IMG/VR virus record: IMGVR_UViG_3300009175_000009
Coordinates: 1-48,523 of that record
Source of the DNA: a virus
Lineage: Duplodnaviria > Heunggongvirae > Uroviricota > Caudoviricetes
Reading direction: 5' to 3' (one strand)
Length of the DNA: 48,523 nt
In this document: in pieces, positions 1 to 48,523 of the stretch
How positions within the stretch are numbered: the first letter of the stretch is position 1
Layout: each line of letters starts with the position of its first letter
Notes under the pieces: model-generated
The model's input: only the letters and a program-made list of their open reading frames with translations
The model's database searches: none
What the model was told of the DNA's origin: nothing
Translations under genes and position numbers: made by a program

Positions 1-2
1 AT

Positions 3-1169
3 CGAGCCCTCGACGACATCAAAAAATCACACTTCGACAAGGCCACCGAGGCGAAGGCCATTGCCAAGATTGGCGAGGAGTATTTCCACGTCAAGGACGC
101 CGTGCTGGAATATCAGAAGGCCAGCGACGCCATCAACCGATCTAACATGTCCTCGGACGAGAAGGCCAAGGCGAACCGAGCCCACGTATCCAGCACTTTC
201 GGCATCAAGGAAGAAGGCCAGGACTTCCTACAGCGTAAGAAGGAACTGGAAACAATGCTCGCGGGCGCACCGAGTTTGCTGGATCGGGCCATGCAGGAAG
301 CCCGCAAGAAGGCGTTCGGCGAAGGATCCCTCACAGCTACCGATAAGGACACGGAGAAATGGCGTCGCATCGATGAGCTTCAGTTCGCGGGAGCGTTCGG
401 TAACAAGCCGGGTACGGGCGTTGGTGATATGACCGGCGAGCAGAAGGCGGCCATGCTGGAGATGGGTGGCTACAAGGAAGCTGCTGAAATGGCCCGCGGC
501 GGCAAAGCTGGTGTGATGCAGTTTGAACTGGCTTCTCTGGAACTGCACAGGGAGGCTATGACCGCCGTGGGCTACCGCAAGGAGCAGGTCGCCATCATGA
601 ACAAGCTCGCCAAGGAGGCCGGTGCGAGCGACGTGCGGTCGCCTAGCGAGGTGCTGAACGAAACGTCGGCTCATATCCGTGAGGCGTTTGACGCCGGTAT
701 ATTTGGCAACGGTCCGCAGGTGGCGGCATTGCGTCGTAAGCTGGAACACCAGGCCGATGAGAAGTGGTCGCAAGCTATGGGTCTCAGCGGCGAGGGTATG
801 AAGGCAAGCAGAGGTGGAGTCCCAGGTGAGTTGGCTGATGCCTTGCGGAACCTCACCGAGAACCGGGCGGAGCTAATTGCTAAATTCGGAACAGCCGGCT
901 ACGGGGCCGAGGTTAAGTCGAAGATGGACATGTTCGCCCCCGAGAAGCAGCGTTCGGTGCAGCTTGAGGGAGCATCGGCGACTTACGACCGCATCGCCAA
1001 GTCAGCGTTCTCGCGTTCGACGCAGGATCCCGCACTTCGTATTCAGCAGCGTATTCACGATGTTATGGTGGCCCAGCAGAAAGCCCAGCAGGAGCAGATT
1101 GCGTACTCGAAGACCAGCGACCAGGCTTTGCAGTTGCTGACTAAGGGTATTACGGCCCGCGTGGGCTAG
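3..1169 (+). CDS. Tail tape-measure-like protein, C-terminal part (5' partial)
   Basis: Frame is open from the window start. Ala/Glu/Lys/Gln-rich helical composition; lies upstream of putative tail genes. Confidence 0.6.
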   Translation, partial: RALDDIKKSHFDKATEAKAIAKIGEEYFHVKDAVLEYQKASDAINRSNMSSDEKAKANRAHVSSTFGIKEEGQDFLQRKKELETMLAGAPSLLDRAMQEARKKAFGEGSLTATDKDTEKWRRIDELQFAGAFGNKPGTGVGDMTGEQKAAMLEMGGYKEAAEMARGGKAGVMQFELASLELHREAMTAVGYRKEQVAIMNKLAKEAGASDVRSPSEVLNETSAHIREAFDAGIFGNGPQVAALRRKLEHQADEKWSQAMGLSGEGMKASRGGVPGELADALRNLTENRAELIAKFGTAGYGAEVKSKMDMFAPEKQRSVQLEGASATYDRIAKSAFSRSTQDPALRIQQRIHDVMVAQQKAQQEQIAYSKTSDQALQLLTKGITARVG

Positions 1170-1178
1170 GAGGAATAA

Positions 1179-2585
1179 GTGTCATATTCATCGACGATAT
1201 GGTGTGAGGAGATGCTGGGATCGCCCCAGGAATCTGGCAGTAACGATAAGGGCGGTTCGTTCCAGGCCACGGTGAATCTCAAGTGTGCGTGGAGTAAGCG
1301 TTACGATCTTCTTGCCGATATCATCGGCAACCAGAACCTGTATCCGCGTCTAAAGAAAAGCGGGGCTCGTGCCGTCAGTGGCACAGCCAAACCGCATCCG
1401 GGTGCTGTCAGGAACATGACGAACCCGACAGATTACGGCGGTGCCGACTACGACTTCGCCCAGGTGGATATCACCTATAAGGTGCAGGCCGAGACGAAAG
1501 ATCTGATCAGCGAGACACTCACGCCCACTCTGGAAATCATGACGTTGGATTACCGGAGGTTCCGCTGGGCCACGGATACAAGCTCTGCTGTCATTCCCGA
1601 TGGTCGCTATCAGCTAATGAAGTCCGCCCTCACACAGGGATTCGGAAAGATTAACTGGGGGCGATCAGTTGATGAGGTTTTCAACGATACCGTAACCATC
1701 ATCATGAACGCGTGCAAGACGAAGCCCTGCACCATTGCGATTAACACAAGCGGTGGATGCTATGCAGCGTCGGGAACCGGGCACGGACCGTACTTCAAGG
1801 ACTCGGTCGCTGCCGTTCAGCCGTTGATGAACGCCGTGAGCGCAGCCCGAGACTTGGCCATCAAACCGCCACCGCGGAACGCGAAGGAGGCGAAGGCCGC
1901 TCCGACGAGCATGGATCAGTTCACGAACATGCTCAAGACCAGCCCCATCGTCAATGCACGCGGTGTTAACGTAGCAGGCCCGCCCAACGCAAACACGCCG
2001 GTCAATGTCCAGGGCAAGGCGGCGGATATCCAGAAGGCAGTTAATAACTTTCTGGGCGGCATGACGCCACGATTCCAAAAGCTGGGTACACCGATCAATG
2101 AGAACGAAGCTCCGGGTCGGCGTATGCTGGGTCTGGACTACGGCCTGACGTTTTACAAGGTGAAAGACTTGCCGTGGTGGCTTACGTGCTACCTGGGATG
2201 CGTCAACGACGACGTTGTTATAGCCAAACTGCTGGGCCTGTCATTCGCTCCCGGCACGCTGCTGTTCGATACGCCCAATGTCAGTCGCAAATGGAATTTC
2301 GTCGACGATCCGTACTGGCAGGTGGAGTACAAACTCAAGTTCAAGCCGCAGGGCTGGAACGTTTTTCCACGTTCCGACATCAATAGCTGGATTCAGGATT
2401 CCAAGGGGAACAAGTATCTATCGTGCGGAGCGTTCGACTCTATGATCGTTAACTCCGGAACCGACGCAGCACCGCGGTGGGGGCCGTTCTTCCAGTATCC
2501 ACCCGCTGACTTCGGCCAGATCTGGGGTATGAGTGGTGGCGGTAGCGGTACGTTCTCCACAGCATGGCCCACAGGAGGTCCGTGA
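1179..2585 (+). CDS. Putative virion/tail protein
   Basis: 468 aa, AGGAGGA RBS before a GTG start, directly follows the tape-measure-like gene. No catalytic motif recognised. Confidence 0.5.
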   Translation: MSYSSTIWCEEMLGSPQESGSNDKGGSFQATVNLKCAWSKRYDLLADIIGNQNLYPRLKKSGARAVSGTAKPHPGAVRNMTNPTDYGGADYDFAQVDITYKVQAETKDLISETLTPTLEIMTLDYRRFRWATDTSSAVIPDGRYQLMKSALTQGFGKINWGRSVDEVFNDTVTIIMNACKTKPCTIAINTSGGCYAASGTGHGPYFKDSVAAVQPLMNAVSAARDLAIKPPPRNAKEAKAAPTSMDQFTNMLKTSPIVNARGVNVAGPPNANTPVNVQGKAADIQKAVNNFLGGMTPRFQKLGTPINENEAPGRRMLGLDYGLTFYKVKDLPWWLTCYLGCVNDDVVIAKLLGLSFAPGTLLFDTPNVSRKWNFVDDPYWQVEYKLKFKPQGWNVFPRSDINSWIQDSKGNKYLSCGAFDSMIVNSGTDAAPRWGPFFQYPPADFGQIWGMSGGGSGTFSTAWPTGGP

Positions 2586-4243
2586 TGGCGGGTGAACGAT
2601 TACGCGTTCTGAGTGCGGGCGATCCCATACTGGCATCGCAGTGGAACGAGATTGTCCGCAACCTCCAGAGATCCAACACCGAAGCGGAGGGCGTGACTGA
2701 AGACAACGGTTCGGCTCGCCGCATAAAGGCTATGCCCGCCCCGTGGATGCAGGTCAAGGTACACAACCTGCCTAATACCACCAGCGACGACAGCAGCAGC
2801 GGCGGTATAAGCTGTGGCGCAGCCGTGGCCGTTCCCTGGCCGATGCAGTCCCCAACCGGCGACGAGGACACGCCCGACCACGACGGGATGAACGAGCTTC
2901 TCTCCCGCCCGCTGGATATGATGGGCGTACTGCCGCATCTGGAGACTTCACCACCCAATAACGGACCGACGTCGTTCGGTAAGTTCGCGGTGACGGTCGC
3001 CGACGCCGACGAACACGATAACGCCGAGGGCGTCATGAGCGGTCCTGTGGTGGCCTGGGTCAATATCGACGAGGGCCATGAATGGTACGGATTCGCGGAT
3101 GTTGTGGACGGTAACAATCATCTGCAGGCGTATCCAATTGGTAGTGCTCAGATCATCTGGCAGCCGGTCGAAGATGACGGTGTTCCCAAGTCGGGGGCAC
3201 AATTATGCGTCGTGCGTGTAGGAAACGCCCACGCGTGTACGATGCCGTTTGAGCTGCACACCAGGCTGGAGCCAAACGGAACATGCCAGGGCACGCCCAT
3301 GTTCTGGGATGGTCAATCATACACCGCACAGAAGGCTGTCGACAATGGATGGCAGGAAACGCTGCACGATGATGTCAGCAAGCACAGCGACGCGTTAGTT
3401 GGTAGTGTCGTGTGGGCTCGCTGGGAGATGGGCGACGGAGGTTGCGGAAGCGGTCGCTGGGAGGTGATCTCGCATACGCCGAAGATTCGTCGCGTGCGGC
3501 TGCTCGATGATTTATATGAATGCGGTACAGCCAACGCCGTGGTGCTACGCACTATTAACGGTCAAGTGCAACCTGATCCTGATAATCCAGATATCATAGG
3601 AATCTGTGACCCGTTGGATACTGTACTGGCGAGTTTGCTTGCGATAGAGGCTACGGGTGGGTTGTTCTACGTTCCAGCGGGAACGTGTGCTTATGTTACG
3701 ATCAGCGACAACCCACGGCCCGTGAGCAGCATGGGTAGCGACGTTGAGACAAGTTCATTTGCAAGCGTTCCTGATGCGAGTTCCTATAACTCGGATGCAT
3801 GGTGGGAACCAATATCATTCGGGTTATGCTGCATGGAGACCAGCGGCAGCGAACAATCCGAGGGCAGTGAGGGCAGTGAGCATAGCGAACATAGCGAGGG
3901 CTCAGAAGTGTCTGGTGTGTCGGAAACCAGCATTCACGGCTGCGATTGCTGGATCGGTCTCGACGGTTGTCACCTGACACCGCAGGTATCGCGGCAAATT
4001 CCAGACTGCAGTAAGGCATGGGTTGCCGGTCCGAACGGCGGAGGTCTGTGCGGACCATCGGGATACTCAGCACTGGTGTTTGACGACGCTGGTCACTATA
4101 TGGGTTATTGGGATTGCGGTTCACACAGATACGGATATCCAGATGTTACACCAGCATGGCATTCTCCGTGGGGCCTGCCCGCACCGAAGGGATCATGGTC
4201 GTGGAACGGAACGACGTATGGTTGGGATTGGACACCGGGATAA
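2585..4243 (+). CDS. Putative tail/baseplate-associated protein with a Ser/Glu/Gly-rich linker
   Basis: ATG overlaps the upstream TGA. Contains SGSEQSEGSEGSEHSEHSEGSE and a Cys/Trp-rich C-terminus. Confidence 0.5.
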   Translation: MAGERLRVLSAGDPILASQWNEIVRNLQRSNTEAEGVTEDNGSARRIKAMPAPWMQVKVHNLPNTTSDDSSSGGISCGAAVAVPWPMQSPTGDEDTPDHDGMNELLSRPLDMMGVLPHLETSPPNNGPTSFGKFAVTVADADEHDNAEGVMSGPVVAWVNIDEGHEWYGFADVVDGNNHLQAYPIGSAQIIWQPVEDDGVPKSGAQLCVVRVGNAHACTMPFELHTRLEPNGTCQGTPMFWDGQSYTAQKAVDNGWQETLHDDVSKHSDALVGSVVWARWEMGDGGCGSGRWEVISHTPKIRRVRLLDDLYECGTANAVVLRTINGQVQPDPDNPDIIGICDPLDTVLASLLAIEATGGLFYVPAGTCAYVTISDNPRPVSSMGSDVETSSFASVPDASSYNSDAWWEPISFGLCCMETSGSEQSEGSEGSEHSEHSEGSEVSGVSETSIHGCDCWIGLDGCHLTPQVSRQIPDCSKAWVAGPNGGGLCGPSGYSALVFDDAGHYMGYWDCGSHRYGYPDVTPAWHSPWGLPAPKGSWSWNGTTYGWDWTPG

Positions 4244-4246
4244 ATC

Positions 4247-4813
4247 ATGACAGCGATGGCTTCATTACAGGTGATCGTGATGTCGAACGGCACGCCACCG
4301 TGCAAAGAGTTGGCATTATGGCTGTCCGATAACTGCCCCGGATGGAAGTACGGGAGTGAGGACTACGGAATTGATAACGCCCGCAACCAAAACTGTGAGC
4401 GTTTTCTCGCTGATGATGTCGGTAAGTCGCATTTGATGATGATCGACCACGATATGGTTCCGGTGACCAGCACCAGTGCCATATTCACGGCGACGGAGGA
4501 ACTGGTCTACTGTGGCTATGCTGATCGCTACGGGTCGAAGGGTCATTACGGCGACGGCGACTTTGGTGCTGCCTGCTTTAAGGTATCTCGCGATCTGTTA
4601 ATTACAATGGGCATGCCGTGGTTTGCCACCAGATCGATTCATAGTCATCGGCAGAATTGTGAATGTAACTTCTTTCGCGTTAAAGCGGCCACGTTCGGAA
4701 TCATCCCGCGCATGGTTGGCGTCGTAGGTCATCAGCAGCGGTGTATACTGTTGCCTGATCCGAAGCCTCCGGGATGGCGTATCGCTTGGCCCGGAGACAT
4801 CAAACGGATATGA
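4247..4813 (+). CDS. GT-A fold (GT2-like) glycosyltransferase
   Basis: IDNARNQ...ERFL...HLMMIDHDM with a DxD motif, and a GAACFKVSRDLL segment typical of phage GT2-like proteins. Confidence 0.6.
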   Translation: MTAMASLQVIVMSNGTPPCKELALWLSDNCPGWKYGSEDYGIDNARNQNCERFLADDVGKSHLMMIDHDMVPVTSTSAIFTATEELVYCGYADRYGSKGHYGDGDFGAACFKVSRDLLITMGMPWFATRSIHSHRQNCECNFFRVKAATFGIIPRMVGVVGHQQRCILLPDPKPPGWRIAWPGDIKRI

Positions 4814-6219
4814 ACTGCGATTTCGAGACAACGCTTGAAACCGGCACACAAAATTACTGGCATGTTTGCCGCGTGTGTGCTCGCACGCGATGCACGCTAG
4901 AATCTACGCTAGTGATGCAATGTCCAGGATCATCGGTTCTGCACGGGCCACCAGTACAGGACTACTTGCCACCACAGCAGGAACGTGCGCCCATCGATGA
5001 GGCTGTGCAGCGTCTGGCGATCTGCCGAACTTGCGAACACCACCGGCGCGACGACATGAAGTACTGGTGCGATAAGTTTGATGACAATCATTCGAGTAAC
5101 TACAACTGCTCGCGCTCGAAGTACGCTCGATGTACTGTGCGATTGTTGCGTCGCATGTCGACGTGCGATGAATGGTCGCGGAAACTGATCCCGCACGAGG
5201 ACTCGACGATTGAAACTGCGTTTGCTCCCATGTCATCGTTGTGCCACGTATGTACGATTGATATGGGACCGATCACGACAATTCACGAAGTTCATCGAGC
5301 CGTAGGTGAAATCATTCACAGCGATCTACAACCGCCAGCGACATTCAAACTGCCGCGATGTATTGTCACCGCTGGTGAGGGTATGTACGAAGACGGCATT
5401 GTAATCATGGTACGGCTGCTGCGTGATAACGTGAAATGTGGTATCCCGATCAAAATATTTCATAAAGGCCCGTGGCGTACTGACCTAAGCAACTATGAGA
5501 ATGTTGAGCTGATTGATACGCGTGCCATGCAGCCCGCACACCCGGCCAAGGAGTACGGTGGGTGGGCTGCCAAGACGTATGCCGTAATGCATGCCGATGC
5601 TGAGCGTGTGATGTGGCTGGACGCGGATGCCTACCCGGTTCGTGATCCGACGCCGTTGTTCAATTTGCTAGATAATCATCGGTATATTTTATGGGCCGAC
5701 TACGGGCCGGGCGAGGCGTGCGACGAGATGCCGAACCCCGTCAGGCATCATCAGAACGGTGGCGAGTATCTAGTGAACATGCGCACGTACTGGCGTGAGA
5801 TGATGGCGACGCGGTTCCTCGATAACCATTCCCGCATCTACTGGAGCACTCGCAAGAACGGGCAGTCGTATCGCAGCATCGGTGACGAGTGCAGCACGCG
5901 GTTGGTGCGCAGCCTGATTTCCGATAAGGGCGTGTTGACTGCCGACTGGGTTAGGCGTACACGTGGCGTCGGTATTCTGTGTTGCTGGCGTAACCATCCG
6001 TATGTAGCTCACCGCATGCGGAGGGAATCGAAGTTAATTCTAGGTCGTGTTCCGGTGAGCAATCCAAAGTGGCCATACGAGAAAGAGGTGATGCGGTACT
6101 TCGCTGAGGTATCGCCAGGATTCCCGATTCTACGCCCGGAGCATCTTGGTGATACGCGTGACGAGATGATCAAGAACCGTGAGCGACGTTTAGCCGCCGC
6201 GGGGAGAAAGTCACGATGA
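4810..6219 (+). CDS. Cys-rich N-terminal domain fused to a GT71/Mannosyl_trans3-like glycosyltransferase
   Basis: IVTAGEG...GWAAKTYAVMH...VMWLDADAYPVRDPTPLF...ILWADY resembles the MNN1/MNN2-type mannosyltransferase core. ATGA overlap with the upstream gene. Confidence 0.7.
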   Translation: MNCDFETTLETGTQNYWHVCRVCARTRCTLESTLVMQCPGSSVLHGPPVQDYLPPQQERAPIDEAVQRLAICRTCEHHRRDDMKYWCDKFDDNHSSNYNCSRSKYARCTVRLLRRMSTCDEWSRKLIPHEDSTIETAFAPMSSLCHVCTIDMGPITTIHEVHRAVGEIIHSDLQPPATFKLPRCIVTAGEGMYEDGIVIMVRLLRDNVKCGIPIKIFHKGPWRTDLSNYENVELIDTRAMQPAHPAKEYGGWAAKTYAVMHADAERVMWLDADAYPVRDPTPLFNLLDNHRYILWADYGPGEACDEMPNPVRHHQNGGEYLVNMRTYWREMMATRFLDNHSRIYWSTRKNGQSYRSIGDECSTRLVRSLISDKGVLTADWVRRTRGVGILCCWRNHPYVAHRMRRESKLILGRVPVSNPKWPYEKEVMRYFAEVSPGFPILRPEHLGDTRDEMIKNRERRLAAAGRKSR

Positions 6220-6974
6220 GGTTTTTTACATACTCGTCACTACCCCTTCAAGATAATAGAAATCTGAGCCGCAACCGACAGCCGTGGATGATGGTGGAAT
6301 CAACACAGTACTACGAGATACCGCTGGAGGTTTTGTTATGGCCCGCTGACTGGTCGGGACGAACGCACATAGCAAGAATGATTGATGTATGCCGCAGCGT
6401 TCCGAGAAACGAAATCATATTATTTAGCGACGGATGGGATGTGTTCTACAACGCCGGCCCGCAGGAAATTCTAGACAAGTTTCTGGCCGCAGATACGCCG
6501 GTGTTGTTGCATGCAGAGCGTCAGTACTGGTCTGGGTGCGAGGATCCAAATTTCCCGCATCCCAGGTCGCCGACGAGCTTCGGTCACGTTAACGGAGGTG
6601 GTGTTGTAGCCTACGCGGGTGCGTTCGCCGACATACTGTCAGCTCCGGACTTCTGGCCCGCTGCCGCAGGCAATAACCAGATGGCACTGGAGCATTGGTA
6701 CGATCATCACCCAGATACATGCAAGCTCGATCATTACTGCCATGTATTTCAGTGGTACTATTCAGGAGTTGCTGTCGACGTGGTGGGCGACCGCGTGGTG
6801 AACTTCGAGACGAATTCAAAGCCATCGATAATTCACGGATGCGGAGGGCACGCGTTTTGGGCATCCGAAATGTGGCGTAGGGTGCGTCAACTGTTGCCGA
6901 ACCGGAACCCGCCGTTAGATCGTGTCACGCGTGCTCGCAACGACCGCCGTCGCGTTATTGCACGCCGGCGGTGA
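6216..6974 (+). CDS. PLOD/LH3-type glycosyltransferase domain protein
   Basis: IILFSDGWDVF...VLLHAERQYW...VNGGG...NNQ...LDHYCHVFQ...PSIIHGCG parallels the PLOD GT motifs (FTDxYDV, FSAE, LNSG, DDQ, HGNG). Confidence 0.7.
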   Translation: MRFFTYSSLPLQDNRNLSRNRQPWMMVESTQYYEIPLEVLLWPADWSGRTHIARMIDVCRSVPRNEIILFSDGWDVFYNAGPQEILDKFLAADTPVLLHAERQYWSGCEDPNFPHPRSPTSFGHVNGGGVVAYAGAFADILSAPDFWPAAAGNNQMALEHWYDHHPDTCKLDHYCHVFQWYYSGVAVDVVGDRVVNFETNSKPSIIHGCGGHAFWASEMWRRVRQLLPNRNPPLDRVTRARNDRRRVIARRR

Positions 6975-7640
6975 TCAGGACGCCTGGTTCTGCAACGCCT
7001 CCTCGCGGGCAAGCTGCCGGTGCAGGCCCATGATGATATCATAGACATGTTTGTTGGGGCGGAACCGCCCGTGGCAGCCGCCGTTCACGAACTCGCCGTC
7101 GTCGCCGAAGTAGATGTTCGATAGGGCCGCAGCCGTGCCTGCTGATCGCGAGATACCGGCTTGGCAGTGAACCACAAGCACGTCGATCTTGGGCCACACC
7201 TTGGCCGCGAATTCCAGAACCTGACGGCCCTGGTCCACCGAGAACAGCTTATCGCCGGGGCGAAGCCAGGGTGACGTCGGCGTGGCATCGTGAAACTTCA
7301 ACCGCAGGATATCGACGCGGTGGGCATCGTTCAAGTCGGCGTCGCGTGAGATCGGGCTGGTGATGCTGATGCAGGCCCACGGGCAGTGGTAGGCCGACAG
7401 GGCTTCGGCTTCCTCCTGCGACTGCACGATGATATGAGGCTTGCGGTGGGCTTTGTATTCGGCCTTGCCAACGTAATAAGTGCCGGGTCGAACGTCGATC
7501 AAGCCAGCCTCGTTCCGGGTGAAGTGCAGGCGGCGGAAGTTCTCCAAGGCCCGAGCCTGCCCACGAACCGTACCCCAGTCAAACGGGAATGTCTGGTTCT
7601 TGCGGATATAGCGTTCGATCTGGAAGGTAGCAGTAGGCAT
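6975..7640 (-). CDS. Protein-tyrosine/dual-specificity phosphatase-like protein
   Basis: VVHCQAGISRSA matches the HCX5R P-loop; upstream LKFHD acid loop. Confidence 0.8.
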   Translation of the reverse strand: MPTATFQIERYIRKNQTFPFDWGTVRGQARALENFRRLHFTRNEAGLIDVRPGTYYVGKAEYKAHRKPHIIVQSQEEAEALSAYHCPWACISITSPISRDADLNDAHRVDILRLKFHDATPTSPWLRPGDKLFSVDQGRQVLEFAAKVWPKIDVLVVHCQAGISRSAGTAAALSNIYFGDDGEFVNGGCHGRFRPNKHVYDIIMGLHRQLAREEALQNQAS

Positions 7641-7641
7641 A

Positions 7642-7917
7642 TCAGGATTCCTTAACGTGAGCCGCTACGCGGCGAGACAGTTCGATGATGGTTTGCAACA
7701 TGCCAGGACCGATGCTGGTACATGCTGGGTTCAGCTTGTCGATCTCGTCGGTCAGGCGGCGAGCGTCCACGACAAGGGCTGCGAGATCATACATCATGCC
7801 CGAAGCCAGCCAGGCCATGCGTTCTTCATTCACCAGTTCGCAGCCGGGCGTGGCCTCGCGGCCTCGCAGCCAAGCGTCGCACAGGCGTCGTAGTTCGTTG
7901 AGTTGTTCGGTGGTCAT
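7642..7917 (-). CDS. Hypothetical protein
   Basis: 91 aa ORF tightly packed in the minus-strand operon. Confidence 0.55.
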   Translation of the reverse strand: MTTEQLNELRRLCDAWLRGREATPGCELVNEERMAWLASGMMYDLAALVVDARRLTDEIDKLNPACTSIGPGMLQTIIELSRRVAAHVKES

Positions 7918-7920
7918 GAC

Positions 7921-8142
7921 TTAGCTCTTTTGGTACACGGGGCAATTCGCACCGTGCGAAATCACGATGACGTACTTGGTGTCGGGGTTGGCCGGGTTCA
8001 AGCTCCAGATCACGGTCTGGCCCCATGTCTCGACGGATCCCGATGCTGAGCTGTTGATGACTTCAGCTAAGGCCGCTGACGCGTTGGGGTTCAGTTTGTC
8101 CCGCAGGAACGCAAGCATATCAGATTTGAGTACAAGACGCAT
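7921..8142 (-). CDS. Hypothetical protein
   Basis: Start placed at MRLVLK to avoid overlap with the upstream small gene. Confidence 0.5.
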   Translation of the reverse strand: MRLVLKSDMLAFLRDKLNPNASAALAEVINSSASGSVETWGQTVIWSLNPANPDTKYVIVISHGANCPVYQKS

Positions 8143-8152
8143 GTTGGGCTTT

Positions 8153-8329
8153 CTAATACCTTTCACCGCCCGAGGCGACCACGGGTGGTTCGCGTCCTTC
8201 GCGGAGGGCCGCCTTGGTTTCATGGCGAAACTTGCGGGCGACCTTTTTCGTCGTAACCTTGACCGCGGGCAGGTGTTGAATGCACTTGCTCCAGGGTTCG
8301 CGGCAGAGTTTGATGGGGTTGATCTTCAT
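8153..8329 (-). CDS. Small basic hypothetical protein (MKINPIKL...)
   Basis: 58 aa, Lys/Arg-rich, ATGA-coupled to the upstream ORF. Confidence 0.5.
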   Translation of the reverse strand: MKINPIKLCREPWSKCIQHLPAVKVTTKKVARKFRHETKAALREGREPPVVASGGERY

Positions 8330-8496
8330 ATCGATGTCCTGTAATCGGTGTACGCCAGTATCGCAGCACCAATGATCATGGAAACTACACATCCCAGGGC
8401 GGGACTCCAGAACTGGGTTACCTCGGTTGTGTAGTAATGCGTGCATCCGCAAATACCGGAACCGAAAATCGTGTAGCCTACAAATCTGGTGAACAC
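8326..8496 (-). CDS. Small membrane protein (56 aa)
   Basis: Hand-translated MFTRFVGYTIFGSGICG...ALGCVVSMIIGAAILAY...; two hydrophobic stretches; fills the operon gap exactly. Confidence 0.45.
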   Translation of the reverse strand: MFTRFVGYTIFGSGICGCTHYYTTEVTQFWSPALGCVVSMIIGAAILAYTDYRTSI

Positions 8497-8708
8497 TATT
8501 CGATCTCCTTCTTGAGTCGGCGTGCGGCAAGGGCTTTGTCGACACGCTTCAGGTAGCGGCGAGACTCCGCTTTGTGCTTGGGGGACTGGTTGCTGCGAGC
8601 CTTGCCACCGCGGACGCGGAGGTTCACAGCCGAAGCCTTGCGGCCTTCCAGCTTGCCGTCCGCGACGTCGGGGCAGGGGTCGAGCTTGATGTGCTGATAT
8701 GGTTTCAT
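8496..8708 (-). CDS. Small basic hypothetical protein (MKPYQH...)
   Basis: 70 aa, Arg/Lys-rich C-terminus, GAAAGGA RBS. Confidence 0.55.
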   Translation of the reverse strand: MKPYQHIKLDPCPDVADGKLEGRKASAVNLRVRGGKARSNQSPKHKAESRRYLKRVDKALAARRLKKEIE

Positions 8709-8895
8709 GGTTCTTTCCTTTCGCAGGGACGCCCGCGCGCCGCCCTTCCTACTGCTCCCAAGCACGTATGCGTCCACCGTCTACTTGGCTTCAGTCGGGC
8801 GGAAAGCGGTCGTCCCCGCGTTACGCTGACTTCGCCTGCACCAAGTTTACCCAAGGCACGCGTATCCTTGGGAAGCTCCCTCGATGCAGGCGGGG

Positions 8896-9099
8896 TCAGC
8901 GTTCTACCTTTCTAGGTTCAGTATCATGCGAACCGCGTGCCGAAACACGCAAAACCTGAATTTCATCACCAAGCTCCTCGTCGGGAGCGAAGCCGTACCG
9001 TTCCTCAAATGCTGCGAGGGCTTCGCGTTCGGCGGTCTTCAGGCTTTCGGAGGTGATCACGACTGCCCGCCCGTTGCTGCGGCATAGGTATCGGGGCAT
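8896..9099 (-). CDS. Hypothetical protein
   Basis: 67 aa in the operon; its 3' end overlaps the sigma54-like motif at 8921-8941. Confidence 0.5.
   Translation of the reverse strand: MPRYLCRSNGRAVVITSESLKTAEREALAAFEERYGFAPDEELGDEIQVLRVSARGSHDTEPRKVER
8921..8941 (-). promoter_or_regulatory. Sigma54-type -24/-12 motif
   Basis: GGCACGCGGTTCGCATGATAC. Confidence 0.75.
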
Positions 9100-9102
9100 G
9101 GT

Positions 9103-9477
9103 TCATTCTCCGCACGGGCACATCGGGCCGCAAAGGTGGTCGGGGCCGCTGGTGTTCGCCTGCGGCAGGTCATACTCAGTGTTGCGGGATCCGTCCGCGT
9201 TCCAGGCGGTCGCCTCCTGCATGGCCAAGGCCCGGTCGCTGCATACGGCGGCCAAGGCGTGCCAGCCGCAGTCGTTGCTGCGGGCCATTTCATCCAGAGC
9301 CTGGAAGTTCGCCCCGATCACCGGCAGTTCATCGGTCTGCACGCACAGGCACTGGGCGATGCGGGCGATGGCAATTCGCAGCCGTATCGCGCTGTCCTCG
9401 GCGTTATTCACCGCCACTTCGGCCAAATTGCCGCGGGCCAGTTCACGCATACTTCTGCCTTGGGGAAATATGGACAC
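9103..9477 (-). CDS. Hypothetical protein
   Basis: 124 aa, AGGAG RBS. Confidence 0.55.
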   Translation of the reverse strand: MSIFPQGRSMRELARGNLAEVAVNNAEDSAIRLRIAIARIAQCLCVQTDELPVIGANFQALDEMARSNDCGWHALAAVCSDRALAMQEATAWNADGSRNTEYDLPQANTSGPDHLCGPMCPCGE

Positions 9478-9486
9478 GGTAGTCTC

Positions 9487-9663
9487 CTAATGAGTTCGGT
9501 GGTTGACGGTCAGCTTTCGTCGCGGGGCTTTCCGTTTTGGTTCATCGTAATGGCTTGGAGCGATATCGAAAAGCGTCCGCTGCACGGGGGTGTCGTCGAG
9601 GCACGCTCCGATCTCACGATCAAAGCGTTCGACGCTTTCTTTCGGTGGCCAGGGCTTATTCAT
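9487..9663 (-). CDS. Small hypothetical protein (58 aa)
   Basis: Hand-translated MNKPWPPKESVERFDRE...KAPRRKLTVNHRTH; fills the operon gap. Confidence 0.45.
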   Translation of the reverse strand: MNKPWPPKESVERFDREIGACLDDTPVQRTLFDIAPSHYDEPKRKAPRRKLTVNHRTH

Positions 9664-10141
9664 CTTTGGGCTCCTCGGTTTTGCCGTAGTACTGATCCTG
9701 CTCGGCCTCGGTCATATCATGAACGTGGATGGGCGTGGCCGAGGTGATATCCCACGTCCAGTCGCCGCTGCCGACAACCTTCAGTTGGCATGGTCCGTCA
9801 CGGTGTAGGGTCTCGTGGCCGGCAATATCGGCTTCGTCTCCGTCCGTGGGCACAACGTCGGGGCCTGTGGGCTGCGGGGCAACGGTGGGCGTCCACTTGA
9901 AGCTATCGTAGAACGGGGCCAGCGTGCCCGGAACACGGCGATACACGCCGATCAGCCGCCCGCCGTCCTCAAAGCTCTCGACATACTCGTGCAGTTCGGT
10001 AGCGGCTTCAGGACCATCGCAGTAGAACAGCCGCACGTCGCCGATGATCAAAGCCAGGCCGATCCATTCGCAGTTGGGATCGAAGTCGTAGCTGATGCCT
10101 TTGTATGTGCGGTCTTGACCGCGAACATGAATGCTTCTCAT
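9656..10141 (-). CDS. Hypothetical protein
   Basis: Start at MRSIHV, coupled to the upstream stop codon. Confidence 0.55.
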   Translation of the reverse strand: MRSIHVRGQDRTYKGISYDFDPNCEWIGLALIIGDVRLFYCDGPEAATELHEYVESFEDGGRLIGVYRRVPGTLAPFYDSFKWTPTVAPQPTGPDVVPTDGDEADIAGHETLHRDGPCQLKVVGSGDWTWDITSATPIHVHDMTEAEQDQYYGKTEEPKDE

Positions 10142-10142
10142 A

Positions 10143-10532
10143 TCAGTCGATTTCCTCTCCGGTAAAGTGCTTAGTGCAGTACGGGCACGTCCAGTCCGCA
10201 CCGAGGGGCCGGTTGACGAACGGGTCGCCTTCCATCGGGCAGCAGAACTCGCAGCCCGAGTATGCTGCGGGACGACCGTGGCAGACACTGGCTTCAGCAC
10301 CGTGGCGGACACCGGCTTCAGCACCGTGAGCAAACGCCACCAGTGTATGAATCCAGTCGCGGCTAATCGGCCTGCCAGTGTTGCGAACGGCAGTGATATC
10401 GATACCGTTGCCGCCGTTACGTGCGACCTTAGCGAACGTCATATCGGTATATGTACGCCGCAGGGCGTTCAGGGTGGATTCGGTGACGGCGTCGTTGCCG
10501 CCGTTGTAAATAGTGATCGGGGGTCGCGGCAT
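10143..10532 (-). CDS. Hypothetical protein with C-terminal CxxC pairs
   Basis: CEFCC and CPYC zinc-ribbon-like motifs; short HGAEA repeat. Confidence 0.55.
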   Translation of the reverse strand: MPRPPITIYNGGNDAVTESTLNALRRTYTDMTFAKVARNGGNGIDITAVRNTGRPISRDWIHTLVAFAHGAEAGVRHGAEASVCHGRPAAYSGCEFCCPMEGDPFVNRPLGADWTCPYCTKHFTGEEID

Positions 10533-10535
10533 GGT

Positions 10536-10703
10536 TTATCCTTTCAGGTATCCGAGATCGTCCTTGGGCCAGTCGTGGCGGGCATACAGGGCTTGCCACC
10601 AAGCCGCCGCCTCCTTCTCGTCGGCGGGCTTGGGCTTCCAGCACTTGTCGCACGAACAATTCACCGCAGCGTGGCGTTCGGGCTTCTGTTTGTTCTTGGG
10701 CAT
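10536..10703 (-). CDS. Small hypothetical protein
   Basis: 55 aa, GAAAGGA RBS, first gene after the sigma54-like motif at 10726. Confidence 0.55.
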   Translation of the reverse strand: MPKNKQKPERHAAVNCSCDKCWKPKPADEKEAAAWWQALYARHDWPKDDLGYLKG

Positions 10704-10725
10704 GATACGGTTCCTTTCGGTATCC

Positions 10726-10746
10726 GTATCATGCAATCGCCGTGCC
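10726..10746 (-). promoter_or_regulatory. Sigma54-type -24/-12 motif
   Basis: GGCACGGCGATTGCATGATAC. Confidence 0.75.
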
Positions 10747-10753
10747 CGTCGAA

Positions 10754-11002
10754 TCAAACCTCGTCGCGGATTCGCAGGTAGGTCGGGAACCGAGGCACTC
10801 CGTCGTCGGTCAGTTCTTGGTAGCGGAAGGTGATCACGGTGCCGACCGGGAATCGGGACTCTTCGCGTTGTACGTCGTCGAACCCGCTGCCGACCGAGAA
10901 CTCTTTACCGTTCGTCGCCCGGCATCGCAGGGCACCGAGGCGTCCGCGATGGCGGCCCTTGCCCGCGACGTAGCCGATTACCGTAGCCTCGGCGTCGTGG
11001 GT
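10754..11002 (-). pseudogene. Remnant C-terminal OB-fold domain of a second ATP-dependent DNA ligase, in frame with the HNH 3' part
   Basis: HDAEATVIGYVAGKGRHRGRLGA...FSVGSGF...YQELTDDGVPRFPTYLR is clearly homologous to the C-terminus of 11675-12697. Confidence 0.8.
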
Positions 11003-11584
11003 TAGCCATGTTCTACCGTGTAGGACGTGCTGCACCGCACCCTTGCTCACGTCAAGTTCTGTTGCGATTTCTCGAATCAACCACCCGATTCCGCGTAGTC
11101 TCCATACTTCATGAATATCGTCTTCTGTCAGTTTTGACCGGCAGTGCTGCTCGCCCCTGGGCATTCGACCTTTGGAAACAGCATCTCGAATATTGTCTTC
11201 TTGTGATCCTAAAAACAGGTGGTCGGGACGGCAGCACCCACGGTTATCACAATGATGACAGACACTCTGGCCTTCCGGTATAGGACCGTGGGTTATGATC
11301 CATGCCGCCACATGCGGTCCGTACCCCGCGAACTTGCAACTCTCCATAGCCCGTGCTTCCGTGACCACCGAGCCATTCCCAGCAGCTAGTGGCATCGTCT
11401 ACTTTTGCAACGCGAGACCATAGACGGTCTGCGAGACTAGCCTCCCGATCTCCGATCAAAATCGCTAGCGGGTCACCGTGTGTTTTCCATCGCAGGTAGT
11501 GCTTTCGGCACCAACCGCGAGCTAGATGCACGTTCGGTTCGCTTGACCCAGTGTCTGACGTTCGCTAGATTTACGTTTAGCCAT
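11003..11584 (-). pseudogene. Frameshifted HNH homing endonuclease
   Basis: ARGWCRKHY and CWEW...GYG lie in one frame; HVAAW...GPIPEG..VCHHCDNRGCCRPDHLFLGSQEDN lies in another (ACCGCATGTG, consistent with a 2-nt deletion from ACC GCA CAT GTG). The ATG frame at 11584 stops after 20 codons. Confidence 0.75.
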
Positions 11585-11649
11585 GACTGCACTTCTACTG
11601 CATGTTGTGGATAGAACAGCCTGGAGGTTGGCCCCTCCAGGCTGTTTGT

Positions 11650-11678
11650 ATTCTAGCCCAACTTGCGGAAAGCGTCAA
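11650..11678 (-). promoter_or_regulatory. Sigma70-like promoter of the HNH pseudogene
   Basis: TTGACG-N17-TAGAAT, followed by a 13-bp hairpin at 11615-11646. Confidence 0.7.
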
Positions 11679-12697
11679 GCTTGGTTTTCCGCCATTCGTA
11701 AGAACGTAGGAAAGCGTGGAACTCCTCGGTCGGTCAACTCTTGATAGCTGTAAGTGATGCGGCTGCCGATAGTCGGTGGGTTCGACCGCTGTTCGTCTGA
11801 AAAACCAGACCCGACCGAAAACGTCTGGCCGTCTGGCATCTCGCAAATCACTGCACCCATCACGCCTCGGTGCCTGCCCTTGCCCTGGGTGATACCGACG
11901 ACTCTGGCTTCCATATCATGTCGGGTCTTCACCTTCAGGAGGGTCGTGCTGCGGCGGGCTTCGTACTTCGACTTGGGCTTGCGAAGCATCAAACCTTCCG
12001 CACCCTGAGCTTCGACCGAGGCGAGGTGCTGCCGCAGGTGTTCTTCGCCCTTGCAGCGAACCTGTCGAACCACCTGGGCCGGTCCTTCGCCTTGGACGAC
12101 CTCGCGGAGGTATTCGTACCGTTCCTCAAACTCGCCGCCGTGCTTGGGGGCGTCGAAGACCATGTACTTGATCTGATGCCATTCCTCGCCGGGGTTCAGG
12201 CGACGGACGATGCTCATGGTTTCCTGAAACCGCTTGCGTCCGAGCCAAAGTTCGCCGTCCAGACAGACGTTCTTGGGCATCGCGTCTTTGAACCACTGCG
12301 GGGCGTGGAATTCGTTGCCCAGGCGGCTTATGAACTTCTTGCCGTCCCACCAAGCCCGAACCCCGTCGAGCTTCTCGCTCATGTGCCATCCAGTCGGATC
12401 TTGGACACCGTCCCACTTTTCGGCCAACAGTACGGGCGGGGCTTCGACCGTTGGTTTTTCGATAGCAGGCCGTAACGTAGTACTTGCGATTGATGCAGTA
12501 GCCAAACCAAGACGTTCGTTTTCGGAAGCTTCACCTCGGAATTTCTTCAGGTGCTTGCACGTCCTCTGGTCTGGATGCAGATGTTGGTTTCTCCAGGACG
12601 GACAGGAGCAACTGTAGGCCCCGTTCGTGTTCTTAAGGATGTACGGGTTTTTACCCGATCCTTGCATGGTAGTTGATTCGCCGTTTTTCAAGTTCAT
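11675..12697 (-). CDS. lig: ATP-dependent DNA ligase with N-terminal SWIM-type zinc finger
   Basis: Motif I SEKLDGVRAWWDG, LDGELW, YMVFDAP, EGLMLR, LLKVK, OB-fold PRFPTF; CSCPSW...CKH zinc finger. Confidence 0.92.
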   Translation of the reverse strand: MNLKNGESTTMQGSGKNPYILKNTNGAYSCSCPSWRNQHLHPDQRTCKHLKKFRGEASENERLGLATASIASTTLRPAIEKPTVEAPPVLLAEKWDGVQDPTGWHMSEKLDGVRAWWDGKKFISRLGNEFHAPQWFKDAMPKNVCLDGELWLGRKRFQETMSIVRRLNPGEEWHQIKYMVFDAPKHGGEFEERYEYLREVVQGEGPAQVVRQVRCKGEEHLRQHLASVEAQGAEGLMLRKPKSKYEARRSTTLLKVKTRHDMEARVVGITQGKGRHRGVMGAVICEMPDGQTFSVGSGFSDEQRSNPPTIGSRITYSYQELTDRGVPRFPTFLRMAENQA

Positions 12698-12732
12698 GGT
12701 TAAGTTCCTTGGAGTTTGTGTTTCCGTAGGCT

Positions 12733-12753
12733 ACATCATGCATCTTACGTGCC
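12733..12753 (-). promoter_or_regulatory. Sigma54-type motif overlapping an HEG stop codon, upstream of the ligase
   Basis: GGCACGTAAGATGCATGATGT. Confidence 0.7.
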
Positions 12754-13395
12754 AATATTTTGAATTCGACGGCGTATCAGAAGCGGCTTGCGGCCTGAAC
12801 TCATTTTGGGCATGGATAGGGCAATTTCGACTCCGTGTTTTTGAATACGTTCACGAAGCGTTCCCCAGGAAATTCCTATGCGTCGTGCCCATTCCGTTAG
12901 ACTGGCTGTTTGACCATTGTAAGTTAGCGGGGCTTTCCGAATTTCAGTGCGAAAGGCACGATGTGGGTCAACGTGCAGGCGGATATTCACAGCTTCCTTT
13001 GTAATGCCAAGACGACGTGCCCAGCCAGGAGCCGATAAGGTAATTCCGTCGTAAGTGTACATGGCCTTACGACGGTTGCCCTGCTGTTCCAGCCATGTGG
13101 CCCAGCGGCAGTTTTCTGGACAGTAGTTGCCGTCGTTATCGGGGTAGCGATCAATACTATGGCCGGGCGACGGGCGAGGCCCTATGTCGGCTAGGAAATT
13201 ATCGAATGACTCGATCCAACGATCACAGACGCGAATTCCTCGACCACCGTAGTTTGCGTATTCACGGCGGTTCGAGTTGTAGCATCTCTGTAGCATGCCA
13301 GTCCAAATACTGTATTCAGTTGGATACTGAGATCGTCGTGTAGATCGCCTGTATTTTCTTCGGACGTTTTCAACGCTAGAATGGCTTTTAGCCAT
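12745..13395 (-). CDS. HNH-like homing endonuclease with two C-terminal DNA-binding repeats
   Basis: WTGMLQRCYN...YGGRGIRVCDRW..SFDNF...SIDR..NDGNYCPENCRWAT; TYxG...WARRxGI occurs twice. Confidence 0.85.
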   Translation of the reverse strand: MAKSHSSVENVRRKYRRSTRRSQYPTEYSIWTGMLQRCYNSNRREYANYGGRGIRVCDRWIESFDNFLADIGPRPSPGHSIDRYPDNDGNYCPENCRWATWLEQQGNRRKAMYTYDGITLSAPGWARRLGITKEAVNIRLHVDPHRAFRTEIRKAPLTYNGQTASLTEWARRIGISWGTLRERIQKHGVEIALSMPKMSSGRKPLLIRRRIQNIGT

Positions 13396-13457
13396 GACAG
13401 CCTCTGTAATAGGTTGTAGTGGTGAACGGTCAAGGTATAGGCACCTTGACCGTTCTT

Positions 13458-13486
13458 ATTCTAGCACGACCCCGTCTAACTTTCAA
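13458..13486 (-). promoter_or_regulatory. Sigma70-like promoter of HEG 12745-13395
   Basis: TTGAAA-N17-TAGAAT, followed by a 13-bp hairpin at 13424-13455. Confidence 0.7.
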
Positions 13487-13490
13487 GTGC

Positions 13491-13883
13491 TCACAATTCC
13501 CAACTTGGTCGTTCGATATCGGGCGTCCATTTCTCGGCCAGCAGGCAGGGCAGGTCGCCTGCAACCCCGACCGCTACGGGGGCCGCTGAGCGGCTCACGC
13601 GGGCTACCGAGCGTCGTGCGGCTGAAACTGCGACCGGGGCTGCTACGGCGGCGGGTGCTACCTGTACGGCGACCTGCTGGCCCAGGCGGGCCAGTTCTGC
13701 GGCGACTCCGCGAAGGGCCTTGATATGCTTGCAGGTTCGCATATCGGGGTGCAGGTGTTGGTTCCGCCACGCGGGGCAAGAACAGCTATACACGCCGTGA
13801 ACGTTCTTGATCTGGTAGGGCTCGCGGGCCGAACCCTGAACATAGGCGACTTCGCCGTCTGCGAGGTTTCGGAAGGCTGGCAT
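13491..13883 (-). CDS. Truncated DNA ligase N-terminal (SWIM zinc finger) fragment
   Basis: YSCSCPAWRNQHLHPDMRTCKH and LLAEKW match the ligase at 11675-12697. Homology stops before the adenylation motif, then ERPSWEL*. Confidence 0.8.
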   Translation of the reverse strand: MPAFRNLADGEVAYVQGSAREPYQIKNVHGVYSCSCPAWRNQHLHPDMRTCKHIKALRGVAAELARLGQQVAVQVAPAAVAAPVAVSAARRSVARVSRSAAPVAVGVAGDLPCLLAEKWTPDIERPSWEL

Positions 13884-13948
13884 GGTACTTTCCTTCGGTT
13901 GGGTGGCCGGGCCGCGTGGGGCCGGCAGGGTGTATTTTTCTACCGACC

Positions 13949-13969
13949 ATATCATGCGAACGCCGTGCC
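13949..13969 (-). promoter_or_regulatory. Sigma54-type motif (leftward member of a divergent pair)
   Basis: GGCACGGCGTTCGCATGATAT. Confidence 0.78.
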
Positions 13970-14066
13970 AGGCCGCATTAAAACCAGACACGTAATATGG
14001 TGGGCCGGGCGGAGCGGAAACGGGCAAAACGGGCCGGATTTAGGCCAATACGAATTCTGATTCACT

Positions 14067-14087
14067 GGCACGCCGTTCGCATGATAT
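14067..14087 (+). promoter_or_regulatory. Sigma54-type motif (rightward member of a divergent pair)
   Basis: GGCACGCCGTTCGCATGATAT. Confidence 0.78.
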
Positions 14088-14156
14088 GCCCCGTAGAAAA
14101 CACGAACCCGCCGAGGCAGGCACCCCGCCCGCCGAGGCCCAACCAAGGAAAAAGCC

Positions 14157-14852
14157 ATGCCCGCTACGATTAGAAGCTTTCTGGACACGCAGTTACACGC
14201 CGGCTGCAACATCATCAGCCTTGCCTACATCAGCAAGAAGACAGCAGGCGACGGCCTTTTGCAAAAGAGCCGAGCGACCGGCCAGCCGACCTCCGAGGTT
14301 TATCTGATGGGGGTGCAGCGTGAGGCCCAAGGTCGGTTTTTCCTGGGGTTCGACTACGCCAAGAACGTCGACGCCCAGCGGGAACGCGAGGGCAAAGCCG
14401 GCGACCCCTACGTGGTCGAGGGCCTGTGGTGCGACAAGGACGGCAACGCCAAGGGCCGCCACTTTGCCGACTACCCCAGCTTGGTTTTCCACGTTGACCG
14501 GCCCGCCAGCGAGTACCTTTACACGCGACCGTACCAGGACAAACAGGGGAGGATTCAGAAAGAGTACAGCGTGTGGCGGGATATCGCTACCCAGCGGATC
14601 CTGACCGCCGAAGAGGTGGCCGACCTCAAGGCCAACTACCTGCCCAAGGTCAGCCCGAGCAAGAAGCAGGATTTGGCGAAGGAAATCCCGGTGCGGGTTT
14701 TCAAACTGGAAACCATGTTCGCCCTCAAGGTCAAGGGCAAGGGCGAGTGGGTTTACCTTACCGAAGACCGCCCGAGCCGAGCCGAGCGAGTTGTGGCCCG
14801 CCGCCGCATGCAAACCGCCAACGCCGAACTTCGGCCCACCTGGGAAATCTGA
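14157..14852 (+). CDS. Hypothetical protein (ends LRPTWEI)
   Basis: 231 aa, AAGGA RBS, first gene after the sigma54-like motif at 14067. Confidence 0.65.
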   Translation: MPATIRSFLDTQLHAGCNIISLAYISKKTAGDGLLQKSRATGQPTSEVYLMGVQREAQGRFFLGFDYAKNVDAQREREGKAGDPYVVEGLWCDKDGNAKGRHFADYPSLVFHVDRPASEYLYTRPYQDKQGRIQKEYSVWRDIATQRILTAEEVADLKANYLPKVSPSKKQDLAKEIPVRVFKLETMFALKVKGKGEWVYLTEDRPSRAERVVARRRMQTANAELRPTWEI

Positions 14853-14854
14853 GG

Positions 14855-14881
14855 TTGACCTCGGGCTAGACAAACTATAAT
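14855..14881 (+). promoter_or_regulatory. Sigma70-like promoter of the EndoVII HEG
   Basis: TTGACC-N15-TATAAT (short spacer). Confidence 0.55.
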
Positions 14882-14885
14882 ACTA

Positions 14886-14972
14886 GTGTTGTCAGCACAT
14901 ACCCCAAACACCCCCGTCCCGCAGAGGCTCTGCATCTTCTAGATGCTGTGCTGACAACACCTGCGGGGCGGG
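14886..14972 (+). ncRNA. Pseudoknot leader RNA, copy 1
   Basis: P1 GTGTTGTCAGCACA (14886-99) pairs with 14947-60; P2 CCCGTCCCGCAG (14913-24) pairs with CTGCGGGGCGGG (14961-72). Confidence 0.7.
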
Positions 14973-14989
14973 CTTTTAATTCAACGATC

Positions 14990-15664
14990 ATGCCGTACAA
15001 AAACCCTGCCGACAAAAAGGCGAATGACGCACGACGTGCGGCGGCTATCCTTGCTGACCCTGTTCAACGGGAGAGACGCAATGCACGGCATTGTAAGAAC
15101 TATGCCCGCCTCAAAAAGAACTCATCTTGGTGTAGGAAACGAGCCGAGGATTCGCACCGCCGCAACCAAACCAAATACTACGCTGATGTGGCGGCATCCC
15201 GCAAGCTCGTGCGGGAGCGGTTATCGCAAATGCGGGTGGCCAACACAGGCAATATCAACGGAAAAACCAAGGCGTATCGCCAACAGCACCGGAAGCAAAT
15301 CAACGCCAGTACCAAGGCATGGCTGGTGGCCCATCCTGAACGGGCCAAAGCGTACCGGCGGGCGGCACATCTTCAGGCAAAATATAAGATGACCCACAAA
15401 ACATACGAGGAGATGTTTAACGCTCAGGGTGGCGTATGTGCTGCGTGCGGTCAGCCTGAAACAAGTAAACGGCTAGGAGTGATTCGGCACATGCACGTCG
15501 ATCACGACCACGCCACCGGCAAGGTGCGAGCCCTATTGTGCCACAGATGTAATTCCGCCCTTGGACTTCTCAAGGACGACCGAACACTGGTGGCTAACCT
15601 GCTACTCTACATCAGCAAGTACCAACCCGTCACCCGCCGAAGAATTCAAACTGTTGGCACATGA
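14990..15664 (+). CDS. Endonuclease VII-family (His-Me finger) homing endonuclease
   Basis: QGGVCAACG...HVDHDHATGKVRALLCHRCNSALGLLKD; basic helical N-terminus. Confidence 0.85.
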   Translation: MPYKNPADKKANDARRAAAILADPVQRERRNARHCKNYARLKKNSSWCRKRAEDSHRRNQTKYYADVAASRKLVRERLSQMRVANTGNINGKTKAYRQQHRKQINASTKAWLVAHPERAKAYRRAAHLQAKYKMTHKTYEEMFNAQGGVCAACGQPETSKRLGVIRHMHVDHDHATGKVRALLCHRCNSALGLLKDDRTLVANLLLYISKYQPVTRRRIQTVGT

Positions 15665-15676
15665 CGTGCATGATAC
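15656..15676 (+). promoter_or_regulatory. Sigma54-type motif overlapping an HEG stop codon
   Basis: GGCACATGACGTGCATGATAC. Confidence 0.7.
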
Positions 15677-15698
15677 GACCAGCGAAAGGAACTGAATT

Positions 15699-15893
15699 AT
15701 GAGAATTAGAAGACCAGCAGTCGAATGCCCAAACTGGTGCCCGTACAAGACCTATACGTGGACGACCAAACAACTGGCCGCGTGGTATCTCAAGTATGGC
15801 GAATGGTGCCAGTACGATGGCCGTGTGTGGGTGCCCGTGACGAAACGTCTCGGTGGCGGAGTAGTGAGTGTCAGATTCAAGGAGAAGGTGTAG
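15699..15893 (+). CDS. Hypothetical protein
   Basis: 64 aa, GAAGGA RBS, downstream of a sigma54-like motif. Confidence 0.55.
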   Translation: MRIRRPAVECPNWCPYKTYTWTTKQLAAWYLKYGEWCQYDGRVWVPVTKRLGGGVVSVRFKEKV

Positions 15894-15896
15894 GCT

Positions 15897-16151
15897 ATGA
15901 ACGTCGGTGACATATTCTACAACACGCAGGACGAGCCATCACTGCCCGGCGTTCCGCCGTTCAAGAAGGGATTCTACAAGGTCATCAGCATCCGCGACAG
16001 CCTGCTCCTGCGACACCTGAAACCGCACCAGCGGCGGATGTACGAAATCCGCCGTTGCACCAAGAACGGTGGCAAACTGATGAAGTACCACAACGACTGG
16101 TGCTGTACGAAGCTCGACGCGTGGTTGGCGTCCGGTCGGCTACAGCAATAA
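15897..16151 (+). CDS. Hypothetical protein
   Basis: 84 aa, tightly packed. Confidence 0.55.
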   Translation: MNVGDIFYNTQDEPSLPGVPPFKKGFYKVISIRDSLLLRHLKPHQRRMYEIRRCTKNGGKLMKYHNDWCCTKLDAWLASGRLQQ

Positions 16152-16159
16152 ATACGAAC

Positions 16160-16180
16160 GGCACGCCGGTTGCATGATAA
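16160..16180 (+). promoter_or_regulatory. Sigma54-type motif
   Basis: GGCACGCCGGTTGCATGATAA. Confidence 0.78.
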
Positions 16181-16309
16181 GACCGGCATACGAAACAACA
16201 GCCGCTCAATAAGCGGAATGCGGGTGCAGGTCTCGTAGACCTGCACCCTGCGGATACAAGAGGCGACGGTCGGCGGGCGGTGAAGTCCTCACCGCCTGGG
16301 CCACCACGG

Positions 16310-16337
16310 TTGACGTAGCGAGTAGATCAGCTAGACT
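16310..16337 (+). promoter_or_regulatory. Sigma70-like promoter of the HNH-AP2 HEG
   Basis: TTGACG-N16-TAGACT. Confidence 0.6.
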
Positions 16338-16344
16338 AACGTTA

Positions 16345-16437
16345 GTCGGTTGACCTTGCACTTGGCCGACGAGCTTTGATTCATTTACGCCCAACCCGTC
16401 TCACGTCACTCGCAAGGTCAAACGTGGGGCGGGTTGG
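16345..16437 (+). ncRNA. Pseudoknot leader RNA, copy 2
   Basis: P1 TTGACCTTGC (16350-59) with GCAAGGTCAA (16412-21); P2 16391-406 with 16422-37. Confidence 0.75.
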
Positions 16438-16455
16438 TGTCGTTAGGATCATATC

Positions 16456-16977
16456 ATGCCGGAAAGACGCAGAATAACGAGCGTGCGGTTCATACCGCTG
16501 ACGCAGGGCCGGTTTGCTATCGTGGATGCAGCCGATTACGAATGGCTGACGCGATTCAGCAAGTGGTGCTACAACGGAACCAAAGGCTATGCCGTCAGCA
16601 GCCTAGTTCGCCGGTTGTCTCGGGCCGGCGAATCGTATCAGATGCACCAGATCATTATGCGGGCTCCTCCCGGCGTAAGCCCAGACCATAAGAATGGCAA
16701 CAAGCTCGATAACCGCCGCAGCAATCTGCGGCTGGCCAACGGTACGCAGAATATGGCCAACCGCGATCTACAGAGCAACAACACGACCGGCTACAAAGGT
16801 GTAGTTAGGCATCGTGGTAAATTCCGAGCCCGCATCGGCGATGGACTTCGCAAGGGTGGTCGGCATCTTGGCATATTCTTGACCGTTGAAGAAGCAGCTT
16901 TGGCCTACAACACGGCGGCTGTTGAAATGTACGGTGAGTTCGCTTGTTTGAATTCGGTTGGCACGCGATTCGCATGA
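16456..16977 (+). CDS. HNH-AP2 homing endonuclease
   Basis: IPLTQGRFAIVD...DHKNGNKLDNRRSNLRLA; C-terminal AP2-like YKGV...FRARI...HLGIF...EEAALAYN. Confidence 0.88.
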   Translation: MPERRRITSVRFIPLTQGRFAIVDAADYEWLTRFSKWCYNGTKGYAVSSLVRRLSRAGESYQMHQIIMRAPPGVSPDHKNGNKLDNRRSNLRLANGTQNMANRDLQSNNTTGYKGVVRHRGKFRARIGDGLRKGGRHLGIFLTVEEAALAYNTAAVEMYGEFACLNSVGTRFA

Positions 16978-16980
16978 TAC
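16960..16980 (+). promoter_or_regulatory. Sigma54-type motif overlapping an HEG stop codon
   Basis: GGCACGCGATTCGCATGATAC. Confidence 0.75.
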
Positions 16981-17103
16981 TTCCATCGTAAACGGTCAGC
17001 GTAAATCCTGCGGGCTCCCAAGCCTTCGGGCAGCAAAACAAGGTGGGCATACCCCACCGAATACGCTGACCGCCGCTCAAACCAGCAGCGAAGGAATGCT
17101 AGA

Positions 17104-17322
17104 ATGTCTGAACGAGAAAAAAACGCCTGGAACGAGATCGACGAACAAGCCGCCCGCGAGGGTTCGGCCCGCCGCCGCGAGTTTCACCACCACTTCACCG
17201 CCGCCGCGACGTCGCGGGGCATTGGTGTCCACAGTACTTCAATGGGCAAGAGCCGAGGCATGGCCAGCCGACCCGCTTCGGGCCGATTCGACCGCCTCGT
17301 CCAGCACACCCGAGCAGCCTGA
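17104..17322 (+). CDS. Hypothetical protein
   Basis: 72 aa, GAAGGA RBS. Confidence 0.45.
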   Translation: MSEREKNAWNEIDEQAAREGSARRREFHHHFTAAATSRGIGVHSTSMGKSRGMASRPASGRFDRLVQHTRAA

Positions 17323-17340
17323 ACCGAAAGGTAACCAACC

Positions 17341-17529
17341 ATGAAGAACCGACCCACAGTAATGACCGACAGCGGCGTATCCGTTGTTCTGGTTCCCTTG
17401 CCACACGGCCAGTTCGCGGTGAACCGCGTCTACAAGGGCAAGACCGACCGTATCGGCTACGTCGCCGTGCAGGGAAACAGCCCGTGCTGGCCCTGCGGCG
17501 AGACCTTGTGCCGCCCACGTCGCCGGTAG
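17341..17529 (+). CDS. Hypothetical protein
   Basis: 62 aa in the operon. Confidence 0.5.
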   Translation: MKNRPTVMTDSGVSVVLVPLPHGQFAVNRVYKGKTDRIGYVAVQGNSPCWPCGETLCRPRRR

Positions 17530-17629
17530 CCCGCCTCGCTGTCGAGGCAATGTCGCAGCGATTCAGCGAGCCACCTCCCCGCGAGTTGCACGGCCCCGAA
17601 AACGGCCCCGAAGATGATGGAGACGCACC

Positions 17630-17893
17630 GTGCTAACCGTCGAACTCAAACACGAACGAGCGAAGGGCCGAACCGCCGAGGTCGCCACCCTCCGCGAAGC
17701 ATCCGAGACCGTTCGCCTATACATCAGCTACTTTAGCCTTGGGAACGGCAACTGGCAGGGCGGGCTGGTACGCCAGAACGGCAAGCGGAAGTACATGATC
17801 TCTTACAATGGTCGTGTCTGGAAGTATGAGCCGAAAGGCTGGACGAACACGACGCCTGAAATCACTGGTGAAGAACTGGACAAACCATTATGA
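17630..17893 (+). CDS. Hypothetical protein
   Basis: 87 aa, GGAG RBS, GTG start. Confidence 0.55.
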   Translation: MLTVELKHERAKGRTAEVATLREASETVRLYISYFSLGNGNWQGGLVRQNGKRKYMISYNGRVWKYEPKGWTNTTPEITGEELDKPL

Positions 17894-18243
17894 CCACAGC
17901 GACGCAACCGACCCTCGACGCCCGCGGCTGGTTTGACTTCGTCAGCGAGATTCACGAGCAGGTGAAAAAGGCGGGCCGCATCTACACGACCGGCCAGATC
18001 GCTCGCCGCATCCGGGTCAAAGTCCTGAAGCAGTACCGCGATCAGGGCGACGACGAGATGACCGCCGAACGCGTGCGGCATGGCCTCGACCGTGTTGGCC
18101 CAGGCGGGCTTACCGGAATGATACTGCGATATGTAGAGGGCACCCTGGCCGTGCGAACGCGGGCGGGCGTGATCGATCAGCGGAACTACCACAACCGCGA
18201 CGCATTCCTTGCGGCCATCCGAAACCTGAATCCAAGGGCATAG
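17890..18243 (+). CDS. Hypothetical protein
   Basis: ATGA overlap with the upstream gene. Confidence 0.6.
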   Translation: MTTATQPTLDARGWFDFVSEIHEQVKKAGRIYTTGQIARRIRVKVLKQYRDQGDDEMTAERVRHGLDRVGPGGLTGMILRYVEGTLAVRTRAGVIDQRNYHNRDAFLAAIRNLNPRA

Positions 18244-18245
18244 TC

Positions 18246-18401
18246 ATGGACGAAGATATCGACGAACTCGATTACGAGTGCCCGCCGGTGTGCAGCGAGT
18301 GTGGCGAGAATCTTTGCGATTCGTGCGGCTGCTGCGGCAACCCGCACTGCGAAGCGTGCTGCTGCCCGCTTGTGGAACGCGAGGACGACGCGGGAGAATG
18401 A
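18246..18401 (+). CDS. Cys-rich metallothionein-like small protein (51 aa)
   Basis: MDEDIDELDYECPPVCSECGENLCDSCGCCGNPHCEACCCPLVEREDDAGE; 11 Cys; starts 2 nt after the upstream stop. Confidence 0.55.
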   Translation: MDEDIDELDYECPPVCSECGENLCDSCGCCGNPHCEACCCPLVEREDDAGE

Positions 18402-18449
18402 GCCATGAACGAATATGAAAAGTAATTCGCCTCGTTATCCCTAGCGGAG

Positions 18450-18803
18450 GTGATGGAGCTTCGGAAGATCAAGACGAAGCTGACCGATCAGTACCTGCAT
18501 GAGGAACTGCCCACGGTGCAGGGCTGGTGTAACAAGTGCGATGCCTGCGGGGCGGTCGGATACCAAGACCCGCCCGTGATGTACACCGATCCCGAGTCTG
18601 GATCAGTGATCACGTTGCAGGGCCGTATTTACAACAAGACGATGTTTCGCGCGATCGGCGAGATTTTATGCGAGAAGTGTTTCGTCCGGGAGTATTACAA
18701 CGGACCGACCAACGACGTGCCCAAGCGGGGCAACCCACACCTGACGACACCGCACTCGCAGTGGAGTTACGACGGTGGTAGATTTGGAAGCGGAGAATGG
18801 TGA
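18450..18803 (+). CDS. Hypothetical zinc-ribbon protein
   Basis: CNKCDAC and CEKC motifs; GGAGG RBS. Confidence 0.55.
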   Translation: MMELRKIKTKLTDQYLHEELPTVQGWCNKCDACGAVGYQDPPVMYTDPESGSVITLQGRIYNKTMFRAIGEILCEKCFVREYYNGPTNDVPKRGNPHLTTPHSQWSYDGGRFGSGEW

Positions 18804-18804
18804 T

Positions 18805-19137
18805 ATGAACCACGAAGAATTCCTCAAGTTTCTTGGCAGCGAGGCCCGACCCAAGTGTGGCCGGTGCTGGTGGCGGGAGGGCCGCAAGTGCTACAACGAG
18901 AACCTCGGTGCAGTACCGGGCGAGGGTCAGGACATCACCGCTGAACTGTGGGCTACCTGCTCTGCCACACCCGCGTACCAGAACAGTCGGGCGACCCTGG
19001 CTCAGGCCCTGCCGAACATCTTGCTGGCCGTCGCGGCACAGACGCAGCCCGCTGAAAAGGTTGTCCAGTGCTGCGAAGCTGTCGAGTCGGCATACGATTC
19101 GCATGATACCGCTGGTCAGAAAGGAACTGAATCATGA
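18805..19137 (+). CDS. Hypothetical protein
   Basis: CGRC motif; packed operon. Confidence 0.55.
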   Translation: MNHEEFLKFLGSEARPKCGRCWWREGRKCYNENLGAVPGEGQDITAELWATCSATPAYQNSRATLAQALPNILLAVAAQTQPAEKVVQCCEAVESAYDSHDTAGQKGTES

Positions 19138-19592
19138 CTATCGGAACCCCAAGTGTCTGCGAGTGGATTCGCAGCCTGCCGAATACTAGCAACGTTCGCC
19201 CGTGCCGAGTCACCATCAAGGGCCAAACCTGGGAGGGTGCTTATTACGAGGAGGAACGCGAGTGGCAGCAGGGCATGGACGGCGTGCAGCGAGGTGAACA
19301 CAAGGCGGGCGATAAGTACGTCATCCGCCGCATCTACCTGCTCGGCGACCGGCCTGTGTTCAACCGTGAACGTGTCTGCTTCCCGTCGTATGAGGGCCTG
19401 GACTGGTACGTTTCGGGCTACTGCGTCACCTTCAAGCCCGAGCAGAAAAAGTATCATCCCTTCGGCAAGAGCTTTCAGATCATGCCGTGGGAGATCGAGG
19501 GCAAGCCCGACTGCAAGATCGACAGTCACGAACTGCACCCGTACCTGCGGGTGCCGATGACGGTCGAGTTCATCGAGGAGACCGCGTCATGA
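19134..19592 (+). CDS. Hypothetical protein
   Basis: ATGA overlaps at both ends. Confidence 0.6.
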   Translation: MTIGTPSVCEWIRSLPNTSNVRPCRVTIKGQTWEGAYYEEEREWQQGMDGVQRGEHKAGDKYVIRRIYLLGDRPVFNRERVCFPSYEGLDWYVSGYCVTFKPEQKKYHPFGKSFQIMPWEIEGKPDCKIDSHELHPYLRVPMTVEFIEETAS

Positions 19593-19927
19593 CATGCCCC
19601 AACAAGCACCCCGAAGGCCCGGTTTGTCCGACCTGCGGCGGATCCTGTGCTCCGTCCGGAGTCGACAGAGGATCGTGGGTTCACTTCCCTGTGACGGCCA
19701 GCGGTCGCGTGATCGATAGACTGGCCATCGAAGGTCATGGTGCGATTCAGGTGGACGAGTCTCCCGACCGCGAGCCGCCCATCATCGTCCTCGCCGGCCC
19801 GATCAAGTTCTGGTGGCAGGAAGGTCAGTGGGATAGCCTGCGGCATCAGGAATACGTGCAGTGGCGGGACGCAGTGCGGGTGGCCTTGGTGAAGGCCGGA
19901 TTCGCCGTCTATTCGCCACAGGTCTAG
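19589..19927 (+). CDS. Nucleoside 2-deoxyribosyltransferase (NDT)-like protein, N-terminal piece
   Basis: IIVLAGPIK...WRDAVRVALVKAGFAVYSP matches the first half of the NDT-like/DUF4406 fold (IYLAGP...G..vyxP). Confidence 0.6.
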   Translation: MTCPNKHPEGPVCPTCGGSCAPSGVDRGSWVHFPVTASGRVIDRLAIEGHGAIQVDESPDREPPIIVLAGPIKFWWQEGQWDSLRHQEYVQWRDAVRVALVKAGFAVYSPQV

Positions 19928-19953
19928 ACATTATGCCCTGTATAGCCTATACT
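19925..19953 (+). promoter_or_regulatory. Sigma70-like promoter of the inserted HNH gene
   Basis: TAGACA-N17-TATACT; the TAG of the -35 box is the stop codon of the NDT N-piece. Confidence 0.65.
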
Positions 19954-19972
19954 ATGTTTGGAGGGCGTAAGT

Positions 19973-20416
19973 ATGCTATGCAGAGTATGCAACGAGCGAG
20001 AGGTTCCTGAAGGCCACAAACGGAACAGGAATTACATTTGTAGCCAGTGCCACTACGGACGATACAAGGAAAAGGCACAAATCCTAAATCGAAGGAACGG
20101 TAAACGTTACCGCAAGGAGTTGCGGGAACGTATGTTTGATGCTTACGGCAGGGAGTGTGTTTACTGCCACAGCACGACGAATTTGCAGTTCGATCATACT
20201 AACGGTGACGGTTGCCGCAAAACGCGGGGATATGATACGCGGCAGTGGTTTCTGATGCTTATTGCCGCAGGATTCCCGCCTAGCTGCCAAGTGGTGTGCG
20301 GGCAGTGTAACGTAGCAAAACAGAATATGACCGATGCTCAGTTCCGAGCCTGGATCAAGATGGTATATCACGCTATTCACGGCGTGGAACGGCGACGCAT
20401 ACGGAGTACTACATGA
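19973..20416 (+). CDS. HNH endonuclease inserted in the NDT-like gene
   Basis: CVYCH...LQFDHTNGDG...QVVCGQCNVAK; N-terminal CxxC...CxxC. Confidence 0.8.
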   Translation: MLCRVCNEREVPEGHKRNRNYICSQCHYGRYKEKAQILNRRNGKRYRKELRERMFDAYGRECVYCHSTTNLQFDHTNGDGCRKTRGYDTRQWFLMLIAAGFPPSCQVVCGQCNVAKQNMTDAQFRAWIKMVYHAIHGVERRRIRSTT

Positions 20417-20655
20417 TCCTTCAACACCGAGCGATCCAGGGCCGCTGGAACGAAGGGCTTCAGCGGATTAACGATGCCGCGATCATGAACGCCGACGTCA
20501 TCGTGGTGCTGACGCCGCGGGACGTGCCCGCCGAAGGAACAGCACGCGAGGTCAAATTGGCGAAGCGGTTCAACATACCAGTCATTACCGCCCCACCAGG
20601 CAGCGATAGAAATCTCAGCACGCTCGTTGAAAGCTGCCTTGAGGAGGCTCGATGA
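20413..20655 (+). CDS. NDT-like protein, C-terminal piece
   Basis: INDAAIMNADVIVVL...AEGTAREVKLAKRFNIPVI matches the second half of the NDT fold (D...i..aD.vv...GT..E...A...kPv). Confidence 0.6.
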   Translation: MILQHRAIQGRWNEGLQRINDAAIMNADVIVVLTPRDVPAEGTAREVKLAKRFNIPVITAPPGSDRNLSTLVESCLEEAR

Positions 20656-21560
20656 ACTTCCACGAGTTCCCACTGTTCTACGTTTCGGCCAAACGCCTGG
20701 GCATGGTTCCCAGAGGCGTCTCATCTGCGGTGTTCTACGCGAACCACTTTCGTGATATGCATTGCATCGGAACATCCGCCGAGGCTGAAGTGCTGGGCGT
20801 TCACCTGTTCATGGAAGGCTGGTGGGCGGAGCATAACCGGCCCTTCTATAACGTGTGGCCTAAGATCATCCCGATGCTGACCCGCCTCGACCTGTCACAG
20901 ATCACGGGCAAGATGCTGAAGTCTCCCAAGCAGGTCATGTGTCTGCGGTTCCCGCAGGAAGGAAACCCGTTGACCCGCGACGGCGTGACTCTGCGGTCGA
21001 TGCTGGTTGGTCCGGTCAGCACAACCGCAGGTCACCCGGCCTATTTCACGGCACAGGACTACGGAGAAACGATAAGCGGCCTGCCCGTGGTATCAACGAA
21101 CTGGGTGCCGCTGCGGCCCGACCAGCCGCTGCTGGAGACCTTCGGCGGTTGCAAGAAGCGGGAATCCGCGATGGACGGCATCCAGATTCCCGAGGAACTA
21201 ATGCTAGATGTGTGGCGTCTGGTGTTCACCTTGTCCCTACTGGATGATGATCCCGAATTGATCGAACGCATCGTCCTCGCCGCCGACCGGAACGACTATG
21301 ATCGCAGCGGTGACCAGAAGTACGTTGCCAAGGCGGAACGTCGCGGCGTGTTGGGTTGGGATATCGGCAAACGTGTCGAGGTGATGCCGCACTATCGCCG
21401 CCCGCACCTGGGCCTGCGGTGGACGGGCGAGGGCCGTACCGTGGCCAAGATCGTGCCGATCAAGGGAGCAATCATTCACCGCGAGGCTGTTCTTCAACAG
21501 CCGACCGGCGAGGAAGGGCCGGTGGACGTGTCTAATGATCAACAAGGAGACAAGCCATGA
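20652..21560 (+). CDS. Hypothetical phage protein
   Basis: 302 aa; C-terminal PHYRRPH...WTGEGR motif. Confidence 0.65.
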   Translation: MNFHEFPLFYVSAKRLGMVPRGVSSAVFYANHFRDMHCIGTSAEAEVLGVHLFMEGWWAEHNRPFYNVWPKIIPMLTRLDLSQITGKMLKSPKQVMCLRFPQEGNPLTRDGVTLRSMLVGPVSTTAGHPAYFTAQDYGETISGLPVVSTNWVPLRPDQPLLETFGGCKKRESAMDGIQIPEELMLDVWRLVFTLSLLDDDPELIERIVLAADRNDYDRSGDQKYVAKAERRGVLGWDIGKRVEVMPHYRRPHLGLRWTGEGRTVAKIVPIKGAIIHREAVLQQPTGEEGPVDVSNDQQGDKP

Positions 21561-21994
21561 ACGACAGCGACGTTAAGTATGTAGCTGTACCCCGCACCAA
21601 TCCTGAGATGTACCAGGAAATTCGTGCGAAGTACTATTCCCGCAAATGGTGGATGGCTATTGGATTTGATGGCGAGGACGCGATGTCGGTCATGGAGGCT
21701 ATCGGTGCAGCCGTCGATCTTACCGGAGACGTCGATGGATCCGTGCTGTATGAGTGCCCCGTGGGGATTTACGGAGATGACGGTGTACCAGAGAAAGATA
21801 TATTCTGCATCCTGTTCATTCACAAACGGGTTGACTGGAATGCAATATTCCGAGCGTGTCGTCAAAATCGCCTGGATGCGTTTCCAGAGCAGCCGCCCCA
21901 GCAGGACGTTTTGATTCTTAGCACGAGTCTGCATAAAACAGCCATGACTACCTACGATAATGTTCTGAGCTGTTACTCGCATCTGGACAACTAG
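21557..21994 (+). CDS. Hypothetical protein
   Basis: AAGGAG RBS, ATGA overlap. Confidence 0.6.
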   Translation: MNDSDVKYVAVPRTNPEMYQEIRAKYYSRKWWMAIGFDGEDAMSVMEAIGAAVDLTGDVDGSVLYECPVGIYGDDGVPEKDIFCILFIHKRVDWNAIFRACRQNRLDAFPEQPPQQDVLILSTSLHKTAMTTYDNVLSCYSHLDN

Positions 21995-22027
21995 CGTGAA
22001 ACGAAACGAGTAGACCAGATTGAGGAT

Positions 22028-22219
22028 ATGATGCGATACATAGTAATTGAGCACAACAGCCGTGACCCGCAGAACCCGAAGGTGAAGGTGTTCTCAGGAT
22101 CGAGTGCGAAGAGTAACGCACTGTTATTCGATGACGTATCATCGAACACATGCCAGATTTACTTTGTGAAGGGCGACCTGACCCTCCAACCCGTAGAACG
22201 AAACGGAAAGTCATCTTGA
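22028..22219 (+). CDS. Hypothetical protein
   Basis: 63 aa, GAGGA RBS. Confidence 0.5.
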   Translation: MMRYIVIEHNSRDPQNPKVKVFSGSSAKSNALLFDDVSSNTCQIYFVKGDLTLQPVERNGKSS

Positions 22220-22231
22220 TCGGAAGTACCT

Positions 22232-22534
22232 ATGAAATCCAAAGACTGGGCTAATCCGCTGCGGAAACACCTGAAGGCCAAAGGCTGGGCGAGGCAGGAC
22301 AGGGGCGGTGTCGAGCTATGGCGGGATCCGATTCGCCGCGACACGCTGGGCCACTCCTTCTTTATGACGTTCGCCGGGGCGGTCAAAGTGCAGAAGAGCC
22401 GCGATGACGGCAGCGACAAGATCACCTGCCAGGCCAACATCGTCGATCACGATTTATTCGGCATTCGCAAGTGCAGTCGCAAGCCAAAGGCGAACGGGTA
22501 CTGCCACCAGCACAGGAAGCAAGCACAATCATGA
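22232..22534 (+). CDS. Hypothetical protein
   Basis: C-terminal CQA...KCSRK...YCHQH zinc-binding-like motif. Confidence 0.55.
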   Translation: MKSKDWANPLRKHLKAKGWARQDRGGVELWRDPIRRDTLGHSFFMTFAGAVKVQKSRDDGSDKITCQANIVDHDLFGIRKCSRKPKANGYCHQHRKQAQS

Positions 22535-22908
22535 AGATCACCATCGTAGACCAGATCGTGCGGCCCAAGGTTGAGGGCGGATGTGAGTGGGGCAATTTTC
22601 GCAAGGTGCTGGTCAGGCTCGTGCGGGGCGGAAAGCCCGTGAAGGAACTGTGGTGGATGCCGGGCTTCACGGGTTGGGCCGGCAGGGGATGTACCGACTA
22701 CTATCATTCTCAGCTTATGACCGATGCTGAAGACGGCAGCGGACGCCCGCTGGGCGGGGCCAACAGTGAGTGGAAAACACTGCACGAGGGCGGCAGGCTC
22801 AGCGTGAAACTTATTGCAAAATACGCGAAGCAAATCGACGCGTTCTTCGGTGATTCGGTGTCTGGTCTTATCAGGAATACCAGAAAAACCATGATCATCG
22901 AGGACTAG
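22531..22908 (+). CDS. Hypothetical protein
   Basis: ATGA overlap. Confidence 0.55.
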   Translation: MKITIVDQIVRPKVEGGCEWGNFRKVLVRLVRGGKPVKELWWMPGFTGWAGRGCTDYYHSQLMTDAEDGSGRPLGGANSEWKTLHEGGRLSVKLIAKYAKQIDAFFGDSVSGLIRNTRKTMIIED

Positions 22909-22912
22909 TCAA

Positions 22913-23707
22913 TTGCCCCACATGCGAGTCTTCATCCGAGTTAGGCTGAGCGAGGCCGGTCGCCGTGCCGACGTGACCGCCGGCGGCAATGGGGCAGCCG
23001 AGTTTGATATCGAGGTGTTCCGGGCAACGACCGCACCGGATGATTGGGCCGCCGTCGTCGATCAGGCCGACCTCGACCGCGACGAAGCTGTCCTCGATAT
23101 GCGAGGCGGTATCACACGCGACGGCATCACTGTACCCATCGCGGACTTCTCGTGGGTTCCCGACGTCAGGCAGGCCCTAGTTGTCTATCGGGACGCTGTA
23201 CGAGAATGGGTACGAATGCGATGGGAGGAGGACACTCGCCGAGCAAATCTGGGCCTGCGGCCTGGTGATTTTGATTTCCCGATGTGCCGCGACGTGCTAC
23301 TGCGGGTGCCGGTCTATGAGAAGACGCCCGGCAGCAGGAACTGGATGGCGTCTGTGCGGCTTGCCCCGAACGCACCGGGAGGCCTGGATCGAGCGTGGAT
23401 GATGCGGGTGCGCGACGGCGACGACGGTTACTACAGGCTGCGACCGTTGCAAATAGGTGACGTGGTTGAGTTCGGGGCTGACCTGCTGACCGACCGCAGT
23501 AAGAGGTTCAAAAACCGCTGGTACGGATACGTGGTGCGACGTACCGATGATATGCTCGTCTTGCACAAGACCAACACCGCCGAGGTGGCATTCCGCGAGG
23601 GGGCGGTTTACGCAGCCAGCGTTGCCCCGCCGCCCGTCGTGCCCAAGCCCCGCCGACGCCGAATTGGTGGCCATATCGAGGAAGAACGCCCGACGTGGGA
23701 GCTGTGA
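22913..23707 (+). CDS. Hypothetical protein (ends ERPTWEL)
   Basis: 264 aa, last gene of the + run before a convergent endonuclease gene. Confidence 0.6.
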   Translation: MPHMRVFIRVRLSEAGRRADVTAGGNGAAEFDIEVFRATTAPDDWAAVVDQADLDRDEAVLDMRGGITRDGITVPIADFSWVPDVRQALVVYRDAVREWVRMRWEEDTRRANLGLRPGDFDFPMCRDVLLRVPVYEKTPGSRNWMASVRLAPNAPGGLDRAWMMRVRDGDDGYYRLRPLQIGDVVEFGADLLTDRSKRFKNRWYGYVVRRTDDMLVLHKTNTAEVAFREGAVYAASVAPPPVVPKPRRRRIGGHIEEERPTWEL

Positions 23708-23820
23708 GGCGACTTTATGCCGCGTGCGGGCCACTGTAGGCCAGACGTGGCGAGGTGTTCCCGACTGCGGCTACCGGGCCACCCGAGCCGCCTGCCGCAC
23801 AGCGGGCCTATACAGGCGGC

Positions 23821-24339
23821 TTACACGGGCGGAGCTTCCACAGTCTGATTCCGAAATAGCACCTCGTCTTCGGGCGACCTGAAGGCATAGAGTATCATGT
23901 CTCCGGTGACAAGGGCTAAAACGTCACACTTACCGTTCTGGAACTGGCGGTTTTTGCAGTGCTGAACAAGACTCGTGGTCTTGTACATTTTGCCAGTCGA
24001 TACCTGTACGGTGAGCAGGCGGTCGCCGATACCCACAACGAGATCATGCCCACACCCCGCCGAGATCGCACGGTAAACGTCCCACCCACGTCGAAGCATA
24101 TCGACAGAAACGATTAGCTCATGGGCCGCACCCGTATCGCTGTTGCACTTGCAGCTTGACGTTGCGGATGTGGTTCGGAGGAATCGTGTGCCAGAACAAT
24201 CCCAGATATGATCGGCAGTAGCGATGCGTCGCCGCACTGATCGCCTAGCCGCGTTTGATGCACAAGATCGAGAGCAGAACATCTGGTTGGCGTTGCCGCT
24301 GTACCGCCCTCCGCAGAAATCACAGTAGCCTAACATCAT
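23821..24339 (-). CDS. PD-(D/E)XK family free-standing endonuclease with N-terminal zinc finger
   Basis: GAAHELIV...RGWDVY...HDLVV...VQVST resembles the group I intron-type PD-(D/E)XK core; CDFC...FCSRSC finger; GGAG RBS. Confidence 0.7.
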   Translation of the reverse strand: MMLGYCDFCGGRYSGNANQMFCSRSCASNAARRSVRRRIATADHIWDCSGTRFLRTTSATSSCKCNSDTGAAHELIVSVDMLRRGWDVYRAISAGCGHDLVVGIGDRLLTVQVSTGKMYKTTSLVQHCKNRQFQNGKCDVLALVTGDMILYAFRSPEDEVLFRNQTVEAPPV

Positions 24340-24347
24340 TAGACTCC

Positions 24348-24425
24348 ACCCGCCCGCCGTGCATGGCCATACCACTGGAGACGCACAGCGGGACGGGTAG
24401 GTTTGGTTTGTTAGGTGGTATGGCC
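24348..24425 (-). ncRNA. Pseudoknot leader RNA, copy 3
   Basis: On the minus strand: P1 GGCCATACCAC/GTGGTATGGCC; P2 ACCCGTCCCGCTGTGC/GCACGGCGGGCGGGT. Confidence 0.7.
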
Positions 24426-24436
24426 GAACAGCAGTC

Positions 24437-24465
24437 ATAATAGCACAAACCAGCCCTGTGACCAA
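24437..24465 (-). promoter_or_regulatory. Sigma70-like promoter of the PD-(D/E)XK gene
   Basis: TTGGTC-N17-TATTAT (weak -35). Confidence 0.5.
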
Positions 24466-24529
24466 CCTGGCCCTTCGGCAGTCGCCAGTGACCAACCTCG
24501 GTGACCAAGTTCCGGTATTTGATTCAATT

Positions 24530-24550
24530 GGCACAGCGTTCGCATGATAT
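24530..24550 (+). promoter_or_regulatory. Sigma54-type motif
   Basis: GGCACAGCGTTCGCATGATAT. Confidence 0.75.
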
Positions 24551-24605
24551 GCCTCCTAGAAATACAACCTCGCGGGCCAACGCCCGCCCAAGCAAGGAAA
24601 CGAAC

Positions 24606-24911
24606 ATGACCGCCACAACGATTCAACTGTCCGCCCTGGCTGACGTGATCCAAGTTTACAGCGGCAGGGCGAACGCCTGCTGCTGCGGATGCAGCGGCAA
24701 GCATACCGTAGCCTCGGCCCACCGAGCCGAAGCGGCCCGACGCTGCGGATACGCGGTGGCTGACGAGGACGTCAGCGACCGCACGGTCAAGCTGATCTAC
24801 AACAAGGTCGCAAAAGCCGCCGAGGCCGGTGTCGAGTTCATTTGCACGGGCGAGTCGAACTGCTGGTCGGTCGATGTCGGCAGCCGCACGTATTGCCTGT
24901 ACATAGCATAA
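24606..24911 (+). CDS. Hypothetical protein
   Basis: AAGGA RBS, follows the sigma54-like motif at 24530; contains CCCGC. Confidence 0.6.
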   Translation: MTATTIQLSALADVIQVYSGRANACCCGCSGKHTVASAHRAEAARRCGYAVADEDVSDRTVKLIYNKVAKAAEAGVEFICTGESNCWSVDVGSRTYCLYIA

Positions 24912-24924
24912 AGCAGATTCGGCT

Positions 24925-24945
24925 GGCACGCCATTCGCATGATAT
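24925..24945 (+). promoter_or_regulatory. Sigma54-type motif
   Basis: GGCACGCCATTCGCATGATAT. Confidence 0.75.
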
Positions 24946-25182
24946 GCCAGCCGATAGCACCCTGCCGGTAAGCCCGCAAAGAATCGTCGCGGGCCTTGGT
25001 GCAACCCACCGACCGCCGTTAAGCCAGCACCTAGCAGGACTCGTCGCTGGCCGGTCGGAAACCGCTGAACCCACGGCGGTAAGCCCTAGCGAGGCTTTGT
25101 GGGGTCTTTTCTTCGGACGGGTTAGGTGGGCGAGGGCTCGTAGCTCCTCGCCCACCAACCTCCTAAGCATAGCAGGTGAACC

Positions 25183-25296
25183 ATGAACGGTAAACGAGCC
25201 ATCAAAAAGAGCAGCAGGAACAACCCAGTGAAGAAGTCGCTGCGGTTGGTGAAGGCCAAGGTTCGCAAGCTGCATCTCAAAGAGCATAAGAACTAA
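25183..25296 (+). CDS. Small basic protein (37 aa)
   Basis: MNGKRAIKKSSRNNPVKKSLRLVKAKVRKLHLKEHKN; AGGTG RBS. Confidence 0.45.
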   Translation: MNGKRAIKKSSRNNPVKKSLRLVKAKVRKLHLKEHKN

Positions 25297-25307
25297 GGAA
25301 CCTGAAC

Positions 25308-25571
25308 GTGATACAGGCACTGAAAGATCTGGTCGCCGCCGACCAAACCGAGGTCGCGGCCATCAAACGGCAGTTGCGTCAGCACCGCAAGGAGCGATAC
25401 GAGCAACTGGCTCTGACTCTGATGGCCGAGTTCAACCTGCCCCGCGACCGTGTGGATTGCCACATCGCAGAGGGCCGACTGCGTAATACCGACTTCGTTG
25501 AAGTTTGCCGTATTGCCGAGCGTCAGAGCATCGCTTCGCGGAGACAACTTGATCAAGGAGTTCGACGATGA
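25308..25571 (+). CDS. Hypothetical protein
   Basis: AAGGA RBS. Confidence 0.55.
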   Translation: MIQALKDLVAADQTEVAAIKRQLRQHRKERYEQLALTLMAEFNLPRDRVDCHIAEGRLRNTDFVEVCRIAERQSIASRRQLDQGVRR

Positions 25572-25924
25572 ACGCAAACGAACCAACAATTCTCAGCAGC
25601 GAAGAAGCTGGCGTGAGGATCACCCTCACGCCCGACAAAAAGGAATGGCTGGAGCAGGGCCTGAAGATCGAGTGCCTGAAGGTGGACTGCGGACGCGAGT
25701 TTGAAGTGGGCCACATCCTCGATCCCTATGGCCCCGCGCCAGCCCTGCGTCTCGACGCTCCGCTGGGCGTCCGCACCGTAGCCCTAATCCTGAAGGCTTT
25801 GGAACTGCGACTTGTATGTATTCCTCCTGGGCCAGCCAATGGGCCTACAACGGGCTACCAGGCTGAAACAGGGGCCGAACGGTCGCATCGGGCCGCGACC
25901 CAATGGCCAGATTTCACCCAATGA
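25568..25924 (+). CDS. Hypothetical protein
   Basis: AAGGAG RBS, overlapping start/stop. Confidence 0.55.
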   Translation: MNANEPTILSSEEAGVRITLTPDKKEWLEQGLKIECLKVDCGREFEVGHILDPYGPAPALRLDAPLGVRTVALILKALELRLVCIPPGPANGPTTGYQAETGAERSHRAATQWPDFTQ

Positions 25925-25952
25925 GACGTAGACCGTCGAATTCGGATTTATT

Positions 25953-25973
25953 GGCACGGCATTCGCATGATAT
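25953..25973 (+). promoter_or_regulatory. Sigma54-type motif
   Basis: GGCACGGCATTCGCATGATAT. Confidence 0.75.
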
Positions 25974-26282
25974 GCTTACCGTTCCTGCGGCCCTTGCCTG
26001 AGTGAGGTGAAGGCCCGACAAGCGAGGTGCGAAGTACAAGCAATACCGGCTCCGTCCCCCGACGCCAAGATCGAGGGCACGAGGCCGCAGGAGCGAACGG
26101 TCCTTAGAACGCGGGGTAAAACCTGCGGGTCAGGTCTTACGGGAGTAAGACCGCAGCGGTTCGATTCCGCAGGGATCACCTCAGAAACCGAACTGGCTCG
26201 AAAATCATGGCTGGGCAACACTCGCGCGTGAGCCCACGGGTTCCTGCGGCCCCAAGAGCAGTTCGGTGGATTCACAGCGAAT

Positions 26283-26303
26283 GGCACAGCCTTCGCATGA
26301 TAG
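26283..26303 (+). promoter_or_regulatory. Sigma54-type motif
   Basis: GGCACAGCCTTCGCATGATAG. Confidence 0.72.
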
Positions 26304-26360
26304 GGTAGGCAGAAAGCAAACACGACCGAGTCGGGTGACGGCCCAAAGTGCGGCGTCCCG

Positions 26361-26388
26361 TTGACGCCGCAGGTAAACCGACTAGAAT
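26361..26388 (+). promoter_or_regulatory. Sigma70-like promoter of HEG 26507
   Basis: TTGACG-N16-TAGAAT. Confidence 0.65.
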
Positions 26389-26395
26389 AAGGGCA

Positions 26396-26486
26396 GTCGG
26401 TTGACCTCACAACTTGGCCGACAAACGAATCATGACTAACCAACCCGTCCTGCGTGACTTGTGAGGTCAAACGTGGGGCGGGTTGG
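26396..26486 (+). ncRNA. Pseudoknot leader RNA, copy 4
   Basis: P1 TTGACCTCACAA (26401-12) with TTGTGAGGTCAA (26459-70); P2 26440-55 with 26471-86. Confidence 0.75.
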
Positions 26487-26506
26487 CGTCATTTCGGAGT
26501 TATATT

Positions 26507-27004
26507 ATGTCGCGTAATCCAGTTGGTACGGCGTGGCGGGACATGAAGTACCGCTGTTTTAATTCAAGCCACCAAGCCTATTTTAACTATGGTGGTCGTG
26601 GAATTACGGTCTGCTTGGGTTTACAAGATTTTACTAAGTTCACCCAGGTTCTAGGCCCACGACCAGAAGGCTACACTCTTGACCGCGAAGATAACGAGGG
26701 TAGCTACACCTGTGGTGAATGCGACCAGTGCCGGGAGAATGAGTGGGTGAAGAACGTAAGGTGGGCTACGCGAAGTGATCAGCAGCTTAACCGAAGGACA
26801 ACGAATCATACCGTACTGTACAGGGGTGTAAGTCTCCATCTTGGAAAGTACTACTTAGCCCAAATTCGCTGTAACGGGTTACTACAATACGTGGGGTGTT
26901 TTCCTACGGCAAGGGAAGCCGCCATCGCGTACAACCAGGCGGCTACAGCCATTCGAGGGGCGAACGCTAAGATAAACCGAATTCGGATTCAGACCGGCAC
27001 GTGA
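26507..27004 (+). CDS. HNH-like/AP2 homing endonuclease
   Basis: AWRDMKYRC...YGGRGITVC...GPRPEGYTLDREDNEGSY...NVRWAT; AP2-like YRGV...AQIR...VGCFPTAREAAIAYN. Confidence 0.85.
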   Translation: MSRNPVGTAWRDMKYRCFNSSHQAYFNYGGRGITVCLGLQDFTKFTQVLGPRPEGYTLDREDNEGSYTCGECDQCRENEWVKNVRWATRSDQQLNRRTTNHTVLYRGVSLHLGKYYLAQIRCNGLLQYVGCFPTAREAAIAYNQAATAIRGANAKINRIRIQTGT

Positions 27005-27016
27005 TTCGCATGTTAA
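26996..27016 (+). promoter_or_regulatory. Sigma54-type motif overlapping an HEG stop codon
   Basis: GGCACGTGATTCGCATGTTAA. Confidence 0.7.
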
Positions 27017-27106
27017 TTCTTCTGAAATAGGTAGGCTAACCGATAGTAATAAACGCTTACGGTTCACCCGCCTCGGTTCTATAAACCACAAACCCCTGAA
27101 ACGACC

Positions 27107-27733
27107 ATGCTAGACAAAACATTCATCCTCGGCGGCAAGGCCATCTTCACCCTTGAGGTTTCGCCGGCCTTCCAAGCAGCCAACGCGAGTGCCAAGCCGC
27201 ACTATACCTACAAGGTCACGCACAAGGCCCCGACCCCGCAGTACCCAAACGAGAAGTGGTTCGTGGCCCTGCTGACCGGCCCTGATAACACCAACGACTA
27301 TCAGTACCAGGGGATGCTCGACGCCGCGACCGGAATTTTCATTCGCGGCAAGAAGGCCCTGCCCGAGACCTGCCACCCCCTGCGGCTGTTCGCCCGAACC
27401 ATGAAGGCGATTTGGGAAGGCCGCAGCGAGCAGATCGAAGCGGCTGGTTTCAGCCTGCACCACGAAGGACGGTGCGGCTGCTGCGGTCGCCGCCTGACCA
27501 CCCCGGCCAGCATCGAGCTGGGCATCGGGCCTGAGTGTGCCGCGAAGCGAGGCTTGGGCCTTGCGGTCGCCGCCGTACACGCGGCTGACGAGGATATCGA
27601 CCTTACGGCAGAGCAGCGGGGCGTGCTGAACGCTCTGGGTGTAGAACCTACAGCCGCTGCCCAAAAAGCCCTTGTGCGGGCGGGCATTCCGACCTACAAC
27701 ACGCCCAACGTACAGCTTTCCCTTTTGAGCTAA
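27107..27733 (+). CDS. DUF6011-like zinc-ribbon protein
   Basis: CGCCGRRLTTPASIELGIGPECA. Confidence 0.65.
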   Translation: MLDKTFILGGKAIFTLEVSPAFQAANASAKPHYTYKVTHKAPTPQYPNEKWFVALLTGPDNTNDYQYQGMLDAATGIFIRGKKALPETCHPLRLFARTMKAIWEGRSEQIEAAGFSLHHEGRCGCCGRRLTTPASIELGIGPECAAKRGLGLAVAAVHAADEDIDLTAEQRGVLNALGVEPTAAAQKALVRAGIPTYNTPNVQLSLLS

Positions 27734-27736
27734 ACT

Positions 27737-27925
27737 ATGGATGACCTAACCAGAAAGCTGATCAGCAAGTGTTCGTACCAGCAAGACTTCGCGGCAGCCC
27801 TGAAATTTGCCGCCGACGTCTTGGCGATTCTGAACAAGCACGATGCCGATCAGCCGACCATCCTGATGTCATCCATCGAGTTGTACGAAACTGAAAAAGT
27901 AGTAAACGGCACGTCAAGTGCATGA
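27737..27925 (+). CDS. Hypothetical protein
   Basis: 62 aa; ends inside the sigma54-like motif at 27908. Confidence 0.5.
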   Translation: MDDLTRKLISKCSYQQDFAAALKFAADVLAILNKHDADQPTILMSSIELYETEKVVNGTSSA

Positions 27926-27928
27926 TAT
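27908..27928 (+). promoter_or_regulatory. Sigma54-type motif
   Basis: GGCACGTCAAGTGCATGATAT. Confidence 0.7.
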
Positions 27929-28008
27929 GCCCAACGGAAAAACAACCGCCAACGCGGCGGTCACCGTGTCCAGTATGATAGCAACCTGAAGAACTAAGGA
28001 GTTCCACC

Positions 28009-28611
28009 ATGCCCGAAAACCGACCTATGCCCGCCCCGACCGAACTGGTCAACGAGTCCATCGAGTTCAGCCAAGACCTCTTGGAGGCCGCTCAGAACTT
28101 CGCCCGCAGCAAGCCGTGGAAGGGCGACCTCGACCTGCGTATCGCCAAGTTCCGCGAGTTTCACGACGCCATTTGCGGCGGCAGCGGCCCGGCCCTGATG
28201 ATCGACATCGACGATGTCGAGACCAACAGTGGGGAGAGCCGCTTCAACCCGGAAATGAACGCCATCGAGATCAATGGTAAGCTCTCGGTGGTGACGTATC
28301 TGTTCCTGTACTTCATGAGCGTGGCCTTTGAGGACGTACAGCGAGGCACGTTCGACGGAGTCGAGCCGATGGTCAAGGCCATGACCTTGTTCAAGAAGGT
28401 CTTCCCCCGCAGCTTCGCCCGCCTTCGCGGCGAGAACGGTATTTTTGTCGCGGGTGGCCTGCACCGCGACCACAACCTTCCCGTCGCCGCCCCGAGCCAA
28501 GCACCGGCCCTGGGTACGGAGAGCGACCCGCAGGTGTTGCCTCCCGCCCCGCAGGTGATCGACATCACCAGCAAGCCGACCCGCACCGACGAGGAGGTCG
28601 GCGAACTGTAA
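28009..28611 (+). CDS. Hypothetical protein
   Basis: 200 aa, AAGGAG RBS, ends EEVGEL. Confidence 0.65.
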   Translation: MPENRPMPAPTELVNESIEFSQDLLEAAQNFARSKPWKGDLDLRIAKFREFHDAICGGSGPALMIDIDDVETNSGESRFNPEMNAIEINGKLSVVTYLFLYFMSVAFEDVQRGTFDGVEPMVKAMTLFKKVFPRSFARLRGENGIFVAGGLHRDHNLPVAAPSQAPALGTESDPQVLPPAPQVIDITSKPTRTDEEVGEL

Positions 28612-28715
28612 TCCTGAACGGTGGGCTCAGCATCCGAGCGTAATCGGGTCAAACCGAGTTGACGGTGCTGAGCCTGCCGACCAAGCAACGCACGGCCCGC
28701 CTGGGTCTACGATAT

Positions 28716-29156
28716 ATGAACACAAAACTACGCACGAAGATCGACGAATTCCTTCAGCACCGGCGGAAGAGTGAGGCTGGAGGCTGGGCCAAGATCACGA
28801 ACGACGACGTCACGAAGCTGGAGGAGATCATCCGACTGCTGATCGAAGCCAAGTGCAAGCCCGACTCCGAGGGCGAGCGACCCATCGAGTTCATGCTCAT
28901 CAACCGTCGCACGCACCACAGCATGAACTACTGCGCCCTGCCCTACGACGCGTGGATCCGTCACGACGATGCTGATCTTCCGCCGCCAGCGACCGCCGAC
29001 GAAATCATGGACCTGGCAATGCTGAACCTGGGCCTCGCCAGCGGCGACGTGACCCAGCAGTATCGCCAGCAGCGGCACGACCGCACCGAAGCCGCACAGC
29101 GGGCCAAGAGCGAGCCCAAGCCGCGGGCTGACGATATCGAAGACGAGGATAACTGA
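28716..29156 (+). CDS. Hypothetical protein
   Basis: 146 aa, acidic C-terminus. Confidence 0.55.
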   Translation: MNTKLRTKIDEFLQHRRKSEAGGWAKITNDDVTKLEEIIRLLIEAKCKPDSEGERPIEFMLINRRTHHSMNYCALPYDAWIRHDDADLPPPATADEIMDLAMLNLGLASGDVTQQYRQQRHDRTEAAQRAKSEPKPRADDIEDEDN

Positions 29157-29169
29157 CGAAGGGTCATCG

Positions 29170-29198
29170 TTGACACAAGGCCCAACGTGTACTATGCT
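29170..29198 (+). promoter_or_regulatory. Sigma70-like promoter of the tRNA-tmRNA transcript
   Basis: TTGACA-N17-TATGCT. Confidence 0.75.
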
Positions 29199-29344
29199 GC
29201 GGTTCAGCCGCGTGCTTAGTACACGTTGGGCTTCAAATAATAGGGACGGGAGCATCACCGAGGGATGTTACCGAGGTGGTGGATAGAAACGCGGGAGTGG
29301 AGGTGATGAACCTCCACTCCCGTGCCCGAGTCTGGTAAGTATGA

Positions 29345-29418
29345 CGCGGAGTGGAGCAGTCCGGTAGCTCATGAGATTCATAATCTCAAGGTCGCAGGTT
29401 CAAATCCTGTCTCCGCCA
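29345..29418 (+). tRNA. tRNA-Met(CAT) with initiator-like body; CCA not encoded
   Basis: Complete cloverleaf: acceptor CGCGGAG/CTCCGCC (C1xC72 mismatch), D stem GAGC/GCTC, anticodon arm TGAGA-TTCATAA-TCTCA, T arm GCAGG-TTCAAAT-CCTGT. Confidence 0.92.
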
Positions 29419-29496
29419 CTCGTAGCCATCAGGCTAGGTTAGGTCGCCCGCACGAACGCCGACAGCGTGCGGGACGGCAGCAGATTGTCGGCAACC

Positions 29497-29872
29497 GGGG
29501 GCGAATTGGATTCGACCGGGCAGCTAGAAGATTGAGTTGCGTGTCGTGGTTGGTCAGCAGGCCACGTTAATAGCCGACCAAAAACTTACTTGCCAAAAAC
29601 AAGTTCGAGAAGGCTCCGGCCTTCGCCCTCGTGGCCTAATAACCACGAGCCGACTGCGAACCCATCCGAGAGGTTCAAAAGCCGGCTGTAAACTCGGATC
29701 GTTCACGGTCGCTGCTGGTCACGCCGTGGATTAAAAATGCTACCGGCTGGTCGAACGACAACCCTGTTGATCCGGGGATCGCGAGACGACAGCTTGCAAA
29801 TAGGATCGACTACACACGTAGACGCTTGATCGGAAATGTCGCGGGACGCGGGTTCGATCCCCGCCGCCTCCA
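29497..29872 (+). ncRNA. ssrA: tmRNA; predicted tag (A)AKNKFEKAPAFALVA
   Basis: 5' GGGGGCGAATTGGATTCGAC; 3' GCGGGTTCGATCCCCGCCGCCTCCA; G3.U wobble in the acceptor stem; tag ORF 29592-29639 ends TAA TAA. Confidence 0.93.
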
Positions 29873-29945
29873 CTAGGCCGACTGCACGCCGGGACTACAT
29901 CTACCATGAACGAAGATGTCTCGGCAAACACCTCGTCGGCCTTTT

Positions 29946-30893
29946 CTACTTCCAGATGGTAGCCGCCTCGGCGGCGTTCATCTCGCCGGGATCCTTGCGG
30001 TGTTCCGGAACCAGAGCCGTGCGGTTCTCGTGGATAAGCTGACCGGCCAGGACCAGAGCCTGCTCCTCCGCCGCCTGGTCGAGGAGAATCACCACCTCAT
30101 CGAAACGCTCCGACAGCTTGTTGAGGATGACCTTCTGCTGCGGCGTGATCGATGTGGTTTGCACCGATACCGCGTAGCATCCGCGAGGAGCGTAGACGTT
30201 CAGGTTCAGGGCATCGAACGGGCCTTCGTTCACGATGAGCTTTCGTCCGCCGTGTTTGGCCTGCGGCAGTCCGAAGATGCCCCACTTTGGCTGCGGGCCG
30301 GCGGGCTCGGCTTTGTACCGCAGTCGGGACTTGGTGATCGCCCTGCCGTAGAACGCGATCATGTTTCCGGCCCAGTCGTGAATCGGGAACAGGATGCGAT
30401 TGGCATGTTTGCCGGTTACGGCACACTTCAGGTCATACTCGTCGCAGGCCCAGGCGATATCGCGGTTGGGTATCTTGCGGTCATAACGCATGTAATCCCA
30501 ATAGTCCCGCGTGACGCCTTCAGGGTGTATTATGCGGGCTTCCTGCGGCCAATTGATCACCTTGACCGATTTCTTTACGGGATGCTCCTTGGCCATGAAC
30601 GCGGCGACCGCGGCTTCGTAACCTTCCAGCGGCGGACCTTCATCTTCGCCGATACTGCGGGCCGCCTCGTGGCCGGCGAGCAGTGAGATGATCCGTTGGA
30701 AACTCATGCCGTGGTTTTTGTTACGCCAGCAGAAGTAACCGCCGTCACGCAAACTGATATTACCGTGTTCGCTGCGGTCGGCTTCGCCACACATCGGGCA
30801 GTGGATGCTTACGCAGCCTCGCTTCGTGTTCTTGCCGTCCGTGACGTACTTAATACGGAAGCGGTCGAGGATTTCTTTAACGTTCATGATCAC
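29946..30893 (-). CDS. DNA primase (zinc-binding + TOPRIM)
   Basis: HCPMCG...YFCW, RILFPIHD...AFYGRAI, IVNEGPFDAL, ILLDQ. Confidence 0.85.
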   Translation of the reverse strand: MIMNVKEILDRFRIKYVTDGKNTKRGCVSIHCPMCGEADRSEHGNISLRDGGYFCWRNKNHGMSFQRIISLLAGHEAARSIGEDEGPPLEGYEAAVAAFMAKEHPVKKSVKVINWPQEARIIHPEGVTRDYWDYMRYDRKIPNRDIAWACDEYDLKCAVTGKHANRILFPIHDWAGNMIAFYGRAITKSRLRYKAEPAGPQPKWGIFGLPQAKHGGRKLIVNEGPFDALNLNVYAPRGCYAVSVQTTSITPQQKVILNKLSERFDEVVILLDQAAEEQALVLAGQLIHENRTALVPEHRKDPGEMNAAEAATIWK

Positions 30894-30899
30894 CTCATG

Positions 30900-31023
30900 T
30901 GGAGCATACGGGGATCGAACCCGCAGGCGAATGGCTACGCTGCGAGTCGGTCGCCTCCATTGCGCGGTAGCGACCGCCGCCCTGCGTAACTATTCAGCAT
31001 CCGCGCCGCGTGCGGCATGCCCC
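30900..31023 (-). ncRNA. Ala-identity tRNA-like RNA lacking a normal anticodon loop
   Basis: GGGGCAT/ATGCTCC-A acceptor stem with G3.U70 and A73; T arm GCGGG-TTCGATC-CCCGT; long irregular hairpin in place of the anticodon arm. Confidence 0.6.
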
Positions 31024-31284
31024 GTACCACAAATAGACACGGCAAAGCTCATCGTGTCTAGTCGTTAGCTCGGCCTGCGGTGGCCAGTAATAGTGCCAGG
31101 GGCGGATCTTCGGATCCGACGCCACACCGCGGCGGCGACGCCCGCCCATAGCGGACGTGGGCAGCCGCGGGCCGGGCGTTTGATAACCTCGCGTTGACGG
31201 GAGGTGGCAACCTCGCTATGTTGGGAAGTTGCTAACGAAATACCGATAAACGAGGAACAGGCGACCCGCGACGGTCGCCTGTTC

Positions 31285-31710
31285 ATGGCTTGCAGCAATC
31301 GGAGGTTGCTAGTGCCTACTCCTCATCCTAACACGATCATACAGGACGGTCAAGGGCCACATCGTACTATCTCGGAATCTACACGACGGCTTATTCTAGC
31401 CATCGATCAGCAGCTACTCGACGATCTTAGCAAGCGTGACCTTCTGCTCATGCTGGAGTGCTTTTATCACACGGACAAAGATACGTGCCGGTTCCCGATG
31501 CGTAATCGGGACGTCATGCAGCGGTTTCGATGGAGCCACCAGGAGACTCTACACCACATCTGGGAGCTTGAGCGTCGCTTTATCATCATGTGTAGAACAG
31601 GGTGTCGGTGGGAGTTCCTACCCGACCGTGAATACTACAGCGAACTGGTAGTCGAATTAAATAAAACACGGAAACGCGTCAGTCCGCGTTCTCGCAACGG
31701 GGAATTGTAG
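31285..31710 (+). CDS. Hypothetical protein, possible winged-HTH replication protein
   Basis: Start uncertain: the GTG at 31204 lies inside a sigma70-like promoter. Ends RNGEL. Confidence 0.5.
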   Translation: MACSNRRLLVPTPHPNTIIQDGQGPHRTISESTRRLILAIDQQLLDDLSKRDLLLMLECFYHTDKDTCRFPMRNRDVMQRFRWSHQETLHHIWELERRFIIMCRTGCRWEFLPDREYYSELVVELNKTRKRVSPRSRNGEL

Positions 31711-31712
31711 GC

Positions 31713-32786
31713 ATGGCTAGATTACACGAATCAGAATACCGAAGCCGTGAGGCTACCCGCCTCCGCCGCCTGGATCATATCAGCAAGCGTGGCATGCTGC
31801 TGTACGAGTTTTGCAGGCAGCGGGCACACTGGAAATCATGCCGGTTCTATATGAGCCCAGGCGAAACCGCCGAGACCCTTGGTTGGTGTGCGAGGGAGGA
31901 ATATCGCCGCCGCAGGGAACTGATCGATGCCGGTATCATCAAGATCATCAAGGGGCGACGATACGAGTTTCTCCCGTGGTTGGAAACCGCAGAAACCAAT
32001 GCAGTCACAGAAGATACCGCTGCTGTTGATGATACACGTCCCGCAGATCATACAGCAGATCATACAGCCGGTTGTGACGAAGTGAATCGGACAACTCTTG
32101 TCCGGTTAATCGGACAAAAGCTGTCCGACCATGAAACAGAACACCTAAACAGAAGCAACGAGTACGTTGCCGCCGCAAAGCGGCGACGACAGCAGCCGCC
32201 AGTTGTTGGCAGGGAAGACACCAATAGATCATCCACCCCTGGATCATCAACGCGACGCTTCCAGCGAAGACGTCCAATACGGCCTGTCGAGGATGAGACA
32301 ACCGTCCTGCAAGATCATGAAAATATCGTAACCCAGCACAGTACACCAGAAGGAGATCATACAGTGCCAAGTCGACAAGTACCTGCTCGCCCTGTGCGAC
32401 CAATATCATATAACAACCGAACCAGCAACAGTCGTCTCTCAGCAATCATGGCAGACGAGATCAGCAACGCCCTGCATCCGTCGCGTAGCGACTGGCAGCG
32501 TATCAGCGAAATGACGTCCATCGGCCTGCGTGGGGCACGCAGCCATTACTTCAGGTTGGGATCAGCCACCTGTGTCCGTATGCTGCAGCGACTTCAGGAC
32601 GAACGTCGCCGGATGGAAGACGTGGAAATGCGAACCGAAGACTACATCGCATCCCGCCTGCTCGTAATGATCAAGCGTTACGTTGCCCATCCCGTGGAGA
32701 TCACGTTTGATATGGAAGAAGCACCCGAAGAGGAATCTTGGGCCGACGTGCGATGCAACCGGCCCAAACCGGACGGAGTCATTTAA
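31713..32786 (+). CDS. Putative replication initiator-like protein (N-terminal HTH, low-complexity middle)
   Basis: SPGETAETLGW...RRRELIDAGII HTH-like segment; directly upstream of the helicase. Confidence 0.45.
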   Translation: MARLHESEYRSREATRLRRLDHISKRGMLLYEFCRQRAHWKSCRFYMSPGETAETLGWCAREEYRRRRELIDAGIIKIIKGRRYEFLPWLETAETNAVTEDTAAVDDTRPADHTADHTAGCDEVNRTTLVRLIGQKLSDHETEHLNRSNEYVAAAKRRRQQPPVVGREDTNRSSTPGSSTRRFQRRRPIRPVEDETTVLQDHENIVTQHSTPEGDHTVPSRQVPARPVRPISYNNRTSNSRLSAIMADEISNALHPSRSDWQRISEMTSIGLRGARSHYFRLGSATCVRMLQRLQDERRRMEDVEMRTEDYIASRLLVMIKRYVAHPVEITFDMEEAPEEESWADVRCNRPKPDGVI

Positions 32787-32794
32787 TTGTGAGC

Positions 32795-34345
32795 ATGAAT
32801 TACCTTGAGCAGATAGACCTGCTCACCATTTGCTGTTACCGCGACCGCGGCGGCAAAACAATCTCAGCTATCTGTCCCACGACCCTGTACGAACCCGCCG
32901 AGGTACGCAACCTCGCCGATAAGCTGTACGCCTATATCGACGAGCATCACTGCCCGCCCAAAGATCTGTTCATCAACATGATCGAGGAACTGCGGGAACG
33001 CTACCCCGACGACGAGGATACTTACGATCACATTCAGCGGTCGATTCTCGACGCCAAGACGACCGTCAACGAGGACTACACCGTCCCCAAGCTGCGGCGG
33101 TTCATGCGAACGCAGAACATGAGCCTGGCACTGCGAAGGATCATCGAACTGCACAACGCCGGCGATGACGAGGCCGCGATGCACGCGATGGTGAAGGCCG
33201 CCGACGAACGTGACGCAGCCCTTGACCCTGGCCTCGACCTGAATCTTCTGGGTAAGTTCGTTGGCCCGCAGCACCGCGAGCAGAACGACAGCTTCGAGAC
33301 CGGCATCGAAATCCTCGACAAGCATCGCGTGACGCCCGCCCGCAAAGAGATGCTGATGTTCGTCGCCCCAGCGAAGCACGGCAAGACCTTTGCGATGGTA
33401 CAGTTTGGCAAGCGGGCCATGCTCCAGCGCAAGAAGGTCTGCCACGTGACCTTGGAGATGTCGCAAGAGGAGATCATGTATCGCTATGTGCGAACCATGA
33501 CGACGATGGGCGACGCAGATACGATCACCAGGCCGTGGATTCAAAAGGACGAGGAAGGCAAGTTCCTCGACTGCGGCACCACGGAGGTTCCCAACCCAGC
33601 CCGGTTCGGCACCGACGAGGGCGACCGAGTCATCAACAAGTTCCTGCGGAAGTTCAAGGGCAGGCTACCCCTGAAGATTAAGGAGTTCCCCAGCGGCCAG
33701 CTTTCGGTGATGGCCCTGCGGAAGTGGCTGCGGGCCTTGGAAAGCGTGCATAACTACGTCCCCGACCTGCTCCTGGTTGATTATCCCGACCTGATGAAGG
33801 AAGACCAGTCCAGCAACCGCGACTATCGTATTCAGCTAGACAAAATTCTGGTCGGGCTTCGCGGCATCGCCAGTGAGATGGCGTGTGCCGTGGTGGTGGC
33901 CAGCCAGACGAACCGCGACGGGGCTCACAAGAAGAACGTGCGGGCTCACGACGTTGCTGAATCGTTCGGCAAGGTGATGACGTTTGACAAGGGCATCTTC
34001 TACAGCCAGACCGACGACGAGAAGAAGGCCAACCTCGCCCGCCTGTTCGTGCTGGGCCGCAACGTCAAGAGCAGCTTCGAGTTTCTCATCAGCCAGTGCT
34101 ACGATACGAATACGTTCGCCGTGGACTGTGCTTACATCGACAAGGATTGTTACCCGCCGCGTGGATCGCCGGATCGCGATTCTAATACCGCGCGAAGTGG
34201 GCGGCAACGAGTGCCTGAACGGGAAGCGGAGGACGACGGAGAGACTGCCGTCGCTCCGCCGCGAGGTCGGGCTCAGGGAAGAGCCCGACCGGACCCGGTT
34301 CTTGCGGCATATAGCGGAAGTGCTAATGCAAGTGGCCACGTTTGA
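32795..34345 (+). CDS. DnaB-like replicative helicase
   Basis: Walker A APAKHGKT, HVTLEMS, LLVDYPDL, VVASQTNR. Confidence 0.88.
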   Translation: MNYLEQIDLLTICCYRDRGGKTISAICPTTLYEPAEVRNLADKLYAYIDEHHCPPKDLFINMIEELRERYPDDEDTYDHIQRSILDAKTTVNEDYTVPKLRRFMRTQNMSLALRRIIELHNAGDDEAAMHAMVKAADERDAALDPGLDLNLLGKFVGPQHREQNDSFETGIEILDKHRVTPARKEMLMFVAPAKHGKTFAMVQFGKRAMLQRKKVCHVTLEMSQEEIMYRYVRTMTTMGDADTITRPWIQKDEEGKFLDCGTTEVPNPARFGTDEGDRVINKFLRKFKGRLPLKIKEFPSGQLSVMALRKWLRALESVHNYVPDLLLVDYPDLMKEDQSSNRDYRIQLDKILVGLRGIASEMACAVVVASQTNRDGAHKKNVRAHDVAESFGKVMTFDKGIFYSQTDDEKKANLARLFVLGRNVKSSFEFLISQCYDTNTFAVDCAYIDKDCYPPRGSPDRDSNTARSGRQRVPEREAEDDGETAVAPPRGRAQGRARPDPVLAAYSGSANASGHV

Positions 34346-34392
34346 TAGAACCTGTCATAATGAGGCGTGTCTGGTTCGCTAGGAGAAATAAC

Positions 34393-35313
34393 ATGCTCAC
34401 ATCCGTGGCCCGCAGACCCATTGACGCTGTTCGTCACCGCCTGATTGTTCGGGTGCGTGAGCTGGACTTGGTTTATATTCCGAACATATCATTTAGCCGC
34501 GTCAAATCCCGACAGGAGGCACGCATCCTTGCGGATCGCCCGGTAGGACCGCCCGTGAAGGCCGTGAAACCCACACCGGGCCTGCCTCCGTACCTGCGGG
34601 CACTGTACGATACGCCCCTGCTGACGCGGGAACAGGAGGCTCACCTGTTCCGCAAGATGAACTACTTGAAATACAAGACGTCCCGCCTGCGAGATGATCT
34701 TGATTCGCACCGGCCATCCGTGCGGGCCATGCATGAGATTCTGCAATTAGCCGACCAGGCTATGGCCGTCCGCAACGAGATCATCACGGCCAACTTGCGA
34801 CTGGTGGTGAACATCGCCCGCCGGTATGCACACAGCAGCGATGAACTGTTCGACCTGATTAGCGACGGCAATATCTCCCTGATGCGGGCTGTGGACAGGT
34901 TCGATTACGACCGCGGCTTCAGGTTTTCAACCTATGCGACCTGGGCATTGATCAAGAACTATTCACGCAGCATCGCTGTGGAGATTCGGCAACTGGCACG
35001 TTTCCGCACGGGCGAGGAGAACCCGCTGGATAACGTGGAAAGCCCGTTAAGCGACCTTCCGCATCGTGTTGACGTGATGCAGGCCCGGCAGCATGGAATC
35101 GCCAAGATGCTTCAGCACCTTGACGAACGCGAGCATTTCATCATTGTCAGCCGATTCGGACTTGATCGCGACGCGATGACTCTTACGGACGTCGGCAAGG
35201 CCCTTGGCGTCGGCAAAGAACGCATTCGGCAGTTGGAGGCCCGAGCGATGGATAAGCTGATGCGGGCCGCCGTAACGGAACGCATCGATCCATTCAGTAT
35301 GATCCAAGTTTGA
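34393..35313 (+). CDS. Sigma70-family RNA polymerase sigma factor (regions 1.2, 2, 4)
   Basis: LLTREQE, ANLRLVVNIARRY, DLISDGNISLMRAVDRFDYDRGFRFSTYATW, TLTDVGKALGVGKERIRQLEARAMDKL. Confidence 0.93.
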   Translation: MLTSVARRPIDAVRHRLIVRVRELDLVYIPNISFSRVKSRQEARILADRPVGPPVKAVKPTPGLPPYLRALYDTPLLTREQEAHLFRKMNYLKYKTSRLRDDLDSHRPSVRAMHEILQLADQAMAVRNEIITANLRLVVNIARRYAHSSDELFDLISDGNISLMRAVDRFDYDRGFRFSTYATWALIKNYSRSIAVEIRQLARFRTGEENPLDNVESPLSDLPHRVDVMQARQHGIAKMLQHLDEREHFIIVSRFGLDRDAMTLTDVGKALGVGKERIRQLEARAMDKLMRAAVTERIDPFSMIQV

Positions 35314-35390
35314 CGGTGTCTGGTCTTGTTGCCAGTCGACGTGGATGGTATCCTCGTTGCGTATAGCACCAACAATCGGACCCAAATATT

Positions 35391-35963
35391 ATGCCAACAA
35401 CCTATGAGGTCGCCGACGATTCGGTGAAGGAATTCGTCAACAGCGTCATGCGGTTATACCACGGTGGGCTATCGGCCCTGGAGACCACGGTCGATATTCT
35501 GATGGCTATGCCGCCTCGCGACCAGAACGGCGACCCGACTGGCCCGGCCCTTAAATTTCACGGGCACAAAGCCTACGCCATTATCCGCCAGACAAAGCCC
35601 GACGAACGAGCCTTGGGCCAAGCGGACACCCACCTGAAGATCGACAGGGAGGCGTGGGAGGAGATGGACTCCGAGGAACGCACGGCTCTGATCGACCACG
35701 AACTGTCGCACCTCGTGCCGAAGTTGGCCAGCGACGGTTCGGTGAAGCGGGATGACTATGAACGCCCGTTGTTCTGCGGCAAGCACCACGACTACGAGGT
35801 GGGCTGGTTCTTCTCGGTCGCCCACCGGCACGGTAGGAAGAGCATTGAGTGCCGTCAGCTTCAGGACTTGATGGACAGCGAGAGCTATCAGCGGTGCATG
35901 CAGCCATCGATCACGGTGACGCCGCCCGTGCGTCGCCGCATGGCCAGCACAGGCGAGATATGA
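35391..35963 (+). CDS. Putative phage metallopeptidase-domain protein
   Basis: ALIDHELSHL (HExxH) and HHDYEVGWF. Confidence 0.75.
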   Translation: MPTTYEVADDSVKEFVNSVMRLYHGGLSALETTVDILMAMPPRDQNGDPTGPALKFHGHKAYAIIRQTKPDERALGQADTHLKIDREAWEEMDSEERTALIDHELSHLVPKLASDGSVKRDDYERPLFCGKHHDYEVGWFFSVAHRHGRKSIECRQLQDLMDSESYQRCMQPSITVTPPVRRRMASTGEI

Positions 35964-37510
35964 TTGCAAAGACCGCAATTCTCGATTGGTTAGACCGACC
36001 GCTGCGGAGCGTGTCGCGTCTGAAGCTCATCCCGCCGGCGGAAGTCGATAGACGCATCGCCGCCCTGGATCCGTCGCCCGTGTTTCATACGCCGCCCCGC
36101 CACCACCAGAAGGTGGCCTTTCTGGCGGCGGCCAAATACGACGCGTTGATGCTAATGTTCGGCCTGGGGCTGGGCAAGACATATACAAGCTACATGATTA
36201 TCTGCGATAAGCTGTCGTGTGGCGTGGCGAAGAAGGCTCTAGTGCTTGTGCCGACCGTCACCGTCTGTGGCGTGTGGGAGGATGAGGCCCGCCTGCACGC
36301 CCCGCACCTGCGGGTGCAGGTGATCGATGCAGAAGGACGCGAGGCCCGCATCGAGCAGGCCACACGGCCCGACGTGGACGTCGTGGTGGTAACGTACCAG
36401 GGGTTCCTGGCTATGTGCAGCAAGACCGAACGCAACACCAAGAAGCCGGGCAAGAACAAGTGGGTGATCGGCAGGCACGCCGACAAAATCATCAAACAGT
36501 TCGATATCCTGGTTTGCGACGAAAGTACCAGTATCAAGTCACAGGACAGCCTGTACTTCCGTCTGTGCCGCAAGATTGGAACGCACGCCCGATTCCGGTA
36601 TTGCTTGACCGGCACACCATTCGGCAGCGATCCGCAAGACCTGTGGTCGCAGTACTATGTCATTGATTACGGTGAAAGCCTGGGCGAAAGCCTGGGCCTT
36701 CTGCGTGAGGCGTGTTTCTCGGGCAAGCAGGGATACTTCGGCGGCACGGAGTGGACGCTGAAGAAAAGCCACCAGAAGGACATCCGCCGATTCCTCGACC
36801 ACAGTACGCTGCGATACGACGAGAAGGAGTGCATGGATCTGCCTGCGCAGATATTCCAGACCATCCATGTGCCGGCCCCTGCCGATTTGCTGACCCATTA
36901 CGAACGCGTGGTTCACGATTTCCGCGAGGCCACCGGCGATATCACGGTGATGCAGAATGTGTTCGTGTTGATGCGGCAGCTTACCTCTGGGTTCATGACG
37001 GGCCGCAACGAGACCGGCGATAAGGTGTATTCGGACTTCAGGCCGAATCCAAAGCTCGACGCCGCACAGGAACTACTGGAGCTTCTGCCGCCCAACAAGA
37101 AGATGGTGATATTCCACAGCTACGTCCATACGGGCGAGATTCTGGAAGGGCTTGTGGGATTCATCCTTGGCATGAACTATGAGCGGGTGTGGGGCGGGGC
37201 GAACAACAAGACGAAACGCATCGACAGGTTCCGGACGGATCCCGACTGCCGCGTGCTGATCCTCAACGACCAGGCCGGTGCGTTGGGCCTGAACCTCCAG
37301 GCCGCGAACTACTGCGTATTCTACGAGTGTCCCGTGAGCCCCATCGTCAGGCAGCAGGCTGAGAAACGCTGCCACCGGGCCGGGCAGACCGAGAGCGTTC
37401 ACTATTACGATCTCGTGATGCGAAACACCATCGACGTGAAGATACTGGCGGCAGTTCGAGCCGGCAAGAACCTGATGGAGGAACTTCTTGGCGGGCGAGC
37501 GAAGATATGA
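35960..37510 (+). CDS. SNF2-family helicase/ATPase
   Basis: GLGLGKT, VCDEST, LTGTPF, GALGLNLQAANY, QQAEKRCHRAGQ. Confidence 0.9.
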   Translation: MIAKTAILDWLDRPLRSVSRLKLIPPAEVDRRIAALDPSPVFHTPPRHHQKVAFLAAAKYDALMLMFGLGLGKTYTSYMIICDKLSCGVAKKALVLVPTVTVCGVWEDEARLHAPHLRVQVIDAEGREARIEQATRPDVDVVVVTYQGFLAMCSKTERNTKKPGKNKWVIGRHADKIIKQFDILVCDESTSIKSQDSLYFRLCRKIGTHARFRYCLTGTPFGSDPQDLWSQYYVIDYGESLGESLGLLREACFSGKQGYFGGTEWTLKKSHQKDIRRFLDHSTLRYDEKECMDLPAQIFQTIHVPAPADLLTHYERVVHDFREATGDITVMQNVFVLMRQLTSGFMTGRNETGDKVYSDFRPNPKLDAAQELLELLPPNKKMVIFHSYVHTGEILEGLVGFILGMNYERVWGGANNKTKRIDRFRTDPDCRVLILNDQAGALGLNLQAANYCVFYECPVSPIVRQQAEKRCHRAGQTESVHYYDLVMRNTIDVKILAAVRAGKNLMEELLGGRAKI

Positions 37511-37544
37511 TGTGTTCAGTGATGTAGAAAGAAGGTAATACAAC

Positions 37545-37757
37545 ATGCCCGCACTACAAGCTAAAGCAGTCACCTCCCGTGCTCGTGAGTTATTTTGCCG
37601 CGATCCCGACCTGACCGTCGACGACGTTATGCGAATGCTGGAAGACGAGGGCTACGAGCCGAAACGTCCAGCCATTTCATTTGGCCGAAGTTACGTGCGC
37701 AATACTATCCGCGAATTGCGTAGTATCGGATGGCGGAATATAGGACGCAGCGAGTAA
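37545..37757 (+). CDS. Hypothetical protein
   Basis: 70 aa, GAAGG RBS. Confidence 0.5.
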   Translation: MPALQAKAVTSRARELFCRDPDLTVDDVMRMLEDEGYEPKRPAISFGRSYVRNTIRELRSIGWRNIGRSE

Positions 37758-37763
37758 CGCCGT

Positions 37764-37991
37764 CTAACGTGCGACGAGTTCTAGCGGTTTGTTCATGTAT
37801 GCAGGCCGCGGGCGGGTTTCGATGTGGATGGAGTCCCACATTTCCTTACGCTGCACGTCTATGCAGTCGAAACCCAGCGTCACGGTTCCGTTGTTGATGG
37901 CCACCACGTGAACGCTGATCCGGCGGCTGATGCCATCGTTGCCGCCAATGATAACTGATTCGTTAGGCTTGCGGTTCATAACTCGCATCAT
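37764..37991 (-). CDS. csrA: CsrA/RsmA-like RNA-binding protein
   Basis: MNRKPNESVIIG...ISVHVVAINNGTVTLGF...VQRKEM parallels the CsrA pattern LxRKxxESIxIG...VRLGI...HRxE. Confidence 0.72.
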   Translation of the reverse strand: MMRVMNRKPNESVIIGGNDGISRRISVHVVAINNGTVTLGFDCIDVQRKEMWDSIHIETRPRPAYMNKPLELVAR

Positions 37992-38447
37992 GATACGCCT
38001 TCGGCTAGAGGAAACGAAAAAAGCCGACGTGACCGCTGGTAGTGGTCGCGTCGGCTTACTATCTAACTAATCCCACCATGATGATCTGGCGGTATTTTTT
38101 ATCCAGTCTTCCAACTATGGAAGTGTAGGTCAAGCACAGCCTCGGGGGCAAGTCCTCAAAGTAAAGAAGCCGGTCGGTGACCGTAATGATCACCGCCGGC
38201 GTCAGAAAGGATCGCTTGCCTCGCGTCAGTACCAAGATAGACTCGGCGACTTGGCTAGTCAAGGATGATTTTAGTTATCGGTGATGATGGTGTCTGGATG
38301 AAATGACCGATTTGCCAGAATACGGATTCCAAGGGCTTGACGGTAGCATAGAATTAACTAGAGTGTATTTAGATATGGGCCGACGTTCGGCCCGAACCCA
38401 TCGCCCCTGCTGATTTGCCGACAGGGACGACCAACCGAGGAGATGTC

Positions 38448-38846
38448 ATGGCAAAAGCAAAAGCATCGAAGAGCGAAGACACCGAGGGCGGAACTGCCAC
38501 GGCTGCTCCTGCACGGCGGCGGGCGCAGACAACTGAGGCGGCGAAGCCAGCCAAGGCCGAGAAGCCAAAGGCCGCAGCGGAGTCGAACGGTAAGGCCGAG
38601 AAGCCCATGTCGGGCACGGCAGCGGCGGTGAAGGTTCTCCGCCGGCGTAAGAACAAGGAGATGTCCGCGAACGATCTGTTGACTGCGTGCCAGGAGGCGG
38701 GCTGGAAGCCGGAAGGCAAGACGCCCAAGCAGACCCTGGTCGCCGCAATCCAAAACGAGATCAAGCGTAAGGGTGACAAGGCCCGTTTCGCCAAAGGCGG
38801 CGAGCCCGGCACCTGGAAGCTATCGGAAGTCGGATTGACCGGCTGA
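38448..38846 (+). CDS. HARE-HTH (HB1/ASXL/RpoE-delta-like) winged-helix protein with Ala/Lys-rich N-terminus
   Basis: MSGTAAAVKVL...GKTPKQTLVAAIQNEIKRKGDKARFAK...GTWKL. Confidence 0.75.
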   Translation: MAKAKASKSEDTEGGTATAAPARRRAQTTEAAKPAKAEKPKAAAESNGKAEKPMSGTAAAVKVLRRRKNKEMSANDLLTACQEAGWKPEGKTPKQTLVAAIQNEIKRKGDKARFAKGGEPGTWKLSEVGLTG

Positions 38847-38971
38847 TCGATACGCCAACGATTTAGGTTGGTGCAGGCTGGACAGAATCATCTTTCTGCC
38901 CAGCCTGTAGTTGTTTGTGCATGTGTCTAGTGACACGAGGTATTAGAACTTGCAACCACAGGAGAAGTACG

Positions 38972-39673
38972 ATGCCCTTCCGACGACCTAAACGAGAAAG
39001 CGGCTCGGATGTAGTCGCCCGCTGGCTGATCAACAACCCCGATGCGACTCACCGGATGGTTGAAGATCACTTTGAGGTTGATAACCCCGATGCCAATCCA
39101 CCCCGCATTTACCCCAACGGCAAGATGTTTCTGGTCGACGGTAAGATGATCAGAATCACCCTGGGCCATGTTCGCGGAGGACGCAGGAAGCTGATGTCCG
39201 ACCCGTACAAGACCGCAACCCACGTCGGAGCGTCTTCAGCCAAGGCTGTGGTAGCGTCTGACTCGCTGCGAGCCCAGTCATCGGAGAGGAAGGCGTTTGA
39301 TTCCAACGCGAAGTGCCGGGCTAACGCGGGCAAGGCTGGTGTGGGCGTGACCGAGGATACCCGCGCGCTCACGAACGGTACGCCGAAGCCGAGGCCAAAG
39401 CGCAAACGCCGCAAAGACGCCGGGTACGTCAAAGTCGAGGACAGTCCGCTGTTGTCGGCCAAGCCCCCGGTTGCTGCCCCGCCGCCTCGGCAGTTGACGG
39501 TGGCCCCCGACGCCCAGGCTAACGACCTGTCCGAGGTGTTCATCGCCAGCATGAAGGCCCAGATCGCGGCGAAGAATCCGCCTGTGGACGAGGGGGATGA
39601 GATACTGAACCAGGCCACCTTTGATGAACTCGTCGCCCGCCACCGCAGCCGGAATGCGACACGAGGCGTCTGA
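38972..39673 (+). CDS. Hypothetical protein
   Basis: AGGAG RBS. Confidence 0.6.
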   Translation: MPFRRPKRESGSDVVARWLINNPDATHRMVEDHFEVDNPDANPPRIYPNGKMFLVDGKMIRITLGHVRGGRRKLMSDPYKTATHVGASSAKAVVASDSLRAQSSERKAFDSNAKCRANAGKAGVGVTEDTRALTNGTPKPRPKRKRRKDAGYVKVEDSPLLSAKPPVAAPPPRQLTVAPDAQANDLSEVFIASMKAQIAAKNPPVDEGDEILNQATFDELVARHRSRNATRGV

Positions 39674-39674
39674 T

Positions 39675-39923
39675 ATGATCACGCCTATTATCAGCGGCCT
39701 GCCGGCAACGCCATGCGATGATCCGAACTGCTATGTCAAGGCCCTTGGCATGGGAGATGCATTCAGCGAATGGATTTGTCCGCACTGTGGGGCTCATTTG
39801 GGAAGCGGTAATATCTGTTTGAACCTGTGCGGACTGAGTTACCCCGCCGCCCGACGTTTCAACGACATCCTGGCTGAGGCTGTTGCCGCAGTTAATAGCC
39901 GTCGCCTGGAAAATCCAGGCTAA
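39675..39923 (+). CDS. Hypothetical zinc-ribbon protein
   Basis: CPHCG...CLNLC. Confidence 0.55.
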   Translation: MITPIISGLPATPCDDPNCYVKALGMGDAFSEWICPHCGAHLGSGNICLNLCGLSYPAARRFNDILAEAVAAVNSRRLENPG

Positions 39924-39965
39924 GGATGTATGATCGCGTGTCTGGTTGGGAAAGGAGGATTTCCC

Positions 39966-40373
39966 ATGAAGGCAAAACGCTTCGTCGCCCTGGTTCGGAT
40001 TTGGCGGTTTGTGCCGCCTTGTATCGATCAAGGGACAAACGAGATCGAACACGAAGGTACGATGGTCGTGAACCGGGCGACCACAGTCTGGCCGGTTTGG
40101 CGTGGCTGTACCCGCCAGCCGCTACGATCCCGCGAATACTTCTGGATCACCTATCGCGGGAAACGGTATCCTGTAGACAGGGCCGAGGACGGTGAGGGTG
40201 TGGCGTATGAGGTGCGATTGGCATCCGACGACAACCCATTGACGGCAACACAGCTTGACCGTAAGACGATCACCCGCGAGACGGCCCGCGAAACCGCACT
40301 GGCCCGTGAACTTCTACACCGCGGCCTGGTTGCCAAAGCCAAAACCGGGCGGCAGAAAGGAGGCCGCCGATGA
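39966..40373 (+). CDS. Hypothetical protein
   Basis: AGGAGG RBS. Confidence 0.55.
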   Translation: MKAKRFVALVRIWRFVPPCIDQGTNEIEHEGTMVVNRATTVWPVWRGCTRQPLRSREYFWITYRGKRYPVDRAEDGEGVAYEVRLASDDNPLTATQLDRKTITRETARETALARELLHRGLVAKAKTGRQKGGRR

Positions 40374-40981
40374 TGCACGTCACAGCACTATTCAAGACAC
40401 CAAAGGATACGACCTGGAGGCCGGTCAGCTACGGCACTGGAAGCAACCTGCGATGGGCGGCACATAGCTGCTTCGTTGCGACAGCAGGCACCGGCATTAC
40501 CTATGAAGAGGTGAAGATCGAGGGCAAGCCCAAGGGCGAGTATGATATGGAGGCCCACGTCACCCGCAAGAACCCTGACGGGAGCGTGGCCGCCGAATGG
40601 CGGATCGTACCATCGCCGGGTTCTCGCCCCGACCCCGATGCCCCCAAGTTCGTACCGCAGCCGCCCCGACCGTCTGTGGCCGATACGCGGGCCAATAGCA
40701 AGGCCCACAAGCCCGCCGTGGCCGCACAGGCGGCCCGCCGTGGCGTGGCAGTGGGTACGGTGGTAGAACGGGCCAAGACGCCCGAACCCGCCGAACTGCC
40801 CCCAATACCGTCGCACGCGTCGGCAGGTTTGGTTCGGCGACCTATCGCCCGCCGCCCCCTGACCCGCAAGTCCCTCGACAACGCCCCGCCAGCCCCGACC
40901 GTTCGCGGTCCATTGCCCCGCCGCAGGCTAACGGTCAGCGGGCAGGCCCAGGCTGGCAGGACTATCGTGGAATACGACTGA
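40370..40981 (+). CDS. Hypothetical protein with Pro/Arg-rich C-terminus
   Basis: AGGAGG RBS, ATGA overlap. Confidence 0.6.
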   Translation: MMHVTALFKTPKDTTWRPVSYGTGSNLRWAAHSCFVATAGTGITYEEVKIEGKPKGEYDMEAHVTRKNPDGSVAAEWRIVPSPGSRPDPDAPKFVPQPPRPSVADTRANSKAHKPAVAAQAARRGVAVGTVVERAKTPEPAELPPIPSHASAGLVRRPIARRPLTRKSLDNAPPAPTVRGPLPRRRLTVSGQAQAGRTIVEYD

Positions 40982-41008
40982 AATCCGCGAATTCAAATTT
41001 TGGCAATT

Positions 41009-41029
41009 GGCACGGCGGTTGCATGATAC
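41009..41029 (+). promoter_or_regulatory. Sigma54-type motif
   Basis: TTGGCACGGCGGTTGCATGATAC (full TGGCACG-N4-TTGC consensus). Confidence 0.8.
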
Positions 41030-41226
41030 TACCCACAGAGCCGCGAGGCTAAACAACCCGACAACCCAGATGTTTTCCTGCTCCTTCAAATGCGGTGCCG
41101 CGAGGCTGCCTACAATCGGGGATAGTATGGCCCCAACCGCACAACTCGGCGAGGGTTGCACTTCTGAAACGAAGTGGGGAGCAGAAAGACCTCTGGGTAA
41201 ACCCTGAAAGCAGAAGGAAGAATACC

Positions 41227-41556
41227 ATGCCCTGGCGCGAAGTGATCACCGACGAGGATACGCCTGAGTACGCCTTGTTCCTGGCCTTGGACAACCAAGC
41301 CTTTATGTTCCGCAGCGTCGATGCCCTTGTGGCGAAGACTTGCCGTCCCGCCGAGTGGATCCGCGAAGTGGTCGCGGCCCACCCCGATTTGGTTCGCCGT
41401 AGCAACGGCCAGCGTGAAACCTACGGGTTGGTCGAGCGAATCGGCAACCTGGAGCCCGCCCCCGTCTCGGCCCATTACGAGCAGCCGATGGTGAACGACA
41501 ACCTCGGCGAGGTCGAGGACGAGGTCACCCCGCCCGACGCAGACGGCGAACTGTAG
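41227..41556 (+). CDS. Hypothetical protein (ends DGEL)
   Basis: GAAGGA RBS after a long structured leader. Confidence 0.6.
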   Translation: MPWREVITDEDTPEYALFLALDNQAFMFRSVDALVAKTCRPAEWIREVVAAHPDLVRRSNGQRETYGLVERIGNLEPAPVSAHYEQPMVNDNLGEVEDEVTPPDADGEL

Positions 41557-41570
41557 AATTGAATGCGACT

Positions 41571-41591
41571 GGCACGGCGGTTGCATGATAC
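41571..41591 (+). promoter_or_regulatory. Sigma54-type motif upstream of the amidoligase
   Basis: CTGGCACGGCGGTTGCATGATAC. Confidence 0.8.
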
Positions 41592-41659
41592 TACGGTAGA
41601 AACCAAACCCGCCCGCCCGCGAGACCCAAACGCGGGCGGGCCTAACCGAGAGCAGAAAC

Positions 41660-42535
41660 ATGAACGCGAATGAGCTGACCTTTGGTGTTGAGATCGAGAC
41701 CCTTGCGGGCCAAGACGCCCGCAACGCTGGCCTGCGGGTCGGAGCTTACGGGTCGCCAGTTCAGGTTCCCTACCTGCCGCACGGATGGCGGTGCAAGGGG
41801 GACGGCAGCATTAGCTGCAACAACAGCAACCAGAACGCCTGCGAGGTGATCAGCCCGATTCTTCGCGGTGCGGCGGGGATGGCCCAAGTGGTCGCCGCCT
41901 GCCAAGCCCTGCGGGAAAAAGGTCATATCGTCAACACGACCTGCGGCGTCCACGTCCATATCGGATGGGACCAGAGCCGCAGCGAGGTGAACGCGGAAAG
42001 CCTGAAACGTCTCATCACGATAGTGGCATACCTTGAGAAGGGACTGTACGCGATCACGGGCACGAAGGCTCGCGAGCGAGGACGCTACAGCAAGCCGGTG
42101 CGGCAGTACCTGCGACCAACGCAGGTGCAGCGTCACGCTACCTCCGACCGCTACCACGCTTTGAACCTCGCCAACATTCGGCCCGGTGGCAAGCAGACGG
42201 TCGAGTTCCGAATCTTCAGCGGCAGCATTTCTGCCACGAAGATAGTCGGGTGGATTCAGGTTTGCCTGGGCATCGTCGAGCGAGCCCAAAACGGCAAGCG
42301 ATGCCCAGCTTGGTCGCCCAAGCCCCTGCAAGGTGGCTGGCGGAAGAAGGGCGAGGGCGCGGGTGAGTGCGAGCGTCTCCTCGGCTACCTTGCCTGGGCT
42401 GAAGCCTATGCACGGCGGCACGGCGGAAACAAGTACGGCTTGATCGCCCCCGACCTGATTCCTGCCGACACGATCATGGCCGAGTTTCGCCGCCTTGCCA
42501 AACGCTACGATAGCGAGGCCCGCGACGAGTTGTAA
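41660..42535 (+). CDS. Putative amidoligase (COOH-NH2 ligase, Amidoligase_2-like)
   Basis: TFGVEIE, DGSI, EVISPIL, TCGVHVHIG, RYHALNL, TVEFRIFSG. Confidence 0.85.
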   Translation: MNANELTFGVEIETLAGQDARNAGLRVGAYGSPVQVPYLPHGWRCKGDGSISCNNSNQNACEVISPILRGAAGMAQVVAACQALREKGHIVNTTCGVHVHIGWDQSRSEVNAESLKRLITIVAYLEKGLYAITGTKARERGRYSKPVRQYLRPTQVQRHATSDRYHALNLANIRPGGKQTVEFRIFSGSISATKIVGWIQVCLGIVERAQNGKRCPAWSPKPLQGGWRKKGEGAGECERLLGYLAWAEAYARRHGGNKYGLIAPDLIPADTIMAEFRRLAKRYDSEARDEL

Positions 42536-42541
42536 ACCAAA

Positions 42542-42562
42542 GGCACACCAGATGCATGGTAG
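42542..42562 (+). promoter_or_regulatory. Sigma54-type motif (divergent copy)
   Basis: GGCACACCAGATGCATGGTAG. Confidence 0.6.
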
Positions 42563-42632
42563 TGTCTAGAGAAGCCCGCCCGCACCCACGGGCCTTACCG
42601 AACCAAACCCATAGAGCAGAAGGACGAGTATC

Positions 42633-42839
42633 ATGTGTGAAGAACAGGAAATTCGCAGTTACGATGAGGGTCTGGAAGTTAGCGTGATGTCAGTCGAAGA
42701 CTATTCGGACGAAGTTTCGGACGAATATGCTGATCGACTGGTTGTCGTAATAACCAACGCGGACTGCGTGACGCATTCCGCCGATCTGCAAGACCTGATC
42801 GACTGGGTAAAGCAGAATCGCCCAGATATGCTGAAGTAA
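42633..42839 (+). CDS. Small acidic hypothetical protein
   Basis: 68 aa, follows the sigma54-like motif at 42542. Confidence 0.55.
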   Translation: MCEEQEIRSYDEGLEVSVMSVEDYSDEVSDEYADRLVVVITNADCVTHSADLQDLIDWVKQNRPDMLK

Positions 42840-42858
42840 GTGTGCCCGTGATGGCTAG

Positions 42859-42887
42859 TTGACTAATCGCGGACACCCGTCTAGAAT
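42859..42887 (+). promoter_or_regulatory. Sigma70-like promoter of HEG 42905
   Basis: TTGACT-N17-TAGAAT; AGGAGG RBS follows. Confidence 0.72.
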
Positions 42888-42904
42888 AGCTGTAGGAGGA
42901 CGTT

Positions 42905-43519
42905 ATGAAACGCCGAACGCAGCCAGACGAATGTATGACTGAGGGATGCCGCTGCAAAGCCCTGTCGCGGGGCCTGTGCCCGCCGTGTTACGCGAGAGTG
43001 AGCAGGCTGGTACAACTAGGCCAGACGACCTGGAACGTCGAGGTGTCCGCAGGGCGGGCTATACCGGCCCGCGACAACCACGGAGAAAGCGGGACAAGGC
43101 TGCACGATATTTGGGAAGGGATACGAGGCCGCTGCTACAACCGTAACAGTACCAGCTATCGGCACTACGGAGCCCAAGGGATACGGATGTGCCGATCATG
43201 GCACCGCTACCTGAACTTCAGGGATTGGGCACTGGCGAACGGCTACCGCGACGGGCTGGTATGCGACCGCAAGGACGGAAGGAAGAATTATACTCCCGGC
43301 AACTGCCGGTGGGTTACGCAGGCTGAGAATGTCCGCAACAATTTGAACGTGGAGTGGTTCACGGCCTGGGGCGAAACGAAAACGGTGGGTCAGTGGTTTC
43401 AGGACGCACGGTGCGTGTTGGATAATGAAAGTACGCTGCGAATGCGGATTGCTCACGGATGGGATGTGGAAAAATCGATTACAAAACCGGCCAGGGCTTA
43501 TGGCACGCGAAGTGCATGA
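42905..43519 (+). CDS. HNH-like homing endonuclease
   Basis: SRGLCPPCY finger; IWEGIRGRCYN...YGAQGIRMC...DRKDGRKNYTPGNCRWVT. Confidence 0.85.
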   Translation: MKRRTQPDECMTEGCRCKALSRGLCPPCYARVSRLVQLGQTTWNVEVSAGRAIPARDNHGESGTRLHDIWEGIRGRCYNRNSTSYRHYGAQGIRMCRSWHRYLNFRDWALANGYRDGLVCDRKDGRKNYTPGNCRWVTQAENVRNNLNVEWFTAWGETKTVGQWFQDARCVLDNESTLRMRIAHGWDVEKSITKPARAYGTRSA

Positions 43520-43522
43520 TAT
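43502..43522 (+). promoter_or_regulatory. Sigma54-type motif overlapping an HEG stop codon, upstream of the GATase
   Basis: GGCACGCGAAGTGCATGATAT. Confidence 0.72.
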
Positions 43523-43567
43523 AGCCAGCAGGAAAGAACAATACACCATATTGAAAGGAAGATTACT

Positions 43568-44248
43568 GTGTGCGGAATCAGTGGCTTTATCAGTCAAGAC
43601 GGGCGCGGCCCGCACATCGAAACCCTGAAGAAGATCATTCTCGCGTGCGAAGCACGCCGTGGCGGTCACGCCGCAGGGCTGGCCTGGATCGATCAGCAGG
43701 GTGAGCTTCACGCCTGGAAGCGACCGGGCGAATTCGCCAGCAACAACGGTGCGGACGTCGATCAGGTTGACGGGGCACTGGCGGTTGTAGCCCATGCTCG
43801 GTGGGCGACGCACGGTAACGTCCAGATTAACGAGAACAACCATCCGCACAAAGCGGGTCGCGGCTGGCTCGTCCACAACGGTGTGGTGCATAACTACCGC
43901 GAACTGGCGGCACAGTACAAGCTGGAATTGCAGACCGAGTGCGATAGCGAAGTCCTCGGCAAGCTCATCCAGCACTGGCCTGGAAGCCTCGCCGACCGAG
44001 CCAAGTGGGCTGCGGAGCAAACGACCGGCCCGCTGGCGGTGATGGGCCTTTGGGCCAACCCGGTGCGGCTGCTCTTGGTGAAGTCGGGCAACCCGCTAGT
44101 CTTCTCGCGAGTCAAGCGAGGGTACTACATCAGCAGCGTCACGGACGGGATTCCGGGCGTAGTCAAAACGGTTCCCGACGACTTCGTTGACGTTCTGCGG
44201 TTTCCCACCATCAAAAGCGAGGCCGCGACCGCCGCAGTTACGCTGTAA
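43568..44248 (+). CDS. Class II (Ntn) glutamine amidotransferase
   Basis: N-terminal MCGI nucleophile, RGGHAAG, HARWATHG, NNHPH, HNGVV, TECDSE. Confidence 0.9.
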   Translation: MCGISGFISQDGRGPHIETLKKIILACEARRGGHAAGLAWIDQQGELHAWKRPGEFASNNGADVDQVDGALAVVAHARWATHGNVQINENNHPHKAGRGWLVHNGVVHNYRELAAQYKLELQTECDSEVLGKLIQHWPGSLADRAKWAAEQTTGPLAVMGLWANPVRLLLVKSGNPLVFSRVKRGYYISSVTDGIPGVVKTVPDDFVDVLRFPTIKSEAATAAVTL

Positions 44249-44307
44249 GTCTTGGCACGATTTAACGTACTACATTTACTCTAATTGCGAATCTGTAAGG
44301 AGAAGTT

Positions 44308-44547
44308 ATGAATATCGAGACTGAACTTTTGCAGGCAACTGGACAACACCCACGTGGTGCGGAAGAGACCGAGCAGGTCTACTTGAATCGAATCGCATGG
44401 GCTGTCGATGACATGCCCGAGTCGGTGTGGGATGCCTTGTCACAGGATGCCAAGGACTGGTTCAATTCAGCGTCCGATGTTTACGATGAGTGTAAGCAGA
44501 TTCCGGCGGGTGCCGTTCTGCCGACGTTCGACGCGGTTGGATCATGA
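44308..44547 (+). CDS. Hypothetical protein (paralog of the 45075-45482 N-terminus)
   Basis: AAGGAG RBS; visible similarity to the 45075 ORF. Confidence 0.6.
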   Translation: MNIETELLQATGQHPRGAEETEQVYLNRIAWAVDDMPESVWDALSQDAKDWFNSASDVYDECKQIPAGAVLPTFDAVGS

Positions 44548-44589
44548 TTTGGGCGAATTCTTCGGCAGCAAGATAAATGGAGCAAGATC

Positions 44590-45078
44590 ATGAGCAAGTT
44601 CAAGTTGTGGCCAGGGCGGGTGCAGACGGTGGTTGGGGTGGTGTTCTACCTCTATCTGATGTTCGTCTGCATTCGCGGCCCGTGGTGGTCGAAGCTGGTT
44701 GCTGTGATCTTCGCCCTGTACGCAGTCAATGTGGTTGCGAGTCTGGCCCTGCACCGCACGGCGTGGTATACGAAGTCCACGAGCAGGGGTTGGTGGTATC
44801 GGTGGGCCTTCCGCCGCCTTCGTTTTAAGATGAAGCAGATCTTACCCGACCATGCCTTGTTGTCTTACCCTTGGGCTATTTTTGTTGAGCTAGAAATACC
44901 TGCGATCTTCGAGCAAGGCGGCCTGCCGGCAGTACGCGAGGCCATCGATGGATGGGGTGAGAAGCAGGAGAAGGCGTTCGACGCGATGATCCACAAGGTA
45001 TGCGAGAAGCATTTCGCAACCGAGTCTATACTCGATGACGACTTCGTGCTGACGCCCGACGAGGATGAATCACCATGA
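44590..45078 (+). CDS. Putative membrane protein
   Basis: Two N-terminal hydrophobic helices. Confidence 0.6.
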   Translation: MSKFKLWPGRVQTVVGVVFYLYLMFVCIRGPWWSKLVAVIFALYAVNVVASLALHRTAWYTKSTSRGWWYRWAFRRLRFKMKQILPDHALLSYPWAIFVELEIPAIFEQGGLPAVREAIDGWGEKQEKAFDAMIHKVCEKHFATESILDDDFVLTPDEDESP

Positions 45079-45482
45079 GCGTCGAAAGTGAAATCCTGGC
45101 CGCGACAAACCAGGTTGGTCGCCGCCCGACCGAGGACGAGCAAGATTACCTGAAGCGAATCAGCCAAGCCACGTTCGATCTGTCACCGACAGTATGGAAC
45201 CGCATGTCGGAACAGGCTCGCAGGTGGTCTTACGATTCGGTTGTGGCTCAGGACGGAAACGGCGTGTTACCGCCGATGCCCGTCACGCCGAAGAGCAAGT
45301 TTGGCGAGGCCCACATCGAAATGCTTCAGGAGGCCATCCAGCAGGCACTAGACCGCGTGGCCATCGAGTTTTTGACCAGTAGCGACCGCTTCCGCAACCT
45401 CGACCTGAACTTCGACGTGGGTGTAGGTATCACCAGCGGTGAACGCAGCGTGACCTTCAAGGTCGAAGCAACAACCCCGTAA
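45075..45482 (+). CDS. Hypothetical protein
   Basis: ATGA overlap; paralog of the 44308 ORF. Confidence 0.6.
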   Translation: MSVESEILAATNQVGRRPTEDEQDYLKRISQATFDLSPTVWNRMSEQARRWSYDSVVAQDGNGVLPPMPVTPKSKFGEAHIEMLQEAIQQALDRVAIEFLTSSDRFRNLDLNFDVGVGITSGERSVTFKVEATTP

Positions 45483-45584
45483 CCAACGAACTTCTGCTCC
45501 CCGTGCCGAGATGCCTTGGGCGGCATACGGTTGGCGAAAGCCAGCCGACCTCGGCACGGGTATTTAAACAATGGAGACCGTATC

Positions 45585-45986
45585 ATGCCCCGCACAGCCG
45601 ACCTCGCTCCCATGCCCGACGATTGGGCACCCTGGTGTACTGACTACGACCGCCGCCGAGCCTGGGAGCAGCACCTGAAGCTGACCGCCGCCATGCAACG
45701 CGAGAACGAGCAACTGCGGAAGCACGCCGCGAAGCTGCCCCGTCGCCAGTATATGGCATCAGCGACGACCGGCGAACGCAGCCTGCTGAACGCTGCGGTG
45801 GAGACGTTCACCGATTTCGGCGAGGAGGGCCGCAAGACCAGAATTGGCCAGCACCTGACCATCGCTACGGCCTTAACGCAGTACGCCCGCCTGTGGAATA
45901 CCTATGGGCGGCTTCACGGCTTCCGGGTCTGGCAGGAGGAGACCGAACTGGGCAAACAGCAGCGTCTGGCCCGCCGCCGAAAATGA
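45585..45986 (+). CDS. Hypothetical protein
   Basis: GGAG RBS. Confidence 0.6.
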   Translation: MPRTADLAPMPDDWAPWCTDYDRRRAWEQHLKLTAAMQRENEQLRKHAAKLPRRQYMASATTGERSLLNAAVETFTDFGEEGRKTRIGQHLTIATALTQYARLWNTYGRLHGFRVWQEETELGKQQRLARRRK

Positions 45987-45994
45987 ATCCGAAC

Positions 45995-46015
45995 GGCACA
46001 CGGGTTGCATGATAT
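45995..46015 (+). promoter_or_regulatory. Sigma54-type motif
   Basis: GGCACACGGGTTGCATGATAT. Confidence 0.75.
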
Positions 46016-46071
46016 GACCTGCGATAGCGAGGCCGACCGGCCCGCGACGAAACACCGCAAGGAAAGCTACC

Positions 46072-46533
46072 ATGTACACGAAGGCTACCGTCAAGGCGAC
46101 CCGCGACCAACTTCAAGCCAAGCTGAACGGCATCGCCGCCGAACTTGGCCTGACCCTGAAGCTCGGCAACGCCAGTTTCATGGCCAACTCGATCACCTTC
46201 AAGTTGGATGTGGTCAACACAGCAAACGGGGCGAATCCTGGACAAGACGAATTCAACCGCTGCTGCTGCCAGTTCGGTCTGGAGACCGAGGACTTCGGCA
46301 AGACATTCACGAAGGGTGGCAAGACCTTCACCATTTGCGGATGCAACCCCCGCGCCCGCAAGATGCCCATCCACGCCAAGTTGGCGAACGGTCAGACCTA
46401 CAAGTTCGACGAGGGGGTGGTGAACCTCCTGCATCCTGGCCGTATGACCCGCACACCCTTTGGCTGGATGCGGAGCGAGACCATGTCCGCTCACCGAGCA
46501 GCCGCCAACGTCGGCGTGAACGGTGAACTGTAA
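46072..46533 (+). CDS. Hypothetical protein (ends NGEL)
   Basis: AAGGA RBS, follows the sigma54-like motif at 45995. Confidence 0.65.
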   Translation: MYTKATVKATRDQLQAKLNGIAAELGLTLKLGNASFMANSITFKLDVVNTANGANPGQDEFNRCCCQFGLETEDFGKTFTKGGKTFTICGCNPRARKMPIHAKLANGQTYKFDEGVVNLLHPGRMTRTPFGWMRSETMSAHRAAANVGVNGEL

Positions 46534-46548
46534 ACCGAAAGGAATATC

Positions 46549-46863
46549 ATGAGGAAGATCAGGGTTTCCTACGACTACTGTTCGGGCGGTTACTACATTA
46601 GGGTCGGAAGATTCAGTCGATGGGTTCCGTATTCGGACTGGACGTCCACAGGCAACACGCCTCGTATCACTTCTAGCTTGCCCAACGCGTATGAGCAGGG
46701 TGATACTCCTGCGGCCAGCCTGAAGATACTGAAGCAGATGCGGGACGAGATCGACATCTTCCTGCGGGTGGCCAGCAAGCCGGTCATCCTGACCTGCAAG
46801 GAAGGGCAACCCGGAATTAGTTGCCCGAAACAGCCGCAACAAATGAAAGGCACGAAGTCATGA
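46549..46863 (+). CDS. Hypothetical protein
   Basis: GAAAGGA RBS. Confidence 0.55.
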   Translation: MRKIRVSYDYCSGGYYIRVGRFSRWVPYSDWTSTGNTPRITSSLPNAYEQGDTPAASLKILKQMRDEIDIFLRVASKPVILTCKEGQPGISCPKQPQQMKGTKS

Positions 46864-47423
46864 GCACTGAGCTATTAACCGCCGCCGCCCGAACGCTCCG
46901 CAACGCCCAGGCAACATTCGACGACCGCTGGCAGGCGTGGTTCGATAACCTTCCTTCTCTCGGCCAGAACACATTCTGGAGTATGATCGAAGACCTGCGG
47001 GAGGCCATTCGGACGTACAAGATCAGGCTGGAACGCAGCAATGGCGTGGAACTGGGCTGCGAGGAATTCATGCGGAAGGCCATGACCGGCGAGGTGAGCT
47101 ACTCTTTGCTGGAGGCCATCCAGTTCGCTCGTACCTACACGGCGACCGTCGAACGTCTGCGAGCCCGCTACGGTGGTGGATGCGATAGCCGCAACGACCT
47201 GCTCGATAGTATGACCTTGTGCGGCAGGCTGTGTCTGACATTCCGCAAGGGCGATCTCCGTAGCCAAGTCGACTTGGTGTTCCAAGACGACGGGCCTATG
47301 GCTCGTCTGATCGCATTCGGTGAGAACTATATCGCCATGCGTATCTGCGACGCCGCGAAGAAATACTGGCTGGTCGATGCGACCCGCCGCGAGCGTGAGC
47401 TAATCGAGGAGGTAGCATTATGA
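46860..47423 (+). CDS. Hypothetical protein
   Basis: ATGA overlaps. Confidence 0.6.
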   Translation: MSTELLTAAARTLRNAQATFDDRWQAWFDNLPSLGQNTFWSMIEDLREAIRTYKIRLERSNGVELGCEEFMRKAMTGEVSYSLLEAIQFARTYTATVERLRARYGGGCDSRNDLLDSMTLCGRLCLTFRKGDLRSQVDLVFQDDGPMARLIAFGENYIAMRICDAAKKYWLVDATRRERELIEEVAL

Positions 47424-47797
47424 AGACGTTCACCAAGAAGAACCCGAACCCCGCCAAGTCGGCGAAGGCCAAGAAGCCCAAGAAGCCGCGAGGCAAACCA
47501 CAGGCGTGGATCTTCAGGCTGGTCAGCAGTCGCGGCAGCGACCACGTGCAGTGCGTTATCCTGCCCGCCGGCACGACGCCGAAGCTGGCCCGCGAGTTCT
47601 CCGAGACGTGGGCCTATAACATAATTCGTGGATCCGCTATCGAAAGCTGCACCGTGAGCTACAAGCGGGTGCGGCTGGCCCCCAGGGCACAACTGCTGAA
47701 GCAGTGGGACGCAGTCTGCAAGTGGTACGCCAACGCGAAGCTGGCGAAGGAAGAGCAGGCCGCCAAGCTGAACCCGCACGATTGGACGCACCGATGA
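47420..47797 (+). CDS. Hypothetical protein
   Basis: GGAGG RBS, Lys-rich N-terminus. Confidence 0.6.
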   Translation: MKTFTKKNPNPAKSAKAKKPKKPRGKPQAWIFRLVSSRGSDHVQCVILPAGTTPKLAREFSETWAYNIIRGSAIESCTVSYKRVRLAPRAQLLKQWDAVCKWYANAKLAKEEQAAKLNPHDWTHR

Positions 47798-47973
47798 CCA
47801 TTCGCAGTACCGCAGACTGTGCTCGCCAGATGGTTCAACGCGACGCTGACCAGGCTGCCCGCGAAGGGCGAACACCAGAATATGATATGAAACGGAGGGC
47901 TACTAAGGCCCGCCAGCGGAGCGTGAATGCACCGCCAAACAGCGGCCCAAAACAGCCGCGAATCCTACCCTGA
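47794..47973 (+). CDS. Hypothetical protein
   Basis: ATGA overlap, 59 aa. Confidence 0.4.
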   Translation: MTIRSTADCARQMVQRDADQAAREGRTPEYDMKRRATKARQRSVNAPPNSGPKQPRILP

Positions 47974-48076
47974 AAAAATCCGATAACGAATCCGAAACCG
48001 GCCTTGACGCGGATCGGCTTCGGGGTAAGATGTACGATGCCTCGCTAATTCACTGTTTGTCAGAAAGGATAGCTCT

Positions 48077-48523
48077 ATGAGGGAGTACCGTCGATGGTTG
48101 GGTGAAATTGCTGGTTACGCCCAACGAAAGTGTGCTGCGTATGCCCGTCAACTGGCCGGGCAATATGATGTGGACGACCTTATGCAAGAGGCGTTCCTGG
48201 TGTTCGACAAGGCCGTGGCTAAGTACGGCGAACTCGTCAAAAGCGAACGCCATTTCATGGGCATCTACAAGAGGTGCTTGTTCAACCGCTTCTGGTCGCT
48301 GGAACGCGATATGAAGTCGGCAGCCCGCCGCGGATGCGGTGGGTTCTGGCTCGGCGAACATGATCGAGAAGTTCTGGACAAACATCACGACGAGGTGTGT
48401 CTGGATGATGAGCCAGAGGTGATACGGTGGTTGAAGGCCCGCATTGGCGTGGACGGCAACCAGTGGTATCGCGGGCGGCGTTTCATAGCGATTCGCCAGA
48501 AGCGAAACGAACCGCCTTTGAAT
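48077..48523 (+). CDS. Sigma70 region-2-like protein (3' partial)
   Basis: Hand-translated MREYRRWLG...YDVDDLMQEAFLVFDKAVAKY...FMGIYKRCLFNRF; frame runs off the window; AAGGA RBS. Confidence 0.6.
   Translation, partial: MREYRRWLGEIAGYAQRKCAAYARQLAGQYDVDDLMQEAFLVFDKAVAKYGELVKSERHFMGIYKRCLFNRFWSLERDMKSAARRGCGGFWLGEHDREVLDKHHDEVCLDDEPEVIRWLKARIGVDGNQWYRGRRFIAIRQKRNEPPLN

What the first reader, a model, noticed from the sequence alone, without database searches (positions are those of the whole stretch)
8921..46015. Phage regulon of 19 extended sigma54-type promoters
SEEN: 19 oriented copies of GGCAC-N7-GCATG, all with GG-N10-GC spacing; 16 of 19 continue as GCATGATA. They lie upstream of gene clusters on the coding strand, including a back-to-back pair at 13949/14067 where transcription diverges. 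None occurs in the tail module (1-6974) or the replication block (31000-40900). ESTABLISHED: TGGCACG-N4-TTGC is the RpoN -24/-12 consensus, and RpoN holoenzyme normally needs an AAA+ enhancer-binding protein. No such protein is visible in this window. INFERENCE: the phage drives its early/accessory genes through host sigma54, or through a phage factor that reads this box. The near-invariant ATGATA after -12 is not part of the standard consensus and may ease melting or bind a phage activator.
Basis: partly seen in the sequence, partly recalled or inferred. Interest (0 to 1): 0.87.

Follow-up and report, generated by a model that had tools for sequence, protein, structure and literature searches.

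The report
Sigma-54-type promoter regulon in phage
A large uncultured lake phage, probably of planctomycete bacteria, puts the two-part DNA signal normally read by the bacterial sigma-54 RNA polymerase in front of at least 23 gene cassettes, yet no activator gene was found in the 87% of its genome that I could inspect, so it probably borrows the host's sigma-54 machinery in a way still to be worked out.

Summary
There are 19 exact GGCAC-N7-GCATG sites (0.18 expected by chance), and 16 of them continue as GCATGATA. All point the same way as the next gene and lie just upstream of it. A weak 20th copy lies at 19089. Four more strong copies lie outside the window, in the full 192.5-kb genome.

Each site matches 9 to 12 of the 12 defined positions of the sigma-54 consensus TGGCACG-N4-TTGCW. 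Three related phage fragments carry six sites, five of them at matching positions. These keep GGCA(C/T)-N8-TGCAT, but the GATA tail drifts. That favours a sigma-54 reading over a sigma-70 -10 box (CATGAT).

Three lines of evidence point to a Planctomycetota host: the phage sigma factor, the tmRNA and an amidoligase gene. All planctomycete genomes tested encode RpoN, and those tested for activators encode 12 to 18 each. No RpoN, activator or RNA polymerase gene turned up in about 167 of the 192.5 kb.

The best reading is host sigma-54 promoters with phage-specific additions: the TGATA tail, an upstream GAWTC/GAATTC element and a YRGAAA start region. The activator is unknown, and there is no transcript evidence.

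The kind is already known, from phage YuA in the literature. This scan has noted many sigma-54-like promoter sets in other phage genomes. This one is an unusually large and clean example.

The parts
8922..8941 (-). sigma-54-type site (-25 to -6), CGGCACGCGGTTCGCATGATA; next gene 8708-8496
   Evidence: (39.8 bits)
10727..10746 (-). sigma-54-type site; start codon 30 nt after the -12 C; the Shine-Dalgarno sequence GAAAGGA follows the predicted start
12734..12753 (-). sigma-54-type site ahead of the DNA ligase gene 12697-11675; the upstream endonuclease-type ORF stops inside the N7 spacer
13950..13969 (-). sigma-54-type site, leftward member of the divergent pair; GTGTCTGG lies 22 nt upstream
14067..14086 (+). 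sigma-54-type site, rightward member of the divergent pair; GAATTC-n-GATTC upstream; gene 14157-14852
   Evidence: (51.9 bits)
15656..15675 (+). sigma-54-type site; the endonuclease VII-like gene 15230-15664 stops inside it; next gene 15699
16160..16179 (+). sigma-54-type site ahead of a 283-nt leader and the HNH gene 16456-16977
16960..16979 (+). sigma-54-type site; the HNH gene uses the TGA of GCATGA as its stop codon; next gene 17104
19089..19108 (+). weak 20th copy (GGCAT at -25 to -21), 32 nt before gene 19134
   Evidence: (16 bits)
24530..24549 (+). sigma-54-type site, best score; gene 24606
   Evidence: (53.5 bits)
24925..24944 (+). sigma-54-type site
25953..25972 (+). sigma-54-type site
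26283..26302 (+). sigma-54-type site ahead of a sigma-70-like promoter (26361) and gene 26507-27004
26996..27015 (+). sigma-54-type site (GCATGTTA); the upstream gene stops in the spacer; gene 27107
   Evidence: (29.5 bits)
27908..27927 (+). sigma-54-type site; gene 28009
41009..41028 (+). sigma-54-type site, 12 of 12 consensus positions; conserved in relative L507:2606
41571..41590 (+). sigma-54-type site ahead of the amidoligase gene; conserved in L507:3924 and L513:148; stable hairpin in the leader
42542..42561 (+). sigma-54-type site (GCATGGTA) overlapping GTGTCTAG; conserved in L507:4865 and L512:1021
43502..43521 (+). sigma-54-type site ahead of the glutamine amidotransferase gene; conserved in L513:1831
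45995..46014 (+). sigma-54-type site; gene 46072; this unit may run on to the region-2-only sigma-like gene at 48077

Best explanation
These are enhancer-dependent-type (-24/-12) promoters read by the host's sigma-54 RNA polymerase holoenzyme. At least 23 of them, each packed directly behind the preceding gene, head short cassettes of accessory and nucleic-acid-metabolism genes. These include ligase, amidoligase, amidotransferase and many small unknown genes. The sites lie in three parts of a roughly 192-kb phage whose host is most likely a planctomycete (Pirellulales or Planctomycetaceae type).

Shown: the motif, its number, orientation and placement; its match to the sigma-54 consensus; conservation of its core in relatives; the presence of rpoN and 12-18 activator genes in the inferred host clade; and the absence of such genes from the 87% of the phage genome that I could inspect.

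Inferred: sigma-54 holoenzyme binds the sites as a closed complex. It is then opened either by a host activator acting without a dedicated upstream site, or by an unrecognised phage factor. Transcription starts within a few bases of the conserved YRGAAA, about 12-15 nt after the GC.

The phage-specific additions are TGATA at -10 to -6 and a GAWTC/GAATTC element at about -40 to -30. They most likely tune strength, melting or factor docking, and are not needed for recognition.
For: 1. One search gives 19 sites against 0.18 expected. Together with four further sites, all 23 point the same way as the downstream gene and lie immediately upstream of it.
2. Every site has GG-N10-GC and matches 9-12 (mean 10.6) of the 12 positions of TGGCACG-N4-TTGCW. 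The two invariant blocks lie one helical turn apart, a geometry known only for sigma-54 (established knowledge).
3. In three related fragments (amidoligase 86-88% identical) there are six sites, five of them syntenic with own sites. They keep GGCA(C/T)-N8-TGCAT, and in two of the three pairwise alignments this is the best-conserved stretch of a diverged intergenic region. Positions -9 to -6 vary: CTAC, GATG, GCTA, GACG, GATT, GATA.
4. Host inference rests on three lines. All 80 best genomic matches of the phage sigma factor carry Planctomycetota-type names except the last (a Nealsonbacteria MAG); identity is 47-54%. The tmRNA aligns over its full length at 68-71% with five planctomycete genomes, but only at its 3' end or not at all in five other phyla. 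The amidoligase has 57-62% homologues in planctomycete genomes.
5. Those genomes encode RpoN (5 of 5, E 1e-45 to 1e-63) and 12-18 Sigma54_activat proteins each.
6. The three shortest leaders place the Shine-Dalgarno sequence at +5 to +10 of a start 12 nt after the GC, so the start must lie close to where sigma-54 geometry predicts.
7. Precedent: phage YuA uses sigma-70 and sigma-54 promoters, and one sigma-54-like start site was mapped by ONT-cappable-seq (PMC10914365).
Against: There is no transcript or binding evidence of any kind.

The host is inferred, not known.

No shared upstream activator site was found at -245 to -41, and no activator gene in the phage, so the obligatory ATP-dependent opening step has no identified agent.

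The invariant TG at -10/-9 (29-30 of 30 sites, relatives included) and the near-invariant ATA at -8 to -6 in this phage are not part of the sigma-54 consensus. About 30 sigma-54-like sites in planctomycete genomes did not show them. This hints at a second reader.

CATGAT at -12 to -7 has the A(-11) and T(-7) of a sigma-70 -10 box, and roughly half of the sites carry a TTGA-type sequence at about -36 to -31, some 18 nt upstream of it.

If the conserved Y-R at +3/+4 is the start, the GC lies 15 nt upstream, about 2 nt more than is usual for sigma-54.

The phage has three sigma-70-family proteins of its own, and 25.3 kb of its genome could not be inspected.
Confidence: 0.64

Rival explanations
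1. A phage-encoded factor reads the box and sigma-54 plays no part. Candidates are the full sigma at 34393-35313, the region-2-only protein at 48077-48601 (possibly with the region-4-only protein at record 78152-78631), the HARE-HTH protein at 38448-38846, or a polymerase hidden among the giant unannotated proteins. The likeness to a sigma-54 promoter would then be mimicry or descent from one.
For: The invariant 8-mer GCATGATA sits at -13 to -6, where T4 late promoters carry TATAAATA read by the region-2-like gp55 (established knowledge). The phage encodes a weak Sigma70_r2-only protein, a Sigma70_r4-only protein and a HARE-HTH protein. The TG at -10/-9 and the GAWTC element are conserved but are not sigma-54 features. 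No activator is in sight. Proteins of 1250, 1676 and 3461 aa have no informative family match.
Against: A chance match of a phage-specific motif to eight fixed sigma-54 positions at the exact spacing is about 1 in 65,000. Sigma-70-family proteins place their two DNA-reading domains about 17 bp apart, not 7-8. Relatives conserve the sigma-54 core rather than the 8-mer. A second motif, GTGTCTRG (31 copies), is available for the phage factors. No RNA polymerase family hit was found in about 167 kb.
Confidence: 0.2
2. They are sigma-70-type promoters. CATGAT (-12 to -7) is the -10 box and TTGATT/TTGAAT about 18 nt upstream is a -35 box. Host primary sigma or the phage's planctomycete-type sigma reads them, and GGCAC is a spacer element or an activator box.
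For: A(-11) and T(-7) are invariant in the 19 sites. GATTC, GAATC or GAATTC lies within 35 nt upstream of the first G in 18 of 30 sites, against 8% of random windows. The predicted start would be the same as under the sigma-54 reading.
Against: T(-7) is lost in 2 of 6 sites in relatives, while GG/GC stay intact. The -35-like element is absent from a third of the sites and its register shifts by 5-6 nt. The invariant GGCAC would sit unexplained in the spacer. The phage's evident sigma-70-like promoters look different (TTGACG-N16/17-TAGAAT). The generic sigma-70 scan did not pick up these sites.
Confidence: 0.08
3. The sites bind sigma-54 holoenzyme, or a nuclease, but are not promoters. They could be a sink that titrates host sigma-54 polymerase, or repeated target and boundary sequences of the homing-endonuclease cassettes.
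For: Twenty-three high-affinity sites per genome copy rival a whole host regulon (one search gives a few dozen candidate sites per 5-7 Mb). Six upstream genes, five of them endonuclease-type, end inside a site. Earlier notes of this scan describe gene-less sigma-54 box arrays in other phages.
Against: All 23 sites are co-oriented with the next gene and lie 27-283 nt before its start codon, one at 541. Most sites have no endonuclease gene nearby. Several leaders begin with a stabilising hairpin.
Confidence: 0.05

Closest known systems
Bacterial sigma-54 (RpoN) dependent -24/-12 promoters, e.g. glnAp2, pspA, nifH (consensus TGGCACG-N4-TTGCW)
   Same: Invariant GG-N10-GC, with flanking bases matching 9-12 of 12 consensus positions. 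The sites lie upstream of the genes and point the same way. The inferred host clade has rpoN and many activator genes.
   Different: No upstream activator sequence was detected and no activator is known. Positions -10 to -6 (TGATA) are nearly invariant here. There is an added GAWTC/GAATTC element at about -40 to -30 and a conserved YRGAAA near the start. The density is at least 23 in one phage genome, each packed 6-28 nt behind, or overlapping, the previous gene's stop codon.
Sigma-54-type promoters of Pseudomonas aeruginosa phage YuA (Ceyssens et al. 2008, as cited and re-mapped in PMC10914365)
   Same: A phage without its own activator gene that carries sigma-54-like promoters beside sigma-70-like and phage-specific ones.
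   Different: In YuA, PMC10914365 associated a single mapped promoter (P015) with a sigma-54-like region. Here it is the dominant class for three genome regions. The phage is about 192 kb, probably infects a planctomycete, and encodes its own sigma-70-family proteins.
T4 late promoters (TATAAATA at -13 to -6, read by gp55 with gp33 and the sliding clamp)
   Same: An invariant 8-mer at -13 to -6. The phage encodes a small region-2-like protein, a clamp and a clamp loader.
   Different: The T4 element has no -24 box. Here the 8-mer's 3' half is not conserved in relatives, while the -24 box is.

Membership tests
sigma-54-dependent promoter | GG and GC doublets exactly 10 nt apart (-24/-12) | tested here: met
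   30 of 30 sites: 19 exact plus one weak in the window, 4 elsewhere in the genome and 6 in relatives.
sigma-54-dependent promoter | Flanking consensus TGGCACG-N4-TTGCW | tested here: met
   9-12 of 12 positions per site, mean 10.6.
sigma-54-dependent promoter | Lies upstream of a gene, points the same way, with room for a leader | tested here: met
   Every site is co-oriented with the next gene. From the -12 C to the start codon is 27-283 nt, 541 at one site.
sigma-54-dependent promoter | Host encodes RpoN | tested here: met
   5 of 5 planctomycete genomes with the closest sigma homologues carry PF04552. The host itself is inferred.
sigma-54-dependent promoter | An AAA+ enhancer-binding activator is available | tested here: inconclusive
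   The host clade has 12-18 PF00158 proteins per genome. None was found in about 167 of 192.5 kb of the phage. Which one acts, if any, is unknown.
sigma-54-dependent promoter | Upstream activator sequence about 80-150 bp upstream | tested here: not met
   No shared k-mer at -245 to -41. The only shared element is a proximal GAWTC/GAATTC at about -40 to -30. Some activators work without a DNA site, so this does not exclude the family.
sigma-54-dependent promoter | Start site 11-13 nt after the GC; dependence on rpoN and ATP hydrolysis | not testable with these tools
   No RNA run holding the phage was listed.
sigma-70-type promoter | -10 hexamer with A at position 2 and T at position 6, conserved | tested here: not met
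   CATGAT fits in this phage, but T(-7) is A or C in 2 of 6 sites in relatives.
sigma-70-type promoter | -35 hexamer 16-18 nt upstream of the -10 | tested here: inconclusive
   A TTGA-type sequence sits at that distance in roughly half of the sites, in two registers 5-6 nt apart, and is absent from a third.
single-subunit or virion phage RNA polymerase promoter (T7 or N4 type) | Phage encodes such a polymerase | tested here: inconclusive
   No polymerase family hit in Pfam or PHROGs for the proteins tested or listed. Three giant proteins remain unannotated and 25.3 kb was not seen.

The most novel reading that the evidence does not exclude
The phage opens sigma-54 closed complexes without a classical enhancer-binding ATPase. 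In this reading the conserved proximal GAWTC/GAATTC element, the TG(ATA) extension at -10 to -6 and the YRGAAA start region form the docking and melting site for a small phage-encoded (or injected) activator, or make the promoters partly self-melting. That would be a new route of sigma-54 activation, and a tightly silent switch that only the phage can throw.
Probability: 0.15. Interest if true: 0.85.

Novelty: new variant of a known kind. Interest (0 to 1): 0.6.

Why it matters
Sigma-54 promoters are completely silent until an ATPase opens them. A phage that places at least 23 of its gene cassettes behind them must therefore either depend on a host signalling ATPase or carry an unknown way to open the complex. 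Either answer would be informative about phage-host control.

The system is unusually clean. It has one strong consensus and many copies. The sites are conserved in relatives. The same genome also holds two other promoter-like classes, one sigma-70-like and one GTGTCTRG. It also gives a first look at transcription signals in a phage of Planctomycetota, a phylum whose phages are barely studied. The short, well-defined 50-bp element can be tested directly in vitro.

Tried and rejected
1. DNA similarity to 50,697 phage records found no match. Protein-level matches to cultured phages were at most 30% identical.
2. IMG/VR holds no close relative. Eighty distant DnaB-bearing loci show no enrichment of sigma-54-like cores (104 matches against 81 for the reversed control).
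3. Scans of viral, genome and metagenome collections for the extended motif returned only single hits per contig, spread over many phyla. They give no relatives and no host clue.
4. The relative L018 (DnaB 79% identical) covers only the site-free replication block.
5. Sequencing runs: no RNA holder was listed; only lake and freshwater DNA metagenomes hold the phage.
6. OMP decarboxylase as a host marker was uninformative.
7. The planctomycete amidoligase genes have no sigma-54-like site upstream, so the promoter was not captured together with that gene.
8. A hairpin (N4-type) reading of GCATGATATGC fails, because the palindrome is complete in only 5-6 sites.
9. The core-motif regular expression used had a spacer one base too long. 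It was corrected. The weight-matrix scans were not affected.
10. The Ceyssens 2008 paper itself is not held.


Full report
OBSERVATION. The pattern GGCAC-N7-GCATG occurs 19 times in the window, 4 times on the - strand and 15 on the + strand. Shuffles give 0.18 on average and at most 1. Sixteen copies continue as GCATGATA. The 112.5-kb virus record that contains the window holds no further exact copy. A weight matrix over -40 to +9 separates the 19 sites (29.5-53.5 bits) from everything else. The only other hit is a degenerate copy at 19089 (GGCAT, 16 bits), which lies 32 nt before gene 19134.

I number the GC as -13/-12. The column profile is then aaT (-38 to -36), A.tGGCACG (-28 to -20), TyGCATGATA (-15 to -6), C at -2 and cRgAA at +3 to +7.

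PLACEMENT. My own gene calls agree with those attached to public contigs. On these calls every site points the same way as the next gene. Eight sites begin 6-28 nt after the previous stop codon. Six overlap the end of the previous gene: three of those genes stop in the N7 spacer, and three use the TGA of GCATGA. The distance from the -12 C to the start codon is 30-283 nt, and 541 at one site. In the three shortest cases the Shine-Dalgarno sequence GAAAGGA falls at +5 to +10 of a start 12 nt after the C, so transcription must begin close to that point. The pair at 13969(-) and 14067(+) marks the point where the leftward block 6975-13883 and the rightward genes diverge. Several leaders carry a G+C-rich hairpin shortly after the conserved YRGAAA. 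The one at 41571 is very stable (z -5.7), those at 24530 and 14067 are weaker, and three others are not significant.

THE GENOME IS LARGER THAN THE RECORD. The identical DnaB protein sits on a 192,532-bp contig. Walking along that contig showed that the record lacks about 80 kb, which holds the terminase, portal, capsid, tail and giant-protein genes. In that part, a block of small genes next to the portal gene carries four more strong sites (L516:8782, 9130, 9533, 10196). Each lies 27-49 nt before a start codon. The capsid-to-tail region has none. The regulon therefore has at least 23 members in three regions. The stretch 62,985-88,302 of the contig could not be inspected.

WHAT THE MOTIF RESEMBLES. 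Each site matches 9-12 (mean 10.6) of the 12 defined positions of TGGCACG-N4-TTGCW. Two invariant blocks one helical turn apart is the sigma-54 geometry. Sigma-70-family proteins need about 17 bp between their two elements (established knowledge).

The rival sigma-70 reading cannot be dismissed from this phage alone. CATGAT at -12 to -7 has the critical A(-11) and T(-7). GATTC, GAATC or GAATTC lies within 35 nt upstream of the first G in 18 of 30 sites, against 8% of random windows. These elements sit in two registers, starting at about -34 and about -40.

COMPARATIVE TEST. The amidoligase gene led to three related fragments: L507 (86% identical), L512 (88%) and L513 (87%). Together they carry six sites, five at positions syntenic with 41009, 41571, 42542 and 43502. 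The sequences are TGGCACGCCGATTGCATCTAC, CGGCACGGCAGTTGCATGATG, TGGCATGCGAGATGCATGCTA, CGGCACGCCAGATGCATGACG, TGGCATGCCAAGTGCATGATT and TGGCACGCGAAGTGCATGATA. In pairwise alignments the stretch GGCAC...TTGCAT is the best-conserved island in two of the three intergenic regions; the third region is conserved more broadly. GG, GC and the CAT that follows are kept in all six. Positions -9 to -6 drift, and T(-7) is lost twice. Selection therefore acts on the sigma-54 core, not on a -10 hexamer. The TGATA tail is a peculiarity of this phage, although TG at -10/-9 is kept in 29-30 of 30 sites.

HOST. The phage sigma-70-family protein (34393-35313; regions 2 and 4) lies nearest to Planctomycetota sigma clusters. 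All of its 80 best genomic matches carry Planctomycetota-type names except the last (a Nealsonbacteria MAG), mostly Pirellulales, Thermoguttaceae or Planctomycetaceae, at 47-54% identity. The phage tmRNA aligns end to end at 68-71% with five such genomes. In five genomes of other phyla only its 3' 30-80 nt match, or nothing does. The amidoligase has 57-62% homologues in planctomycete genomes. All five planctomycete genomes tested encode the RpoN DNA-binding domain, and those tested for activators encode 12-18 Sigma54_activat proteins each. About 30 sigma-54-like sites in those genomes do not continue as TGATA.

WHAT THE PHAGE LACKS AND HAS. In the inspected 167 kb there is no Sigma54_activat family, no Sigma54_DBD family, no GAFTGA-like loop and no RpoN box. 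The only classical Walker A protein of unknown partner is the clamp loader. No RNA polymerase family was hit (and the Pfam columns).

The phage does encode a full sigma, a weak region-2-only protein (48077-48601), a region-4-only protein, a HARE-HTH protein and CsrA homologues.

Two other promoter-like classes share the genome. The first is sigma-70-like, TTGACG-N16/17-TAGAAT. It lies ahead of the endonuclease genes, and similar sites lie ahead of the tRNA/tmRNA pair and the replication block. The second is GTGTCTRG, with 31 copies. It fills the regions that lack sigma-54-type sites, including the site just before the sigma gene. The last sigma-54-type unit (45995) may run into the region-2-only gene, which would fit a cascade; this is inference only.

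INTERPRETATION. The most economical reading is that host sigma-54 holoenzyme binds these sites and that they are promoters. The unexplained step is opening. No upstream activator sequence is shared and no activator is encoded, so either a host activator works from solution or a phage factor does the job. A recent preprint describes a phage AAA+ protein that resembles enhancer-binding proteins structurally but lacks GAFTGA, so unrecognisable activators are conceivable. The non-canonical conserved bases leave room for a phage-specific reader; these are TG at -10/-9, ATA at -8 to -6, the proximal GAWTC element and YRGAAA. I put that rival at about 0.2.

PRIOR KNOWLEDGE. [quoted passage not shown] Earlier notes of this scan list many sigma-54-like promoter sets and arrays in other uncultured phages, again without an activator gene. 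The kind is therefore known. This example stands out for its size, its extended consensus, its conservation in relatives and its probable planctomycete host.

Noticed in passing
window 11650-11678(-), 13458-13486(-), 16310-16337(+), 26361-26388(+), 42859-42887(+): Each free-standing endonuclease-type gene has its own sigma-70-like promoter (TTGACG-N16/17-TAGAAT) and ends inside the next sigma-54-type site. The layout is therefore site, then sigma-70-like promoter plus nuclease gene, then site, then gene. This suggests the nuclease cassettes insert at, or carry along, a promoter copy.
   Followed up: partly
whole record; in the window at 13991(-), 17814, 22858, 31054, 34367, 35316, 38290, 38923, 39938, 42562, 48397: GTGTCT(A/G)G occurs 31 times, 29 of them on the + strand, usually 14-170 nt before a start codon. 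It fills the regions that lack sigma-54-type sites. One copy overlaps site 42542, and one lies 26 nt before the phage sigma gene.
   Followed up: partly
L516:8719-8764: There are 4.6 tandem copies of a 10-bp unit (ACCGACCCTA) directly upstream of the first sigma-54-type site of the second promoter block, inside an 820-bp gene-poor control region. This could be an iteron or regulator array, or an origin.
   Followed up: no
L515:10225-15255 and L516:1-6197(-): Giant proteins of 1676 aa and 3461 aa lie next to the portal gene, with weak PI3/PI4-kinase and InPase family hits. A 1250-aa protein (L514:3762-7514) has no family hit at all.
   Followed up: partly
window 29345-29873: The phage carries tRNA-Met and a full tmRNA (tag AKNKFEKAPAFALVA) behind a sigma-70-like promoter at 29170. 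The tmRNA is 68-71% identical over its whole length to planctomycete tmRNAs.
   Followed up: yes
record G000 against contig ena:ERZ27245846:k141_83342: The 112.5-kb virus record is rated 100% complete, yet it is only part of a 192.5-kb genome. Its right end continues into the contig's start, which suggests a circularly permuted or circular assembly.
   Followed up: partly
L009:77-601; L010:10152-10631; window 38448-38846: A region-2-only sigma-like protein, a region-4-only sigma-like protein and a HARE-HTH protein (the fold of the RNA polymerase delta subunit's N-terminal domain) are encoded besides the full sigma. Together they could form a split sigma or an appropriation system.
   Followed up: partly
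L508-L511 (planctomycete genome G006): One planctomycete genome holds four copies of the amidoligase gene (58-62% identical to the phage's). Three of them show an in-frame stop within the matched span, which suggests that they lie on repeated mobile elements.
   Followed up: no
L514:16572-19337; relative contig: The phage's large terminase carries an intein with a LAGLIDADG domain. In the 86% relative, the DnaB and SNF2 helicases carry inteins that this phage lacks.
   Followed up: no

Follow-up and report, generated by a model that had tools for sequence, protein, structure and literature searches.

In a window of 48,523 nucleotides from an uncultured phage (the whole stretch of DNA under study; Caudoviricetes virus record IMGVR_UViG_3300009175_000009), five homing endonuclease genes end inside a repeated, putative sigma54-type promoter motif. 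We consider it likely that such genes belong to free-standing cassettes, whose 3' end is at the same time the promoter of the next unit and whose enzymes cut near the 5' end of the downstream gene. By comparison of alleles, a cassette consists of a sigma70-type promoter, a hairpin leader, the nuclease ORF and the sigma54-type motif, with or without a new leader and first codons (Table 1).

The 112.5-kb record contains 19 strict copies of the motif, GGCAC-N7-GCATG, confined to 8.9-46 kb, as compared with a mean of 0.66 and a maximum of 4 in 50 shuffles. The column profile of 44 non-redundant copies showed TGGCAC and TTGC boxes, with GG and GC at -24/-12 and 10 nt apart, and most copies have TGA at +15. 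The copies are intergenic, co-oriented and mostly located 43-150 nt 5' of gene starts. The bacterial sigma54 (-24/-12) promoter consensus is TGGCAC-N5-7-TTGC (PMC12316311); the phage motif resembles such promoters in the spacing of GG and GC and in its intergenic, co-oriented position upstream of genes, but differs from them in a conserved TGATA extension after the -12 box. On consensus match and position only, the motif may be read as a sigma54-dependent and, as the preliminary description has it, essential promoter, and this gene region of the phage appears to be run from sigma54-type promoters, an arrangement for which a limited literature search found no description in such phages. A search for sigma54 and activator genes gave no matches to PF00158 or PF04552 in 112 of ~192 kb; sigma54 activity may be supplied by a factor of the host, which is probably a member of the Planctomycetota.

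All five nuclease ORF ends and terminal peptides listed in the preliminary description were confirmed. The stop codon lies at +6 of GGCAC in the genes ending at 12745 (minus strand, IGT*), 15664 (VGT*) and 27004 (TGT*), and at +15, where it coincides with the conserved GCA-TGA of the motif itself, in those ending at 16977 (VGTRFA*) and 43519 (YGTRSA*). The motif is entered in the GGC-ACN frame by all five ORFs, each of which was identified as a nuclease by PHROG or Pfam matches (HNH, HNH-AP2 and EndoVII). When tandem genes immediately preceding a copy were compared, with gene classes assigned by hand, the stop was seen to fall inside the motif in five of six nucleases as compared with one of ten other genes (Fisher p=0.0076). 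The outcome that the preliminary description had named as refuting, non-nuclease genes ending in the motif equally often, was not observed, and the use of the motif as a 3' end is nuclease-specific; the one exception, a 62-aa gene, does end in a copy, as had been pointed out. In the relatives (four or five genotypes on short metagenome contigs, some possibly chimeric), which carry other nucleases, in-motif stops were found in 5/7 nucleases and 0/8 other genes, giving pooled values of 10/13 and 1/18 (p=6e-5). Furthermore, 6/7 nucleases of the window lie directly 5' of a motif, as compared with ~10/55 other genes (p~8e-4).

An in-motif stop is partly automatic once an ORF reaches the motif, because the motif TGA stops any ORF in that frame. 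A stop codon in the motif spacer was present in six of twelve nuclease-borne copies, with about three independent origins, and in none of 33 others. Ordinary genes stop 9-31 nt ahead of the motif, and two non-nuclease genes read through one. Nuclease-borne motifs overlap the last codons and lie 43-144 nt before the next gene, and the earlier suggestion that a promoter-like signal is kept in front of the downstream gene at nuclease 3' ends appears to hold. No motif accompanies nucleases located within operons or genes, and a pair of HNH genes at 64 kb have none at their ends.

Table 1. Features of the nuclease loci in the window
Feature	Position	Strand	Basis or remark
HNH fused to old ligase OB domain; ordinary gene end	10754..11395	-	stops 7 nt before motif 10746
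Intact ATP-dependent DNA ligase	11675..12697	-	domain match
Cassette-borne sigma54-type motif ahead of intact DNA ligase	12734..12753	-	within 803-bp block identical to L201
Free-standing HNH-type nuclease, 216 aa, ends IGT*, stop at +6 of motif	12745..13395	-	phrog_3377 E=6e-54
Sigma70-type promoter of 12745 nuclease, then hairpin leader	13458..13486	-	sequence
Stranded 5' fragment of older ligase, up to LLAEKW	13491..13883	-	42% identity to intact ligase N-terminus, E=2e-32
Resident motif left ahead of stranded ligase fragment	13950..13969	-	motif match
Sigma70-like promoter of EndoVII gene, spacer shorter than others	14855..14881	+	read from sequence
EndoVII-family nuclease, ends VGT* at +6 of motif	14990..15664	+	PF02945 E=5e-21
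Motif at EndoVII 3' end	15656..15675	+	motif match
Orphan motif, no ORF before next nuclease promoter	16160..16179	+	motif match
Sigma70-type promoter of 16977 nuclease	16310..16337	+	sequence
HNH-AP2 nuclease, ends VGTRFA* on motif TGA	16456..16977	+	PF13392, phrog_99
Motif at HNH-AP2 3' end	16960..16979	+	motif match
Nuclease-like ORF within operon, no motif at end (counter-example)	19973..20416	+	phrog_4234 E=4e-7; weak HNH/EndoVII matches
Resident motif, DUF6011 locus	26283..26302	+	directly leads DUF6011 gene in nuclease-free allele L008
Complete cassette	26361..27044	+	sigma70-type promoter 26361-26388, hairpin leader, nuclease 26507-27004, motif 26996-27015
62-aa non-nuclease gene	27737..27925	+	ends in motif 27908; relative has nuclease in slot
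Nuclease-free motif ahead of amidoligase	41571..41590	+	three relatives have HNH in slot
Resident motif and leader	42542..42561	+	lead glutamine amidotransferase in nuclease-free L023; here lead 68-aa gene
Sigma70-type promoter of 43519 nuclease	42859..42887	+	sequence
HNH-type nuclease, ends YGTRSA* on motif TGA	42905..43519	+	phrog_3377 E=1e-38
Cassette-borne motif, leader and first ~9 glutamine amidotransferase codons (replacement 5' end)	43502..43597	+	comparison of alleles

The preliminary description held that the nucleases insert immediately 5' of a resident promoter and capture it. From nuclease-free alleles and from stranded remnants, three insertion points were located downstream of the resident motif; at 27004, 43519 and 12745, the resident copy was left upstream and the terminal copy was imported, contrary to capture. 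The presence of a nuclease was optional at slots 41571, 42542-43519 and 26283-27004 among the window, L008, L015, L023 and L193; among the relatives, 15664 and 12745 lacked a nuclease-free allele, and the only one for 16977 is non-syntenic.

At the DUF6011 slot, L008 has a single motif, and the window keeps this motif together with a 684-bp cassette bearing a second one, inserted 58 nt downstream of the first, into the leader. The split leader is structured and unnamed in Rfam, which gave no intron match and named none of the leaders. A homologous nuclease was found at a different locus in L009, with homology spanning from the -35 box to the motif end. At the glutamine amidotransferase slot, the cassette was inserted at the gene start, ~90 nt downstream of the resident motif. 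Two nuclease-plus alleles have in common a motif, leader and first codons that differ from the resident ones; the first 30 nt of the gene show 2 differences between them, as compared with 11 relative to the allele lacking the nuclease. In three relatives, the amidoligase slot holds a nuclease that is immediately bounded by the upstream stop and the motif, and no promoter is stranded there. This HNH family has alleles of 278, 241 and 173 aa, of which the longest stops 11 nt before the motif and the two shorter ones inside it.

The 12745 cassette lies ~440 nt downstream of the resident motif, inside the ligase coding sequence, as is evident from the stranded 5' fragment of the older ligase. The 5' and 3' ends of the intact ligase would then be cassette-borne replacements. 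The HNH-ligase ORF stops 7 nt before the 10746 copy, as originally noted; this stop is the old ligase C-terminus, an ordinary host-gene end, and was rejected as support for motif fusion. A block of 803 bp, which starts shortly ahead of the sigma70 promoter and ends 20 nt beyond the motif, matches L201 with 100% identity, with flanks at ~80-85%. This block need not be a product of homing, because gene-sized identical blocks without a nuclease also occur (14140-14840 versus L009). The EndoVII relative in L009 ends in a motif copy with one mismatch. The orphan motif upstream of the HNH-AP2 gene is probably a resident promoter, left upstream at this slot, with the terminal copy probably imported with the cassette.

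These cassettes may have originated when a nuclease gene came to lie just 5' of a motif. Deletions would have shortened the dispensable tail of the nuclease as far as the motif, whose in-frame TGA, or else a stop newly arisen in the motif spacer, would have taken over as the nuclease stop. Nuclease and motif would move together thereafter, as shown for two cassettes. As judged from T4 MobE, the target of the enzyme in a nuclease-free phage is most likely the leader or conserved 5' codons of the downstream gene, and repair would copy the cassette in, often leaving the previous promoter and gene start stranded on the upstream side. Expression of the downstream gene would continue from the imported motif, which would also protect the nuclease 3' end from deletion. 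The direction of change is inferred.

An alternative that we regard as unlikely is that the motif serves only as a recombination linker, every gene of the variable region being shuffled in a promoter-led unit and nuclease tails being the most erodible, with cutting playing no part in their placement. Its precedent is the PeSL cassettes of RB49, phi1 and other T4-like phages, in which a sigma70 promoter plus terminator flanks modules on both sides (PMC2839356). As in those phages, a repeated promoter element punctuates a variable region, and homology breakpoints may tend to fall at it; homology blocks between relatives often begin at the motif for ordinary genes too (14064, 41006 and 43501), and a single motif-plus-leader module heads three different genes in three phages. 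However, ordinary genes stop short of the motif, and gene starts left stranded, like first codons that have been replaced, are scars of the homing type. The 5' boundary of the cassettes is a sigma70 promoter of their own rather than a motif, and two repeats therefore do not bound them. Unlike PeSL, the nuclease unit has a sigma70-type -35 box as its 5' edge and a sigma54-type motif as its 3' edge, and the motif overlaps coding sequence.

Somewhat less probable still is the idea, raised in the preliminary description, that the motif itself is the homing landmark, with nucleases recognising sigma54 boxes, with or without site-specific flanks, and inserting directly in front. The excess of nucleases directly 5' of a motif and the amidoligase slot are consistent with this, and if the 803-bp block reflects homing into a nuclease-free allele, the cut would fall within a ~70-nt window centred on the motif. 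We found no positive evidence for a landmark: insertion points vary from 58 to ~90 and ~440 nt downstream of resident copies, and ~20 copies remain intact in carriers, among them the one at the end of each nuclease. At least three families, EndoVII, HNH-AP2 and phrog_3377-type enzymes, would all need to converge on one target, and, of 70 EndoVII relatives from other viruses, none has its end close to a motif of this kind. Equally doubtful is the version in which unrelated families use the sigma54-type boxes as part of their recognition sites and home to a promoter class, the promoter-tipped cassette making insertion harmless. Coincidence in a motif-dense region is very improbable: the +15 TGA of most copies, the 62-aa gene and the two read-through genes would fit it, but the pooled contrast was repeated in relatives with different nucleases, and spacer stops occur in nuclease-borne copies only.

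Free-standing endonucleases with embedded promoters are known in T4 (segG/gene 32, mobE/nrdB, and also segA, segE, mobB and mobC), with the promoter for the next gene embedded in the 3' part of the nuclease gene, a placement proposed to favour nuclease retention; MobE introduces nicks into the 5' region of the gene that follows it, and mobE has no promoter of its own (PMC2988022, PMC2790892). As with segG and mobE, a putative promoter for the downstream gene, identified here by sequence only, lies within the nuclease 3' coding region, and the arrangement is seemingly a tighter version of that in T4. In contrast to T4, the last codons and stop are formed by the motif, always read in one frame, across three or more nuclease families; the embedded promoter is of the sigma54 type, every nuclease is additionally preceded by a sigma70-type promoter, which mobE lacks, and the motif accompanies the nuclease to other loci, stranding the resident copy. 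Fungal mitochondrial mobile ORFs are endonuclease cassettes with a substitute gene terminus. Here, too, an imported gene end would neutralise the insertion and the old end is stranded (both ends of the ligase, the start of glutamine amidotransferase), but the import is mainly a stereotyped promoter common to many unrelated loci, not the terminus of one gene.

The promoter-replacing cassettes that we favour suggest a way for a selfish nuclease gene to gain portability within a phage genome, namely to end in a common promoter signal that doubles as its stop. Such a cassette would bring its own repair for the regulatory damage caused by its insertion, adding promoter copies to the genome and leaving old ones behind. 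The T4 retention idea rests on a few fixed sites; the present set comprises about a dozen cases, with both plus and minus alleles, and target sites and promoter hand-over are therefore directly testable.

Scans of viral_contigs with the ligase or DUF6011 protein as a single query returned no relatives, motif pattern scans elsewhere returned unrelated loci only, amidoligase-based scans returned distant loci without a motif cluster, and the amidoligase-slot HNH gave no matches as a query. ORFs 13952-14215 and 13725-14060 overlap divergent units and were set aside as probably spurious motif-ending genes. An apparent motif read-through in L009 (16962-17540) was discarded, as it arises solely from two frameshifts and the intact frame ends IQTGT*. 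The RRRIQT tail is not a promoter by-product, being encoded by varied codons and found at protein ends far from any motif. Six HNH proteins, when aligned, proved too divergent to serve as a query.

The five ORFs that the preliminary description listed as ending inside the promoter-like motif GGCAC-N7-GCATG proved to be nucleases (HNH, HNH-AP2 and EndoVII types) with the C-terminal ends reported there. They are named here by their 3' ends as 12745 (minus strand), 15664, 16977, 27004 and 43519; three stop at +6 of the motif and two at +15. Each of them enters the motif in the frame GGC-ACN, and the conserved GCA-TGA of the motif is a stop in this frame only. Ordinary genes upstream of a motif stop 9-31 nt before it, apart from one that ends inside and two that read through. 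If such endings were a general property of gene ends, non-nuclease genes should share them equally often; this was not the case, as in-motif stops were found in 5/6 nucleases and 1/10 other genes, classified by hand (p = 0.0076). The exceptions are a nuclease-like gene that is part of an operon and coupled to the gene after it, and, at 64 kb, two HNH genes outside the motif region. In contigs of related phages (70-90% identical), obtained by cluster look-ups, motif-ended nucleases occur at other positions or as other alleles, and five of seven nucleases stop in the motif, as compared with none of eight other genes; one nuclease (contig L193) stops 11 nt short of the motif and another (L009, 16962) reads through after frameshifts. 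Pooling window and relatives gave p = 6e-5, from cases that were classified by hand and are not fully independent. As a control, the motif was at the gene end in 0/70 EndoVII relatives from unrelated viruses.

The strict motif is present in 19 copies, all at 8.9-46 kb, in the 112.5-kb virus record of which the window forms the first 48.5 kb, as compared with 0.66 copies in shuffled sequence. The record is partial, because the same proteins were found on a 192.5-kb contig. Taken together, 44 non-redundant copies from the phage and its relatives give the consensus YGGCACR-N4-TYGCATGATA, with A/T-rich sequence at 7-13 nt upstream of it. Copies point the same way as the gene that follows, and most lie 43-150 nt ahead of its start. 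Judging from this consensus, the motif may be used by sigma54, whose promoters share its GG-N10-GC spacing (PMC12316311). No sigma54 activator gene was found in the 112.5 kb of the partial record. Several motifs are followed by long hairpin-rich non-coding stretches that match no Rfam family, and an unrelated low-GC viral contig (L003) carries a divergent cluster of four sigma54-type motifs. The phage also encodes a sigma70-family factor, and two of its small genes have CsrA-family counterparts at syntenic positions in L015.

Motif-ended nuclease genes start with a sigma70-type promoter that directly adjoins the stop codon of the preceding gene, and in most cases a hairpin comes next; five of the nine genome-wide matches to strict TTGAC-N17-TANNNT precede window nucleases. 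Since the promoter follows the upstream stop directly and the nuclease ends in the motif, the unit comprises a sigma70-type promoter, leader, nuclease and sigma54-type motif.

Insertion points were compared with a few relatives on short metagenome contigs. At the DUF6011 gene, nuclease-free L008 has a single motif, a structured leader (z=-4.0) and then the gene. In the window, this motif (26283) and 58 nt from the start of the leader are retained; a 684-bp cassette with a second motif (26996) at its end comes next, and then the remaining leader. The L009 homologue of the 27004 nuclease is located between other genes, with homology from the -35 box to the motif end, spacer included. The split leader has no Rfam match; its outer arms still match across the insertion, and similar 5' halves occur in L201. 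An orphan motif lies 150 nt upstream of the 16977 nuclease promoter, in keeping with the DUF6011 pattern of a resident copy left upstream. For the 15664 nuclease, the relatives supplied no nuclease-free allele.

At the ligase gene, the ORF upstream of the 12745 nuclease is a ligase 5' fragment (42% identity, E=2e-32), stranded there together with a motif of its own; the insertion point of this cassette was therefore about 440 nt beyond the resident motif. Its promoter, nuclease, motif and a further 20 nt form an 803-bp block (13516-12714) 100% identical to L201, with flanks at 80-85%. The ligase is invaded at both ends, the intact gene lying between the 5' fragment upstream and a stranded OB domain fused to an HNH downstream; its last ~255 nt are identical to L201 and the remaining protein is 88% identical.

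At the glutamine amidotransferase gene, one motif and leader precede the gene in nuclease-free L023. In the window these remain at 42542, now leading a 68-aa gene, and the 43519 nuclease comes with a different motif, leader and amidotransferase start. In L015 a different nuclease allele is accompanied by this imported motif and leader, and the resident motif is gone. Over the first 30 bases of coding sequence, the two nuclease-plus alleles show 2 differences from each other and 11 from the nuclease-free allele. At the amidoligase gene (41571), the window lacks a nuclease, and three relatives have an HNH gene directly after the upstream stop, each followed by a motif, a leader and initial codons that differ from the window's. 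The earlier proposal of insertion directly 5' of the motif thus stands only in part: the amidoligase locus alone resembles it, whereas at the DUF6011, ligase and glutamine amidotransferase loci the cassette lies downstream of the resident motif.

These comparisons show that the motif belongs to the mobile unit, that resident copies are often left stranded upstream and that downstream genes have their 5' ends replaced. We consider it probable that, in phages lacking the nuclease, the enzymes cut the leader of the downstream gene or its early codons, that repair brings the cassette in, and that the imported motif would maintain downstream expression and guard the nuclease end from deletion. Plain recombination at the repeated motif would account for some breakpoints and for an identical block without a nuclease, but leaves the stranded gene starts unexplained, and we regard it as unlikely. 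Such a block is a non-nuclease gene almost 100% identical between the window and L009, phages otherwise 70-80% alike, and marks a recent gene-sized exchange. That the motif itself is the homing landmark seems improbable. In favour of this reading, the 803-bp block is so short that a cut would have to lie near the motif, provided that the recipient was nuclease-free. Against it, the points of insertion differ, about 20 undamaged motif copies persist in carriers, and a single target would have to serve three enzyme families.

The alleles of one HNH family at the amidoligase locus are of 278, 241 and 173 aa; translation of the longest ends at a separate stop ahead of the motif, and the shortest has lost a C-terminal domain and ends HSDGT*. 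The 43519 protein lacks a tail present in its L015 relative, and both finish GTRSA*. Allele lengths and tail loss point to deletions running up to the motif edge. Of the nuclease-borne motif copies, 6/12 have a spacer stop at +6, as against 0/33 others, with about three independent origins, and the three nuclease-borne copies without the +15 TGA all have this stop; the motif has, on this pattern, apparently adapted to its role as a nuclease end. Several nuclease tails contain the peptide RRRIQT, which is also found, written in varied codons, at the termini of unrelated proteins, and is therefore a protein-level tag over the A/T-rich upstream edge of the motif. Matches were terminal in 10/11 cases (0.8 expected), RR[IM]Q[TN] lying <=20 residues from either terminus in called genes, with synonymous codon variation. 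Several ORFs unrelated to one another, the stranded ligase fragment among them, end in another C-terminal tag, RP[TSGE]WE[LI]*, and two of these ORFs lie immediately before the sigma70 promoter of a nuclease.

Features and their positions (in the window unless a contig or the genome is named)
Feature	Position
Nuclease-like gene, not motif-ended	19973-20416
Motif-ended nucleases of relatives	L015 7441-8166, 9185-9952; L023 5549-6070; L009 19546-20334
Nuclease ending in one-mismatch motif	L009 10929-11483
Hairpin-rich stretches after motifs	16180-16309, 16980-17100, 24945-25180, 25973-26280; one hairpin recurs in L009 near 17660
Four-motif cluster	L003 289-495
Sigma70-family factor and two small genes	34393-35313, 37764-37991; genome 48604-48801
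Structured leader, ~80 nt	L008 322-402; split at 26322-26360 and 27045-27075
Invaded ligase region	10754-13883
Exchanged non-nuclease gene	14140-14840; L009 10080-10780
RR[IM]Q[TN]	12771, 14802, 15638, 20393; genome 67708-106262; L009, L015, L023, L031
RP[TSGE]WE[LI]*	13491, 14852, 23707; genome 99730; L009 near 11780
GIY-YIG nuclease	L023 10393-11085
tRNA	29345-29418
tmRNA	29497-29875

The principle is known: coding regions of T4 segG, mobE and others contain downstream genes' promoters, and the nick made by MobE lies in the 5' part of the gene that follows (PMC2988022; PMC2790892). In RB49 and phi1, module shuffling takes place through PeSL repeats (PMC2839356). No report of nuclease genes ending in, or moving with, a sigma54-type motif was found in an incomplete coverage of the literature; what appears to be new is the stereotyped fusion at the stop codon, together with a cassette that has two promoters and moves between loci. 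Named relatives of the ligase and amidoligase are from Planctomycetota, the likely host phylum. Among other mobile elements, a GIY-YIG nuclease splits the OMP decarboxylase gene of L023, and inteins lie in DnaB and SNF2 helicase of L029/L030, the window alleles being intein-free. The window also carries a tRNA with a CAT anticodon and a full tmRNA gene.

Follow-up and report, generated by a model that had tools for sequence, protein, structure and literature searches.

Folded leaders and nuclease genes of the phage

The window considered here is a stretch of 48,523 nucleotides from the record of an uncultured lake phage belonging to the Caudoviricetes. Four times in this phage a sigma70-like promoter is followed by a folded leader of about 90 bases and then by an endonuclease gene, and these units, designated c1 to c4, are presented in Table 1 together with the strands of their helices. 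The genes behind the leaders are selfish genes of the free-standing homing-endonuclease type. The initial annotation described them as four unrelated endonucleases, which is overstated: different families and folds are represented, but three of the four are of the HNH/beta-beta-alpha-metal kind, and the c2 and c4 nucleases have a C-terminal AP2-like domain in common (38% over 81 aa). The PD-(D/E)XK_5-like match of the c3 nuclease scores 22.1 bits, which is below the Pfam cut-off of 26.1 bits, and this protein also falls in a PHROG of unknown function. In some strains the c1 nuclease gene has a 1-nt deletion at 14999.

At least five further nuclease genes of this phage lack the leader, as do the c2- and c4-type nuclease homologues retrieved from other phage contigs and one contig of the c1 (Endonuclease VII) type. 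At a fifth nuclease gene (12745-13395, minus strand), a simple 13-bp 5' hairpin comes directly after the promoter, and at another one (G000 64668-65141, minus strand) the promoter lies inside a hairpin, which is the T4-type arrangement.

Table 1. Positions of the promoters, leader helices, ribosome sites and nuclease genes of the four units in the window
Feature	Position	Strand	Details
c1 promoter, sigma70-like	14855..14881	+	TTGACC, 15-nt spacer, TATAAT 14876-14881
c1 leader	14886..14972	+	P1a 14886-14899, P2a 14913-14924, P1b 14947-14960, P2b 14961-14972; P1 14 bp, P2 12 bp
c1 leader L1		+	13 nt, A/C-rich
c1 leader P3 hairpin	14932-14946	+	
c1 nuclease gene	14990..15664	+	Endonuclease VII family, 224 aa; Endonuclease_7 match 75 bits
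c2 promoter, sigma70-like	16310..16337	+	TTGACG, 16 nt, TAGACT
c2 leader	16345..16437	+	P1a 16350-16359, P2a 16391-16406, P1b 16412-16421, P2b 16422-16437; P1 10 bp, P2 16 bp
c2 leader P0 hairpin	16345-16353/16362-16370	+	P1a sits in P0 loop and upper stem
c2 Shine-Dalgarno	16445-16448	+	AGGA, paired within P2 extension
c2 nuclease gene	16456..16977	+	HNH_3 and AP2-like domain (weak AP2 match), 173 aa
c3 promoter, sigma70-like	24437..24465	-	TTGGTC / TG-extended TATTAT 24442-24437
c3 leader	24349..24425	-	P1a 24425-24415, P2a 24397-24381, P1b 24375-24365, P2b 24364-24349; P1 11 bp, P2 16 bp with one bulge
c3 leader L1		-	17 nt, A/C-rich
c3 Shine-Dalgarno	24347-24344	-	GGAG, largely paired within P2 extension
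c3 nuclease gene	23821..24339	-	PD-(D/E)XK_5-like, 172 aa
c4 promoter, sigma70-like	26361..26388	+	TTGACG, 16 nt, TAGAAT
c4 leader	26396..26486	+	P1a 26401-26412, P2a 26440-26455, P1b 26459-26470, P2b 26471-26486; P1 12 bp, P2 16 bp
c4 leader P0	26396-26404/26414-26422	+	
c4 Shine-Dalgarno	26496-26499	+	GGAG, unpaired, directly abutting P2 extension
c4 nuclease gene	26507..27004	+	HNH by PHROGs only, AP2-like C-terminus, 165 aa

Both strands of the whole phage record (112,523 bp) were scanned for two helices of 9 bp or more, P1 and P2, arranged so that the 3' strand of P1 ends 0-3 nt ahead of that of P2. The scan returned c1 to c4, each where the initial annotation had placed it, and three marginal 9/9-bp matches. 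The pattern CCCGTC-N20-50-GGGGCGGG occurs three times against 0.02 expected, and a fully Watson-Crick P1 as long as the real one adjoined P2b in 0-16 of 100,000 shuffles per copy, so a chance origin of the fold is excluded. With two more copies, d1 and d2, from a second, diverged lake-phage lineage, six copies are known in total, from these two related lineages only.

A sigma70-like -10 box precedes the fold in all four window copies, as had been noticed at the outset, with the caveat that the -35 and -10 boxes of c1 are spaced by only 15 nt. A simple consensus scan gave ten sigma70-like sites in the region, including those of c2, c3 and c4 and, in a shifted register, that of c1, which is no clear excess over the 6.3 (sd 2.7) in shuffles. 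In 6/6 copies the promoter is upstream of P0/P1a and of the entire fold. The first base of the fold is 5-12 nt past the -10 box in the window copies, and by promoter geometry it falls between about -2 and +6 relative to the predicted start in all six. No RNA run was found to contain the stretch, so these start sites are predictions.

Architecture and conservation of the fold

In every copy P1b and P2b, the 3' strands of the two helices, adjoin with a gap of 0 nt, where the initial annotation had allowed up to 2 nt. The spacing from P2a to P1b is 3-23 nt overall and only 3-5 nt in c2, c3 and c4, the P2 loops are 15-36 nt long, and the sole sequence common to all copies is the P2 core, CCCGUC/GGGCGGG, at the base of the helix. 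P0 shares four nt with P1 and has three G-U pairs at its top, so that it should be easily displaced, and the 5' end of c3 has 4-5 unpaired nt. The name H-type pseudoknot, by which the fold was initially called, is questionable on geometric grounds, and the fold does not have the classical form: the 0-nt junction joins P1b to P2b and not P2a to P1b. Classical H-type pseudoknots in leaders, such as those of T4 gene 32 and the rpsO/S15 operator, have the same interleaved order (P1a, P2a, P1b, P2b) and the same location in the 5' leader near the ribosome site, but their stems are coaxial, with 0-1 nt between P2a and P1b and with loops that can span the grooves, whereas the spacer-free junction here is between the two 3' strands. 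In three copies (c2, c4 and d2) the contact is a kissing loop, that is, one between the loops of two hairpins. Because helices of 10-16 bp are connected by one loop of 3-5 nt, full simultaneous pairing of P1 and P2 is sterically doubtful, and in c2, c3 and c4 the full P1 and the full P2 may be alternative helices.

P2b ends 17, 18, 9 and 20 nt before the start codon in c1 to c4, respectively, and over all six copies this distance is again 9-20 nt. Most bases of the Shine-Dalgarno sequences of c2 and c3 have an unpaired probability of 0.00-0.04, and the c1 nuclease gene has no recognisable Shine-Dalgarno sequence. Masking of the ribosome site is seen in these two of the four copies only (c2 and c3), and therefore the conserved part is the fold itself.

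The P1 sequences are unrelated among c1, c3 and c2/c4, yet all 71 P1 pairs in the six copies of the two lineages are Watson-Crick pairs. In P2, 76 of the 87 pairs are Watson-Crick and nine are G-U pairs, which are found on the sense strand only. When c2, d2 and c4 were compared, 98.7% of the cells were paired, against 31-46% with the partner strand slid, and among the three copies P1 shows two double-sided and P2 four one-sided changes by which a standard pair is retained. In addition, one UA-to-CG change is present in P0, and P3 has one compensatory A-U to G-C change in d1 relative to c1. With the P2 model, the sense strand reaches 48-50 bits and the antisense strand 14-25 bits; the folding z-scores lie between -2.7 and -5.0, and from c2 to c4 the stems have changed about a quarter as much as the loops (counted on the alignment). 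Consequently, the compensatory changes that the initial annotation had claimed are borne out and are extended by additional ones in d1 and d2, and its statement that the G-U wobbles fit the endonuclease sense strand is true of P2. On these comparative grounds, the fold is evidently under selection on the sense strand. P2 position 5 is never a Watson-Crick pair in 6/6 copies (U-G in the window copies, with a bulged U in c3, A-C in d1 and A-G in d2), which hints at a shared trans factor.

Exchange of the promoter-leader between nuclease genes

The promoter and leader of c2 and c4 are 74% identical over 137 nt, the similarity stops before the ribosome site, and the N-terminal parts of the two proteins give no alignment. 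The 95%-identical block shared by c1 and d1 ends about 10 nt inside the ORF, and in d2 a c2-type leader is joined to a c4-type nuclease ORF. A relative with an empty site, L152, has kept the -35 side and lacks everything from 14876 (the -10 box) on; DNA contigs of two runs likewise lack the c1 cassette, starting at the -10 box. The ENA contig L022 carries an identical c3 leader between different flanks. The edges of the leader are the points at which genes have been shuffled by recombination between related phages. The d2 hybrid and the empty site make the promoter-leader a portable module, which, as judged from these junctions, has evidently been exchanged between nuclease ORFs; the portable cassette of promoter, structured RNA and nuclease that was suspected from the first reading is thus supported, also by the likeness of the c2 and c4 leaders.

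Comparison with known systems

The fold had not been recognised as a T4-type hairpin or a HEARO/omega RNA at first reading. Rfam 15, whose families include riboswitches, ribozymes, HEARO/omega RNA and phage leaders, yields at gathering thresholds only tmRNA and one tRNA in the window and no match to the leaders; at E values up to 10, positions 14000-27500 give only a chance-level mir-618 row over c3 (21.7 against a gathering score of 96 bits). The guide RNAs of IscB and TnpB (HEARO, omega RNA) were considered and rejected, as the neighbours are Endonuclease VII, HNH and PD-(D/E)XK-like proteins of 165-224 aa and no RuvC-type RNA-guided nuclease.

The homing endonucleases of T-even phages are held down by stable leader hairpins which sequester the ribosome-binding site, as in I-TevI, I-TevII, I-TevIII, segB and mobE of Aeh1, and seg43(25) of Aeromonas phage 25 has a stable hairpin just upstream of the ribosome-binding site without covering it (PMC2988022). 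As in these phages, a very stable RNA structure stands here directly before a phage homing-endonuclease ORF, c2 and c3, where the Shine-Dalgarno sequence is covered, resembling the former hairpins and c1 and c4, where the structure stops just short, resembling seg43(25). In segG, segA and mobB the 3' end of the nuclease gene contains promoters for the phage genes downstream, and this phage shows the same; the 3' end of the c1 nuclease gene overlaps a sigma54-like promoter motif. However, the T4-type genes have their own promoter within the hairpin, so that transcripts without the 5' arm are translatable, whereas the host-type promoter here lies upstream of the whole fold. Unlike the single hairpin of the T-even phages, the leaders consist of two to three interleaved helices with a contact of the 5' end to a loop, and their conserved sequence core spans different nuclease families.

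PeSL cassettes, which mediate modular shuffling in T4-like phages (PMC2839356, PMC4122927), are similar in being small repeated cassettes of a sigma70-like promoter and a G/C-rich stem-loop that border accessory genes and indicate where related phages have exchanged modules. The PeSL stem-loop, however, is a terminator preceding an early promoter, outside the downstream leader, while the structure described here is downstream of the promoter and within the transcript. Moreover, no pseudoknot, kissing contact or covariation is described for PeSLs (PMC2839356, PMC4122927), and they flank ORFans generally, whereas the leaders precede nucleases.

Possible function of the leader

It is tentatively proposed, with a probability of roughly 45%, that the 5' leader acts in cis and, as a portable unit together with its host-type promoter, throttles nuclease expression. 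Its most likely role is to set the amount of nuclease, which would be an elaborated version of a regulation seen in phage T4. Transcription would start at, or a few nt from, the first paired base, and the very stable G+C-rich P2 would form, ending 9-20 nt before the start codon and in some copies extending over the Shine-Dalgarno sequence. P1a, the extreme 5' end, would pair with the P2 loop up to the 3' strand of P2, so that the 5' terminus would be tied into a compact fold. Binding of the 30S subunit would be hindered beside such a helix and nuclease output would be low or gated, and the fold would also set the lifetime of the message. We infer down-regulation as the direction and translation initiation as the step affected. 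Against throttling, the promoter is upstream of the whole fold, so that the cassette's own transcripts would carry the inhibitory structure, unlike in the T4 paradigm; sequestration of the ribosome-binding site is not conserved, being absent in c1 and c4, and other nuclease genes of the same phage manage without the leader.

In addition, the paired structure at the 5' terminus could stabilise the message and so raise expression; as the whole role of the leader, such shielding of the nuclease mRNA from 5'-end-dependent decay is quite improbable. 5'-Terminal stem-loops do stabilise E. coli mRNAs, the predicted +1 coincides with the start of the fold in 6/6 copies and the fifth nuclease gene has its simple 5' hairpin, but just such a hairpin would suffice, which leaves the P2 core, the 0-nt junction and the fixed non-canonical pair unexplained, and the 5' end of c3 is not fully paired. 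That the leader is mainly a homology patch for swapping ORFs at the DNA level, as in PeSLs, with an RNA fold devoid of function, agrees with the exchange points at the leader edges but is doubtful to a high degree, since homology-driven exchange requires neither the constant pairing of P1 strands of entirely different sequence, nor one-sided P2 changes that keep G-U pairs on one strand only, nor the conservation of the stems. A nuclease cofactor or guide like the omega RNA of IscB, which the initial annotation had suggested, or a self-cleaving ribozyme, would fit the compact and conserved fold, its absence from Rfam and its position next to nuclease genes, and nothing else. This role is very unlikely indeed, because the same RNA stands, as an ordinary 5' leader, before small HNH-type and PD-(D/E)XK-like enzymes of different folds without RNA-binding domains, nuclease genes of the phage and homologue contigs of the c1, c2 and c4 types do without it, and only 13 core bases of the approximately 90 nt are invariant.

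An operator or processing site for a shared trans factor, namely a phage or host RNA-binding protein or RNase III, which would jointly control all cassettes, is rather unlikely. The invariant base of P2, the only sequence shared by all copies, would be recognised, or RNase III would act on the approximately 25 bp of P2 plus its extension. The non-canonical position 5 favours such a factor, and the U-to-A change that d1 and d2 share fits co-evolution with a lineage-specific one, although short-patch gene conversion between copies also explains it; no candidate factor was identified, and the P2 of c1 and d1, only 12 bp without extension, is short for RNase III. It is fairly improbable, too, that the leader is a transcription attenuator and insulator in which P2 serves as a terminator and most transcripts from the strong promoter end at about 90 nt. 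P1 would form before P2b is made and modulate the closure of P2, and in type B leaders P0 would hold back P1a, giving a three-helix arrangement with the pseudoknot. A G+C-rich P2, with CUUUU after it in c1 and U-rich stretches after it elsewhere, as well as the easily displaced P0, accord with attenuation, but the P2 loops are long, only c1 and in part d1 have a U-tract, those of c2, c3, c4 and d2 being poor, and a 5-bp sub-hairpin of c1 is all that the consensus scan rated as terminator-like.

Architecture of the nuclease leaders

The leaders of the four nuclease cassettes in the window (c1-c4) share one order of elements along the coding strand of the downstream gene, namely a sigma70-like promoter, P1a, L1, P2a, L2, P1b, P2b and the start codon (n = 4), where P1 and P2 are two interleaved helices, a and b denote their strands, and L1 and L2 are linkers. 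In these copies P1a lies 5-12 nt past the promoter, L1 is 13-31 nt and L2 3-22 nt long, P2a contains CCCGTC, P2b contains GGGCGGG and follows P1b with a gap of 0 nt, and the start codon stands 9-20 nt 3' of P2b. A purpose-built geometry scanner applied to the whole record returned the same four sites at which the initial annotation had placed the fold, and nothing else comparable. In addition, a covariance model of P2 only scored c1-c4 at 48-50 bits and the best other site at 16 bits, and the core pattern was counted three times against 0.02 expected. The appropriate test of P1 is a shuffle allowing only Watson-Crick pairs, in which a P1 of the observed length arose beside P2b 0, 16, 1 and 2 times per 100,000 shuffles for c1, c2, c3 and c4, respectively; the version that allows G-U pairs is weak for c2 and c3 (0.9% and 2.6%). 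Nested folding gave z-scores of -2.7 to -5.0, with P2 as the dominant hairpin and P1b inside its loop. The Rfam search suggested earlier found no family matching the leader.

Two further copies, d1 and d2, belong to a second lake-phage lineage, and the six leaders fall into two subtypes. In c1, d1 and c3 the free 5' end constitutes P1a, and the linker L1 is rich in A and C; in c2, d2 and c4 the 5' end first makes a local hairpin, P0, with five strong lower pairs and an upper four consisting of three G-U and one A-U. P1a of the latter subtype is the upper stem and loop of P0, so that P1 becomes a loop-loop ("kissing") contact of 10-12 bp between P0 and P2, for which the weak top of P0 would have to be displaced. 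The fold had been described as an H-type pseudoknot, and the interleaving of the strands agrees with this name, but the spacer-free junction is reversed with respect to the classical type, lying here between the two 3' strands, and c2, d2 and c4 have the kissing contact instead. Moreover, the link between P2a and P1b is only 3-5 nt in c2, c3, c4 and d2, against a P1 of 10-12 bp to be spanned. Full P1 and full P2 would presumably be strained if formed together; either their ends may fray, or the helices may represent alternative or sequential states.

Features discussed in the text (positions in the window, unless marked as the rest of the same phage record or as ENA contig L156)
Feature	Position	Strand	Remarks
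c1 leader	14886-14972	plus	Endonuclease VII downstream
c2 leader	16345-16437	plus	HNH_3 + AP2-like protein downstream
c3 leader	24349-24425	minus	PD-(D/E)XK_5-like protein downstream
c4 leader	26396-26486	plus	HNH + AP2-like protein downstream
d1 leader	L156 10830-10915		c1 counterpart; P1 unchanged
d2 leader	L156 16882-16974		c2-type leader, 80% identical to c2; P1, L2 and distal P2 the same
Sigma54-like motif sites	15640-15680; 16950-16990; 26985-27015; 12745-12790 (minus strand); also 41008, 41570, 43501
Nuclease-like gene without leader	12745-13395	minus	216 aa; whole locus 12745-13486; promoter TTGAAA-17-TAGAAT; plain 13-bp hairpin 13424-13455, from about +1
HNH gene without leader	record 64668-65141	minus	sigma70-like -10 box inside a hairpin pairing part of the Shine-Dalgarno
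Nuclease gene without leader	42905-43519		promoter present, structure absent
Further HNH-domain matches without leader	10754-11395; record ~64.5 kb and ~66.8 kb

Selection on the fold

The substitutions indicate that the fold is selected, and on the sense strand. The P1 sequences of c1, c3 and the pair c2/c4 are unrelated to one another; their pairs are nonetheless all Watson-Crick, as are 71 of the 71 P1 pairs over the six copies. P2 has 76 Watson-Crick pairs, nine G-U and two mismatches over the same copies. All nine G-U pairs are oriented to pair in the sense RNA only, and the P2 model gives the copies 14-25 bits in antisense versus 37-50 bits in sense. Both mismatches fall at position 5, which is never Watson-Crick (n = 6): the window copies have U-G or a bulged U there, d1 has A-C and d2 A-G. 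An identical U-to-A change is carried by d1 and d2.

The promoter and leader of c2 and c4 are paralogous (74% over 137 nt), and their alignment has changes in nine of about 70 stem columns, with pairing kept at each, and in 13 of 24 unpaired columns. Two of the changes are double-sided in P1, and three in P2 are one-sided via G-U. The covariation that the initial annotation had claimed for these helices, with compensatory change between c2 and c4 and wobbles fitting the endonuclease sense strand, is borne out by these counts. Within the leaders, contigs of four DNA runs were invariant, and the strain contigs are identical.

The second lineage adds further compensatory changes. It was reached through one match from a large protein collection, which led to ENA contigs L153 and L156 from a different lake data set. 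Synteny of L156 with the window extends over ~7,000-28,400 of the latter, at a baseline DNA identity of 66-83%. Relative to c1, the local hairpin P3 inside L2 of d1 has changed from GCATCT/AGATGC to GCGTCT/AGACGC, which is compensatory, and position 5 of P2 from U-G to A-C. Therefore all four stem substitutions of d1 fall into two pairs, for which the calculated chance is about 8 in 10,000 (four random changes among 64 stem bases). In d2, a compensatory UA-to-CG change is found in P0.

Exchange of promoter, leader and nuclease

That promoter, RNA and nuclease form a portable cassette, as had been proposed, is supported by several comparisons. The homology of c2 and c4 begins at the -35 box and stops a few nt past P2, and their proteins have in common only the C-terminal AP2-like domain. 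Despite its c2-type leader, d2 precedes an ORF related to the nuclease of c4 (47% identity) and not to that of c2. The window and L156 share a 940-nt block at 95% identity, which takes in the upstream gene together with the promoter and leader of c1; the identity of c1 and d1 drops about 10 nt inside the ORF, past which the nucleases are 47% identical.

Furthermore, an empty site is present in ENA contig L152, which matches the window at 99.9% through base 14875 and resumes at 16123, and two DNA runs have Logan contigs with the same joint. The form without 14876-16122 has neither the -10 box, the c1 leader, the EndoVII gene nor two small ORFs, and the -35-like TTGACC of c1 is recipient-side sequence, an origin that fits the odd 15-nt spacer of c1. 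L152 and contigs of two DNA runs also lack 16279-21449, a stretch of 5.2 kb that begins with the c2 cassette and holds about 15 small genes. ENA contig L022 also contains the c3 cassette and ~700 nt of adjoining sequence, with a single mismatch over ~1.2 kb; the neighbouring plus-strand gene is present there along with c3, and the flanks of L022 (1-1250 and 2629-3532) are unrelated to the phage, one encoding a Peptidase_S46 fragment. Either the assembly of L022 is chimeric, or the cassette there has another genomic context.

A 1-nt deletion at window position 14999, directly past the c1 start codon, was seen in one run, and the c1 gene is called at 144 aa, not 224 aa, in several strain contigs; part of the population may be losing its EndoVII nuclease.

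Distribution and rejected candidates

The known distribution is six copies in two related lake-phage lineages. No further copies were found among INPHARED phages by megablast and blastn, in IMG/VR with two specific leader patterns, at IMG/VR loci with relatives of four phage proteins, or in JGI metagenomes queried with two proteins. A looser pattern gave no leader among the 118 matching IMG/VR loci listed; its recurrent 42-nt match lies inside a conserved open frame, presumably RusA-like by its motif, and not in an RNA. The leader was present in none of 11 IMG/VR loci with homologues of the c2 and c4 nucleases (31-46% identity), and an 18-mer gave six chance matches in GTDB genomes, with no model match at any. 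For the nucleases of c1, c3 and c4, the large protein collection yielded no homologue of close similarity, and most contigs reached through it were without the leader, L153/L156 being the exception.

Some candidates were rejected. Group I introns, HDV-like and other ribozymes had no Rfam match, and their catalytic cores would not fit; pairing of P1a with the ribosome-binding site was inconsistent among copies. As to a trans target, the one notable antisense match, a 15-nt stretch at 28545-28559 perfectly complementary to the c1 junction of P1b and P2b, lies in a coding repeat at the 3' end of gene 28009-28611 and is probably due to chance; ~0.02 such matches are expected at random.

Possible function

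In c2 and c3 the Shine-Dalgarno pairs within an extended P2, in c4 it is free and adjoins the helix, and c1 has none; therefore, simple masking of the ribosome-binding site is not a conserved feature. What is conserved is a P1 anchored at the 5' end, a stable P2 in which the core and the non-canonical position are fixed, the gap of 0 nt at the junction and the short distance to the start codon. These features suggest, tentatively and with a probability of about 45%, a cis-acting leader that would limit or gate nuclease expression at translation initiation and message fate.

An operator or RNase III site of a shared factor, favoured by the invariant core and by position 5, is considered unlikely overall. 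Unlikely, too, is the proposal that a dedicated trans factor of phage or host recognises the leader, placing all promoter-bearing nuclease cassettes under one post-transcriptional switch, a "nuclease regulon"; recognition would be of the invariant P2 base including the obligatory non-Watson-Crick position, and, if this is true, the U-to-A change common to d1 and d2 marks co-evolution of RNA and factor. A pseudoknot-based attenuator has similarly low odds, and a leader serving purely as a 5' stabiliser is quite unlikely. That the element is a recombination module acting as DNA, its RNA being functionless, is improbable, since covariation and strand asymmetry stand against it, and a cofactor or ribozyme is the most improbable of all.

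Homing endonucleases are the commonest selfish genes in large phages and, to our knowledge, their taming has been worked out for only a few T-even examples with simple hairpins. The present leaders point to a more elaborate RNA solution, modular, selected, common to nucleases of different folds and exchanged along with the promoter. The mode of action, if established, would account for the ability of a nuclease cassette to enter a new genome with its expression control pre-built, and would add to the natural RNA regulators a compact, sequence-programmable leader in which P1 is free to vary while pairing. No description of a covarying multi-helix leader common to several nuclease families was found in the literature. 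Among described systems, those nearest to the element are the hairpin leaders in front of T-even homing endonucleases (PMC2988022), which it would resemble in action but which have the promoter inside the hairpin, and the PeSL promoter/stem-loop cassettes (PMC2839356, PMC4122927), which are alike in exchange but have the stem-loop upstream of the promoter; the present leaders lack one defining feature of each.

Other nuclease genes and the sigma54-like motif

The leader is missing from other nuclease genes of the same phage (see the table), among which the HNH gene at record positions 64668-65141, beyond the window, matches the classical "promoter-in-hairpin" arrangement of T4, with a host-type promoter. 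The three plus-strand nuclease ORFs (c1, c2, c4) and a fifth, the nuclease-like gene without leader at 12745-13395, terminate inside a phage-specific sigma54-like motif, TGGCAC-N7-GCATGATA, which stands ahead of the next phage gene and often has GAATTCAAAC 5' of it. T4 has the same arrangement, its seg and mob genes containing promoters for the genes that follow them (PMC2988022). The motif DNA is translated as the C-terminal peptides RRRIQTVGT (c1), RRRIQTAGT (d1) and RRRIQNIGT (the fifth gene), and the Arg-rich terminal tag may therefore be, here at least, a by-product of the promoter element.

Behind a sigma54-like promoter at ~16160, two hairpins (window 16156-16262, L152 1300-1430) have stems that differ between the window and L152 yet pair, for example GCCGCT/AGCGG versus GCCGAC/GTCGG, and this region resembles a further structured leader whose stems covary. 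The phage itself originates from lake and freshwater metagenomes, and no RNA run was found to contain the stretch; a 192-kb ENA contig is near-identical to the 112.5-kb IMG/VR record, of which the window forms the first 48.5 kb, there is no close cultured relative, and the helicase is less than 30% identical to that of any INPHARED phage. At window positions 29345-29875 the phage has genes for a tRNA and for a tmRNA of full length (166.6 bits), with a near-consensus sigma70-like promoter ahead of them at ~29170-29198.

Follow-up and report, generated by a model that had tools for sequence, protein, structure and literature searches.

An anticodon-less, tRNA-Ala-like RNA encoded directly ahead of the primase gene of a lake-water phage

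The question raised by this locus is what a short sequence with the acceptor end of an alanine tRNA, and with no anticodon loop, is doing directly ahead of a phage primase gene. The window, that is, the whole 48,523-nt stretch of DNA analyzed here, belongs to an IMG/VR virus record of 112.5 kb that comes from lake water, and the minus strand of the window reads from 31023 to 30900 as a 124-nt tRNA-like RNA (positions within the element, p, are 31024 minus the window coordinate). The original prediction described this element as an alanine-identity, tmRNA-style tRNA-like domain without a message. Judged from its sequence, a homologue, a covariance model, and predicted folds, the element is a real, selected tRNA-like RNA and more than a product of chance, with an acceptor, a T arm, a D-like loop containing GG, and a four-way junction. 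RNAs of this kind are already known from the "TLD only" RNA of mycobacteriophage DS6A and are recurrent in phages; what is new here is a variant of greater size and different construction whose place ahead of the primase gene is defined.

In the protein collection, just two clades are close to the window's primase (P0001), and members of the clade with 65% primase identity (P0029; L009 and L077 to L080, referred to below as the L009 lineage) carry a homologous element directly upstream of their primase gene. This homologue, found in the search for covariation that the original prediction had called for, is, like the window's element, exactly 124 nt long despite indels of 1, 1, and 2 nt between the two. 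All 28 modeled pairs are standard in both sequences, with four double and four single compensations and none broken; in a control in which partners were slid by 1 to 3 columns, only 29 to 45% of cells paired. In a shuffle test, 31 of 500 shuffles reached the observed values, and the covariation is thin and its statistics modest because only two distinct sequences are compared. Identity between the two elements is 66% overall, being complete in the acceptor and A73 (15 of 15 positions), 80% in the D-like arm, and 58% in the long arm, while the fourfold-type third positions of the adjacent primase gene are only 48% identical between the same lineages. The retained pairs, together with an identity above that of these sites, argue that the RNA is under selection. 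Among the public sequencing runs listed as containing the sequence, none was an RNA run; four DNA runs gave no informative variants.

The 7-bp acceptor stem pairs GGGGCAU (31017 to 31023, with G3 at 31021) with AUGCUCC, whose strand, followed by the discriminator A73 at 30900, occupies 30900 to 30907 and places U70 at 30904; the G3.U70 pair and discriminator A that had been read from this stem are both in the sequence, and the acceptor is that of a tRNA-Ala. The bacterial alanine identity set consists of A73, G2-C71, G3.U70, and G4-C69 (PMC9976931), and all four determinants are present, in keeping with the alanine identity proposed originally. The minor alanine determinant G20 has no counterpart in the element. 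No CCA is encoded at the 3' end of the 124 nt, which is not unusual here, since the phage's own tRNA-Met and tmRNA likewise lack an encoded CCA.

The T arm (30908 to 30924; GCGGG/UUCGAUC/CCCGU) has four firm pairs plus a G.U, forming a 5-bp stem with a TPsiC-type 7-nt loop; the loop is invariant, and two stem pairs covary, both being doubly compensated in the L009 lineage. Its 16-mer, GCGGGTTCGATCCCCG, does recur, as had been noticed at the outset, in the nearby phage tmRNA at 29497 to 29875. In place of a D arm, a tiny GCCG-CACG-CGGC hairpin had been proposed. The comparison instead favors a D-like arm at 31001 to 31015, in which a 4-bp stem (CCGC/GCGG) carries the 7-nt loop ACGCGGC with its GG and in which one compensating change turns C12-G20 into U-A in the L009 lineage. 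The linker between acceptor and D-like arm is 1 nt in the window and 0 nt in L009, versus 2 nt in tRNA.

Where an anticodon arm would stand, both lineages have a long irregular helix (30928 to 30996; p28 to p96), GC-rich in the window, so that the absence of an anticodon loop holds in each: there is no 5-bp stem with a 7-nt loop and an NGC anticodon. The roughly 80-nt helix of the original prediction is real as a long helix, but it spans about 69 nt, and its base is better drawn as an anticodon-stem-like UGAAU/AUUCG than as GCGGA/TTCGC. All 13 of its modeled pairs are kept, with one double and four single compensations. A conserved hairpin stands at its far end, where the apical block CGCAAUGGAG (30955 to 30964), a pentaloop CGCAA closed by CCG/UGG, does not differ between the lineages, in contrast to the wholly different stems around it. 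A role as a decoy for anticodon nucleases, one of the functions first considered, is unlikely because the RNA has no anticodon loop. Measured against bacterial tRNA-Ala, then, the element shares the first five acceptor pairs and A73 of the identity set, the T loop UUCGAUC, and the GG of the D loop, and it differs in having 69 nt for a 17-nt anticodon arm, a shortened 8-9 linker, and no equivalent of G20.

The comparative cloverleaf-type fold lies 3 to 5 kcal/mol above the minimum free energy in both sequences, and the cloverleaf is not formed in plain minimum-free-energy folds. Two registers are possible for the junction of the long helix, and with this ambiguity and a linker of 0 to 1 nt instead of 2, an L-shape is not assured.

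Standard finders pass over the element. ARAGORN, one of the programs named in the original prediction, calls only a tRNA-Met (29345 to 29419) and the tmRNA (29497 to 29875) in the window, and Rfam yields no match on the element, RF00005 included, either at the gathering score or at an E value of ≤10. Relaxing ARAGORN to allow introns produced 284 calls and was uninformative. The called tRNA-Met(CAU), on the plus strand, has a C1xC72 mismatch atop its acceptor that is reminiscent of initiator tRNAs, and it lacks the three G-C pairs of the initiator anticodon stem. Elsewhere in the window, a noncoding plus-strand stretch at 26100 to 26185 contains a T-loop-like hairpin, GCGG-TTCGATT-CCGC, after an 8-bp hairpin.

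A joint covariance model built on the two homologues (window and L009 lineage) scores 141 bits on each of these two source elements, and nothing else scored with it, genuine tRNA-Ala genes and the DS6A RNA included, exceeds 29 bits. Scans of viral contigs with exact and with degenerate patterns gave no further homologues, one of them returning only a tRNA-Tyr-like gene. A metagenome scan for the same acceptor gave 54 matches, none homologous (≤29 bits versus 141), and a genome scan gave 108 chance matches, of which 80 were retrieved as loci and none fitted the joint model. Upstream of the distant primase relatives (≤37% identity), no such element was found.

That the RNA carries no message, as first proposed, agrees with the comparison: there is no reading frame conserved between the lineages, a shared one being ruled out by the indels of 1, 1, and 2 nt, and the tag frame, resume codon, and stop of a full tmRNA are absent from the element. 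A mini-message was considered and rejected; one frame in the window ends in RLAA-stop, like the end of a tmRNA tag, and this is a coincidence, since the L009 homologue has no stop in any frame. An attP site or a tRNA 3' fragment was likewise rejected, both acceptor strands being present and the neighbors being replication genes.

Could the element nonetheless be a decoding tRNA-Ala with an intron in its anticodon loop, or a tRNA-Ala pseudogene decaying around an insertion? The arms of genuine tRNA-Ala genes align one by one with those of the joint model, their anticodon loop falling at the long insert, and CUCGCAG (window) and CGAGCAG (L009) in the 3' half of the arm can be read as NGC anticodon contexts. 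These candidate NGC bases, however, are paired in both folds and lie 12 to 13 bp from the junction instead of 5. The insert measures about 50 nt, well below the size of a group I intron, and to our knowledge bacteria do not have the archaeal splicing endonuclease. Decay of a canonical tRNA-Ala, which the original prediction had named as one of the findings that would overturn it, is contradicted by the compensating changes, the identical length, and the slower-than-synonymous divergence. We consider either version of this explanation very improbable.

The comparison with tmRNA requires more discussion, as there is a phage precedent. Mycobacteriophage DS6A encodes a "TLD only" tmRNA, a tRNA-like domain without the tag-coding part, and an RNA of this type is reported to inhibit tmRNA in Escherichia coli (PMC4131195, PMC11915505). 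We located the DS6A RNA as an 80-nt sequence between gp33 and the DNA polymerase III gene gp34 (L071:28478-28557). Both RNAs are phage encoded, combine a G3.U70/A73 acceptor with a T arm, have neither an anticodon nor a tag frame, and occupy a gap between genes immediately ahead of one for DNA replication. The DS6A RNA has a stemless tmRNA-type D-loop and a short closed helix, whereas the element, at 124 nt, has a D-like stem-loop and a 69-nt conserved arm and stands beside a full tmRNA; scored at 24.5 bits, the two show no detectable homology.

By analogy with DS6A, the element might be a tmRNA reduced to its tRNA-like domain that binds SmpB and either inhibits host trans-translation or acts in rescue without a tag. 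[quoted passage not shown] However, a reduced, stemless D-loop is the defining trait of the tmRNA tRNA-like domain (PMC3968760), and the element has a predicted D-like stem with a compensating change where the SmpB-bound D-loop is stemless, an assignment that is provisional, as it is drawn from two sequences. The GGAUUCGAC-type D-loop of the phage tmRNA and of DS6A is missing, as are pseudoknots, and the tmRNA covariance models (RF00023 and its clan) do not match the element even at an E value of ≤10. A sponge for SmpB would act against the phage's own complete tmRNA as well, and searches of the 112.5-kb record, which is possibly a fragment of a phage of about 190 kb, detected no gene for SmpB. 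The "tmRNA-style" label is thus not borne out, the element fitting the tmRNA tRNA-like domain poorly, and we regard a tmRNA without coding sequence as improbable.

Other tRNA-like RNAs offer more limited parallels. The eukaryotic mascRNA (from MALAT1) and the tRNA-like RNA of Arabidopsis GUT15 (PMC6152437), for which we know of no report of charging, are unrelated to the element in sequence. They are tRNA-shaped modules of longer transcripts that are released by tRNA-processing enzymes, as would be expected here, and provide an analogy of mechanism only. The bacterial Y RNA YrlA (PMC4201824) also has a tRNA-like module inside it. The YrlA RNA reportedly ends in a Ro-binding stem, with its acceptor-like stem closed, and its topology is thus the opposite of that of the element, whose ends form the acceptor stem; there is in addition no TROVE match in the record, and the element does not belong with the bacterial Y RNAs.

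A promoter-like motif, GTGTCTAT, lies on the minus strand at 31033 to 31040, 9 nt upstream of G1, and the corresponding motif of the L009 lineage (GTGTCTGT) has the same spacing. Its divergent partner, GTGTCTAG (31054 to 31061), serves the plus-strand genes and forms with the minus-strand copy an inverted repeat upstream of the element; what had been considered an upstream terminator hairpin is really these two back-to-back copies of the promoter-like GTGTCT. Plus-strand copies of GTGTCT(G/A)G number 31, mostly 15 to 35 nt before start codons, where about 7 would be expected per strand. On the other side, the 3' end does abut the ribosome-binding site as first described: the Shine-Dalgarno sequence GAGGUG (30896 to 30891) begins 4 nt after A73 and is followed by the primase ATG (30887 to 30885). 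The gene, at 29946 to 30887 on the minus strand, encodes a 313-amino-acid DnaG-type primase and is the coding gene of the transcription unit; an ENA contig of 192.5 kb carries an identical primase. From A73 to the ATG, neither length (12 nt in the window versus 24 nt in L009) nor sequence is conserved.

The second close primase clade, with 72% identity (P0024; L073 to L076), lacks the element, so that at least one lineage has a primase gene with no such RNA ahead of it and the element is dispensable at least for the element-free sister phage. There, a promoter-like motif, GTGTCTGG, stands only 7 nt from the primase ATG (L073:2470-2503), from which the primase mRNA of this lineage may be leaderless or nearly so. 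The pairwise primase identities of 72, 65, and 66% group the element-free lineage with the window, which makes loss of the element the simpler history. From the motif 9 nt upstream of G1 in two lineages and 7 nt from the ATG in the third, transcription probably begins no more than a few bases from G1. In a variant of the 72% lineage, an HNH endonuclease gene, in place of the element, lies directly upstream of the primase start, overlaps it, and replaces the promoter region (L081:1-489 and L011:1-200). The DnaB helicase of this sister lineage (L073:1-1259) has 949 amino acids and an intein with a LAGLIDADG domain, and the window-type DnaB has 518 and no intein. The divergent transcript in the window has a long leader (31062 to 31450, plus strand) that shares blocks with L073 and is absent from the L009 lineage; it contains a sigma-70-like TTGACG-17-TATGTT at 31194 to 31222 and a 26-nt, perfectly conserved hairpin core at about 31257 to 31282.

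The location between the promoter-like motif and the primase Shine-Dalgarno sequence in both lineages is also what would be expected if the element were purely a cis-acting 5' leader that sets the 5' end, stability, or translation of the primase mRNA, any released RNA being functionless. In one variant of this explanation, the fold would be a tRNA-punctuation or processing signal, kept on the mRNA or cut from it. The apparently leaderless sister lineage indicates that the leader region is evolutionarily plastic, and neither a trans partner nor an antisense target was found in the 112.5-kb record, where antisense matches are only chance-level 11- to 13-mers. Yet processing enzymes read shape and not alanine identity, and it is the acceptor and A73 that match at 15 of 15 positions where other stems have changed; the distal loop block CGCAAUGGAG, remote from every cleavage site, is conserved too; the spacer from A73 to the ATG is conserved in neither length nor sequence; and no pairing that sequesters the Shine-Dalgarno sequence is common to both lineages. 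An exclusively cis-acting leader, which takes in the processing signal of the original prediction, is in our view a serious if less likely rival, with more to be said for it than for a reduced tmRNA.

The explanation that we prefer, and hold tentatively at somewhat short of an even chance, is a small RNA derived from tRNA-Ala that is released, can be charged with alanine, does not decode, and acts as a mimic off the decoding path. Driven by the GTGTCT motif, transcription would start a few bases ahead of G1. The stack of acceptor and T arm, with an elbow of D and T loops, would make the transcript a substrate of RNase P, which would cut at the 5' end; a tRNA 3' endonuclease would cleave behind A73, and the 3' end would be finished by the CCA-adding enzyme. 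The expected product is a free RNA of about 127 nt, and the 3' cut would leave the primase mRNA with a short Shine-Dalgarno leader. Charging by host AlaRS would be expected under the established identity rules, as the acceptor carries the alanine identity set and AlaRS needs no anticodon; from these sequence features, the RNA is probably both cut out and chargeable with alanine. The 69-nt arm, which the D stem would hold in the geometry of a tRNA, should prevent decoding and probably also entry into the ribosomal A site, which points to a role away from the decoding path.

For such a released RNA, the most likely role would be that of a mimic that occupies, or is recognized by, a factor whose target is the top half of tRNA-Ala or of tmRNA, and the conserved long arm with its CGCAA loop may bind a second partner. 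Against this explanation, the same 112.5-kb record, which may be incomplete, offers no gene that points to such a partner: besides SmpB, searches for a CCA-adding enzyme, AlaRS, FemAB, Fem-like GNAT proteins, and L/F-transferase gave no match, and neither did one for Ro60/TROVE. A more specific and rather improbable proposal is that the conserved 69-nt arm presents the alanylated or uncharged acceptor end to a nonribosomal partner and that the RNA, expressed with the replication genes, represents a new functional class of phage RNA. If this were true, an immune toxin directed against the acceptor ends of tRNAs would be a possible partner, or the RNA could take part in an aminoacyl-transfer reaction; the class would be distinct from tmRNA fragments, and phages would repeatedly have evolved alanine-chargeable, nondecoding tRNA mimics.

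Several unannotated, anticodon-less G3.U70 RNAs inside phage tRNA arrays also emerged from the metagenome scan for the same acceptor. One family of 125 to 132 nt (L021:1213-1337, L033:4177-4304, L047:3649-3778, L052:8012-8141, L056, and L063) has an encoded CCA and the invariant core GCAGAGATTTATCATCAAGCTAG and lies in large phage tRNA arrays; its members are not called by ARAGORN and show no anticodon arm in constrained folds. Another, of 111 nt, occurs in rumen phages (L018:4583-4693, L066:1553-1663, L044, and L067) that also encode a full tmRNA on the same strand, at a distance of about 3 kb, so that a tmRNA accompanies an alanine mimic there as it does in the window. Apart from these anticodon-less RNAs, a phage tRNA array contains a 115-nt tRNA-Tyr(GUA)-like gene (L012:4819-4933; also L037 and L064) not called by ARAGORN, with a G3.U70 acceptor and about 36 extra nucleotides between acceptor and D arm; the L012 array has 21 tRNAs and no called tRNA-Tyr. 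A G3.U70 pair in tRNA-Tyr has been reported to confer alanine acceptance (PMC9976931). Finally, tRNA-Ala(GGC)-like genes (L020, L025, L028:2662-2773, L029, and L060) have an insertion of about 40 nt after the anticodon arm that consists of two near-identical hairpins (ATCCTTCGGAT).

Alanyl-tRNA synthetase reads only the acceptor stem, and for this reason alanine alone among tRNA identities can outlast the anticodon. Phages appear to have made repeated use of this anticodon-free identity, in DS6A and in several unannotated families, and standard tRNA and tmRNA finders overlook such alanine mimics. The only established function of phage RNAs of this kind is the inhibition of tmRNA by one construct in E. 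coli. The element described here offers three handles: its transcriptional position is defined, with a promoter-like motif immediately ahead of it and the primase gene immediately behind; the sister phages, some with the element and some lacking it, make up a natural presence/absence series; and its conserved long arm should have a partner that can be found.
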